Assembly (NCBI GenBank): GCA_002633005.1
Contig: NMRA01000403.1
Span: forward strand, 189,930-253,929
Direction: 5' to 3'
Origin: Phoronis australis
Lineage: Eukaryota; Animalia; Phoronida
DNA length: 64,000 nt
Program-made: the position numbers and the translations under genes
Notes under the pieces: model-generated
The model's database searches: none
Seen by the model: only the letters and a program-made list of their open reading frames with translations
What the model was told of the DNA's origin: nothing
Shown: one piece after another, positions 1-64,000 of the stretch
Position numbering within the stretch: the first letter of the stretch is position 1
Layout: each line of letters opens with the position of its first letter

Positions 1-141
1 ATTTATCTACTTCTCTCTTGTTTCACTCTTTATAAGTTGTCACCATGGTTCTCTCGTATGCGATTCGAACGAGTGAAAAAGTACACAACGCTGCAAATAT
101 TTTTATCGGCTACGAACAGTCGACATTTTAGAAGCTAGGTA
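1..141 (+). repeat. Partial LTR copy of the Gypsy element
   Basis: Near-identical to LTR sequence at about 9500-9640, then switches to unrelated sequence before the n at 250. Confidence 0.85.
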
Positions 142-250
142 CAGTCAAGACTTGACTCAAGTGACCTAATTTTCGGACGTTTTGGCACGTTTTGCATTAT
201 ATTTAATTGAAAATACTACGGATTGTTGTAAATTCTTTGCTGAAATAAAN

Positions 251-1914
251 TCTTCTTCTACTAACATTCTACCAGAACTTTACTGTCTTTAATCTTATGT
301 TCGCATCCTAGTATCAGGAACGGAACTGAAACCTTTTCTTGTCTCGACCAAGACGCCGGATTATGACTGGCCACGGTCCTATCACTCACCGATATTTACG
401 GGCACCATCGATCGTGGAAGCCGTTCTATCGTTCTACTTTTTGCTTACCTCTTAATTAACACCAGCTGTTTTCTTTAGGGTTATATCCTTCATTTTTTCG
501 AGTATTCCGTGGGTACGTTGAGTTTCTGTAGCTTGTTCGGTAATTCATTGGTCGGTAGATTCCGCACGATTCCGATTCTCGTTTTCAGTCCAGTATTTTT
601 CTTGGCGATCACGCACTTAATAGCTAGGAAGTTTTAGTAATTTGATCCATGTTTGTTCGAGCGGTAACTTACTCTGATTATTTCCTCTGGTTACTTGTGG
701 TCCTTGGTTGTCTTGTTTTGATTTACGCAATGGCCAATTTCGTGGAAAGGGTTACGCAGTATTTAACTCCTGTCAGGAGATCTGCTCAATTAAATTCCGT
801 CACTTCAGTACTCTCACCCATCGAGGATCCTGCGACCCCCAACACTCCTGACCACCGCAACGTAAATGCTACAATGACAGGGAACATTAATCATTCCCCG
901 AACAACCCCTTTCTAACGCCCAGTGACCGCCCGAGAATGTCTGTTGATGAATTACGTCCGGCAGCTGGACATACTCTTCTGCCCAATGTTGTCAAAAGAA
1001 AAGAAAAACAACCGCCTATGTTTGATTCAAAAACCACCGAGTGGGTTGATTTTATTAAACAATTTGAAATTGTTTCGGGTTGGAACAATTGGACTCCCGC
1101 GGAGATGGCGATTCAGTTGTGTACGTGTCTGAAGGGACCGGCACTCAGAGTCTTGTCAGAGATTGCAGAGGATGAATTGGTTGATTATCATTCCCTCAGA
1201 ACTCTTTTAGAACAAAGGTTCAATCCCCCTGAGCGGACACTTGCCTATAGGTGTGAGTTCCGAACGCGCAAACGCGCCAAAGGCGAAAGCGCGGCAGATT
1301 TCGGCTACGCCCTAAGGCGAATGGCCGCCAAAGCGTATCCAGAACTTGACAATTTTTCGAGGGAAACATTAATTATTGACCAGTTTATCTCGGGCTTGGG
1401 TGATCAGTCTTTAAAACGTCACGTTCAGTTTAACCATCCCACTACTGCGGACTCCGCAATAGCTTTAACGGTGGAGTTCGAGGCGTTTGAGGGTTCTCAA
1501 ACGTTGAGAAAACCTTCTGACGGGGACCGCGTCATGACCATTGGGGCCGGAGGGCAAAATGCTCAATTTAATAGAATGGAGAAAGAGATCAGAGACTTGC
1601 GTGCCGAGCTAGGGCGCTTACGTAAGAAGGAATTAACTTGCTTTTCTTGTGGTGAAACCGGCCACGTAAGCTGAGAGTGTCGAGCGCAACGGCAACAGGT
1701 GGCTCAAGTCAAACAGCCAGCGGGGTCGTCAAACTAGTGTCGACTGAATCCGAGACCGGGGGTTCAGTCGAGAACTATGCTGACTCATTAGCAGGTTGTC
1801 TGTTTGTGAATGTAAATATTTACCGTAGGGAGTTTGAGGCATTGTATGATGGTGGGTCGGCGCGGACTATTATTTCTAGATCTGTGTTCGACCAGTTGAA
1901 TGATTTGGGTTCGC
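251..1914 (+). mobile_element. Truncated second copy of the Ty3/Gypsy internal region (5' UTR, gag, start of protease)
   Basis: Near-identical to about 3022-4677; starts at an n join; homology stops at 1914. Confidence 0.9.
649..1674 (+). pseudogene. gag: Gag with a premature stop inside the zinc knuckle
   Basis: Same ORF as 3420-4508, but CGA>TGA truncates CFSCGETGHVS|REC. Confidence 0.85.
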
Positions 1915-1915
1915 A

Positions 1916-2240
1916 ACAGTGATTAATGGCAAATTTGGCAAAACTGGTCAGTTTTTGGCAATCTTCGTCTTTCTCATAAACCGAGCCCACAAAGAACTCC
2001 AGAGATGCGTCAAGAACAATGACTTCAGTGGCTATATCAACATTTTCCCGACTACGCAAGATGTATTCTTTGCCCTGAACCGCCCAAACTACGCCAGATG
2101 GGGAACATTGTTTTACCAAAAGTTGAAATTGGCAAACCCAATATTACGTGAAGCGATGGAAAACGGTGCGTTCTCAGTGCTACGTACGAGGAAGAACTTC
2201 AATAGATCAGCTGTTGACCTCTCTTTGAAACAGTCTGTAT
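1916..2240 (+). mobile_element. Fragment of an Academ-like DNA transposase
   Basis: GKTGQF...FFALNRPNYARW...GAFSVLRTRKNFNRSAVDLSLKQ resembles the FFA.NH.NYARW / F..RT...FSR...DLTLEQ block I associate with Academ-type (XPG/CXC-bearing) transposases; recognised from memory. Confidence 0.55.
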
Positions 2241-2759
2241 TTTTTATGTTCGATATGGTGTTCTCCAAAAAGGCTGAAAACACCTCTGCGGCACGTGATA
2301 TTGGGTACGTATGGTTGTGTTAGATTTCGTGTAAACTATCAAAGCTGTAACGTAGATAAAAAATTCTGTTCATGTTGCGAATATGTTATTCACAACTGAT
2401 TCGTGGGTATAACGAGTCTTATAAATTTTTCATTTTAGTTAGATTGACAATTATTTCACAGATATGGGGGCAATGGAACTGTTCGCTTTTTGTCTTCATA
2501 GTGAATATAAAACACGTTTGAATTCATTATTCATAGATGTTGTATATGGTGCTCAGCCACCGTGGCGACGGACCCGGGCATCCACATTGGGGAAGGGGGT
2601 ATCCAACCACTATGTATAATATTTTTGGAAATAGTGACTGAATTGCAGTTGAATCAAATAAAGAATCTAGTTTATGCTTCACCTTTTTTTACTTTTATTA
2701 TAAATAATACAGGCCCATAGTCAGTAGGGGGGGAGGGTTCGGGGGGTTCGATCGAACCN

Positions 2760-2980
2760 TTGTAGATCTGTGTTTCATATATATCGCATAATAAAATTCA
2801 GTATATTTATCTACTTCTCTCTTGTTTCACTCCCTATAAGTTGTCACCATGGTTCTCTCGTATGCGATTCGAACGAGTGAAAAAGTACACAACGCTGCAA
2901 ATATTTTTATCGGCTACGAACAGTCGACATTTTAGAAACTAAATAGATCGGTGCTGGTCGCTCCACCGATTCCCGTTACA
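2760..2980 (+). repeat. 5' LTR (3' 221 bp; the rest is lost at the n join)
   Basis: 3 mismatches against 9455-9675; ends ...CCGTTACA just before the PBS. Confidence 0.92.
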
Positions 2981-2982
2981 TT

Positions 2983-3000
2983 TGGTGCCGTGGCCCGGAT
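2983..3000 (+). promoter_or_regulatory. Primer binding site, tRNA-His type
   Basis: TGGTGCCGTGGCCCGGAT 2 nt after the LTR end; close to the complement of the tRNA-His 3' end (TGGTGCCGTGACTCGGAT). Confidence 0.8.
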
Positions 3001-3419
3001 GAACCTGTGGTGATAACTTTTTCTTCTTCTACTAACATTCTACCAGAACTTTACTGTCTTTAATCTTATGTTCGCATCCTAGTATCAGGAACGGAACAGA
3101 AACCTTTTCTTGTCTCGACCAAGACGCCGGATTATGACTGGCCACGGTCCTATCACTCACCGATATTTACGGGCACCATCGATCGTGGAAGCCGTTCTAT
3201 CGTTCTACTTTGTGCTTACCTCTTAATTAACACCAGCTGTTTTCTTTAGGGTTATATCCTTCATTTTTTCGGGTATTCCGTGGGTACGTTGAGTTTCTGT
3301 AGCTTGTTCGGTAATTCATTGGTCGGTAGATTCCGCACGATTCCGGTTCTCGTTTTCAGTCCAGTATTTTTCTTGGCGATCACGCACTTAATAGCTAGGA
3401 AGTTTTAGTAATTTGGTCC

Positions 3420-4508
3420 ATGTTTGTTCGAGCGGTAACTTACTCTGATTATTTCCTCTGGTTATTTGTGGTCCTTGGTTGTCTTGTTTTGATTTACGCA
3501 ATGGCCAATTTCATGGAAAGGGTTACGCAGTATTTAACTCCTGTCAGGAGATCTGCTCAATTAAATTCCGACACTTCAGTACTCTCACCCATCGAGGATC
3601 CTGCGACCCCCAACACTCCTGACCACCGCAACGTAAATGCTACAATGACAGGGAACATTAATCATTCCCCGAACAACCCCTTTCTAACGCCCAGTGACCG
3701 CCCGAGAATGTCTGTTGATGAATTACGTCCGGCAGCTGGACATACTCTTCTGCCCAATGTTGTCAAAAGAAAAGAAAAACATCCGCCTATGTTTGATTCA
3801 AAAACCACCGAGTGGGTTGATTTTATTAAACAATTTGAAATTGTTTCGGGTTGGAACAATTGGACTCCCGCCGAAATGGCGATTCAGCTGTGTACGTGTC
3901 TGAAGGGACCGGCACTCAGAGTCTTGTCAGAGATCGCAGAGGATGAATTGGTTGATTATCATTCTCTCAGAAATCTTTTAGAACAAAGGTTCAATCCCCC
4001 TGAGCGGACACCTGCCTATAGGTGTGAGTTCCGCACGCGCAAACGCGCCAAAGGCGAAAGCGCGGCAGATTTCTGGTACGCCCTAAGGCGAATGGCCGCA
4101 AAAGCGTATCCCGAACTTGACAATATTTCGAGGGAAACATTAATTATTGACCAGTTTATCTCGGGCTTGGGTGATCAGTCTTTAAAACGTCACGTTCAGT
4201 TTAACCATCCCACTACTGCGGACTCCGCCATAGCTTTAGCGGTGGAGTTCGAGGCGTTTGAGGGTTCTCAAACGTTGAGAAAACCTTCTGACGGGGACCG
4301 CGTCATGACCATTGGGGCCGGAGGGCAAAATGCTCAATTTAATAGAATGGAGAAAGAGATCAGAGACTTGCGTGCCGAGCTAGGGCGCTTTCGTAAGAAG
4401 GAATTGACTTGCTTTTCTTGTGGTGAAACCGGCCACGTAAGCCGAGAGTGTCGAGTGCAACGGCAACAGGTGGCTCAAGTCAAACAGCCAGTGGGGTCGT
4501 CAAACTAG
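3420..4508 (+). CDS. gag: Retrotransposon Gag (capsid-like domain, CCHC knuckle) with an N-terminal hydrophobic segment
   Basis: 362 aa intact ORF; CFSCGETGHVSREC = CX2CX4HX4C; capsid-like FEIVSGWNNW and IIDQFISGL blocks. Confidence 0.92.
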   Translation: MFVRAVTYSDYFLWLFVVLGCLVLIYAMANFMERVTQYLTPVRRSAQLNSDTSVLSPIEDPATPNTPDHRNVNATMTGNINHSPNNPFLTPSDRPRMSVDELRPAAGHTLLPNVVKRKEKHPPMFDSKTTEWVDFIKQFEIVSGWNNWTPAEMAIQLCTCLKGPALRVLSEIAEDELVDYHSLRNLLEQRFNPPERTPAYRCEFRTRKRAKGESAADFWYALRRMAAKAYPELDNISRETLIIDQFISGLGDQSLKRHVQFNHPTTADSAIALAVEFEAFEGSQTLRKPSDGDRVMTIGAGGQNAQFNRMEKEIRDLRAELGRFRKKELTCFSCGETGHVSRECRVQRQQVAQVKQPVGSSN

Positions 4509-4541
4509 TTTCGACTGAACCCGAAACCGGGGGTTCAGTCG
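4499..4541 (+). promoter_or_regulatory. Putative -1 ribosomal frameshift signal at the gag-pol junction
   Basis: G_TCA_AAC before the gag stop, 6-nt spacer, perfect 11-bp stem CGACTGAACCC/GGGTTCAGTCG; pol is in the -1 frame. Confidence 0.7.
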
Positions 4542-7500
4542 GGAACTATGCTGACTCATTAGCAGGTTGTCTGTTTGTGAACGTAAGTATTTACCGCAGG
4601 GAGTTTGAAGCATTGTATGATGGTGGGTCGGCACGGACTATTATTTCTGTTCGACCAGTTGAATGATTTGGGTTCGCGAGATTTGCGCCCCATTTCCGTA
4701 AGCGGTAACTTGATCAGAGGTTATGGAGAGATAGAAATTAGTTTTAGTATTGGAGGTTTATATTTTAGTCAGGTAGTAGTTGTTACTGAGATTGATTTTC
4801 CAGTTATTCTGGGTTTGGATTTTATGAAGCGTAATTGTTGTACGCTTTCTAATTTTCCAAACAAAGATATTTTGACGGTTCGGAGGCGAGAGTTTCCTCT
4901 ACACCACAGAAATGTGCATTTTAGTGGAGTGGTAATACCGAGAGTTGTATGTGCTGAGAAAATACCCTCGGTAGGCTTAGTGAATTCAGATTCTGTTCCG
5001 GCAGGGCGTGGCGAAGGGGTGGTGCCTCCTCATTTGGTATCATTGATCGTGAACGCAATAGAGGGGCTCAACCCTGAGCAGGCTGCCAAGGTTAGAGCAT
5101 TGACTTTGAATTATGTTGACGTTTTTGAGGGACCAAATGGAGAGTTGGGTCTCACTGATAGAGTCCAACATAAAATCCATACGGGGGACAGCCATCCCAT
5201 CAAACAAACACCGAGACGTATTCCTCTCGCACAACGTGAAATTGTGGATCAGGAGATTGAGAAAATGATTTCTGCAGGTATCATTGAGCCTAGCGACAGC
5301 CCTTGGGCGTCTAATATTTGTTTGGTTCCTAAAAAGACGGATAGTTCAGGTGAGAAAAGTTGGAGAGTTTGTATTGATTTTAGAGCGTTGAATTCCGTTA
5401 CAACCAAAGATGCACTGCATTTCCGCTCCCGAGAATAGATTCGTGTTTAGATCAGTTGGGTGGTAATTCGTTTTTTTCGTCGCTTGACTTGGCTAGTGGT
5501 TACTGGCAAGTTCCCATGGCGGAAGAGGACAAAGAGAAAACTGCATTTTACGCACCTGGTCGTGGTTTGTGGGCATTCAAGGTCTTACCATTTGGTCTTT
5601 GTAATGCAGTCGGCTCGTTTGCGCGACTGATGGAGAATGTTTTAGAGGGTTTATTATGGAATAAGTGTTTAGTGTACATAGACGACGTCTTGTGTTATGC
5701 TAAAACATTTGATGGCGCGTTATCCGATTTAGAACAAGTTTTCATTCGTTTACGTAACGCTGGTTTGAGGCTGAAGCCTAGAAAGTGCACACTGTTTAAA
5801 CGCAAAGTTAACTTTTTAGGGCATGTACTGTAGTTACGACAGATGGTATAGCTTGTGACCCCGCGAAAGTTGAGGCGGTCTCGTCCGATAGGTGTCACCA
5901 ATGTACGGAGTTTTCTTGGGTTTGCCTCGTACTATATATAGAAAGTTCATTCCCGACTTTTCTACGATCGCTGCTCCGTTGACGGCACTGACGAGGAAAA
6001 ATCGTAAATTCGTATGGGATGACTCGTGTGAGGAGACTTTTAATAGGCTGAAGGATGCGTTGACTGATCACCCTATTTTGTCATTTCCCGACCGTGACGG
6101 TGGTGAGTTCATTTTAGACACGGACGCGAGTGCCTTTGGCATCTCGGGTGTTTTGTCTCAGGTACAGAATGGTGAGGAGAAAGTTCTAGCGTATGCCAGC
6201 AAAATTTTGTCTAAATCTCAGCAGGGGTATTGTACTACCTATCGTGAATTATTGGCCGTGGTGACGTTTGTAAAACATTTTCGTCATTATTTGTGGGGTA
6301 GGAAATTTACAGTGAGATCTGATCATAGTTCTTTAAGGTGGCTAAGAAACTTTAAGGAACCTACTGATATGGTAGCTAGATGGATTGCTATTTTGGACAC
6401 TTATGATTTTGAAATCAAACATCCTAAGGGGAGTGTTCACGGGAACGCTGATGGTCTTTCTAGGAAACCCCGGCGACGTTGTCAGCGTGAAGATTGCCAA
6501 CAATGCGCAAATTGTTGTTTTGTAGCGGCAGCTGTGCCGAAATGCGGGAAACGTAAGGTTAGTAGTGAATCCTGTGACTCTAGAGTTTGGTTGCCAACTT
6601 GGAGTTCAGAGGAGCTGCGCAAGTTTCAACTCGATAATTCGGTCATTGGTCCCGTTGTTTTAAGAAAAGAGGCTTCGGTAGAAAAACCCTGTTTTGATGA
6701 AATCGGTGGTTATGATAGATTAACCAAACGTTTAGTGAGTGAATGGAATTTGCTTGAGTTTAGAGATTGTGTTTTATATCGACGATGGGTCGATAGTGAT
6801 GGTCTTGGAGATTAACTAGTGGTAGTGGTTCCGCAAGTTCTGCGAAGTGAAATTATGAAGGCTTTGCATGACAGTCGTACGGCAGGTCATCTTGGTAGGG
6901 AGAGAACTTTAAAAGCTGTGAGAACACGATTTTACTGGCCAGGGTTATTAGGAGATGTCACTTGGTGGTGTCGCAAGTGCGACATGTGTGCACGTCGGAA
7001 ACCAGGTCCAGGACGGGGTCGTGCCCCTCTCAAGCCCAGTAAAGTAGGCGCTCCCTTTCAACGTATTGCGATTGACATCATGGGCCCTCTCACTGAAACA
7101 GAAAATGGTAATAAGTACATTATGGTTGTTGGTGATTATTTTAGTAAATGGGTTGAAGCCTATAGTACTACCTAATCACACAGCTTATACTGTTGCAGAT
7201 ACTCTGATGACTCAGTTCATTAGTTGGTGTTCCTAAATTTTTGCATTCTGACCAGGGTAAAGAATTTGAGAGTGAGCTTATGGCCGAACTTTGTAAACTT
7301 TTACGGATCAGTAAAACGCGAACTACAACCTATCGTCCGCAGAGTGACGGTATGATTGAGCGTTTTAATCGAACTGTTCAGCAGATGCTGGCTATGTTTG
7401 TGAATGATAGTCATGAGGATTGGGATGATCATTTACCATATGTCATGATGGCTTACCGATCTACAGTTCATGATAGCACAGGCTGTACTCCATATAAGTT

Positions 7501-7929
7501 GATTTTTGGTCGCGAGGTGTCGCTTCCTATTGATATTATGGTTGGTCTGTGGAGGCGGATTCGGACTCCTCTCCTTCATGCTTGGTTGAATATGTTGAGT
7601 GGCTGAGGTCGTCTGTCCACAACTCTTTCGAATTTGCTAGAGAGAACCTACAAAACAGTTCTAGGCGCCAGAAAACGTATTACGACGCTAAAACAGTTTT
7701 GAATAAATTTGAGGAGGGTAGTTTTGTTTATAGGTGGTACCCACCCACTGCTCAACAGAAATTGGGATTGGGTCGGCGGGGTCCCTATTTGGTTGTTGCA
7801 AAGTTAAGTGACTACATTTACAGAATTCAGGAAGGACCTGGCGCTCGTGCAATTGTGGTACACGTAGACCATTTAAAGGCCTGTTCACAGGAGGGCTTGG
7901 TTCCCTGGCATAACGCAAAGTTGTCGTGA
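4505..7929 (+). pseudogene. pol: Pol polyprotein (aspartic protease, RT, RNase H, integrase) with several frameshifts and stops
   Basis: LYDGGS protease; LDLASGYWQV, LPFGL, YIDD RT; FILDTDAS RNase H; HHCC and DIMGP...HSDQG...ERFN integrase; split across 7 ORF pieces. Confidence 0.93.
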
Positions 7930-9111
7930 GGACTCGATTGGGACCTCAGGGGTCTCACGCTCCACCGGCTAAATTGAAAAGGCTTTGTCCAGTCACGCGT
8001 TGTGGGTAATAAATCGAGATAATGATACCAACAGCCGACGCGACAAGCAGAACTACTTTCTTTTACTTCATTTGTGCACTAACTGGAGAAATTTAGAATT
8101 AGACTTTTAAACACTATCCGATCTTCAACTTTTTTCGGGAGACTTAAATCTCAGTGTAGTTTGCGCAAAGACGATGTGCAATTTTTGGAGGTGTATTGAC
8201 GATGATCAACGTTAAANNNNNNNNNNNNNNNNNNNNNNNNNNNNNNNNNNNNNNNNNNNNNNNNNNNNNNNNNNNNNNNNNNNNNNNNNNNNNNNNNNNN
8301 NNNNNNNNNNNNNNNNNNNNNNNNNNNNNNNNNNNNNNNNNNNNNNNNNNNNNNNNNNNNNNNNNNNNNNNNNNNNNNNNNNNNNNNNNNNNNNNNNNNN
8401 NNNNNNNNNNNNNNNNNNNNNNNNNNNNNNNNNNNNNNNNNNNNNNNNNNNNNNNNNNNNNNNNNNNNNNNNNNNNNNNNNNNNNNNNNNNNNNNNNNNN
8501 NNNNNNNNNNNNNNNNNNNNNNNNNNNNNNNNNNNNNNNNNNNNNNNNNNNNNNNNNNNNNNNNNNNNNNNNNNNNNNNNNNNNNNNNNNNNNNNNNNNN
8601 NNNNNNNNNNNNNNNNNNCAGTGTTCATGATTTCACCTGGATTAAGTTCGGTAACCTACGGCTCTAATCTCCGACAACTGGGCTGTGCTGCTAAAAAGAA
8701 AGTTAACTAATAACATATTTGAACATAAAACCAATAGCATTTCTGAATTTCTTGTCAAATGCTGATCATATTTAGTTTTTGAATCACCAAAGTCTCCCAA
8801 CTACAACCGAGATTAAGACAGTTCATTCCGCCAGGTTTCAGTTAACCCTTTGAAGCCTGGGAGATAATTGGCCTTCCTGTTGTCGTACGGGACAAAAGAC
8901 TGTGGTAGGCAGTTCCCAAGGAAACACGTTCAAAACCCCTCACGTCTGCAATAGTTCAATAGTGCTGAACGACAGTACGTCGTCATGCACTTGCCCGGTG
9001 TTCAGCTCCCCGTTACAAGTGTGACGGGAGCGCCGTCTATTGGTGGAGCCGTGAGTGAGGACGAGTCGTCAGTTTAGTCTCAGAAGCTAGAGTGTGTTAC
9101 TACTATATTTT

Positions 9112-9118
9112 AAAGGGG
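9112..9118 (+). other. Polypurine tract
   Basis: AAAGGGG immediately before the TG start of the 3' LTR. Confidence 0.65.
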
Positions 9119-9675
9119 TGTAAGATGGTCAAGTCCTTATATGGAACTTCCGATGACGAAATTTTTAGTTCTATTCTGATTGGTTTTCACATTTATCTTG
9201 AGACCCCTATTTTAGCGTAATTTGGAACATTCGCGGTGCGAATAAGCCTATAAAAATGGGCCCCACACGCTAAAACTTCGGATTTTGCCGGGTCTCGACT
9301 CTATCCGCAAGGAATCCCAACCAAACAACCTAACTGTTTGGGCCTTTTAAATTTGGATTTTGACGTTTTTAGCGAATTCTTCTTGTTTATAAATTCTTTG
9401 TGTGTTAAAAGTTAAAGCTGCGATGACGACGGAAGTTAGCGATGAGTTGTAAGTTTGTAGATCTGTGTTTCATATATATCGCATAATAAAATTCAGTATA
9501 TTTATCTACTTCTCTCTTGTTTCACTCTCTATAAGTTGTCACCATGGTTCTCTCGTATGCGATTCGAACGAGTGAAAAAGTACACAACGCTGCAAATATT
9601 TTTATCGGCTACGAACAGTCGACATTTTAGAAACTAGGTAGATCGGTGCTGGTCGCTCCACCGATTCCCGTTACA
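9119..9675 (+). repeat. 3' LTR, 557 bp
   Basis: TGTAA...TTACA termini; internal AATAAA at 9485-9490; matches 2760-2980. Confidence 0.9.
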
Positions 9676-11029
9676 CAGGGACCGAAATGTCTTACATCCC
9701 GTTTAGCAAGAAAAAATGTAACACCTCGAATCTAAATAGAGGGCCTCTACGGTGCTTGGGACCTGGTTCCAAGCTGCATGAGACCAAGGCGGTGCCGAAA
9801 CGGGCGCAACGAAGGCCTCAGTAGTGCAGCGGGGGGACGGGTTTTGTGTGCCGCGCAGCACGGCCCGGGAATGAGCGTATGCTGCAGTACTGTTTAGAGT
9901 TAAATATAGTATAAAGATGTCTATGATAACAACACAGTACTGGTGTCACTGGTATTGGTGAAAGTTGCATTTAAAATCCGTGCATGTTACTACTAAGTTC
10001 AAAATAGGATCACTTGCGCAGAGTATACATTTGTTGTCTAACTGTATTGTCAGATAAAAGCCTAACCTGCCACCTGTTGGCTGTCAATAACCTATTTAAG
10101 CAATGACTCATCGAAACTTCTGGAATTACCCACTGAGGAGTACTTTCAGTTCGCTGCGTAATATTCGCTGGACGAAGAAGAACCGCAGGTATTCTAACGA
10201 CCAGACATTGACCATGGCATCTAACAAGGAATCATGTCGTTTACATCTCGGTTGGGCAGAATTGGAAGAGGTGAGAGTTTTCTCAGAAATCATTTCATCT
10301 TTTCGCCCCTCCCCTGACATAGTCGTTGAAATCTTGTATGCTGAATATATTTATTTAGGGCGGGCTTTTGAAGTTTGATTGTTTAACCCGCGGCGTTATG
10401 TCGACGATCAGCGTGACTTTACAATCAACTTAATGGTTTGTTAAGTTAATGAACGTTTTGAGACCCACATTCATGTCAATGTTGTTGGCAAAAGACATTT
10501 TAAGTTACACCCTTGTACTGTCGCAAAATGGCTTAATTCAGTCGCACTAGGAATTTCCCAATATCACCGCAGAGGAGGGGCGGAGCCTGGGTGAGTACCA
10601 CTTCATAGAAAATAATAAAAGTCTACCTCTGCACGTTTGGTTTCATGCATGCCTTTTGCCAATGGACATTTATAAAACTCGATTGTTGGCACAGACCAAA
10701 CCATTGTTGTCACACCAAACCAACCATCAATCACTCCCTTCCTCAAGCCTGAAATTTTATGTCTTCCACCGGTTTATGCACTTATTTCACAAGCTGGTCG
10801 CCATTTTTTTTCTTGTCTCAACTCAAAAATTCTATTTGGTTGCCAACGTGTGTTTAGAAGGTGTGGTTTGAGCTGTTATGACTGTCTGGAAATAGCAAGA
10901 TCAGTGTAGCCCTCACCTGGACTCGGCCTGATCCCCTCGATCCAGATTGTCATTGCAAATAAAATGTCAGGCTGAAGATATCCTTACATTCTAAAAATGT
11001 AGATGGGAGAATAACTCTATACGCATGTT

Positions 11030-11540
11030 ACGGTAGTGGAGCGTTAACTCCTAGAGTATACTTTCACTTCTGGGTAAGACTGACTTCAGTGATGTCACAG
11101 TTTTCGCCAGGTGTATTGTAAACGAGACTGGTTAAGGTGACCGTCTATATTTTCACTAAGGTCGTGTTCTTCAAATAACTTTCTCACCGAACGCCTTTTG
11201 TCAAGCTCAAGAAAAGGGCTGTGAATGTAGACTCACAAGTATTCACGGTTCATGGCATTTGTGCGTTGTTGAGTGTAGGTCTGTGTGCGCATTTCATAGT
11301 GGAACGTTAATTACTGCATTCTACGTTCACTTCTGAGAAGACCAGCCTCAGTGTTAACTACGCGATAGGATCTCGGCTATGAAGCAAGACCTCGCGAGGC
11401 AAGACCGCTCTCATTGGTTAATGTCAACCGTCCAGTTGTCCTAATTTAGGTCATGTTCTATAAATAACGTTATGCCACTGTATACCAAGCCAAGAAAAAC
11501 AATGAATGTTGACTGGCGCTCACACTGTCCATGACAACTC
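11030..11540. repeat. Old, diverged tandem duplication (unit about 265-290 bp)
   Basis: TAGTGGA.CGTTAA...TTCACTTCTG...TCAGTG and AAATAAC...CAAGAAAA...TGAATGT blocks each occur twice. Confidence 0.5.
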
Positions 11541-13566
11541 ATGTACAAGCTCGCGATAAATCAATCAATTGTTTGCTTTCACATGATGCATTATGCGTAG
11601 AACGTTATCATTTGTTACCGGGTCAAATGCATCAGGTTCATATTGTACGGTGTCTCAGTAGGCCTACATGTAGTACTTGCGTAAGCGACATGTCCGTGCT
11701 AGTGCTTTAGATCCTGGAAAGTGAGGAAGTTTTTTAATGTAATGTAACGTACCCCTTTCTTGCCAATAGGCTCTACATGTCCCTTTTTCACCTCGGTCGG
11801 AGTTCAACTTAGTTGTTTGTCAACTACCGTATACTTATTCGCATGTGCCCCTATATATTCAATGCATATCGATGTAAACCTCAGTCTTTGAAGTAGAGTG
11901 TACTATAAGTTTGCAGACACGTAACCGGTCTTTCACTTCATGATGCCTTACCCGCTAGTGACCTATGAATTCCCATATTCAAGAAGTCGGCATATCCTGC
12001 ACTAGTAGTCAACATTTTTAAACACACATAGAAGTCCGTCATGACGTTTTTAAACTCACATAAAATTCCGTTTTGGTGTTTTACTTATGGTTGTGATTGC
12101 ATTTCCGAGTCTCATCTTTGGTAAACAATGAAGTGGTTTTGTTCGTCAATATATGGCATACACGTAGTGAAAATGTAAGCTTCCGTATAGCGAACGAGAC
12201 GTTTTTTTAACAAAACCAGATTAGTACATAGGAACCATTCACTAATTGTCTTTACTTGTTATGCTAAGACGAATTATATCAGGCTGCTTCCTCGATGTCT
12301 TTCACCCGTTTGTTGATCAATCATAATTGAGAGAGGGGATGCTTGACAAATGGGATTGATTCAGGTGAACAAATTAGGATACTCATTCATTTTGATATAG
12401 GACTTGAAAAAGGGGCCGATTTACGAGGCAGAAGCTTCAATGAAAATGTTATCTTTCAGAACCTACTTTTTTCGTAAGAGTTTATGTACAGCTGCGTTTT
12501 TATTTATTGATCCTGATTGCAACCGAACAATGAGTGCAGCTGTTGCAACAAAAACTTGTCAATATAACATTGACGTTTGATATTGGATATTGGAGCCCAA
12601 TCTTTCCAGTTAAGTCTCGTACTTGAAAGTAAGTCGTTTTAAGGGTAATCAAGTCGGAAAAGGTTTTGTAGGAATTATAAGAAAAAAGTCTCATTTAAAA
12701 GAGATTTTGATGGAAATAAANNNNNNNNNNNNNNNNNNNNNNNNNNNNNNNNNNNNNNNNNNNNNNNNNNNNNNNNNNNNNNNNNNNNNNNNNNNNNNNN
12801 NNNNNNNNNNNNNNNNNNNNNNNNNNNNNNNNNNNNNNNNNNNNNNNNNNNNNNNNNNNNNNNNNNNNNNNNNNNNNNNNNNNNNNNNNNNNNNNNNNNN
12901 NNNNNNNNNNNNNNNNNNNNNNNNNNNNNNNNNNNNNNNNNNNNNNNNNNNNNNNNNNNNNNNNNNNNNNNNNNNGACTGTACTTTCCTTAAGCAAATAT
13001 ATATATTTTTTTCAGTGGCTTTTTCATAACAAATCCTGGAATGCCAATAACCCAAAAACTTGACTTTTGTTGAATCAGGCGACCTTGAGGTACCGGCTAA
13101 CACGCTCAGTTTGCCCTTTACTTAGTTATCAACAAAATAATTTGTATAACCACTATTAACTAGAACTCACTTATGCTCTGGATTTCAGCTTTTGATGTAA
13201 TCCAGTCAAATGATATACGGAGCGCCCTATTGAGGTAACTTTTCAGATACTGTCGAGATAAGCACTTAGGGCCTTTATATCTAAGATTGTCTCTCATGTT
13301 GCCATTGACACGAAACAAGGGGTAGAACCTGACGGTGTACCAACTGTATGTCTATTGATTATCTGAGTGGTGTACGTATGTTGAAAAACATTGTAAAATA
13401 TAATGTTATGGTCGACTTTCAAGATAAATTGAATGTAATTATTCATTATCACAATTAACATAAGTCACGAAACCACGAAGCATATTGTATGTGTACTGCA
13501 TGTAAGATACTCATTTTGATTATGAATTAGTCAGACAAGTCCGATCATTGGGAAAATATGCTGGGT

Positions 13567-13782
13567 AATGTAATCAATCTTTATGTGCCGAACAAAGACA
13601 ACTCGCATTTTTACATCGACATTGATAAACTTATTTTTGAATTCAGAAATAATACATGTAGATATTTACCGGGACTTGAATTTATTCCAAATCTATGTAT
13701 TAGGGTGCAGCAATCATACCAGAATAATGCGACTGCCAGAGATGAATTTCTAAACTTAGTGAATACTATACTACAGCAGTAG
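13567..13782 (+). mobile_element. L1/Tx1-like LINE APE endonuclease relic
   Basis: VINLYVPNKDNSHFY...YQNNATARDEFLNLV resembles the NxYAPN motif and the downstream NN..AR block. Confidence 0.55.
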
Positions 13783-15577
13783 GTACGAATAGCGTATTGT
13801 TTTAAATAGCTTATTTTTAAACTAAATAAACAAAAATAATTTTCGAACCTGAAAATTGGACAGCCTATATTAATAGAGGTTCCACCCAAGGTCACCAAGA
13901 GTAGAGGCTCCTGTACTAACATGGGGAGCCCCGTTCGAGGACCACCACCAGCAGGGGCTAACTGTATTATTATAGAAGACTCCATCTCTTCGTGTGCTGG
14001 TGCAGTGGTGTAGTGGGGGATAAATATACACAGACACAGAGCACCACCATTTTATGTTAGTCTACGCACTGTAAGTTACGGAATCGTGAGGCGTAGACGC
14101 ACGCAGACGCAAAACCCAACGTTATTTGCTTTGAACGTAGAGCTTATTTTCAGTGCTAGAACACTTCATTCTACAGCACGTCAACCCGGCAAAATTCAAG
14201 CTATACTGCTGCTGATGATTTCAAATGTTTCTTTGGGCTCGACGTTCGTTGGTTTAGCAAGTGAGTTCTGCGCGAAACCATGTCAGTATGGAGATCGCTG
14301 AAAGATGAAATCGTCATTGTCATATTGGCCAATCAAAAAGAAGCCACGATTCCACGGATAAAAACGTTTCCTCGACTCACGTTATACTTGGAAAGTTTTA
14401 TCATCTTTCAGGTTCTTGGCTTATGCTGACTGAATTGTCAAACCAGCTGTGTCTGGGTCTAAAACCCATGCCAATCACAATACTACTAAACTTTCACGTG
14501 ACTGACAGGCTTTTGCCACTGCACTATCGTGTGTCCATAAAATAGGATTGGGTTCCTTTAACTGAAGGGGAACATTAATAAATGGACTGGTGTGGCAGAA
14601 AACCCTCCAAATTGAAGATTATCTTAGGACGCTATCGACTTGTAGGTGAATTTAGTCAAATATCTACAAAATTGCATGTTTAACTTAGTAAACGTCCCTA
14701 TATGAAAGTAGAATTTGATTCTTGCTTTGATACCAATTTGAAATAATGGGTTCTTGTCGTTTTAGAAAACTTTCCCATGAAACCTACATTCATAGCAAAA
14801 CTACATGTACGGTATCAATAACATTACTGAATTCTGTTTGGTATCAATGTACACCATAAATTAAAGTCTCAAAAAATGTACTGCAGTTTAATTTGTAAAT
14901 TATAATTTCCTTTTAGTTTTATGCCCCTTTCGTTTTTTGCAAAACAATTAATCACAATTAGTAACAAGATTTTGGAGAACAGCGCATCAGTTAGTATGTC
15001 TGAGAGATTCATATGAATCCGATGACACATACCATATGTGAGATATGGTATTCCAACGTGAGCAAGATTTGGACCATATTTCGAGGGTCTCAAATAACCT
15101 TAAGCAAAGAACGGGCAAGAATCAAGAACAAACAGTAAAAAAGAAATACCGACGACAGGTAATTAGAAAAAATGGGAACTGGCATAACACGGAGAACTTA
15201 TTGTTACGAGCAAGGTGGCAAGGAGGAAGGGGGTGGGGGGGTGACAAAACAGGTAGAGTGAGGGCGGGGACATTGATTAAAGTCGAGTGATGGTGTTATG
15301 TCGCAGGGAGGATGTAAGTCAAAGGACACGTCAAGTTAAAATCCAATATTTGGTGAAATAAAGGATGTGAGTTCCACGTTGTCTGCGTTTCTTACAGTCC
15401 AAAATTCTAGGCTCACGTTGATTCACGGAGTTTCGCGGGTTTTCAGTCCCTCACTATTCATCGCTGCAGCACTGCTGATACAAGGTTATAATAAAGGTGG
15501 TGGTCCACGTTGACTCATTTGTTAAACCCACCCAGTCGCTTTAAATGCTGTCAGTATTTCTATGATTTGTTATGACG

Positions 15578-15599
15578 ACAACAACAACAACAACAACAA
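15578..15599 (+). repeat. (AAC)n microsatellite
   Basis: About 7 AAC units. Confidence 0.85.
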
Positions 15600-16114
15600 G
15601 ATGACGCCACAAAATCCTTAATAAATATATACCCGAGCCGATACCTCAACGACAAACACACTCCGAGAGGCTACATGTACGTGAATGAGCAAATAACAAC
15701 TCGAGACGATGCCCCCTAAATGGTACCGAAGGGCAAAATACCTACCCCAAGACAATGTTTGAGATGGCAGGATATCAACTGCAGTAGGCAGCACGCTGAA
15801 ATTGAACATAATAGGTGGAAATGAAAGTGGTGGTAAACTGGTTTCAGTAGGTGAAATGGACACGAAGGTCAACGTGGACACAATGAGTCAGAAGGAGACC
15901 GATACATGTGTTTCTCGTTTGAAAAGTGTTTCGTATCAAAAGTATCTATAAAATCTTTGTTCATATGGTCTTCAGCGTCAAGATCCATGAGCAACCCGAG
16001 CCCTCACGGACTGTTCATATCATCTACGAAAGCTCTCGGCTTGTAAGGATGATTCCATGCTGGTAGTGAATGTAGACTATGTGATTTCAAATCTGTTTTT
16101 GTTATTATTTTCAG

Positions 16115-16204
16115 GTTCGATCAGCTGCAGAAAATGGAAATTGTTCTGAACTTGTGAAATATATAAAACGTGGGTGGGATGTGGACCAAGAACTTAATCC
16201 GTAT
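16115..16204 (+). CDS. Ankyrin exon VRSAAENGNCSELVKYIKRGWDVDQELNPY
   Basis: tttcag acceptor, gtgagt donor, 90 bp, phase 0-0; joins as ...NPY|GTALH to 35487. Confidence 0.7.
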
Positions 16205-19200
16205 GTGAGTATTCACACATAAACGCTCGTATGATCATCATTGGCTTGAAGTGCACCTTTTTAAAGAAATGACCATTGTTACACGTTCATCAGAATGGCA
16301 TTGCTTTCCTGGTTTTATGTTGAATATTTCTATATCAACACTCTATACTGTTAACCAAAGCAACAGGTGAACATCGTAGTAACATTACAACAGTAATAAC
16401 AAAATATTCACATTTAGCTGCAAAAGTTGTAAATATGGCAGATGTTTTTCTTGATTTACGGTAGTACGTCGGTGAAAAAAAATTAATCAATTTATCGTAT
16501 AAAGACCGTTTAGTATGGAAATGCTGGCAACTTTACTAAGGAGCACTTTATAGACGCTATTGGGACAGTCATGAGAATCAGTGATCAAAAAATATTTTTA
16601 CCATGGAACGCTATTAATTTTTCCTGCAATATCGTCGACTGTCTCCAGGGTCCGCCTGAAGGATCCCGAAAACGATCGATGATAGTGCAAACAATTAGAA
16701 ACTGGCCGATTTGGGCAGACCACAGTCGCACCGGAGAGACAGTCTTTGAAAAGTGGGTCCGATTTTTTTAGAGTTTAACAATAATCTTGACCTGAATCTG
16801 TTGACAGATTTCGATATAGGACTACAGGAAGAAAGACGTTATTCATTAAGAAAAAGTATGGTATAAAATGAATTTAGTAATGCTATATAATTTCTAAATT
16901 CCGTGTGTAAATTGGGAGGGTGTGACATGTATCTATGCCTTGGTTATTGTGGATTTACGAGTGGCTCGACTGTAAGATGGCGGAACTAAGGAAGGCATGC
17001 CTGAAAGAGACCCCGGTAGAGATCGGTAGCCGTCTCGGGCTTCGAAAAACTGTCCAAATTCACGTGTTCTTTTTTAAAATACACGGCGTAATCTCGCGAA
17101 TGGCCTAGCGAGTTTCTAGCGTTATTGAACTCTACCCAGATCGAGTGGTATTCGAATTTTGTTTTGCTTATGTCATTTACTTTGTTGAGAACTTGAGGTG
17201 TTATTACCTAAATGCATTTTTCATTGCAATTGCATTTTGGACGACAAGGTTTTTGACTATATTCGACCCTTTCATGACACCAGTAATGATTATTGCAAGC
17301 TTGATAATATAGTCTGTCTAGCTCAAGCAAAAGTTCCCGCACAATTTACATGTACTTGGTGCATTATATCACCATAGTCAAAACGTTTAAATCGTATGTA
17401 CTTATCAGACGATTCAAAGCTTGCATTAAAGATGCGATACACTGTCAGTAAGTTGATTAGATTTTTTTCTTGCGCACGGACTCGTCAGTGGGGTTTAAAT
17501 GGCATTTCATCATCTTCTATTATGATTAGATTTCTTTACCAGTGCTTTTGGGTAATAATTTCACCATCCAGACTCAAATAAGAATAGGCCTGTGTACAAT
17601 TGGGGATTCTAGACTAACACATCATCTCAGCCTTGAAGTTTACATGTGTGTGCCTTTTACGAGTACTGAGCTTAACCAAGATTCAGTTGTAGTTGGTTCT
17701 TGGGATGGTTTCGAGATTTGGATAAAATTTGACTCTATCACTGACTATGTCATGGGTGCTTTTGGAAGTCTGTAATTGATGTAGAGAATAAAAGGGAGAC
17801 CAGTTTTCCGTACCCCTTCATAAACAAAACCTGGTTTAGAAAATACGTCATCTACAAGTGGTCGTGCTACCCGAATCGATAGATACATTTACATGTCATG
17901 TGGGAAGTGAAGAGTGTATGCATAGTATGCAATATTCGATAAAAGACAAATTTGTAACAGAAGAGATCTTTTGAAACCTTGTCAAATGGGGATTAATTAT
18001 CCAACATTAAACCCAATTTTTATATTGTTATCGTATCTCATGAACAACTATAAACAGGAGAGATGTAGTACTCTTTTCACTCATAAACCAAAGTGAAATA
18101 AAGTTATTGAAAATGAGGTTCTTGTACATTTCATTCACTTTTAAAGAAAGACTGCTGCAGTGATTCTGAATTCTTTTCTAATTGGGTACCATAATCCCAG
18201 TTTCAAATAGAAGGGTACTAGGCTCCTGTCGGTAGAATTTTGTTGAATAAATTAATGATCAGTAGAGGCATATCTTTATATTGGTGTAATTATTTATTTG
18301 TTATATAGTCGTAGCAATCACCTTTTTACATGAATGTTTAATCGATTGATGCATATTGGAACACACGACACGTTTTGTTATTGACAGTCTTTATTCCGCT
18401 TCGTTCATACATGTATGTTCAGAATAAAACTCTACACTCAACGGAACATAGATGAAGTGACTGACATACCGACACAATTGACTTATCCCCAGGATTTTGG
18501 GTGACGGCTTACTGACCAATCAGAATGCAGCATTCTTGAAACACCGTCGTTTCCAAGCTGCCATTTTACCCCATTAACAACACGTCGCCAGGTAAAATTT
18601 ATTGTTTGTTTGTCGACATTTCGCAAGGGGTGGAACTTGCGATAGGTCAATCAAAAGGTATACCTAACACGATATTTCGAAACAACCGGGGTACTTGTTT
18701 CATTCTCAAGTGTATATAATATGACGCAGCAATGCCACCACAGAGCATAAGCTGGATACTTACACAGTGGGACACGGCAGCTGTGAAACACTGCAAAGAA
18801 TGACAAATGAAGTGGGGTAAAGAGAAAGTCACGCAACCAACTGTAACGTGCGGCGCGACCCTGTTTGCTGCTCATTCAAAACAGGCGTGCGTTCAGTAAC
18901 GCTAGGACCTACGCTAGGACCTAGCTAAAATCTAGCCAAAGTCACGTGTTCTCATTTAAAATACACGGCCATATCTCACGTAATTTCACGAAGTCTTGCT
19001 TTTTAGGGAGGTCCTAGCGTTACTGAACGGGAGGCTGGCTTCTTAATTGCAATCAAGAGTGATTAGAATACTTTCGATTGCAGCACATCGTGCTCTACGT
19101 ACCGAATTGACGTGCTTTCCACAATTTCTTCACGGGTGATTTTACGTTCGTGACGTTGCAAAAATTGATCTAGGATGATTTTCTAGTAAAGTTGTGACAT

Positions 19201-22200
19201 TTGGTAGGGTCTCTTCGACTTGGAAATTTGGCAAATGATCTGGACTGTTTGCAAACAAATGGTATTTTAATACCCACATCTTAAAAGATGTTGCTTTGTT
19301 TGTGAAGTAATCCAAGCAAAGAGCACATAAACTACATGTACGATTGGTATCTCCCATCTGGTGATTTTATAATAAGACATAAGTTAATTTTGTTCGCCTT
19401 GCCAAATCAGTGAACCAAAAGTCGTCTCAAACCATTCTGTAAGCATGTTACACAACATGCACGGTGTCTGCACTTGAAAAGAAGCCAAAACGAGTACAAA
19501 AAATATTAGAATACAATTTAGTTTTGACGGAATTGGTAAACCCGCCTAAAATTTACCATTTCAACTCAATGGTAGGTTACACCTCTCGTTCTTTGTCACA
19601 TTATAGACTAATTGATATGGTGCATGCATGCAACCAGCTTAAAAATTGAGGGCTCCAATTTTGAGAATGGGTACCTTTTATTGAAAGAAACAGGGTACAT
19701 GTACGTTCACAGCTATGAATTGGGCATTCGCTGAATTTAGTTGGTTCCTGTCTTATCAGTGGCCTTTTGTCTCGTTTTTTCTGAGTTTTTGTTTCTCTGA
19801 GGCGGAATAAGGCTCAACATTTAAAAAGAATAGTATGAGATGTGACATTAATTCAGCCCACGAGTCTTGATCACTGTGGATTAAAGTGTTTCTTACGTTT
19901 TAAATTATTTTAAAAAATGCGATAATCGTCATCTTCAATCCATCATGTCATAGACAATCCTTTCTAAGCAAAATCAGGCGAAGAATGGATGCAGTGAAAA
20001 AAGCTTCAATCTATACACTATCGTGTACAACTGGCAGCATTTTAGACCAATATGAAAAGAAAGAAAATAATGCTTACTTCTAGCGTCAGGTTTACATTGG
20101 ACACAAAGTGTAAGAGGTCCGAATACAGCTTCACCAAACACAGACAGTTTTATCAAAATTGAGGTTCAAGTCTGAGAATTTGCAGACTGGTCGACTAGTG
20201 AGAGTGATGACTTGAGTGAACTTTCATAGCCTTCGAAAAGAGCAACATCATCAGTATATTGCAACAGTTTGCACTCCGTATTTTCAAATTCGTTTCCTTT
20301 GCATCATGATTTTTTCCTGAACAATATCTGGAGAAAGATGTCACAAGTGCAACAAATTGCACTAGTTTAAACAACGTCCAGACAGCACCCCAAATCTTGC
20401 AGCAACTCCATTCCAAGAATAACATATTCTACAACAGTGTTGTATGTGGATGGCTCTGATGCCTACTGCTCTCTGCATATAACCAAAATCAGGAGACAGA
20501 GTCTACAACCGCGGTTGGTTGAAAAGAGTTCAGAAAATATATAATATTGCATTATAACAAGATTTGAATTATGTAATAGTGCTTCAAACCAACTTCTAGT
20601 ATATTCGTGAACAAGAATTATTTGTCTCATAAAATTCAAGCGCGCACCCAGGGGGAGTGAGCCTCCCATTTGGCGAAGTGGACTAAAAGGTCCGCCTCAG
20701 AGAAACAAAAAGTCCGAGAAAATGAGACAAAAAGTCCACTAAGAAGGCACAAACGTACAATTCACATCTCTGGGCGTGGTACCCCGTTTTTTTAGTCTTT
20801 TGGCTTTTTTGTATGTAAAAGGTCCACATCCTCTGAAATTCGAGCCCCCCATATTAAAGGCTGGGTGCGCGCATGAAAATGATTGGAAGCAGTAGTGCAA
20901 GGAAGGCATGTATATTCTCCGATTTAACGTCCCGCCAAATAGACCTTTTGATCATCAGGGAGTAACTGCGTTTTAACTCGATCGGCAACAACACCTGAAA
21001 AACATGCACTAAGCAAAAAGAAGAGTTTCCAATTTCGTTAGCTTATAACGATTGTTTTTCTTCTCAGGAATGAGCGTGTTTATATCTTGACCCTGTAATT
21101 TAGTGGGTCGCCTGTTTCAACTACAGGTGTAGTTAGCAGTTCTCTGTAACATAGGTAGCAATGATTTTCAGAAAATAACATCCATTGGAAATCCATCTAA
21201 CCAGGGAGGTTTTTCGTATATTCACAGTTTTTAGGTCTTCCTTAGTAAATACAGACCCAACCTTTGCTAACTTTACGTAATTTTGGAACGACGGTTGCCG
21301 ATGTTGGTGCTTTCTCACCTGACACACGCCCTTGTCTACAGTCAGGTTTCTGGGTCGCGGTTATTAGTATCCTATCCCAGACCAGTACTTGTTCGACAGA
21401 CAACTATAAATTGATAAGAAAAATCACATAAATTGATGAAGCTATAGCAAATATTCCACTGAACACCATGTAATAACCTCTAACAAATTTGTGTAAGGAA
21501 CAAACGAAATAAAGAGGACAGAGGAGACATCAATACCAGGTGAACACGAAATACAGTTGGATTCTAATATCAAAATAGGTTAATGACTGGAGAAAAAAGT
21601 TCCTGAGGGTGAATATCGGTTGTAAAACCTTTTGCAAAGAGAGCATTGGGAAAAAAGGCACGGGGAACACCTTCAAATTAATATGTAAGCGGGTAACAAA
21701 TGCTCTAAAAACCCATATTTATATAAACCCGTTGAAACCATTTTTACCTAAATTAACCTTCTGTGCAAGACCTCTGTCTAGTCAAAGAATCCAAACCCTA
21801 ATTTTTAAGTTGTTCCGTGAGTTGAAATGACGACGCGTGCTCCGATTTAAAAAGCAGCGCTTTGCACGGCAGTTCTCACGTGCACACGTGTTAGCTACAG
21901 TGAAACACTTGTTTGAAGTATTTAAAGGGGCATTCATTAATCACGATGAAACGATCAGATTTCAGGTGTACAATTCCGATTTGACCTTGCGTATTTCGTC
22001 ATGATGATTCCGACTGAAGCTGCTGATAAATATTTATCTGACGTAGTATTAATACGTACAGGCTAGGTTTTTGACAGAAGATTTGTAGAAAATCCCAGCA
22101 GTTAAGGACAAACGACGTGATGGTTGTTCACAGATTCCGGATGAGCTGTTCTAAGTAACATCGATCACGTAAACGCAGTTGCCTGGAAGACTTTTACTAT

Positions 22201-25200
22201 CAAATTGTAGCAGGTTTTTCAGATTTGCTCACNGCAGGCTAGGTTTTTGACAGAAGATTTGTAGAAAATCCCAGCAGTTAAGGACAAACGACGTGATCGT
22301 TGTTCACAGGTTCCGGATGAGCTGTTCTAAATAACATCGATCACGTAAACGCAGTTGCCTGGAAGACTTTTACTATCAAATTGTAGCAGGTTTTTCAGAT
22401 TGGCTCACAATTCTGTCTTCACGCCAACTTATCAGATTTTGCGTTACAATAAAGGAACGCCGAAAATTTTCGTACCTTTCAGTCATTTGCCGTTAACATT
22501 CACAGGTGCCTATGGTTTTATACACTCTGTTCAACATTTCCCTAGATTTTGTTACAGGGTATTCATTTTTTCCAGGCGTAATATTTGCACAGTTGTCAAT
22601 CCAAGCGTGGTTGATGGTGAAACGTATATTTTCCGGGATATAATTTTCACAAACAATTCCCCAAGTGGCAAATGTTAAAAGTTACAGATTCAAAATATAA
22701 CGAAATATGTTAACCAAATATGTCACCAAATGCGCGCACCAGGGGAGGCTCGGGGGGCTCGAGNATCTGAATGGTTGACCCCCCACCTTGCCGCTTTTTG
22801 GCTGTACAGTGGTCGGTGGATCCGTGGACTGATACTTAATTACCATTTTCTGAAAACGGCATTGATGATTATTGCTTATTACAAAAAATATGTAAGTAAA
22901 TCAACTGGCATGCGTGCTTATAAATGATAGATGGCGCTGCTTTTGTTTACGTGGAGACTGAAGAGCATCTAGAATAAGAGCAGTAACACGAGGACCTTGC
23001 TATAATTCAAGACTTCGCGAGATATTGTCCTGCATTTTAAATGAGAACATATGGTTTTGGATAAATTTAAGAGAGGTTCTAGTGTTACTGAACTCACCCC
23101 TGCCTTGTTTTCTATCTGCCTTATTCGTTCCACAGGTAAAGGAAGGCACCCAAGGTGGATATGACCCGCTAGTGTTCAGTGCAAAAAATCCTTCAACTTG
23201 TCAATAGTCATTGTAACTTTGGGATCATATTGTAATGTCCCTGCTGGTTACTACAAATTTTAGTCGCCACCAGTCGCCAGAAATCTGGTGTTCCCCCCAC
23301 ACACCGGGCACCTTAAGATGACGCTGAATATTTCTGCCAATGTGATCATCAGTGGTATAAAAAGGTACACATTCACAGTCAATAGAAAATAATTCACGAG
23401 AGACAATTTTATTAATGACTCATTCATGACAGACATGAAGTAAATAGAAGTAACGGTCTCGACTTCTTATATCACACATCTTTCAGTGGTATGCTACAAC
23501 ACTAGGCTAAACGTTGAGCTCATTTACCACTTCATTCACTAAATCTGACGACATAACAGCATATTCAGCAGAAATAGCATTGTCATAAACATTGCTGCAG
23601 ACAACCTCGAAAAAAACCAACAATCTGCGATTCACTTAACATCACAGATAAACAATTTCACAGTGGGTTCTCGTAATGTTTTCTCCATTTTGGCACTTCA
23701 GAGGGTGAACGTTTTTACCTGACTTATCTCCTTCATCGAATATGTTCGTCAGAAATTTCTTAACCTTTGCTGAAAATCTTGTTGACCTTTTACCTTTTTT
23801 CAATGCCTAACCTATTGCTTCAGCATTCGTCACATCCAAACAGTACTCTGAGGCTGCCTCAAATGACGCTCCGGTTCTTGCATCTGAGAGCATTTCTGAC
23901 CACTTTCGTGCGATGTGGTCATACGTGGTTTCCCTTTGTAAATGTTCAGTGTGGTTACCCACATCCAAATGCTGACCTAGTTCTGCGTCTGTAGCAAAAA
24001 ATTTCGAGTAACCTTGCTGGGTACAAGGGAACTTTTGCTGAGGCTCTTCACTAGATACAATGCCAATCTTAACTCCTGGTGTTGAAAATCCGCCATGTCT
24101 AGAGATGTTACTGTATTTGAGAGAAACATGCTTCCCATTTTCTCAGTATTTGTAAGAACTTACCGTCACCTACATGGAATGATTTCCACGCGCGAATTCC
24201 TTGGGTGGAATAGTGGGAATTTGGGAATGTGCTTATACCAGGAACTGAGTATTTTGGAAAACACTTTGTTGCATTGACTGAGGATGCATACACATAACAT
24301 CCCCTTCACACGGCCACTGGAAAGTAATTCTTCTTTCAAATCCAGAAAGTTTATGATATTGTTACCTTCGGCTTGAGTGGAGCGATCTTGCGATCACAGA
24401 GATCCTTTCCATTCTGACTTTCACTATCGAAACAGAAATGCCGGTAGTTGATAAGGCTCCTACGTTCAGGAGGAGAGGATCAGAGTGGTAACATCCAGCA
24501 TTACCTGACTCTTCCATGACTGGTACTGTTCAATCAGAAATTCACCGACTCTGGGTAGTACGAGTCCGTACTCTGGCAGAGGCCTTGCTTTGTGAGTTAA
24601 ATGTACTTCCCTGTATCTCAAATGTTCAGTGGTGTCTTTGACATAACTCACTAAAGCACAAAGTTTTTGTGATCGGAATTTTTGCAGAATAAACTCTAAA
24701 GGAACATGGAGACCCATCGACATCGTCCGCCACTTTGTCTTCTCAAAATGCACTTGCTTCTCTCAAAACCAGTCATTACAAATATCAATTCTTACTCCAT
24801 TTAAAAGTCCTGTAGAGTGTTTAAATTAACCCGATAATGTAAAAGAAATGAAAAAATACAAGAGGGTTACACGTACATTTTTATATATCCTCAAGCTTAA
24901 ACTCAACTGACTCCCTCAGTGGGCAAAAGTCATTGGGTTCAGTTTTGATACTAGCCGCGTAATAAACCCGGAAAACATCTTGTTTTCATTTTAAAGAGTT
25001 TAAACTTGGTTTATAACTATTTAAAGCAGACTTCTTGTTTAAAAGAAAAAAAAGTTTATTCAAATGGTCTGTAAATTCTGCTCGTCATTTCCAAACTATG
25101 AAAATAGACAGTTTTGCAAGACAATTTTCACTAAAGTGCAAAGTTGAGGCAAGATTTTTTATTACTCAGACATCAAGACTAACTCTTTAGCTGTATGTTC

Positions 25201-28200
25201 AAAACGTCACATAAGGCTACAAGGTGTTTTATGGCAGTAAGAAGGTCACAAAAATGGCCACTAAAATTAGCCCCAAAAAGTGGTCAGTGGATTATCTCCC
25301 CTGTCTAGCACAAAACTGTTATATTTTAATAAATGGCTCAAAATTATGCACAGTATACGTTGGTTATTTCAGCCACCAAAATATAGCTTTTGATCTATTT
25401 TGTATGTTACTCATTTCTGTTGTTGAAAGCATGCGATTTTTGAGACGGCTAATAATGTGCCAATTTGTGTTATCATGCTCCAGCGGCGAAATTACGGGTC
25501 ATTGAGTGCACAAAATTTGGCATTTGGGTTTTTGTTAGGATACCTACCCATGTACAAAAAATGAAGTTGTTTTAAATTTTGACGTATAGACTGATTTTTG
25601 AAAATCTACTGGTTTTTATATGGACTGCCTCTTAAATCGTATGTACTTATCAGACGATTTAAAACTTGCATTAAAGATGCGACACACTGTACAATTTTCA
25701 GTAAGTTGATTTGAACTGTTTTTGCGCACGGACTGGTCATTGTGGTTTACATGACATTTTATCATCTTCTATTATGGTTAGATGTCTTTACCAGTGTTTT
25801 TGGGTAATAATTTTACCATCTAGACTCAATAAGAATAGGCCAGTGTAAAATTGAGGATTCTAGACTAACACTTTATCTCAACCTTGAAGTTTACATGTGT
25901 GTGCCTTTTACGAGTCCTGAGCCTAACCAAGATTCAGTTGTTGTTGGTTCTTGGGATGGTTTCGAGATTTGGATAAAATTTGGCTCTATCGCTGACTCTG
26001 TCATGGGTGCTTTTGGAAGTCTGTAATTGATGTAGAGAATAAAAGGGAGACCAGGTTTCCGTACCCCTTCATAAACAAAACCTGGTTTAGAAAATACGTC
26101 ATCTACAAGTTGTCGTGCTACCCGATTAGATAGATACATTTACATGCCATGTGGGAAGTGAAGAGTGTATGCAGAGTATGCAATATTCGATAAGAGACAA
26201 CTTTGTACAAGAAGAGATCTTGTGAAACCTTGTCAAATGCGGATTCATTATCCAACATTAAACCCATTTTTTTCATATTGTTATCGTATCTCATGAACAA
26301 CTTTAAACAGGAGAGATGTAGTACTCTTTTCACTCATAAAACCAAAGTAAAATTTGTTACTTATATTAAGTTATTGAAAATGAGGTTCTTGTACATTTTA
26401 TTCACTTTTAAAGAAAGACTGCAGTGATTCTGAATTCTTTTCTAATTGGGTACCATAATCGCAGTTTCAAATAGAAGGGTAGGCTCCTGTCAGTAGAATT
26501 TTGTTGAATAAATTAATGATCAGTAGAGGCATATCTTTATATTGGTGTAATTATTTATTTGTTATATAGTCGGAGCTTTCGAGACGTGGTACCCTGTTTT
26601 TTTAGTCCTTCGGCTTTTTTGTATGTAAAAGGTCCACATCCTCTGAAATCCGAGCCCCCCCCATATTAAAGGCTGGGTGCGTGCATGAAAAAGCTTGGAA
26701 GCAGTAGTCCAAGGAAGGCATGTATATTCTCCGATTTAACGTCCCGCCAAATAGACCTTTTGAATATCAGGGAGTAAATGCATTTTAACTCGATCGGCAA
26801 CAACACCTGAAAAACATGCATTAAGCAAAAAGAAGAGTTTCCAATTCTTTAGCTTATAACGAGTGTTTTTCTTCTCAGGAATGAGCGTGTTTATACAGTA
26901 TCTTGACCCTGTAATTGAGTGGGTCGTCTGTTTTAACTACAGGTGTAGTTAGCAGTTCTCTGTAACATAGGTAGCAATGGTTTTCAGAAAAAAAAAACAT
27001 CCATTGGAAATCCATCTAACCAGGGAGGTTTTTCGTATTTCACAGTTTTTAAATCATCTGCTACGTCCTCCATAGTAAATACCGGTCCAACTTTTTGCTA
27101 ACTTCACGTAATTTTAGAACGACGGTTGCCGATGTCGGTGCTTTCTCACCTGTCACAAGCCCTTGTCTACAGTCAGGATTCTGGGTCGCGGTTATTAGAA
27201 TCCTATTCCAGACCAGTACTTGTTCGACAGACAACTATAAATTGATAAGAAAATCACATAAAATTAATGAAGCTATAGCAAATTTCCACTGAACACCATG
27301 TAATAACCTCTAACAAATTTGTGTAAGGAACAACGAAATAAAGAGGAAGGAGGGGACATCAATACCGGGTGAACACGAAATATAGTTGTATGGTAATATC
27401 AAAATACATGTAGGTTATTAGCAGAAGAATAAAGTTCCTGAGGGTGAATATCGGTTGTATAACCTTTTGCACAGAGAGCATTGGGAAAAAAGGCACTGAG
27501 AAGACCATGTAATAACCTCTAACAAATTTGTGTAAGGAACAAACGAAATAAAAAGGACAGAGGGGACATCAATACCAGGTGAACACGAAATACAGTTGGA
27601 TTCTAATATCAAAATAGGTTATTGGCTGGAGAAAAAAGTTCCTGAGGGTGAATATCGGTTGTAAAACCTTTTGCACAGAGAGCATTGGGAAAAAAGGCAC
27701 GGGGAACACCTTGAAATTAATAATTATGTAAACGGGTAACAAATGCTCTAAAAACCCATATTTGTATAAACCCGTTGAAACCATTTTTACCTAAATTAAC
27801 CTTCTGTGCAAGACCTCTGTCTAGTCAAAGAATCCAAACCCTAATTTTTAAGTCGTTCCGTGAGTTGAAATGACGACGCGTGCTCCGATTTAAAAAGCAG
27901 CGCTTTGCACGGCAGTTCTCACGTGCACACGTGTTAGCTACAGTGAAACACTTGTTTGAAGTATTTAAAGGGGCATTCATTAATCACGATGAAACGATTA
28001 GATTTCAGGTGTACAATTCCGATTTGACCTTGCGTATTTCGTCATGATGATTCCGACTGAAGCTGCTGATAAATATTTATCTGACGTAGTATTAATACGT
28101 GCAGGCTAGGTTTTTGACAGAAGATTTGTAGAAAATCCCAGCAGTTAAGGACAAACGACGTGATCGTTGTTCACAGGTTCCGGATGAGCTGTTCTAAATA

Positions 28201-31200
28201 ACATCGATCACGTAAACGCAGTTGCCTGGAAGACTTTTACTATCAAATTGTAGCAGGTTTTTCAGATTGGCTCACAATTCTGTCTTCACGCCAACTTATC
28301 AGATTTTGCGTTACAATAAAGGAACGCCGAAAATTTTCGTACCTTTCAGTCATTTGCCGGTAACATTCACAGGTGCCTATGGTTTTATACACTCTGTTCA
28401 ACATTTCCACCAAATTTGTGCTAGATTTTGTTACAGGGTATTCATTTTTTCCAGGCGTAATATCTGCACAGTTGTCAATCCAAGCGTGGTTGATGGTGAA
28501 ACGTATATTTTCCGGGATATAATTTTCACAAACAATTCCCCAAGTGGCAAATGTTAAAAGTTACAGATTCAAAATATAACGAAATGTTAACCAAATATGT
28601 CACCAAATGCGCGTACCAGGGGAGGCTCGGGGGGCTCGAGCGAACCTATTTTTACAAAACGTGGTTGTCAAAACGTTTCTACATTTTAGTGGCTTTGATT
28701 TTTTTCTTCGAGAAAACTTATCGTCAATAGCACAGTATTTCCGAGTACGGTATCAAAAATAAAAGAACCGTTTGCTTATCAACAGATTCTACTTGGACTT
28801 CCAATGTCATCTTTAATGTATTAATCAGATTATCACGAAGTCACAGAAAACAGTTATTAATGATTTTATACACTCCACTTTCTTGCGAAACTAAGCGGAA
28901 TCTTCGCTTAGTGTGACTGATGAAAATATAAATTAGAAAAAACTAATAATTGCGTTACACATATTCAAGATACTCAAATGAAATGTTTTCAATGTAGACT
29001 GATTCACAAGTTCATTACAAGTGTTTACTCAAAATGGCGTAATCGATTGTGCTCTTTGTACTACAGTGTATTTGTACTGATTTCACGGAAACTGATGCAC
29101 ATATTTTTGGGTAGTTTCCCTGTTGTAAATGCGGTATGGGTTAGATTATTGCCGGCTAAAGCATATCTTCTACGAGAATATTTCTTTAACAACTACACTG
29201 TAATGCAGCTCTGTTTGGTTCTTCGGAATCTTAGAAAGTATTAGAGTATAATGTTATTTTTGCTTAGCTACACTTTCCTTATCTAAACATGAACTTAAAG
29301 GTAGTATTCCAGAGTTTTGAAAACACAAAATAGTATTATTGCATTTTATGTAGATTAATGTTAAACACATAAGATATGTCAATAAACTTACGGGTATACA
29401 GTGTACTTGCAGCAATTACTTTTATTGCTTTAGTCGTTTTGTCACATTTTGTGATCAACTTTTCTTGATTAAATACACATGCAGGTGTATATTTATGTGT
29501 ATAGATACATGTACATGTAAATGTACCACGCCCATACACTGTGTATGCATGCATATGTGCTTCACAGTAAAGCAACAAAAATATACGGCTTCATATACTC
29601 GACTATAAAGTCAACGTCTAGTAGCCTGGGTTATTTGCTACATGTATGTGGTCTTAACAAAAAGCGTTGTTTTTGATTTGCGTTTATTTTTGTTGTATCA
29701 CTTGTTCGGTATTGTTACGAAATGCCTTTATCCAAGCAATAGTTTATATCCTTAGACAATACTTAACATTGTGGTCATGGCACAAGCAAAAATAATAATA
29801 ACTCGCCTTACCTCCACATTTTGGGACATTGTCAAAATCCCAGCTCGCTGTCACGAATTCCAGGTCGCAAAAATTACCCGCAATTTTTATGCGCCAAATT
29901 GATTTTTAGGCCATCGACGGAGAAAATGTTTAGATAAAATGCTCTTACCTTCGGCGTTAAGTATTCTCAAATTTCAGGTTGCATAACTGAGTTCTTAATG
30001 TTTGATGTATCTGTTTTCCTCCGAAGTCGACCGCTTTTGATATGCCCTAGATGCGCTTGTTGCTTTGCAAATCAAATAATTCCCTGCCGCCTGACCTTCC
30101 TGTAAGGGTTTTCTATATCTACCGTACTATAGCACATCCTTTCGCGAGTTCAGAAAATTAGTTGCGAGCTTTGGTGCCTAAGTGAAAGTTGAGCCAGTGC
30201 TCTCTAACCGTTTCGAGTTACTAAATATGCATCGTAAACAATAGAAGAAAGTAATAGTTGAAAAGATACGCACGACTCTTTTATTATTAATCTGCCATGT
30301 TACTGTAATCAAAGTCGTTAAAGAAGCAAAGATATATACATTATGCTTTTACTCTGAGTGCAATCTTCCTCCATTTGTTTGTTCTTCAAATTTTACGACT
30401 CGACTGACTAAAAAACATGCTGTCGAAAAAAATCCGCAAAACGTTTTCCTAGCTGAATGACGTGTTGTGCATACACCGCTATCGATTTGGGGGCAGAAAT
30501 TAAGATGACATAAACAGTTATCAAACAAACGGCAGGTCATCACGAACAATTAAGAACGGAATGCTGTTTACGTTTTCGATTATAAGCTTTTCATTAAATA
30601 AAAAGCTTCAAATAATACCCATTCCGTGCGGGTTTCCATTATTGGGTAATTCGAGTTTGCTCCCTTAGCACGGATACACTGTACACGTGCAGTGCTGTAG
30701 TGGTAAAATTAAAGGTAAGTACATGTAGGCGCCCAAAGCCCATCCTATCACCTTGAGCGCTGAACGTGTCTTACGGTGGATANGCAAAAATAATAATAAC
30801 TCGCCTTACCTCCACATTTTGGGACATTGTCAAAATCCCAGCTCGCTGTCATGAATTCCAGGTCGCAAAAATTACCCGCAATTTTATGCGCCAAATTGAT
30901 TTTTAGGCCATCGAGAAAATGTTTAGATAAAATGCTCTTACCTTCGGCGTTAAGTATTCCCAAATTTCAGGTTGCATGACTGAGTTCTTAATGTTTGATG
31001 TATCTGTTTTCCTCGACCGCTTTTGAAATGCCCTAGATGCGCATGTTGTTATGCAAATCAAATAATTCCCTGCCGGCTGACCTTCCCGTAAGGGTTTTCT
31101 ATATCTACCGTACTATAGCACATCCTTTCGCGAGTTTAGAGAATTTGTTGCAAGCTTTGGTGCCTAAGTGAAAGTTGGGCCAGTGCTCTCTAACCGTTTC

Positions 31201-34200
31201 GAGTTACTAAATATGCATCGTAAACTAGAAGAAAGTAATAGTTGAAAAGATACGCACGACACTTTTATTATTGATCTGCCATGTTACTGTAATCAAAGTC
31301 GTTAAAGAAGCAAAGATATATACAATATGCTTTTACTCTGAGTGCAATCTTCCTCCATTTGTTTGTTCTTCAAATTTTACGACTCGACTGACTAAAAAAC
31401 ATGCTGTCGAAAAAAATCCGCAAAACGTTTTCCTAGCTGAATGACGTGTTGTGCATACACCGCTATCGATTTGGGGGCAGAAATTAAGATGACATAAACA
31501 GTTATCAAACAAACGGCAGGTCATCACGAACAATTAAGAACGGAATGCTGTTTAAGTTTTCGATTATAAGGTTTTCATTAAATAAAAAGCTTCAAATAAT
31601 ACCCATTCCGTGCGGGTTTCCATTATTGGGTAATTCGAGTTTGCTCCCTTAGCACGTATACACTGTACAGTACGTGCTGTGCTGTAGTGGTAAAATTAAA
31701 GGTAAGTACATGTAGGCGCCCAAAGTCCATCGTATCACATTGAGCGCTGAACGTGTCTTACGGTGGATATAGGCGCTATGTTCAAATGCCAAAAGGTGGT
31801 TGGCTGCGCCGACGTGCGCCTACGGCCCACTACAGCACTGTGTAAGTGCCATATACATGTAAGTATGCTGACAATAGATTAGCCTCAAAACAACACGTGA
31901 CCCTAGCATGCATGTCGCTATGGCAAGGCCGTACCTTCTTAGGCACAAAATGAATCCGGGATTTTGCTTTTAAACGTTCTTTTAGAAAATGAATTTGTTG
32001 TTACCGGTAAGTAAAATGAGAGTGGGACCCACTATAGACTGCGTAAGTGACAAATTCAAACCACGCGTACGCTAACAGGATACAATACAATGTCTCCTTC
32101 GATCACTGCACACATGATTATACCGTGCGACTCGAAACATCGCGATCCGGTTTCCGCATTTTGAATACATCTTGCAGTTTTGAAAACAAATTCCAGCGAG
32201 TGAAATTGTGGGTGGGGGCTTGCCAGAGCTGTTGGCGCTTTATTGAAGGCTGCCAAAAGTTAAGAGGGCGATTAGTAGAGCTGTTGGCGCTTGTTCCGAA
32301 AACTTCCAAAGGTAAGGAATACTGTACATGTACACTGTAGGCACAAACTTTAGTTTGGTCGTTGTTACGAATGATCGCCGTTTAAAGAAGACGTTAAAAG
32401 CAAGTACCATGTTTCTGTGCTATGCAACCACCAAGGCGTCAATGTTTGGATATTCTTAACAACCACGGTACATGTATTTTAGCCACCCGCAACATCTCTT
32501 CTAATTATCTTTAGCTGACGTTTCAATTGGAACAGTACTTTTTCCAAGCGAGTTTTAAAAATCAGTGACGTAGTCAATTGAAGACACTAGGAGTAAAAAA
32601 TTTTCATATATTATTAATCGCTCACAATTTTACGTCTGCTTGTTCATACATGTTAGTAGCAATAGTTACATGTACCAACTCAAAACTTGCCTGCTGAAAG
32701 AGAAGTCGTGTTCGTCGTTTGGCTATTGATAGATGTAGGGTTGAAATTTACACGCTTTGTGTGTTTTGCGATAAGAAAAACGAGACGCATGTTCAAACAT
32801 TATGTTACTTTATTTTTCCGAATCATTATCCCCTGATGGGACCTCGACCGTGCACAAAAACAACAGGATCAAGCAGTGTCGCAATGCGATACTAAATTTA
32901 TCTGAGATAATGTAATTGAATAATCAAGACATTTTACTTAAAAAATTAATTCATTTTTTTCACCACAAACTTTGGTAAGTTGATCGTTCCAGAATTTTTG
33001 TAAACGTCGCTCTTTTGTGACGTTTTATCATGTATTCTGCCATGGCCCAGAACTGGCTTCGGCGCAACAACAAAATTATGGTCGGACCCACATGAGTTGC
33101 TTCATAATTGCCTGGTATATGCTGAGAAGTGTACTACATATAAAATCTCAGTACGCTTATGTTGGAAATTCTAAGTTGCATACATGGACTTGATACGAGT
33201 GGCCAAAACCCGTGCTCTCATAAGAATTTTGGTCTGTACAGTACTACTATTGCAATATGCTAACGTGTCGAGACTGAGTTCAATAATAGGTCTTAGTTAA
33301 CGGGAACGACGTAACTCTGTTTTTAAAATACACTTTAGCAACATTCTTGTCATGGTTGTGCGGCCGTATTTTGATGTTTCCTGGGCACTCGGTTGATGAA
33401 ATTGGATGATGAGATTAATCATTTCGAGTGAATGTCACCCTACTGAAGATCTTGTCTTGGAATTACACTTGTCAAAAAGTAAGCGAAAGTGACATAGGCC
33501 TAATTTTGTTATTTAATCTTGATGCTCCGTTCAAAAGGTCACTAATAAATGTACACTGTACATGTATTGTGAACTCAATATTTATTTTTCAAAACAATTA
33601 AAACGAACGCATTGACATTTGCTTGATTTCAATCCGGCGGCATTTTTATCGCTCTGTATCAGATTTTGAATTCTCTAGTGAAATGAAGTACAGTGTTGAC
33701 GTGCAAATGCATGTCTAATTATTGATGTCCAGATGGTCTTCTATAATAGATGTACTGGTGTAGACGCGACGCATTGTATTACTTGAGTGATTTTAAGAAA
33801 CAATTAAATTTTAAAGATTTATTTAGATATTTTTCAAACAAGCACTAGTTTTACGGTGCAATATGTTGCTATAATTACGCATCATTTCCCATATTTTGTA
33901 CTTATGTTTTACGGTTCATGTTATAATTTTTGGTATGAGAGCTATTACTATATTATATTATTTCCCATATGTACACATCAGTAAGTTTTTTTTACATATT
34001 TTGCCCATGTAGCCGTGTAGTCTAAGCGGCTTATGTTCAAGATGTTGAATTTTTTGGTAGTCCTTGTTTGCATGCCATTAAAGCGGTCGTGATATTACCG
34101 TTTCATATGAAGCTCTTTGAGTCCACATATTTTTTACCTTTCTCTCTTTGAGAACCATCTCAAGGTAAATCAGCGATCATCTCAAAATTTTCTAGCACAA

Positions 34201-37200
34201 CATAGAAAATTGTATCCTTGTCGAAACAGCATTTAGAACGTCTGTGCGTAGAAAGAGTCAAATTAATGTCAAAAACTCAAATTGCAACATCTTTTATTTC
34301 GTTAGTCACGTTCTCTTTAATTGATTTCTTGCGATAATGAAATGCCCCTTTAAATATATTCAAGAACTGACAAATGTATCAATTTATCGCGTGTACACGC
34401 GAAAACTGTCTGGAAAAGCGCTCTTTTTAAAAGCAACGCTTCGCCTGGCCAGACCACTGCCACGTCGTCTGAAGAACAGTTGAACAAGTTGGGTTTGCGT
34501 CGAAATGGGAACCACAAGATTGATTGATTTTCTGAATAGCAATCTTGATAAGAAGATTGGTTTTGGTAAAATGTGTTTCTTCATGTGTTTAATTTGTAGA
34601 GCAGGGTTTATCATTTCCAGGATATTGTTCCTGCTAGCATTTTGTTCGAGACAAGTGGAATTGTGTTCCCAGTGCCCGTGTTCTTGGCTTGTAACAAACC
34701 CTATACCAAACATTGCCCAACTTATATTTTCTTAAACATCTTCAGACTTCAGTTGCGTTTTGATAGTACCCCGTGCCAATACCATATTCACCCTATATTG
34801 ATGTTCTCTTATCCTTTTATTCCGATTGTTCCTAACTTTAATTTGTTAGAAATTATTTTGGATCTCAGGAAAAAGTGAAACCGTACTTCGTAAATTAGTT
34901 TGACTACATGTGCATGTATGTTTTTTCAATTCATGCGTCCAGAAGGAATTGTTTTGCGGTAGACCTAATTAAAAGAAACCAGACGACCACGAAAGTTTTA
35001 CTCATATAATTTCAGCTTTCAAATAGAGTATATTTGATTTTTAAATGTCTATTACATCATATTTTGTGTCAAAATTTTTCCAGCAAATTAAATTTCGTCC
35101 TGTTCATCTGTCTAAAAACGAAAAGTGAATTAAACCATTTGCTCTCATGAAATTGATTATTAAATATGAAGATGATGGTCATATTGTCAATAACAATGAT
35201 TGTTCTAGCTGCAACCAGTCGCCCATATTTTTAATGAACATGCTATGTCTTTGCTCTGAGGATTATTTCTGACACTAACAAACATACTACGAAAGCGATG
35301 TAAACTTGTTCTTTATAAATGATGATCTATTACAAGACAACTGATATATTGCATGATAAACAGAAAGTAGATTTAGTAATTGTGTGTACAATTGTCTTAT
35401 TTCAACGTTTCCATGATGAGTAATTAAGATTCACGGTGAAGTTAATGATTCTGAAGTTTGCTATAACTTGTTCATTGTTTCTGCAGGGCACAGCACTACA
35501 CCGTGCAGCAGGGTGGGGACGTACAGAGGTGGCGCGTGTTTTGTGTAAAGCAGGCGCTAATATCAACAAGCAAAACGTGGTAATAGAAACTACTTGAGAC
35601 GATTTTATAATTAAGACAGTGTTATCTTTGTTACAAAGCTGTAGACTAACTGAAGTTTAACTAAACATGTTGTGTGTAATAACACTTTTTATTTCTCATC
35701 ATTTCGACATGTATTTTTCAATCTGTACCCGGTACATGCATCTTAAGAAACAGTGAGGTTTGAATTGTGTCAACAATATATTTGGCGATTTAACCTTGAT
35801 ATTTTTCTATTCTTAATGGTAATCGTCCATTCAACATTACAACTTTATATTAAACAGGAAGCCGTTAAACCGGTGTATAAACACAACATGGAGGGGTCAC
35901 TGTGAAGTTATGGCGGCGCTCAGTAATTTCTGACAGTCGACGTCTACACCATGTTCTGTTCTTACTTCAACATTTTAAAATCACCTGTAAAACTTGAGTG
36001 TTGAAATCATTACAGGTATTGTAGCGTCTTAGAGGGGTCAGTAATGTTTCATTTATGTCACCTTTCAAGTTCACTGATCCCCTGTGTATGTTAATTTGCT
36101 CTAAACGTTGATCGTCCATTCACACATCTCCATTATATATTACATAGATGATGGGCTGGACACCGCTGCACTTGGCAGCACTGTGTGGTCATACAGAGAC
36201 AGTGAAGTGTCTTGTGGAACACAACGCTACAGTGGATGTCCGTACTCAGGTAATTAAGGACACACAGGTTGTTTGGTTGAACTAGTTGTTTACACAAGAG
36301 ATGATTAAAACTGTTGAAGAACAAATTTTGTTGATATTTTCCCAATTTAATGTCCTTAAACAATGTTAAAATAAATGTCGTCTGCTTTCCGTTAGAGAAC
36401 TGCCAAAGCTGCATCCGAACATTTCAGTTGATTCATTATTGCTGTTTTATTTACCGATATATATTCTACATTTCGTCAAACAATAGTTTCCTCCAGTCGA
36501 TCTGGATCGCCTCATTTAGTTTAGGACTTATTTTCTACCTTATTTTGATTGTCCAACACTTTACAGCGCACAATTACTTGCTGTGTGTTACCGTCCTGTA
36601 ACGAGACAGGGAACACTGAACACGCTCTGTTGTTTTGTTCTTAAACTTAACATTTCCATGTTGAAATCATTACAAGTATTGTAGCGTTTTAGAGGGGTCA
36701 GTAATGTTTCATTTATGTCACCTTACAAGTTCACTTTCCCCCGTGTATGTTAATTTGCTCTAAACGTTGATCGTCCATTCACACATCTCCATTATATATT
36801 ACATAGGAGGGCCTGACACCGCTGCACTGTGCAGCACTGAATGGTCATACACAGACAGTGAAGTGTCTTGTGGAACACAACGCTACAGTGGATGAACGTG
36901 ATAAGGTAATTAATGACACACAGGTTGTTTGGTTGAACTAGTTGTTTACACAAGAGATGATTAAAACTGTTGAGGAACAAATTTTGTTGATATTTTTTAT
37001 AATCTAATGTCTCTCAACAATGTCAAATTAAATATCTTCTGCTTTCCATAGGAGGGCCACACACCGCTGCACCTGGCAGTACAGGAGGGTCATATAGCCG
37101 TCGTACAGTGTCTCATCGAACTCCGGGCCAACGTGAATGTTCGTAATGAGGTAATTATTGACACACAGGTTGATGAACACAATACGTGACTAGGCTAATT

Positions 37201-40200
37201 ATTGCGTGTTTTAATTAAATAATCGCAAATTGTGAAGTTCTGGAACAGAAAGGTATAAAACGTGACGTCCTCTTGACACACCCACTTCGCTATATTTAAG
37301 GATGACCGGCATTCTCTCATGTTTGTTCACTTTAGAATGGAGATACATGTACAGCATTACACCTGGCGTCGCAGAGTGGAAAGGCAGCGGTCGTAGAGCT
37401 GCTTGTCAATGAAGGCAGTTGTGAGGTGACTGCCGTAAACAAGGTATCTCTAGAGTGCTGCACTCCGAGCTTAGTAAATGTTCCAATAAACATGTTTTAA
37501 ATGAATATTGAGTTCGAGGAATTGTTCATTCATAATAAATATCTCATCAAAAATGAACAACCTCTTTACGTGGAGTTATACAAAGAGTCACTTCTTCACT
37601 GCAAGTACCTTCCCTGAACACGCAGTGAAACCAGAGTCGCTGGTGTGATCGTACTATTGGCATACTAACTAAAAAACCAACCACACCATAAAGCGCCGAA
37701 CACATACACAGATTTTAATTTTCTCACCTCATAAAGTTTATTCAGGTTTTTAATCACGTCAGTGCGCATTTAGGAACCCCACTTAAGTTTTTTTAGCCAA
37801 GATTGCTTTAAAAAGGGACTTTGAACAATCAGACTTCTAAGTCACATTGTCGCAAGTCCGTTCGGTGCAAACTTTTCGATAGGATAGTAACAGAGCACAG
37901 CACTGTACACTCATCTGGCCGGTGAGAGGATATTCCGCGAATAAAGTCGCTTGTGTTGCAGTTGCTAGTGGAATATATAATACCCACACACAAAATGTGT
38001 GCTATGATCAGGATCAATCAAAATCGTTTCCTTTTGAGTAAAATAAATGCATGTCTAAATATTTCGTTTAAATGTCTATTCCTATTATCAATTTCAATGA
38101 AAGTTTCGAATCTCATCCTCTATTAATTAATTAAAACCATTTGATAATAACCAAGTACTACAAGATGTGGATTTTTGTCTAAAAACGTTTTGTTGATGCT
38201 ACGATGGTCAACACAAAAGTGACAAGACTAAATCGCGGTGTGTGGTATGGCGGATCTTGATCACGAAATAAAAAATACGTAAACATTTCAGTTTGAAAGC
38301 CATCAAACAGTTTGGTTCACCCCTCACAGTACCATCGTATTTCGGGTACCAGGACATAGTTCTCGGCGCAGCCCATCAAATGCTTTTTAGATTAAACGTT
38401 CTGGTCAAAACCTTCCGCAAGACGTGCGCTTTCATAGAAATGCAATTACGCAAAAATTAAATGAATGGACAAAAATATTCATATCTTCAGGAAGAATAAG
38501 AGACTGGCATTTCTTGAGATGGATTTCACATTACGACTGAGACTAAATCGAATCTTAATTATATTAAAAACTTTGTTCAAATTTCAACATTGTAGTGAGA
38601 AGAACGGTTTGGGGGTTTCAAGTTGTGAGACTTAGTTCTTGAACGTAACATTTTCGATGATGTGTGCACTGAGTGTATTGTGTGGAGAACGTGGAAGTTT
38701 TAAAACTCTTTCGGTAATAGCTTTTTGGGGGATGGTTTATTATTAAAATATTTATTCGCATTCCACTTTATTGTCTCAAATGTATGAACTAATAGAATGG
38801 CAACCCTTTTCGTATTGAGTCACTTACATCATTATTAAAGATGCTATATTACAGTATAATTCAATCACTTTCCTTTTCTGTGAGATTTGTCGGGTAGCAT
38901 ATAATTTTATCGATGGCCATGGTGCAACCTACTTTAATTCCTTCGGTGTGAGCATTATAGTATATGAAAAACAAAAAAATCACCAGAGGGCTGCAGGTTA
39001 CTTGAATTTGCAATAAAACTCTCAGCGTGTCTTTATTTTGATCCCACTGCACGACTATGTATGTTAATGGCGTTGTTTGATTTATGTTCTCTGTAATGAT
39101 GTAAACTTGCGAGCTCCATACGACGTCATTTGGCCTGGGTTGTTTGTAAAATGTATTTAAAAAATGTGCCACCGGTCGGGGTATAACCACCTGTCTCTGC
39201 CACGTGCACAATCTTTTTTCTTATAAACTGTGAATTTTAGGCCCCCACTTTCGGGTGTTAAAATCTCAATTTCCATTATCTTTTCCGTGCAAATTTTAAG
39301 TCATTCTTGAGCGCATATCTGGATAAATTGCCAAGGAGCTCCTTACTGAAAGATGCACAAAATTGTACAAATAAACATGTAGAGAACTGGAAATGTGTGT
39401 ATGTTTTAATATTTGATTGCCGTTTATGAAGTAAAACTACATGTGAAGGGTTCGTTGCTCTATGATTTGCATGTTTATGCTTCCACGAAAATCGGCAATT
39501 CTCCGATTTACGAATAAAATCTGCCAATTCTTAAAGAAACATCTTCAGAACATTGAGCTTCTAGACCCCCAAGCAACAAGTTCCGTAGATTCCAAAACGT
39601 GTTACGTATTTTAGAATGTTGATGTTTTAGGACACTTTTACCAAGGAAATTTAATGAACCAAGGTGTAGAGCTGAGACAATAACAGTGGGGGTGTCAGTA
39701 AACTTTTTTTCATTGGTTTCCTTTTATAAATTCTGAATATTTGTCATGTAAGCCAGTGTGTCTGTGTTTCATGTATTTTTACCCTATATGCGCGTATTTA
39801 GGCCAATACGTAAAATGAAATATTATAAAGCCTACAAAACATGCAAGTATACAAAGGATATTATGCATGTGTTTGTGCGAAACATTTGAGTATGAAAATT
39901 TCCTTATGGCAGTTATTTCGGATATAGGTGTTAGTGCCTAAATAATGCGTAAAACACACAATGCTCTACACTGGGTTACACTTTTCGTTGTTTACTCAAA
40001 AAATTTCGTTTAGTGTTCTTCTTTAGAATTAAAGTGCATTAAAATGTGCCAAGTAAACAAATCTCTTACAGTGTATGCTCTAGTGGTCGAATAAATGTCA
40101 GTGGCATTCTGAATACGTGCTGTGCTTTTACTGAAACACAGACTGGTTAATGAAAGCTGTTTCCACTACTACAAAAGATTGAACGAATTCAGTTGACGCG

Positions 40201-43200
40201 ATATAGGCTGAGCATCACCTGATTTGTGATTAAGGCATTTTAAGATGGAAATCAGTGCTTGTCCGATGTTTCTTACACGACGACAATCTCGAGACTGTCG
40301 TGAACACATCGGCCACGCGTTAACAGCTCATCATTTAGGCGAAGGTCAGTCGATGTCATGTTGAGTGTCACCAGATCGCCAACAGATAATTCTACGACTT
40401 AAGCTGCCGAAAACACTTTGCCTAATGGTGCTTCAGTTGCTGCGTGTTGACACCGATGGCACCGACTGCACTCCGGAAAATTTCCAGGCAACTGCCCGCC
40501 TTCCATCGACATAAATGCGAGCCACCTGATTGTTTTAAACGTGATAGTGTGTTGATACTACCCACCCAGAACAATGATATCTTTGTTTCTGTTTCGCTTA
40601 CTACAGTATTATACGTGTGTGTTAAGGATTTGTATGCCCTAATTTAGCAGTCTACCTATTTTGATAATGCTTAAAAACATGGATTGTAACAGAGTTGATG
40701 TTTGTAGTTTCTGAAACTAAACTACAAAATTTGATTTTTACCTCTCTACTACTCTGCCACTATTTGCATCACGTGACTTAACAGAAAGGAAATGTACATT
40801 GATAACAAAACAATATCAGATTTTATAACGTATAAATCTTTAAGATGATATCTCAAAACGTTACTGTTTCTAATACACCTGTTCGTTTTTTTGTATAACT
40901 CGTGAAATCCCTGTTGACAGCCTCTCATGCAAAAATGCATTGTTTTAAAAACAGTTACGTACAGTGTGTTAGCAAACAGTGCATGAGAATAGTTTCCGAT
41001 CAACCCTTTTGAGATAGGGTACTCCGAAGTTATCCAAATGTCCCTGGAACCCACACAACCTTAAAGAACAAGCGCCTCATACAAAGCTGCTGGTTACATA
41101 TTTGAAACAGCTTGAGTGAAGTCAAGAAGCAAAATTTACAAATCAAGTGAACAAATAAGTAATATCGCTCTATTCTGTAATACCCGGCAATAAAATGTCC
41201 TTGATATGTGACTGAAATAAATCATAGTTGTTTCATTTTGAACTTGGCGTAATTTTTGACAGTTTAAATATCATTTCCACGAGCTGTTCATCAAACAATT
41301 GAAAATCGTGCAAATTTGTTTTTGGTTCATCAACACATTTCCATGCTTCTTGTAGGAAGGCAACACGCCGCTGCACAGCGCGTCTTCACGTGGCCGGCTA
41401 GCTGTTGTGGAACTGCTTCTGAAAACTGGTGTCGATGCGACGGTTGTTAATACGGTAAGATAAGAGTGTCAATCAAATTGTGTGGTATGCTATCAGTATC
41501 TGCTTTCAATGGATAGGTAAGAGTGTTTGTAGTCATCATAACTCATTACAATTGTATATGTAAATATTATGTATGTCCTGGTACACTGGAACAGCGTCCA
41601 CCGTTGCTGATAAAGTCCTTTTCTACTTTTCTTTAAACTCCGAAGCGACTATCGACACGGAATTTTTAACAAATTTAAACTATTCACTTGATGTAGTAGC
41701 CAGGTCGCTATGTGACTGCTTCAAATTTTGAAGAACCCGCAGCCCAATGAAGCCAGGAACTTACGTGAAGTATTACCATTTCGTTCTCAACGTTGTATAT
41801 TCGTCGTCTTTCCTGTTTAACACGCCAATCTACCAGCCTCGCATTGCTTATTTGGCGATAGGTGCAAGTATTCGGTTCATATTGGTACAGTTCACGTGCT
41901 TGATATTATAAAATTTTAGCACATGGTAGGAAGTAAATTTTACGTGCTTGTGTTACTCTTCAGTGTGAGCTTTAAAGGTAGTAAGTTGTGTCTTGCAGGT
42001 CGGACAAACAGCTTACGATGTCTGTGGCGACAATCGTGACATGTTTTTTAACAAAGTCGACGATGAGACTATCGAGAAAATAAAGAAAATTCTTGAGGTA
42101 TGTAGTAGTGAAAAAAATCAGATTCTTGCTACAAAGACCATATTTTGTGATTAATGTCATTAACGCCATTTGCACGATTGGGAGAAGTCGTGTGTTCGAA
42201 CCCCGATCTGGACAGAGATATTTTCAGACTTAGCTATAGGTCACGTGGTGCGACCAACAGATGGCGTGTCAGACGACTGATAATTCTCTCTTTTTTGTTG
42301 TATCAGTGTTATTTTGTTATAAATATACATCTCGCCTAGGCGGGTACAAGTAAGGTTTTCTCTCACTGCATTGGGGATCTTTGTATCATTTAAACAGCTC
42401 GGAACGTAATGTAGTAAATACTTGTGTCTAGAATCTGATATTTCTTTTACTTTATTTGACAAAAATCGTTGTTCACTGTAGAAGAATATGCGATTAAAGC
42501 AGCAAAGCGGAAAACCACCACCCTCAGATGAAAATGCGAACGGAAATCTCCTTCCTGTCAACGAGGAAGAGAGCGTACTATTAGCGTGGCTGGAGGGTTA
42601 TCTGAAGTCGAAATATCGAGACATCCCTGACGGCGAATTGGACGTCAGCGTAAAAATAAAAACGAGAGAGAACGGCACATTCCAACTGCTGAGTGTGGAT
42701 ACCAAGCTGATGGGTATTATATTGTGACTAAGTGTAAACTAAGATATATGTAAACACAGTCTTCATATAGACCGTTAAGTTCCATGTATAACGATATTTT
42801 TATTGAGACACCTCTGGAACTCAATACTTTAAGCTGTCATTAGCATGGCGAAAGTGCACGATGACAGCGCATTTCCAGAGGATTAAAACCGTTACTTGTC
42901 TTGCGTATTCAAAGACAAGAGGTGACTATGACTTCAGAATGGAAAGCATGCCGTTGTTATCAATGACAGTACATGTATATTAAGAGCCAGGACTAGGAAT
43001 TACATAGCCAGCTACATGTAGCTACATATACAGTACGTGATGGCTTCCTGTAAGCTAAAAAACTGGTCAAGAAATTCAACTATATCAGTTTTGATTGCAA
43101 TCATTAACTATGTAAAATTTCAAAATCTTTGTTAAGAACCAATAACTCATAATTACAAGGTGGTTAATGATACAGAGTAGATCCTATTAATTTGTGTACA

Positions 43201-45219
43201 AAATTACATGTATGTGTGGCATGTCATCATTTTCTGGAACAACTCATTTTGTGCTCAACGTTATAGGTGGGATGTTCTCTTATGTTCTCGTTTGCTACAA
43301 AAAACCCAAGTGACTACGTATTGATAGTTCTCCACCGAAATAAAATAAACAATAACCGATTATAGAGAGAGAAAGACGTTTTTGTGTGATTTTAAGGTAG
43401 TGAAATAGTCAAAATAGTTTATTTGAAAAATAAAATGAGCACCAACAACTGAAAACGGGTTGATCGACGAGTTTGACTGTGAGCCTGGAAGTGGTATTGC
43501 TCGCACTGGGGGAATTATGCACGGGAGTAGGATTTGTCCGAGAGTAGAGAAACATGTCCACCACACCGTAAAATGTGGTTCATGAAGTCAAACTACGTTC
43601 GCTAGGGGGGAACAGCGTGCGCGTCCGAAAGATGTTGCTCGTTTGTAGATAATTCTAGGTCTGGCAAAACGAAATAAATATTGAATCTATGAATTTAAGG
43701 GTCTGGTAACTGCTCATTTACGTTTGCAAGTTACGAAGTATACGGATGTTTCATTTCCTTTCCAGACTATTTCCCACTAGTTGTACCCGTAAGGCAGTCC
43801 TGTCTTTTGGGCAAGTTTCCTGAACAAGGTCAGAACGTGATATCGGCTGAGCTCCACGAGTCATTGGCCAATGCGCTGAAGTCGGTTGTTCTACTTGCAC
43901 GTGCAGATGCACAAGGAGTGGGGTCCGGCTTCCGAGTAGGGCGCAATTATGTGATTACAAACTATCACGTGTACCAATGCCTGAATGTCCCCAGTAAGTA
44001 TTTTGTCTGTTGATTGAATGTATGAATCCGGGTTTTTGTAATTCGCCTAGGACACATGTATAATGGTTCCACTTTCCCTGCTGTAATCAAGGACCGGAAT
44101 TTTAAGAGTTGGGTTAGATTTATAGGCCTATTTTCAGTTGTCCCCAGAGTTGCGCTGTGTATCGTCACTTGCCAATCTAATGCACTGTGATGACGACTAG
44201 TCTGNNNNNNNNNNNNNNNNNNNNNNNNNNNNNNNNNNNNNNNNNNNNNNNNNNNNNNNNNNNNNNNNNNNNNNNNNNNNNNNNNNNNNNNNNNNNNNNN
44301 NNNNNNNNNNNNNNNNNNNNNNNNNNNNNNNNNNNNNNNNNNNNNNNNNNNNNNNNNNNNNNNNNNNNNNNNNNNNNNNNNNNNNNNNNNNNNNNNNNNN
44401 NNNNNNNNNNNNNNNNNNNNNNNNNNNNNNNNNNNNNNNNNNNNNNNNNNNNNNNNNNNNNNNNNNNNNNNNNNNNNNNNNNNNNNNNNNNNNNNNNNNN
44501 NNNNNNNNNNNNNNNNNNNNNNNNNNNNNNNNNNNNNNNNNNNNNNNNNNNNNNNNNNNNNNNNNNNNNNNNNNNNNNNNNNNNNNNNNNNNNNNNNNNN
44601 NNNNNNNNNNNNNNNNNNNNNNNNNNNNNNNNNNNNNNNNNNNNNNNNNNNNNNNNNNNNNNNNNNNNNNNNNNNNNNNNNNNNNNNNNNNNNNNNNNNN
44701 NNNNNNNNNNNNNNNNNNNNNNNNNNNNNNNNNNNNNNNNNNNNNNNNNNNNNNNNNNNNNNNNNNNNNNNNNNNNNNNNNNNNNACTGTGCTTCTGCAC
44801 CTCCCACTGAGGGCGCTGGCGTCGCTGTACTTTCCGTGGGCTCGCCGTCGTAAAAACCGTTTAATTTGTAATTTCAGGTTTCTGAGTTAAACCAATGGGC
44901 ACAGCGGACATTTCCTGGCCGTGCCGTATTCCCACAAATCGACGACCCACGACGAGTTCTTTACCGAACAAGTCTACAGTTTGGCAAAGGCAGCTCAGGA
45001 AGTCCTGGTTTTGTACCCGATGACAAACATGAGGCGTGCGTCGCCGCGATACAGACACGTGGATTTCCGGATTTGCCAGATTTTCATTTCGTTCCCCAAG
45101 AGGTAGTCAAGGCTCGTTCTGTGGAGCAAGGGGTCAGGGTGGAGGCTGTCTATGACTTCCTCCACACCAACCACCCTGCACTGTGTCAGGATATCTTTGG
45201 CAACAATAAGCCTAGTTAA
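16115..45219 (+). CDS. Ankyrin-repeat + FAM111-like trypsin-fold serine protease gene (multi-exon; first exon and catalytic-Asp exon not visible)
   Basis: Exons 16115-16204, 35487-35579, 36148-36249, 36807-36905, 37052-37150, 37336-37443, 41356-41454, 41999-42097, 42482-42713, 43766-43993, [gap], 44878-45219; all AG/GT bounded, and phase-compatible without stops except across the N gap. Confidence 0.85.
17391..18300 (-). mobile_element. CR1/L2-like LINE reverse transcriptase relic (copy A)
   Basis: Paralogous to 25636-26560, which reads LDNESAFDKVSQDLFLYKV and YLSNR...GVRKPG.PFILYIN. Confidence 0.65.
18890..19029. mobile_element. Short MITE-like element
   Basis: Perfect 21-bp inverted repeat CGTTCAGTAACGCTAGGACCT; related copies at about 17020-17135, 57860-57955 and 62470-62590. 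Confidence 0.7.
19950..20630 (-). mobile_element. L1/Tx1-like reverse transcriptase relic
   Basis: Minus strand reads NRGCR..., QYTDDVALFEGYESSLK (YADD motif) and KFSDLNLNFDKTVCVW across frameshifts. Confidence 0.7.
20637..20875. mobile_element. hAT-like MITE
   Basis: TIRs CAAGCGCGCACCCAG / CTGGGTGCGCGCATG; inverted partial copy at about 19670-19805; half copy at 26585-26687. Confidence 0.6.
23590..25631 (-). mobile_element. Sola3-like DNA transposon relic (transposase pseudogene plus one terminus)
   Basis: Minus strand SGNAGCYHS, ESQNGKDLCDRK, PGIS...GIRAWKSFHVGDGK, HLDVGNH...ETTYD, SQIVGFFSRL; ends ...CTC|TTAA at 25631-25635, the GAG/CTC plus TTAA signature of Sola3. Confidence 0.7.
25636..26560 (-). 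mobile_element. CR1/L2-like LINE reverse transcriptase relic (copy B)
   Basis: ORFs 26118-26333 and 25891-26139 carry degenerate LD..KAFD.V.H and GVPQG...LFILYIND motifs. Confidence 0.7.
27296..27700. repeat. Tandem duplication of about 210 bp
   Basis: CCATGTAATAACCTCTAAC...AAAAAAGGCAC occurs twice here but once in the paralogous block near 21467-21660. Confidence 0.85.
29786..31769. repeat. About 1 kb direct duplication across an n join
   Basis: 29786-30782 closely matches 30784-31769. Confidence 0.9.
35487..35579 (+). CDS. Ankyrin exon GTALHRAAGWGRTEVARVLCKAGANINKQNV
   Basis: 93 bp, phase 0-0, ctgcag/gtaata. Confidence 0.9.
36148..36249 (+). CDS. Ankyrin exon MMGWTPLHLAALCGHTETVKCLVEHNATVDVRTQ
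   Basis: 102 bp, phase 0-0, TPLH motif. Confidence 0.9.
36807..36905 (+). CDS. Ankyrin exon EGLTPLHCAALNGHTQTVKCLVEHNATVDERDK
   Basis: 99 bp, phase 0-0; tandem duplicate of 36148-36249 including flanking intron. Confidence 0.9.
37052..37150 (+). CDS. Ankyrin exon EGHTPLHLAVQEGHIAVVQCLIELRANVNVRNE
   Basis: 99 bp, phase 0-0. Confidence 0.9.
37336..37443 (+). CDS. Ankyrin exon NGDTCTALHLASQSGKAAVVELLVNEGSCEVTAVNK
   Basis: 108 bp, phase 0-0. Confidence 0.88.
41356..41454 (+). CDS. Ankyrin exon EGNTPLHSASSRGRLAVVELLLKTGVDATVVNT
   Basis: 99 bp, phase 0-0, tgtag/gtaaga. Confidence 0.9.
41999..42097 (+). CDS. Ankyrin C-cap exon VGQTAYDVCGDNRDMFFNKVDDETIEKIKKILE
   Basis: 99 bp, phase 0-0; GxTAxD terminal-repeat pattern. 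Confidence 0.8.
42482..42713 (+). CDS. Linker exon of the ankyrin-protease gene
   Basis: Open frame KNMRLKQQ...VDTKLM, phase 0-1, fits the next exon. Confidence 0.75.
43766..43993 (+). CDS. Protease exon with the catalytic His (GSGFRVGRNYVITNYHV)
   Basis: ttccag/gtaagt, phase 1-1; His codon at 43966-43968. Confidence 0.85.
44878..45219 (+). CDS. Last exon, FAM111-like protease C-terminal part with the catalytic Ser (FGKGSSGSPG...VEQGV...HPALCQDIF)
   Basis: tttcag acceptor, 113 codons plus TAA; Ser codon at 44995-44997; frame absent from the ORF track. Confidence 0.85.
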   Translation, partial: VSELNQWAQRTFPGRAVFPQIDDPRRVLYRTSLQFGKGSSGSPGFVPDDKHEACVAAIQTRGFPDLPDFHFVPQEVVKARSVEQGVRVEAVYDFLHTNHPALCQDIFGNNKPS

Positions 45220-46324
45220 TTTGAGTCGACCATAGGGAGCTGTCAACCTAATCCTTATATATGTTAAGTTATTTTATTGCAATCAGGTTGTGTATTACCA
45301 TGTTTATGTACAGTTTTAGGCGTGTATATCCAGTAAACAATTTAGTTTTTGTCATACCTCAGGGCCGAGAAGCGTGGTCCATGCCCCAGAACACTGCTTA
45401 CAAATATCTGAATAAGTGTACATGTACATGTTGCTTACGTGAGTTTTACTGGCGGATTTAAAGTAAATGATCCTATAAGATGCCAGATGTGGTAAAACTA
45501 ACTAGCGCGTTGATAAGTTTGAATGCCTAAGAACAAAACTTCAGACTGAAAAGACAAGATATGATTTCCTGACACATTCATGGAGCCCGTTCTATGACCC
45601 TGACTTAAGTTCATTTTTACTTAAAGAGTTCCCACCATGTATTTTCTTGGTTTTTGAGGTTTCAGTGAGCTAATATGACATGAATACCATCAAGTGTAAC
45701 TGAAGCACTTTTTGTTCTAAATAGTCGTAATTTTTCTATCTCTGAAGATAAACTATTTATTTCCAAGTTTCTCGCCAAATGATGTAATGGGTGGAATACG
45801 TTTGGTCACTTGAGAATCAGTTGCAATGGCAGAAAACAGCAGATCAGAAGACTACAGGGTGTAGGACGATTTTCAGCGAGAACTGGACAATTATTATGAA
45901 GACAGGGAAGTGATCGGATATGGGCGTCACACAAACAAACAATCAATTCGATTTTGCACTTAACGAACTTTCGAGGGGTTTTAGGTCGTAAGAACTCGGC
46001 CCACATGCGCGAGAAATGCTGAAGACAAATGTTAGCTACAAAAAACTGAACCAAGGGGTGATCAATATTCACAAAATAGACTCTTAACAATCACAAGGCT
46101 GCAGTAAACCTGGGTCACTAGTATTCACTATTGCTATGATGGAATGAGCACGGTCTATACAATGCATGCGCCAACCCTACGTGTCGTAGCACTCGATATG
46201 GGCCGTGGTCGAGGGACTGGTATCACTCGCTCTATAATGGAAGCAGTTTGCTCGTTATTTATAAAATTTGAAAATACACTTACAAGGTGGTGAATCGTTC
46301 GTCGTTTGATCGAAACACAATTGN

Positions 46325-46467
<143 letters not shown>

Positions 46468-49191
46468 TGCGCCAACCCTACGTGTCGTAGCACTCGATAT
46501 GGGCCGTGGTCGAGGGACTGGTATCACTCGCTCTATAATGGAAGCAGTTTGCTCGTTATTTATAAAATTTGAAAATACACTTACAAGGTGGTGAATCGTT
46601 CGTCGTTTGATCGAAACACAATTGCTTGAAATCTGCCGAACAAAGTGGGGCTCCAGACTGAAAGGCATGTTCCAGCCTGACATTCTACACTCTCATGCAT
46701 CGCACAAACCGATGTCATTTCTGTGCAACTTTCACGTATTTAGGAAATTTGAACCCAGAGACGTTCTCAGTCAAGTTACAGTTACTACAGCCTCCACAAA
46801 CGCTCGCCGCGGACTTTCCTAACAACTCCTCAGTAAAAAAAAACTACGGCAGAGACGGTCTTCCACCCATTACGTACAGGTGTACAACCCCTATACGAAA
46901 TTATCTTAGCAGCAGGCATACTAAAGGCTATTAAATCACTTAAGATGTTTTGATGAAATTCTTTATTAGATGCAGGGTCATGGTAGGAACTCTTTATGTC
47001 TAAGATTTGTCTAAACTTCCAAACTTTAAAACTTTCACATCCGCTAAGTTAGGCAAAATTAAGATAAAAATTAACTCAAAATTTAAATCGACATTAAAAT
47101 CTCTTCCTTGAGACAAATTTTAAGTTTTATTTTAAATTGACTGCAATGAAGGATAGGCCGTTTTCTTGGAACGTGTCCATGACCTGTATATATGATAATA
47201 GAACTCACATGTCCATGCACACAGTGTCCATACTGGGGTGAAATGTAGCTGCCTTAACACGGGGCACCAACCTCGGTTAATAACACACCCACATATAAAC
47301 ACGTGCATTTTAACATTTGCATATTTCTACTCTATATGTGTATAACATGTAATTACTTTTGATCGTTATCGCCAAGATAATGTATAGAAGTATCGTACAT
47401 TTTTGTATGGGAATTTATATCAATTTATTTTTATATCATATGATATCTGTTCTCGGCGTATTTCTATATACATGTATGTATATTTAAATGTTTATGCAAA
47501 TATATGTTAATAAAACAAATCATCTCAAAGTTACACGTAATATGTTGTGAACGAGTATACGGATTCACGTTAACGTGCTCTCTCCCTAAGTTTAGTTGAA
47601 AAGGGCGCCATTGGTAGCCACTCGTGGAACTACATGTACATATACATGTACTTCCGCGACCACGATAGCATGCTCACAATCCGGTATTTCAGATCTTTTT
47701 CTCGCGTCACTCTGTTTTAATCACGAGCATTTTCTTGTAATGACTAATATATTTTTGTCTCAATGCGCGTTATGAACACTTTGACAACAATGGAATTGAA
47801 TGAACGCTGCTACTATGGGCGAAGACTCTTTCATGGAATAGGCCTCTTTGAAGCTTAGTAAACGTGAAAGCAGGGGACAGCACTACTGTGTATACGCAGT
47901 TACAAGTACCATAGGGGTGTAAGATTGTGTGCAGGGGGCAGGGATCAGTATTGTCTTGCACGTCCTTCGGTCAGCTTAGAGTGAGAGGTCGAGAGAGGAT
48001 CTCCCACGAAATTAAAATAAGTTGTTTCGCGCCACCAGGAGGTGATTGTGGTTTTAAGAACATCTATTCACTAATGTTTGTTTTGAGTTACGCTCCATGC
48101 TAACAAGAAAACATTATTTTAATATTAAAACGAGACAATCCATAACTTGGCGAAAGTTTGCAAGTAAGGCTTACATGTACATAGAAATAAAAACTGTGGT
48201 TTGGTACAGCAAAACCGCAAAGTGTTCGCATTTGGGTTATACACTGTACATGTACATATGTACATGTATATGGCCACGAAGATGCAATTATTGTTTTCCT
48301 TAGTATCCACGCAATGTCGTTGAGAAAGTTCGAGAATTTCTGTGGGGAAGATTATCGAAGCGTTAACTGATTTGTTGTACATTTTAATAAGGCTAGTCAC
48401 TAGCTAGCAACACCATAAGATCTTCAACACACCATACATACAGTGTACATATATTCAGTAGTGGTGGACCTGTGGGGGGTTCAGGGGGTTTAACCCAACC
48501 CCCTTTGGGACAAAACCAAAAAAATGAAAATTAAAACAAAAACTTCATCGTTACCTTAATAAAACAAGGCACAGTTTTTATTGATGTGTTAGTTTCGCTA
48601 TCAAATAACGATTGCGCAATAATTTGAATTTGTTTGTTCACAATTGTTTCTAAGTGTTTCAGTCGTGTTTTCTCTAAAACCGCATTTTATTTACGAATTG
48701 TTTCTTTACACAGCTCTCCAGGAAGTCACAAGGTGGCGCTTGCTACAAATTTAAATATTCACCATTTCAATGAGATACAGCAGATTCAATTGGACCTCTG
48801 GTGCCGTTTGATACATTCTTCAGTACCGGATGTAGTTGTGTGATATACATTGTAGATAGACCATGACATACATGAAAACTGCAATGCAGAACTTTCCCAT
48901 GGTAGTACAGTATGTAAAAAAAATTCATTTCTTAAGAAAGTAAAAATTAGTGATCCTGATACTTACATGTACAGTGAGTGTGGCTAAAATTTCTATTTCC
49001 ATTACGAACAAAAATATTAGAACCACTTCCAAGGCATGAAAACGTTAATGGAGTTTACTGTGAATTTGATAATGATGCATTCTTTGTGACTGGAGTTCAA
49101 TGGAAACTGAAATAAAACTTCCATCTGGATAAGGAACATTTAGAGGCCGATATTTCCATCATGGATGGGTGAAACACGGCTTTACCTTCCA

Positions 49192-52100
49192 CACCCCGGC
49201 AAACCCGCGATCGAGAACGCCCGGAAGGCGATCGAGAACGAGACCTTGCACCAAAAATGGCAGACGGTGAGTTTAAGTGTCGTTTTCTGCTTAAATAGAG
49301 GCGACTTTGGTACGAATGCTACACACAGGAAAGCGTCAGAGTGTAACCTTGTTGTGGATCTGAAATAATACATGGCTTTTGCTTATTTTTCAAAATAAAG
49401 AGCTCAGAAAGCAATGGCTTTCGGTAAAATGCCTTGCTCATCGTAAAATCGACAATTTCTACTTGTTATTAGCAACTCCAAGGTTCTTAACAAGAGACGT
49501 GTGACGTTTATAGTTCAATCGTCCCTGATGGCACCTTTGTTAGTTATGATTTGTCAAACAATTTGAGATGTACCAATACAAGCAGGTCCTTGTGTGAGAC
49601 GGCGATCGGGAACGAAGTCGTTAATTCTCTATGGATATCGTGAACGCTAAAAAGCGATCGTGAACGCACATTTTTTTTCTCCGCATTGGCCTGAATAGTC
49701 CTTCAAGTTACGGTATTATGTCAATAATTTTATAATACTACGGAGCCTGAATTAGTTGATGGGTTGATTATTATTTACATTTCATCGTTTTTTTCATGAT
49801 TTCAAAGTGAGATTTAGCCAAACAAACATGACTGCATGCGTTTTGATTTTTTCAGTTGAATTGTAGCCACACCAGATGTCCTTCAGGGTGTTAACGTCCA
49901 CGCCTTCAAAAAGAGTAGTACAACTGCTGCATGTCACAAAAAGTGTGTGTATGCTGTGGAGCCTTGTTCAGAAACTGAGAAATCGACTTAGTATGACCAC
50001 ATGACAATAAAACACAGTGACACTACTACAAGCAAGACCTTTACCAGCCCTGTGATTGACGCGTTGCATTCTCAAGAGCTGTTTCAGCAATATAGTAAAA
50101 CACAACATGAAGCATCGTGCTCAGGAACCAAGTCGACTCAGTGTCCTATTTGTGACCAATGTTTCACGGAATGAGTGAGCCTGATGCAACACTGCGTCAC
50201 AGCACGAGGGCACTCTTTTTTGTGGTGAATGTGGCATGTCATGCAAACAGTATGCCTCCTTCTACAGGCATAGCAAGCAGAAACGTCATTAATGAAATCA
50301 TTAAGTCCGGTAGTGAAGGGTGTTAAGTCATTATAGTTTATTCAGATTTACAGAGTTTATGGTTGGTAGTTGTCTGATGTTATAGTATTTTGACGTTTTG
50401 TTTTGATCCTTTTTTCCTCAAGTTTCTTTCTATATTTGTGTTATTTCAAAAGGATCTTTAACAGAACCAGTACATTTTTGTAGTGTTGAGGTTGATTTAA
50501 ATGGCCATACTAAGTGCCATTGGGCAATACTTACATACAATTGTTCTGACCAGTTAGTATTTTAAAAGAAAATATTTGTCTATGATTATTGTAGAAATTG
50601 CTTTGATATTGTTGTTGATTTCCTAGTGAGAGACTATTATACGGCTATAAATACATTGTCTAAGATTCAGTAATGATTTAGTTTAATAGATTCCAAAAGT
50701 AATTCGTGGAAATGTTCAATGGATTTGTAATGTTGATTTCCCTAAAGCAATATTTTATATATTTTTGTAAGACCAAGTTTGAGATATGTGTGATAAAACA
50801 TTAATATTATAATAGAAATGTTATAATATTGTTGTTGATTTCCTGTGTAAATCACTACAGTGTGTAGTTGAGGTGATGTTAATGACAACATGTTGACTAC
50901 ATTTTGAGAAAATCACAACATAGTACGTGTATTATAACCCTCAATTTTTTTAATGTCACATTAAGCTGGAGATCATGAACTGATGGTGCAGGTGAACTTA
51001 GGACCAAGGCAACAAAACAGAAGAGTCAAGCACAATGAACATTCAAGCCACACGGGTGCCACAAATCAATCTGTATCAATGTTATTAGTAAAACATCAAG
51101 TAAAATCCCACAGGTTTTATCAGCGCACCAGTTTCCACAACTTCTGGCCAATTTTTAGATCCCAGACGTTTATGAGTGAGAATCTTTGAATCATCTCGTT
51201 AAGTGTTGCCGGCTACACTCTCCTCCAGTCTCTCCCCATGGGCAAGTCCACCATCATTCTTTGACTTCACTGGCTATTTGTTTCTTTTTCCTTTTGCTGT
51301 CACAATTCTAGAACAAGATTCTACACTCGCTTTTATCTGCTGCTACAATTTGTTTACCCCTGTCTGACAGGCCACGTGGAACAACTGCTGGGCGAGTCTT
51401 CAGTTTAGAACCCCTTGTTCTCAGTGGTTTCGTCTAAAAGTAGATGTCTGTTTTTAAAAACCCTGGTAGGGTGTTCCTTCACGTCGTGGGTAACATGTTC
51501 GTTGAAGCTCGCCTCACAATAACAGTGAACTTGTTTCCTGCAATGAAAATAAATTATTTTGTGAAACTAAAATTATGCTTGATGTACATGTAGTGCTCAT
51601 GGCAATTTAATGGAAATGTTATGCTGTTGTTCAGTTTTGATACGAAAATAACACAGTAATGACGCAAAATGTGATTAATTCATTGCATCACACTTATTTT
51701 GTAACCTTGTTCACGTTTTAAAGTTCATCACTATTCGACACACCACGGTGCGTTCCCGATCGCATAAACCAACACGAATTAGCGTTCCCGGTCACTTATC
51801 GTTGCGTTCTCGAAAGCATCTTTCCACAGAAAAGCGTCGAAAAATCAGAGATCCTGACAAAACTACAAAAAACAAGCACTGCGTTGAATATTCACACGTC
51901 ATTTCTTCATAACTCCATGGTCAGTTGATTGATAAAAATAACGGTAATTTGCCAAAATGACATACAAATCAAATTCGGCTTATGCATTGCTTCGGCCAAC
52001 GTAACTTTTCTCCTATAATTGGAACAGACTTTAGCCTAAACCTCTACCTGCCCTTCCTCAATGTGTTACGCTTTGAACTCATGTCTCTGTTTTCACATTG

Positions 52101-52217
52101 GAAGTGAAAACAACGAAAATTCATCAAATTTACTGACCTTGCCTGGCTTCGCTTCTTGCGCCAAATTTCGTTCTCGATCGCCTTCCGGTCGTTCTCGATC
52201 GCAAGTTGGCCGGGGTG
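49192..52217. mobile_element. Non-autonomous TIR DNA transposon, CAC...GTG termini, 5-bp TSD TTCCA (Transib/RAG-like signature)
   Basis: About 60-bp imperfect TIRs CACCCCGGC..AC..GCGATCGAGAACG.CCGGAAGGCGATCGAGAACGA; TTCCA at 49187-49191 and 52218-52222; decayed C2H2 fingers at about 50136-50292. Confidence 0.8.
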
Positions 52218-52473
52218 TTCCATGCACATTCGAGTATTGTTGTTTTCGTTCCTCAGTTGCATTACACTCAATGTGTGAACATCATGTTTGCAATAAAACG
52301 CACAGTGGGCAGTTACATATACATGCACAGGTACAGCTTAAATGACATTCCCGCTTGCTACGTGATCTCGTCGGTGGTAACTGTGGGTCAAGAATTCGCT
52401 AAATACAGTATATGAGCAAGTTGTATCTTATGTGTGTGTGTCTATACAGTGTATGAGCAAATTGTATCTTATT

Positions 52474-52494
52474 TGTGTGTGTGTGTGTGTGTGT
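52474..52494 (+). repeat. (TG)n microsatellite within a short tandem duplication
   Basis: About 10 TG units; ATGAGCAA.TTGTATCTTAT occurs twice nearby. Confidence 0.85.
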
Positions 52495-53217
52495 CTAAAA
52501 CGGAATCATATCAAAAACTCCATCAAAGGTCGTAAGTAGATCTTTATTTACGTGTACTTGTCATCAATTTTGATAGTAGATCGTACCGTACGTTTTCTTT
52601 ACGCACAAAGTGAGCGGGGGAAGTGAGTATTATTTTCTTTTATCTAAAACTGACGAATTCTCCCCCAACTCCTCGGCAGCGCATGCCTCTGTCGCAGCAG
52701 TAGCTGGTTTTTCCAATCCTCCATGTTGATTTCATGCAGAGCATTCTAGACTAGCGCGGTTTTCAATCGCAGAATAGCAATAGATAGTTAGCGTTCAGCG
52801 GTACACAGCATCACACAGTTACACTGTTGCACAAACTGCCTCCATTATAAGAGTACCTATGGAAGGCTTTGCTAATGCAACAATTGACTTTCTCCAAACG
52901 GGAAAAAACTTGCATGCACGCATGCAATAAGAACAGCCTGGGGTGTTTCTGTAGCCATCAGATTTGTTTAAAGGCTACGCAATTACCCGAGGTGCTCCGG
53001 ACGACGTGCACTTTATAAGTCGTGCTAACGCGTAACATTGTAAAAGACGAGCAAAGTTTCGGTCGTAATAACGCTGGTAATTAGGGGCGACACTTACCTC
53101 CCAACAGATCACGCTAGTAAACGAGGTTAAACAGGAAGTAAATTTGCCGGGAATGAATAATATATCCTGCGTCTTTAGTTGTAATAATGCAGGTGACTGT
53201 TTGTTTTTCTTTCCAGT

Positions 53218-62338
<9,121 letters not shown>

Positions 62339-63379
62339 GTGGAGCTACAGGGCACGACACACAGTGACTCAGGTGGCCGGGAAATTAAGATGGACGTCGT
62401 TGACACCGACCTAAAAAGCGTTAGCCCTCCTAAAGGCGACGCGGTTTACCCTCCCTGTGACCGTACAGATCCACGTTAGGACCTCCCTGAGTTCTAGCCA
62501 AGATCATGTGTTATTCATTTAAGATACGCCGCAATATCACGCAACGCACTGCGTTTTAGGGAGTTGCTAGCGTTACTGAACTTTACCTAGGCTTATGCCT
62601 CGATCACATAACACTTCCGCGAGATGTCGAACTTATAAGTTTTCGACAGAAGGATCGGTCGACAGTCGAGCGATTATTGGGTGATTTTCTAAGGCGACAG
62701 CAGACCGCAATAAATTATTGCTTCCTCTCAAAAGTCGCTCGATCGTATAGGGATAAAGGATCGGCCCAGGCATCAGTCATAGTGTTGTGGACAAGAGTAC
62801 AAACATTAAAACCAGCGCATGTAAATAACGAAATATTGATCGACGTTTCGGTTTATCGTTTCTGAACCATTCTCAAGACAGAAGACAAAAGTTCCCAACA
62901 TTCCAGTCAAGTGACACAGGTGGATATGTGACCAAGGTATTTCATGCGAGGCTTAAGCGATCTTTTTACTGTCGCCTGTCGCCTTCACCTTGCAGCTGTA
63001 ACCTACATACAAATGTACTAACCATTCATTCAAACCCATCAGTTATTAACAGGTACTGTGTTTGTAATTTAATGGACAATTCCAGTGAGTACCACCGATT
63101 TCCCGCTGTAGAAAAGGTGTTGTTAGTGACGCAAACAGATGTAATCGTTGTTAATACATGTATCTGCTAATCATCTTAACACTGTACAGAACTCATCTGT
63201 GTGTATCATGGGGGCCCGATCAGAGATGCACAGTGCATACCGTTACTGAATGGTGTCTTTTTGTAACTGAATTGCCTACGTCAAGACTGAGAGTAGCAAT
63301 TAAGCTCAGGCGAGAATTGAAGGGGACATATTTACATGTATGTATAAGCACAGCTCCAGAAATCGCTTTCGCATGATAT

Positions 63380-63540
63380 CCAGGTTCTCATGCATCCATT
63401 CCCGTGCATACACTGAGCTCGGAGGAGAAGGAGTTACCTTTGTACAACGCTCGATTGTCTCCTAATAAAGCCAGAATTCGAAATCGGGTATCCCAAACTG
63501 GACTCCAGAGCTCAAACCAATGAGGCACACCGTCTCTATA
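63380..63540 (-). mobile_element. Possible tRNA-derived SINE head, degenerate
   Basis: Minus strand has A-box-like TGCCTCATTGG and B-box-like TTCGAATTC at tRNA-like spacing. Confidence 0.3.
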
Positions 63541-64000
63541 TCGAGCCCGACTGTAAACCCCTTATTGCACGAACACGACCGAAAAAAAAGAAAACGCCAC
63601 CGCATTCTGACTTTAGGATCTACACAGGCGTATTACTTCAAAAGCTACTGGTGCAACCCCCTTACGACGTCCAATATCCGCTTGTCAGTTTACGCATAGT
63701 TATCTACATGTACATGTACATGTTTGTGCCTGTAGCTAGGTCCAATGGATCATCCATAAGCGTATTTATGGGAAGGCGTGCCGTGACGTCAGTTCGATTT
63801 TTGTGAAGATAACCCTACGGCAGGATGCCAAAGGTTAACGTTATGGCATTGTATAAATTCATGATCTTGTATATTAACCGCTTCTGGCAAGTATACCATC
63901 AGTAGAGGAAACGAGTCTCGTTTTCATTTGAGGCATTGCGGCAAAAACATTCATTGCATCGTGTTGGTTAAGCAATACATCACCTGTGGATGCTGGAGAC

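Follow-up and report, generated by a model that had tools for sequence, protein, structure and literature searches.

We found that an ankyrin (ANK) repeat array and a serine protease are encoded by one spliced, expressed animal gene in a 64,000-nucleotide stretch of Phoronis australis DNA (contig NMRA01000403.1; the window), since a chain of RNA splice joints runs from one part into the other. Sequence comparison supports the assignment of the protease as FAM111-like with a chymotrypsin fold. We found no description of ANK repeats paired with a FAM111-type protease in the literature. We give an about even chance to the reading that the product, six clear ANK repeats spliced to a FAM111-type serine protease, is an intracellular immune protein that recognizes and cuts.

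The original prediction implied 11 exons that splice into an ANK-to-protease gene, and we found all of them on the + strand with AG/GT ends and stop-free read-through. The first coding exon, whose recovery from RNA had been proposed, lies outside the span of that prediction. This exon 1 (10148..10270) consists of 5' UTR sequence followed by 19 codons from the ATG at 10214 (10214-10270), and was identified by a depth peak and joints to 16115. The 5'-most transcript piece, upstream of exon 1, had no match in 8700-17400, and a 19-base search of the whole window was also empty. The frame is open across all 12 visible exons, and the predicted product has about 640 residues. We detected no leader peptide (hydropathy reaches at most 0.23 within the first 35 residues) and no membrane segment in the protein.

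The array had been predicted to contain about seven ANK repeats plus a cap. Six are clear, each exon passing Pfam Ank individually above the curated cut-off (E 5.4e-7 to 5.1e-11), with one repeat per exon in phase 0. These are exon 3 (35487..35579, repeat 1, 1.7e-7), exon 4 (36148..36249, repeat 2), exon 5 (36807..36905, repeat 3), exon 6 (37052..37150, repeat 4, 5.1e-11), exon 7 (37336..37443, repeat 5) and exon 8 (41356..41454, repeat 6, 2.7e-8, with an RNA joint). Exons 4 and 5 are copies 1 and 2 of a recent tandem duplication (units at about 35999-36390 and 36659-37047), and exon 5 is often skipped or absent in transcripts. Exon 7 carries a 6-base insert that is absent from 42 of 43 reads in run X4. 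The seventh repeat, in exon 2 (16115..16204), is a degenerate N-cap seen by eye only, with no Pfam Ank match. An HMM search of 3433 six-frame pieces revealed no further hidden ANK exon in the window (6 matches with E<1e-15, the next at E 1.4).

The C-terminal ANK cap, exon 9 (41999..42097), was likewise recognized by eye; it has RNA joints and no Pfam match. Exon 10 (42482..42713, RNA joint) is a linker with a polar stretch followed by about 50 residues of unknown fold, for which there was no Pfam match and nothing above 0.75 in the ESM Atlas. Only about 100 residues separate the cap from the alpha1 helix of the protease. Exon 11 (43766..43993) encodes this helix and the first strands, and was identified with Trypsin_2 and an HMM built from the relatives of the protease. 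An assembly gap of 581 N (44205..44785) must hold exon 12, of about 80-95 codons, judging by RNA loose ends, a joint in X1 and the spacing. Exon 13 (44878..45219) encodes the C-terminal half of the protease and FAM111-type C-terminal helices, ending in a TAA stop, and was supported by the relatives' HMM, a structure model and Foldseek.

The RNA data comprised three raw-read runs chosen by species label (X2, X3, X4) and one contig set (X1), all from other animals or paralogs that are mostly 90-99% alike to the window and not its haplotype. The gene is expressed in all four. The tenfold higher depth of X4 over X2 and X3 was not counted as induction. Exons 1 and 2 are joined exactly at GT..AG (10270 to 16115) by 57, 3 and 2 reads in X4, X2 and X3. 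Beyond exon 2, 168 X4 reads run past 16202 into letters resembling the start of exon 3, and an X1 loose end upstream of 35488 resembles the end of exon 2. Stranded reads bridge each exon pair from the ANK exons into the protease, at 141-166 reads per joint in X4: 147 at 37441-41354, 162 and 166 at the two joints of cap exon 9, and 141 at 42712-43765, from linker to protease.

We considered whether the ANK and protease exons come from two different genes or were mis-joined in assembly. The assembly contains gaps as well as near-duplicate blocks next to single Ns, none of the reads or listed contigs in X1-X4 reaches from ANK to protease, and ANK exon depth is about threefold protease exon depth in X2 and X3. 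Against this, in-frame GT..AG joints lead from ANK 6 through cap and linker to the protease, each with 7-166 reads in X2, X3 and X4, and only the cap-linker joint is missing from the X1 contigs. We therefore regard such an artefact as extremely improbable. Membership of the protease in the downstream kringle-trypsin gene was also ruled out, since it has its own stop (45217-45219) and RNA depth has dropped away by the time position 46 kb or so is reached.

Both predicted protease motifs, GSGFRVG..VITNYHV with the catalytic His (codon 43966-43968) and GSSGSP with the Ser (codon 44995-44997), were in place, and alignment with relatives showed no loss of His, Ser or the invariant Gly residues. The original prediction expected an Asp exon in the gap. 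RNA supports the exon: 162 reads extend beyond 43993 and 338 lead into 44877, their overhanging bases unmatched, and the two sides are connected in one X1 contig. The Asp could not be read, since the letters of exon 12 fall in the N gap. We assume that it is present there; all 47 ungapped relatives have D in that column, and relatives also carry a GH motif in this part.

To place the protease, we used its relatives. Among 2195 six-frame pieces, an HMM built from the relatives alone selected the two protease exons and nothing else (exon 11, E 2e-5; exon 13, E 3.6e-23). Against the PDB, profiles of the relatives matched FAM111A at 1.7e-28 and 3e-37, with the next unrelated rows at 0.01 and 7e-4, and NAL1 was absent from these matches at E up to 0.1. 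The last exon alone had no FAM111A match among PDB sequences, only one unrelated row at E 1. Thus the closest solved relative is the FAM111A protease domain and not HtrA, V8/Spl, NAL1 or S1A, by a match that is transitive through the relatives. Exon 11 reached only E 0.078 against Trypsin_2, below the cut-off that the relatives pass, and for the last exon the ESM Atlas yielded nothing beyond Trypsin_2 and related leads.

Structure comparison pointed weakly the same way, as the original prediction of a FAM111-like domain had anticipated. The last-exon model (pLDDT 80) had FAM111A in all top five Foldseek rows at weak E values of 0.03-0.15. A model of relative P0004 (16 sequences) was poor (pLDDT 60), and Foldseek still ranked FAM111A first (E 1.8e-6). 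VIA did not separate FAM111A from chymotrypsin: the last-exon model aligned to the former with Z 4.2 (rmsd 3.4, 95 aligned) and to the latter about 1 higher, at Z 5.3. The protein is not a secreted S1A trypsin, also as predicted. It has no signal peptide, IIGG activation site or conserved disulfides, and no match to Pfam Trypsin, which the exons of a neighbouring S1A gene match at 9e-5 to 2e-13.

The FAM111A alpha1 helix region aligns with exon 11, with His and Ala at the positions of V347 and V351, which are variable in the relatives. In the S1 pocket, Phe537, Phe538 and His556 correspond to Gly, Lys and Gln, the last found in no aligned relative, and the Glu573 match is kept. Therefore, the chymotrypsin-like preference of FAM111A, which also cleaves itself, for Phe at P1 cannot be assumed here.

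The closest sequences are unnamed FAM111-like proteases of bivalves (Sinanodonta, Mercenaria, Ruditapes, Mytilus, Mizuhopecten and others; P0001-P0061), 33-47% identical over the best stretch of the last exon. The best relative is unnamed and 34% identical over 155 columns, and the reads show many variants, so the gene does not correspond to a characterized single-copy housekeeping protein. A weak search of a 5.8-billion sequence set found no relative of the last exon with 197-2000 residues, and metagenome contigs gave none; relative P0012 had no match in viral contigs. P0008, a false match caused by repeat sequence, was left out of the counts. In a quick tree, from which 6 of the 61 proteins were omitted as short, redundant or spurious, the window protease forms a long branch without supported placement.

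None of 58 relatives carries ANK repeats. Immune-type modules (Death, Roc-COR, PARP12-type CCCH, HEPN, Ig or Z-alpha) occur in 10 of 24 long non-fish relatives, and the module set also includes CCCH with an RHD-like domain and Ig with a membrane segment; the Ig and Z-alpha matches, two of four Death and one of two RHD matches lie below the Pfam cut-off. In the bivalve proteins, the same protease cassette is thus combined with varying modules.

The duplicated ANK exons 4 and 5 allowed us to examine how the array changes. The duplication is not an assembly echo: no N lies between the copies, and copy 1 is seen spliced to copy 2 in 25 X4 reads and in an X1 contig. It is the only recent repeat duplication seen, and the selection test covers this one exon pair. 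The copies differ at 8 of 33 codons, and every difference replaces an amino acid. There were 13 changes in 74.7 non-synonymous sites, 1 in 24.3 synonymous sites and 18 in 289 flanking intron sites. Amino-acid change exceeded the change in the flanking introns (Fisher p 0.004; 0.026 without the first codon), while the non-synonymous versus synonymous comparison alone was not significant (p 0.18). A designed ANK library randomizes positions 2, 3, 5, 10, 13 and 33 (as described in the available part of PMC4308713), and 4 of these 6 positions changed between the exons, against 4 of 27 elsewhere (p 0.02). Six of the eight differing codons change at two bases, for which gene conversion could be an alternative source. 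At the exon1-exon2 junction, reading by hand of X4 revealed 8 equal-length forms, made of 5 exon-1 ends mixed with 3 exon-2 starts, and all listed variants keep the frame; ordinary high heterozygosity in a pooled sample could also produce them. Overall, the predicted binding face appears to change with a bias towards amino-acid replacement, which favours a recognition role. This diversified surface, together with the immune modules on the relatives, lends indirect support to the immune reading.

The same variation could reflect relaxed constraint and conversion in a decaying or catalytically dead paralog, whose product would be a pseudo-enzyme or decoy. The unseen Asp, the long branch and the Gln at the His556 position fit this. 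So does intron 3 (35580..36147), where sense RNA reaches between a quarter and three fifths of the depth of the exons (X4 123-263 versus 434 at 37080; X1 contig 35563-36140) and an in-frame stop lies 5 codons past the donor. However, the open exons, the kept His, Ser and Gly residues, the in-frame junction variants, and amino-acid change that exceeds intron change rather than equalling it make decay improbable.

A self/non-self compatibility locus for allorecognition or gamete recognition, in which mismatched ANK-ligand pairs trigger proteolysis as in fungal het genes, would also use such variation. Fungal allorecognition NLRs gain, lose and shuffle repeats and have hypervariable positions (in the available part of PMC13449251), and mosaic junction variants are seen here. 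But this pattern does not separate self/non-self recognition from pathogen-driven change, and with no membrane or leader segment the protein would need cell fusion or an upstream receptor. We consider this role very unlikely.

We propose the following mechanism for the immune reading. The ANK array would bind non-self cytoplasmic or nuclear proteins, its specificity being refreshed as exons are duplicated, lost or skipped and as surface residues are substituted. The protease would be restrained by its own N-terminal part and need pairing through the alpha1 helix; target binding would cluster two chains and thereby order the active site. It may then cleave the bound target, and perhaps also a host substrate that kills or alerts the cell. 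Parts of this have precedents in the portions of the literature available to us. FAM111A is dimer-gated and possibly autoinhibited by its N-terminus (PMC10920703), it restricts vaccinia by degrading I3 (PMC13245274), and repeat-plus-protease sensors activate fungal gasdermins (PMC12881547). No gasdermin gene was found near the locus among 57 further open frames of at least 78 codons in 8.6-64 kb, a search that short exons would escape.

Alternatively, the array could aim the protease at its target without gating. The enzyme would be constitutively paired and active, and the variable repeats would only deliver it to pathogen proteins, as a direct restriction factor. Full-length FAM111A is reported to be already a dimer with activity (PMC10920703, available part), its degradation of a viral protein is direct, the ANK diversification fits equally, and no gasdermin or other partner was seen nearby. 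On the other hand, the FAM111A protease domain on its own has higher activity than the whole protein in the same report, suggesting N-terminal control, and His and Ala at the dimer positions may weaken spontaneous pairing. We judge ungated targeting to be rather unlikely.

The N-terminus lacks the two ubiquitin-like domains of vertebrate FAM111, with ANK repeats in their place and no Pfam match in the linker. In another reading, the array replaces these domains as a host-partner scaffold on a non-immune protease for replication stress or DNA-protein crosslink removal. Mammalian FAM111A has such a role (PMC9798293, PMC10920703, available parts), ANK repeats are general adaptors, and the gene is expressed in all runs. 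However, the visible exons contain no match to the PIP pattern, and the 2022 review (PMC9798293), in its available portion, regards the PIP box as confined to mammals and proposes that defence was the earlier FAM111 role. A host-partner scaffold should also be conserved, yet the ANK face and N-terminus vary and none of the 58 relatives keeps the architecture. We consider such a non-immune role unlikely.

Several known systems resemble the gene under the immune reading. In RNase L, an ANK array controls a C-terminal enzyme that works as a dimer. RNase L has one fixed small ligand, conserved repeats and a kinase-like nuclease, whereas this gene has variable repeats and a protease effector. Human FAM111A and FAM111B (PDB 8S9K, 8S9L) share the intracellular chymotrypsin-fold protease, N-terminal alpha1 helix, GxSGSP, the Glu573 match and C-terminal helices. 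FAM111A, the best solved relative by profile and Foldseek, is only about 20-25% identical to the window protease and has a PIP box and ubiquitin-like domains where this gene has ANK repeats; coral and lancelet FAM111-like proteins also lack ubiquitin-like domains (PMC9798293, available part).

The gasdermin-activating sensor proteases of fungi and bacteria (ANK/WD40/TPR with serine or CHAT protease) likewise place repeats and protease on a single polypeptide, interpreted as a sensor joined to an effector (PMC12881547, available part). They occur in microbes, in a cluster with a gasdermin gene, whereas the protease here is FAM111-type and no gasdermin was seen in the window. In fungal NLRs with high internal conservation repeats, repeats are gained, lost and shuffled and binding positions are hypervariable (available part of PMC13449251); judging by titles cited there, brown-algal exon-shuffled NB-ARC-TPR and ROCO genes may be comparable. 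In contrast to these, the window gene has no NTPase switch and shows a single recent repeat duplication.

Taken together, we tentatively suggest, as a possible though doubtful wider scenario, that the FAM111 protease was originally an interchangeable immune effector in marine invertebrates, combined with a range of sensors (Death, ROC-COR, ZAP-like CCCH, HEPN, Ig receptor, Z-alpha). This gene would belong to a multi-copy receptor family that makes up a natural library of DARPin-like binders with one exon per repeat, varied by duplication, skipping and recombination, in which recognition of pathogen proteins leads to dimer-gated proteolysis. The available portion of the 2022 review lists no invertebrate sensor fusions. 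A FAM111-type protease under diversifying repeats, with relatives under other immune modules, makes the idea of an older defence role testable. It bears on how FAM111A is switched on and on the role of the family before mammals added the PIP box. If true, the scenario would give animals an equivalent of the sensor-proteases of fungi and bacteria and would account for the antiviral role of vertebrate FAM111A. If ligand gating holds, the protein would be a programmable protease made by nature, in which an exchangeable ankyrin binder is coupled to an enzyme activated by dimerization. The gene is also a candidate for how animals that lack antibodies could achieve variable recognition of pathogens.

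We compared the exon structure of the gene with RNA data from two studies under the same species label, namely the contig set X1 and the stranded raw-read runs X2, X3 and X4; they were aligned to 8700-17400 and 27500-46500, with about one fifth of each raw run used. The DNA has 39% GC, many introns and several N gaps. The 11 exons originally predicted were found on the + strand with AG/GT ends, and the missing first coding exon (10148-10270, + strand, ATG at 10214), which lies outside the predicted span, was recovered from RNA. Exon-covering reads were almost all in the + strand sense. The exact form of the exon 1-2 joint was seen in 57, 3 and 2 reads of X4, X2 and X3, followed in the same order by ANK5-ANK6 (147, 16, 22), ANK6-cap (162, 13, 9), cap-linker (166, 15, 9) and linker-protease (141, 11, 7). 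The exon 2-3 link spans both aligned stretches and was seen as loose ends, with 168 reads of X4 continuing past 16202 and the end of an X1 contig before 35488. No single RNA molecule covering the ankyrin (ANK) through protease exons was seen, and the support is an unbroken series of short joints. The joints from ANK5 to the protease in all three runs place both parts in one gene, as proposed; an artefact is extremely improbable.

Last-exon depth in X4 was about 10 times that in X2 and X3 (239 versus 28 and 20), in the same study and with similar letters read. Spliced antisense RNA with a CT..AC joint was observed in intron 1 (14297-15417, - strand); X2 and X3 each hold 10 such reads, and X4, the run with the highest level of the sense gene, holds none. 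A broken Ty3/Gypsy-type LTR retrotransposon (646-8100, + strand; gag, RT, RNase H, integrase), whose gag region is duplicated (251-1914 and 3022-4677, 97%), closely precedes the first coding exon. The 19 kb intron 2 holds several near-duplicate blocks of 0.5-1 kb (17387-31769, 90-97%), some adjoining single Ns, which probably represent the two haplotypes placed next to each other in the assembly. A separate gene at 53671-62335 (+ strand), plasminogen/HGF-activator-like, combines at least two kringle exons with a classical S1A trypsin domain carrying an RIIGG activation site.

About seven ANK repeats plus a cap had been predicted. Six of these, one per exon, each match Pfam Ank alone (E 5.4e-7 to 5.1e-11); the degenerate N-cap-like repeat (16115-16204, + strand) and the C-cap-like exon (41999-42097, + strand) were recognized by eye and have no Pfam Ank match. 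An HMM of the six repeats found no seventh among 3433 six-frame pieces of the window. Since all six exons are in phase 0, gain, loss or skipping of any one leaves the frame intact. In the linker, some 50 residues that form a helix followed by strands (42500-42720) had no match in Pfam or Atlas, and reads show replaced residues just upstream of it. The His motif (exon 43766-43993) and GSSGSP (last exon, 44878-45219) are both where they had been placed. The product of the visible exons has neither a leader peptide nor a membrane segment, and no PIP box was found in it; a replication-type role is rather improbable.

A full HMMER scan of the last exon gave 17 matches, and seven of the ten looked up were named, all bivalve proteins without a functional name. 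Two further searches added 7 longer and 40 near-length matches, for a total of 58 distinct relatives; P0008 was rejected as a repeat artefact. Because the last exon alone has no sequence match to FAM111A, membership of the FAM111 family rests on transitive profiles. A single bivalve relative alone has FAM111A as its best PDB match (1.1e-5). A profile of 16 rows including the two window exons matched FAM111A at 1.7e-28 (next row 0.01), and one of 57 relatives, three fish FAM111-like proteins among them and no window rows, matched it at 3e-37 (next row 7e-4). An HMM from relatives alone selected both protease exons among 2195 pieces (3.6e-23, 2e-5). These profiles strongly support the predicted FAM111-like assignment at the sequence level. 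Foldseek with the last-exon model (pLDDT 80) placed FAM111A among its top five rows, as weak matches (E 0.03-0.15). A wide structural aligner gave Z 4.2, rmsd 3.4 and 95 aligned residues against FAM111A, versus Z 5.3, rmsd 3.2 and 76 against chymotrypsin, which confirms a chymotrypsin fold for the modelled exon and does not single out FAM111A.

The catalytic Asp does not appear in the 30 letters visible on each side of the assembly gap (44205-44785), and the remaining exon sequence lies within its N. The exon itself is shown by RNA: 162 reads run out of 43993 and 338 run into 44877 with adjoining letters that have no match, and one X1 contig connects both sides. Its first letters keep the frame, leading into a strand written F-x-Y in relatives. 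From the spacing in relatives, it would comprise about 80-95 codons, compatible with 581 N, for a whole protein of about 640 residues. The search for an Asp exon thus yielded the exon and not the residue; a dead or decoy enzyme is improbable.

The ankyrin array (DIVERSIFYING) carries a recent tandem duplication, exons 36148-36249 (copy 1) and 36807-36905 (copy 2), 91% identical over 393 bases and spliced together in 25 X4 reads. The copies differ at 8 of their 33 codons, each time with a change of residue. We counted 13 changes at 74.7 non-synonymous sites and 1 at 24.3 synonymous sites, a contrast not significant by itself (p 0.18), and 18 changes at 289 flanking intron sites. Amino-acid replacement is more frequent than change in the introns (p 0.004; p 0.026 leaving out the first codon). 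The replaced repeat positions are 1, 2, 3, 5, 10, 14, 18 and 32; positions described as randomised on the binding surface in part of a designed ANK library report (PMC4308713) were changed in 4/6 cases versus 4/27 others (p 0.02).

In X4, a copy-1-like exon was joined directly to 37052 in 155 reads, versus 25 for the two-copy joint. Some RNA reads also connect such an exon to itself. Repeat number thus varies, via skipping, haplotype or paralog. The exon 1-2 joint in X4 has eight equal-length forms (combinations of five ends of exon 1 and three starts of exon 2), which exceeds a single diploid locus unless the sample was pooled. Sense RNA in intron 3 (35580-36147) reaches 1/4 to 3/5 of exon depth, with a stop five codons in, so an abundant short ANK-only product, or a paralog, is possible. 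This intron is covered far deeper than others in all four runs, and its read-through product would have about 85 residues, a cap and one repeat. A six-base insert in ANK exon 7 (37344-37349), absent from 52 of 53 covering raw reads, is either a private allele or an assembly slip. The gene bears independent signs of recognition-type evolution; allorecognition is a very unlikely reading of its role.

None of the 58 relatives has ANK repeats (42 by domain scan, 16 short ones by precomputed column), in searches that depended on word matches and were weighted towards bivalves, so such fusions may exist elsewhere. Another module was found in 10 of 24 non-fish relatives longer than 450 residues (P0020, P0021, P0022, P0023, P0025, P0026, P0030, P0042, P0045, P0048): PARP12-type CCCH fingers together with an RHD-like domain (2), Death (4), Roc-COR, HEPN_DZIP3, Z-alpha, and Ig plus a membrane-like segment, arranged as a receptor-protease in Mytilus coruscus (one each). 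The Pfam cut-off was not reached by the Ig and Z-alpha matches, by two of the Death matches and by one of the RHD matches. In a quick tree the fusions fall in different clades next to unfused relatives, which suggests repeated swapping of modules onto the protease; the window protease forms a long branch without supported placement. The bivalve fusions appear to form an undescribed family of modular immune proteases. Upstream of the protease, scallop and other bivalve relatives show a RHIM-like amyloid core (P0015/P0019, residues ~67-90; weaker in P0001, P0014 and P0024), by pattern match, with no Pfam RHIM match at the thresholds used. If real, it would fit dimerisation driven by a signalosome.

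Passages of PMC10920703 report that alpha1 pairing is required to order the FAM111A oxyanion hole, that activity is higher in the isolated domain than in the complete protein, and that Phe is preferred. The alpha1 region is present in our gene and carries His and Ala where FAM111A has V347 and V351; the S1-lining positions also differ, so cleavage preference cannot be carried over. FAM111A restricts vaccinia through I3 degradation and is blocked by SPI-1 (PMC13245274, in part). Fungal gasdermins are clustered with proteases having ANK, WD40 or TPR repeats, read as sensors (sections of PMC12881547), and fungal NLR repeat units are gained, lost and shuffled, with hypervariable binding positions (sections of PMC13449251). 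Setting these facts beside the gene evidence, we propose that the ANK array would bind non-self proteins within the cell, that binding would cluster and free the protease, and that the freed protease would cut the bound target or a host trigger. This is the likeliest reading, with about an even chance, and all of its post-binding steps are inferred. Targeting of the protease by ANK without a switch is unlikely; since it adds to the switch reading, an immune role is probable overall. The predicted fusion gene is confirmed and extended, and its reading as an intracellular sensor-protease is supported in part, with a FAM111-like protease, signs of recognition-type evolution and one catalytic residue unseen.

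We found no description, functional or otherwise, of an ANK plus FAM111-like protease among the papers listed, judged mostly from their listings, as had been supposed; supplementary domain tables could list such a fusion. The consulted parts of a FAM111 review (PMC9798293) contain neither 'ankyrin' nor 'mollus' and describe coral and lancelet members without ubiquitin-like domains. FAM111 does not occur in the portions seen of a survey of shared bacterial/animal death domains (PMC8195603), and the FAM111 passages of a poxvirus review hold no such fusion. Repeat plus effector fusions are already a known kind, and this gene gives a known protease family a new architecture.

Follow-up and report, generated by a model that had tools for sequence, protein, structure and literature searches.

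Architecture and transcription of the locus

The stretch of Phoronis australis DNA analysed here (64 kb, hereafter the window) carries on its plus strand an array of ankyrin exons followed by a linker exon and by exons of a trypsin-fold domain (Table 1). The tandemly duplicated exons A2 and A3 are spliced ankyrin repeats of this transcribed gene, whose protease part is FAM111-like. The earlier note, which drew attention to the two exons, had left the gene unidentified; RNA, Pfam searches and family profiles now identify it as an ankyrin–FAM111-like protease fusion and not as an NLR. Each ankyrin repeat corresponds to one phase-0 exon with AG/GT ends, so that the addition or removal of an entire exon would leave the reading frame intact. 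Six of the seven repeat exons passed the gathering cut-off of Pfam PF00023 (21.1 bits) with 30–42.6 bits, A7 being without match, and the chain formed by A1–A7, E8 and E9 is open for 386 codons.

Table 1. Features of the ankyrin–protease locus (positions in the window; read numbers are given for runs X5/X6/X7)
Feature	Position	Strand	Evidence
Ankyrin exon A1, 31 codons, phase 0	35487..35579	+	Pfam Ank E 1.7e-7; RNA depth 126/138/427 at 35562 (three runs)
Relic acceptor flank like that of A2/A3, then possible decayed exon with in-frame stop	35790..35960	+	Flank 0/1000 shuffles; exon part not significant, 140/1000
Duplicated unit 1: exon A2 with the introns on either side	35999..36390	+	blastn, 91% identity with unit 2
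Ankyrin exon A2, 34 codons including an extra Met	36148..36249	+	Pfam Ank E 1.1e-10; A2-type ends spliced to A4-type exons in X5, X6, X7
Probable remnant of an A4-like exon, following the old unit 1 acceptor	36395..36500	+	17/1000 shuffles reach the score; weak
Duplicated unit 2: exon A3 with its upstream intron and the intron leading to A4	36658..37051	+	blastn against unit 1
Ankyrin exon A3, 33 codons	36807..36905	+	Pfam Ank E 4.2e-10; A3-type end spliced to A4-type exon, 34 reads X7
Ankyrin exon A4, older relative of A2/A3, related donor flank	37052..37150	+	Pfam E 5e-11; joint to A5 21/24/205 reads
Ankyrin exon A5	37336..37443	+	Pfam search; RNA
Ankyrin exon A6	41356..41454	+	Pfam E 2.7e-8; joint from A5 18/23/154 reads
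Exon A7, putative degenerate capping-type repeat	41999..42097	+	No Pfam match; spliced from A6 and to E8
Linker exon E8	42482..42713	+	Joints 19/12/173 and 11/7/142 reads; no Pfam or Atlas match
Exon E9, start of trypsin-fold domain, catalytic-His motif	43766..43993	+	hhalign prob 91.7, E 7.6e-7; hmmsearch E 4e-4 (window-free family profile)
Assembly gap, likely holding catalytic-Asp exon(s)	44205..44785	.	RNA beyond E9 reads open in frame
Last coding exon: catalytic-Ser motif, FAM111-type C-terminal helix, stop	44878..45219	+	phmmer E 8.5e-10 to bivalve Trypsin_2 proteins; E 1e-25 to window-free profile

Transcription was followed in three RNA runs (X5, X6 and X7) that bear the same species label and represent three samples of one study, about 18–19% of each run being read. 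Among the joints listed (15 of 145), those between A4 and A5, A5 and A6, A6 and A7, A7 and E8, and E8 and E9 were present, together with A2-type exons joined to A4, while no A1–A2 or A2–A3 joint occurred among them. The first mate lay on the minus strand at all joints, which under the usual protocol indicates RNA from the plus strand. In X7, 170 reads run in frame from E9 into sequence absent from the compared genomic stretch, so the gap of Ns downstream of E9 likely hides coding sequence, and E9 would ultimately be spliced to the last coding exon. Neither an exon nor a start upstream of A1 was found in the window, where 14 upstream frames gave no Pfam match, and no further intact ankyrin exon occurs within the 64 kb. 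A transcribed segment at 34400–34570 (RNA depth about 22 in X5 and X6, 3 in X7) does not obviously join A1 in frame.

A protease domain related to FAM111A

A protein search with the last coding exon retrieved 17 proteins at E <= 0.001, one of which (P0008, repetitive) was spurious and was dropped; the ten that were looked up comprise six named bivalve proteins and four unnamed ones. Trypsin_2 was matched by 11 of the 17 and Ank by none, the sequences closest to the last exon being bivalve Trypsin_2 proteins such as KAL3870645.1, XP_053391286.1 and XP_021359513.1 (33–44% identity). Ankyrin repeats were likewise absent from the 16 matches of a second protein search, so that the phoronid gene differs from the bivalve FAM111-like proteins closest to its last exon in carrying them.

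Profiles were built from three sets, namely 12 of the 17 matches plus the two window exons, nine window-free proteins, and 15 proteins. The family profile including the window exons matched FAM111A in the PDB (8s9l, 8s9k) at E 2e-27, and the window-free profile matched the FAM111A protease domain of the same entries at E 9e-23, the next match other than FAM111A (E 4e-3) lying about 19 orders of magnitude or more behind. When the window-free profile was run against 2189 six-frame pieces of the window, exactly E9 and the last exon scored above threshold. The His motif of E9, and the Ser motif and C-terminal helix of the last exon, align with the family, and the Asp part falls in the gap. The FAM111 assignment is transitive, leading from the window exons to the bivalve family and from there to 8s9l/8s9k: single protease exons do not reach FAM111A by phmmer at E 10, and PDB searches with them gave weak bacterial proteases or nothing relevant. 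Atlas searches returned Trypsin_2-like leads for the last exon; none of 63 candidates was confirmed in the homologue search with that exon, and exon A2 read into its intron gave 4 of 11 candidates, all generic ankyrin proteins (48–55% identity), none with a protease. A protease of NAL1 type was also considered and rejected, no NAL1 entry appearing among 4 and 15 profile matches.

Relatives of the protease carry other front ends. The bivalve protein P0029 has a COR-A domain ahead of the FAM111-like protease, and in P0026 this place is taken by a region, recognised by eye, that is rich in Cys, resembles an ectodomain and includes a predicted membrane helix; the two are possible Roco-protease and receptor-protease fusions, respectively. 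This diversity of partners suggests that the FAM111-like protease could be a mobile effector module. The protease activity of FAM111A is dependent on dimerisation. FAM111A is documented to restrict poxviruses (PMC13245274), and its protease domain has been dated back to cnidarians (PMC13029412).

Divergence of the duplicated exons

Exons A2 and A3, both bounded by AG/GT splice ends, differ by 14 substitutions and one 3-nt indel, which are confined to eight codons (MM/E, W/L, L/C, C/N, E/Q, V/E, T/D, Q/K). All eight change the residue and the remaining 25 codons are identical, so that our recount agrees with the figures first given for the pair. The adjoining introns are closely similar: the upstream flank has 6 mismatches in 149 paired bases and one gap, and the near downstream flank has 2 in 91, altogether 8 of 240 sites (3.3%). 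The claim that the flanks are far less diverged than the exon holds for these stretches, but it had omitted 54 further homologous bases (36341–36394 versus 36997–37051) with 14 mismatches, which bring the whole homologous intron to 22 differences in 294 sites (7.5%). Identity between the units is thus patchy, about 97% over the 240 exon-adjacent intron bases and 74% beyond (near versus distal, P 1e-6), a pattern that suggests an older duplication whose centre may later have been homogenised. A4 shows 73–75% identity to A2 and A3, flank included.

By the Nei–Gojobori method the pair has 24.3 synonymous and 74.7 nonsynonymous sites, with 13 nonsynonymous differences and one synonymous difference, the latter being a mean over a range of 0–2 because two double-hit codons permit a synonymous step. 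The resulting dN of 0.198 against a dS of 0.042 corresponds to a dN/dS of about 4.7, and Fisher tests gave P 0.015, 0.095 and 0.28 for zero, one and two synonymous differences. All P values given for the duplicates are uncorrected and refer to a single pair picked from a scan, the only one covered by the codon-by-codon comparison. That no codon is purely synonymous has P 0.03–0.06 given 14 neutral changes. At the intron rate, however, zero synonymous changes are expected (P 0.2–0.5), so that their absence, which had been read as a sign of selection, says little by itself, since low neutral divergence predicts it.

The excess of amino-acid-changing differences is seen more directly against the introns. 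Sites of this kind exceed the near intron at P 1e-4 and the whole homologous intron at P 0.012. The packing of 14 changes into 8 of 33 codons has P 3e-4 on the assumption that any of the 33 can vary, and P 0.17–0.43 if variation is open to only 10–12 of them. Under relaxed constraint, with 12 free codons evolving at intron rates, about 1–3 changes would be expected versus the 14 seen (P<2e-7). At the age of the distal flank, the 25 unchanged codons would be unlikely to have stayed free of synonymous differences (P 0.002), which argues that homogenisation included the exon. Compared with the older A4, A2 and A3 show a whole-repeat dN/dS of 0.9–1.05 despite an invariant framework. Between A3 and A4, too, the 5' half of the exon lacks synonymous differences, a hint of constraint on synonymous sites.

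Position of the changes on the ankyrin repeat

Six repeat positions randomised in DARPin libraries (2, 3, 5, 13, 14 and 33) were fixed beforehand from PMC8248824. In the six library codons 7 of 18 bases are changed, against 7 of 81 in the other 27 codons (P 0.003). The library codons also exceed the whole intron (22/294; P 5e-4), non-library codons do not (P 0.44), and against the distal intron segment, the most diverged, the library excess is not significant (P 0.22). Four of the eight changed codons fall at library positions (P 0.02), namely 2, 3, 5 and 14 in DARPin numbering, and the others at positions 1, 10, 18 and 32, while library positions 13 and 33 are identical between A2 and A3. Positions 1 and 32 belong to the hairpin region. 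Position 18 is the start of the outer helix, off the binding face. Position 10, a framework residue in DARPins, is nevertheless a documented target contact (PMC8248824).

The changes between A2 and A3 are, in sum, concentrated at hairpin and inner-helix positions. The earlier note had placed them only on the predicted binding face, an overstatement given that half of them are at library positions and that position 18 lies off the face; the assignment to a face itself rests on published numbering. Enrichment at library positions recurs between A2 and A4 (P 0.03) and is absent between A3 and A4 (6/18 versus 27/81, P 0.6). DARPins, for which general background is available (PMC8229355, PMC11284679, PMC8602657), are moreover artificial, and the natural pair differs from their design in varying also at positions 1, 18 and 32 and in keeping 13 and 33.

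Copies, variants and relic exons

Sequence variation at the RNA junctions was taken from the rows listed (12 of 227), which cover junction-adjacent letters only and mix alleles with paralogues. In X7, the A4-type exons show E, W, S and C at hairpin position 3 in 29, 28, 24 and 34 reads, respectively. Since four A4 starts are impossible from one diploid locus, this run must represent two or more loci or pooled animals. Junctions into A4-type exons in X7 also vary in the residues at positions 1 and 2 and show new combinations of A2-type and A3-type ends, and position 3 of A7 is changed from V to R in 92 reads. No variant inside A2 or A3 occurred among the variant rows listed (40 of 1719).

Several observations point to copies of the unit beyond the window. 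At three points of the A1–A2 intron the depth in the DNA run X1 reaches 3.5–6.5 times the median of the downstream intron bins, and the RNA depth of this intron is 5–15 times that of the downstream introns; 6–11 X1 contigs cover two of the three points. Summed contig depth is not copy number, and these values do no more than hint at numerous copies whose introns are conserved. In X5 and X6 the ankyrin exons are, by rough estimates, several times deeper than the protease exon, and exons matching only half of A2 or A3 (loose ends at 36207 and 36891) account for 88 and 67 reads in X5 and X6 and occur also in X1, from which it appears that other genes share these repeats. The half-matching exons continue as a different ankyrin repeat, possibly through recombination within the exon or because they belong to more distant paralogues. 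One X1 contig carries a copy of the unit in which a shorter, unrelated sequence takes the place of the exon interior (36824–36904); this copy has probably decayed.

Within the window, the relic acceptor near 35858 and the probable relic A4-like exon near 36395 point to birth and death of exons, and the relics together with the depth excess may reflect repeat-number polymorphism. The A2–A3 intron contains at 36420–36545 a high-copy transcribed repeat, with a bin depth of about 25,700 in X1 and reads from both strands. Some letters of the window may be private or assembly errors, since the extra Met of A2 is missing from most spanning reads and six bases of A5 near 37344 are missing from X1 and from 7/7, 3/5 and 43/46 RNA reads.

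Probable diversifying selection and its alternatives

We consider it probable, though well short of certain, that diversifying selection acts at the predicted binding positions and that the similarity of the remaining unit is maintained by exchange of sequence between copies. According to this model an older duplication of the unit, dated by the 26% divergence of the distal flank, would have been followed by homogenisation over about 340 bases through gene conversion or unequal crossover, and selection would have kept or driven the A2/A3 differences at recognition positions. The proposal of selection on a recognition surface, made when the exons were first noticed, is partly supported by the library excess (P 0.003) and by the RNA variants at hairpin position 3; it is weakened in that not all changes lie on the binding face and that the excess vanishes against the distal intron.

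The most serious alternative, to which we would give roughly a one-in-four hearing, dispenses with positive selection. The exon differences would be patches of the old duplicate or of an imported paralogue, left where conversion spared short stretches, and the surface positions would merely be tolerant of change. At the age of the distal flank 12 free codons would yield about 9 changes, so that 14 or more would be unusual and still conceivable (P 0.06); in six of the eight changed codons two neighbouring bases differ, the pattern expected of imported patches; and donors exist, since other ankyrin exons share half of A2 or A3 (X5, X6, X1). The 5' half alone, without synonymous change, has P 0.045 at the old age. 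Over the whole exon, however, changed codons would need to interrupt the conversion tracts every 9–12 bases, and the tracts would still have to leave no synonymous difference (P 0.002), and a process sparing exactly the library codons would itself amount to selection against homogenisation.

It is improbable that the A2–A3 tandem arose in the assembly, through the placing side by side of two alleles or of exons from two paralogues. Such faults do occur in the window, where tandem duplicates flank single Ns (a ~1-kb pair around 30783, 96% identical, and an exon fragment after 46324) and several letters are missing from all X1 contigs; moreover, no listed read or contig bridges A2 and A3, and A2-type ends splice straight to A4-type exons. 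Between the two units, however, there is no N, and their 5'-ward sequences are unrelated (47% identity), unlike an allelic overlap. The spliced depth in X7 (rough values of about 430 for A2, a mean of about 440 for A3/A4 and 260–350 for downstream exons) fits about two or more A2/A3-type exons per transcript, and the amino-acid excess would need selection even between alleles.

Still less probable is alternative or mutually exclusive splicing of A2 and A3 as cassettes providing several binding surfaces from one gene, as the near-identical flanks, the phase-0 symmetry and the direct A2–A4 joints of all three RNA runs might suggest, because those joints come from other alleles or copies, their first codons differing from the A4 of the window, and because both exon types are, by rough estimates, at or above the depth of the downstream exons.

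Under diversifying selection with exchange among copies, the ankyrin array might bind a fast-changing ligand, probably a pathogen protein, and aim or activate the cytosolic protease, thereby uniting sensor and effector in one chain; we hold this possible, at somewhat less than even chances. An immune role of the gene would follow from it. Slightly more tentative is the wider proposal of an animal innate-immune receptor family, in which single-repeat exons duplicated, converted and discarded across many copies would supply a DARPin-like repertoire wired to a FAM111-type antiviral protease, with no need of an NLR NTPase.

Comparison with known systems

The precedent invoked for this mode of evolution, positive selection on repeats of fungal NLRs, is real. 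For the NLR Pa_3_8560 of Podospora anserina, PMC4986451 describes similar neighbouring repeats with changes on the inner helix and β-hairpin, as well as signs of exchange between repeats and probable variation in repeat number, features that recur or, in the case of repeat number, may recur at the present locus. The present gene differs in belonging to an animal, in giving every repeat its own exon and in having conserved intron flanks. The partner of its ankyrins is a C-terminal trypsin-fold protease, and between A1 and the stop codon Pfam found neither NACHT nor NB-ARC in the exons. A2 and A3 are 76% identical (25/33), whereas the threshold stated in that source is >85% over 100 residues, and A4–A6 are further off.

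In human FAM111A the protease is preceded by a PIP box and UBL domains (PMC13029412), where the phoronid gene has an ankyrin array and a 77-residue linker (E8) that found no Pfam or Atlas match, a result with which a remote UBL fold would remain compatible. The resemblance of its protease to FAM111A does not in itself imply orthology, and on sequence grounds the gene is classed as an ankyrin–FAM111-like protease fusion, neither an NLR nor FAM111A proper. Ankyrins and trypsin-like effectors are mentioned among immune architectures in general, FAM111 not being included in the text available (PMC8195603). The evolutionary regime is therefore known from fungal NLRs, and no description of an ankyrin–FAM111 fusion was found in the literature searched, which mostly leaves subscription journals outside its coverage.

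Diversified intracellular recognition is poorly mapped in invertebrates. If our reading is correct, the regime of fungal NLRs, concerted evolution combined with diversifying selection on ankyrin faces, would operate in an animal as well, by way of exon birth and death, and invertebrate FAM111-like proteases would gain a plausible immune role as effectors fused to different front ends. The combination of variable positions with conserved intron flanks makes such a repertoire easy to amplify and test.

Other features of the window

Near-identical tandem duplicates lie at 29786–31769, 22059–22408 and 46165–46624. In all three a single N marks the join or a place close to it (30783, 22233 and 46324), and they are probably haplotype or gap-filling artefacts of the assembly. 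The segment 46325–46465, immediately after the N at 46324, repeats by eye a trypsin-exon piece of about 61312–61455 and is likely a misjoin. Remains of a Ty3/gypsy-type LTR retrotransposon occupy 646–8200 on the plus strand, with frameshifted gag-, RT-, RNase H- and integrase-like frames named by eye, the gag part being present twice around a single N at 2759. Finally, a kringle-kringle-trypsin, plasminogen-like serine protease gene extends on the plus strand from about 53220 to 62340 (Pfam Kringle E 7e-9 and 4e-19, Trypsin E 1.5e-11).
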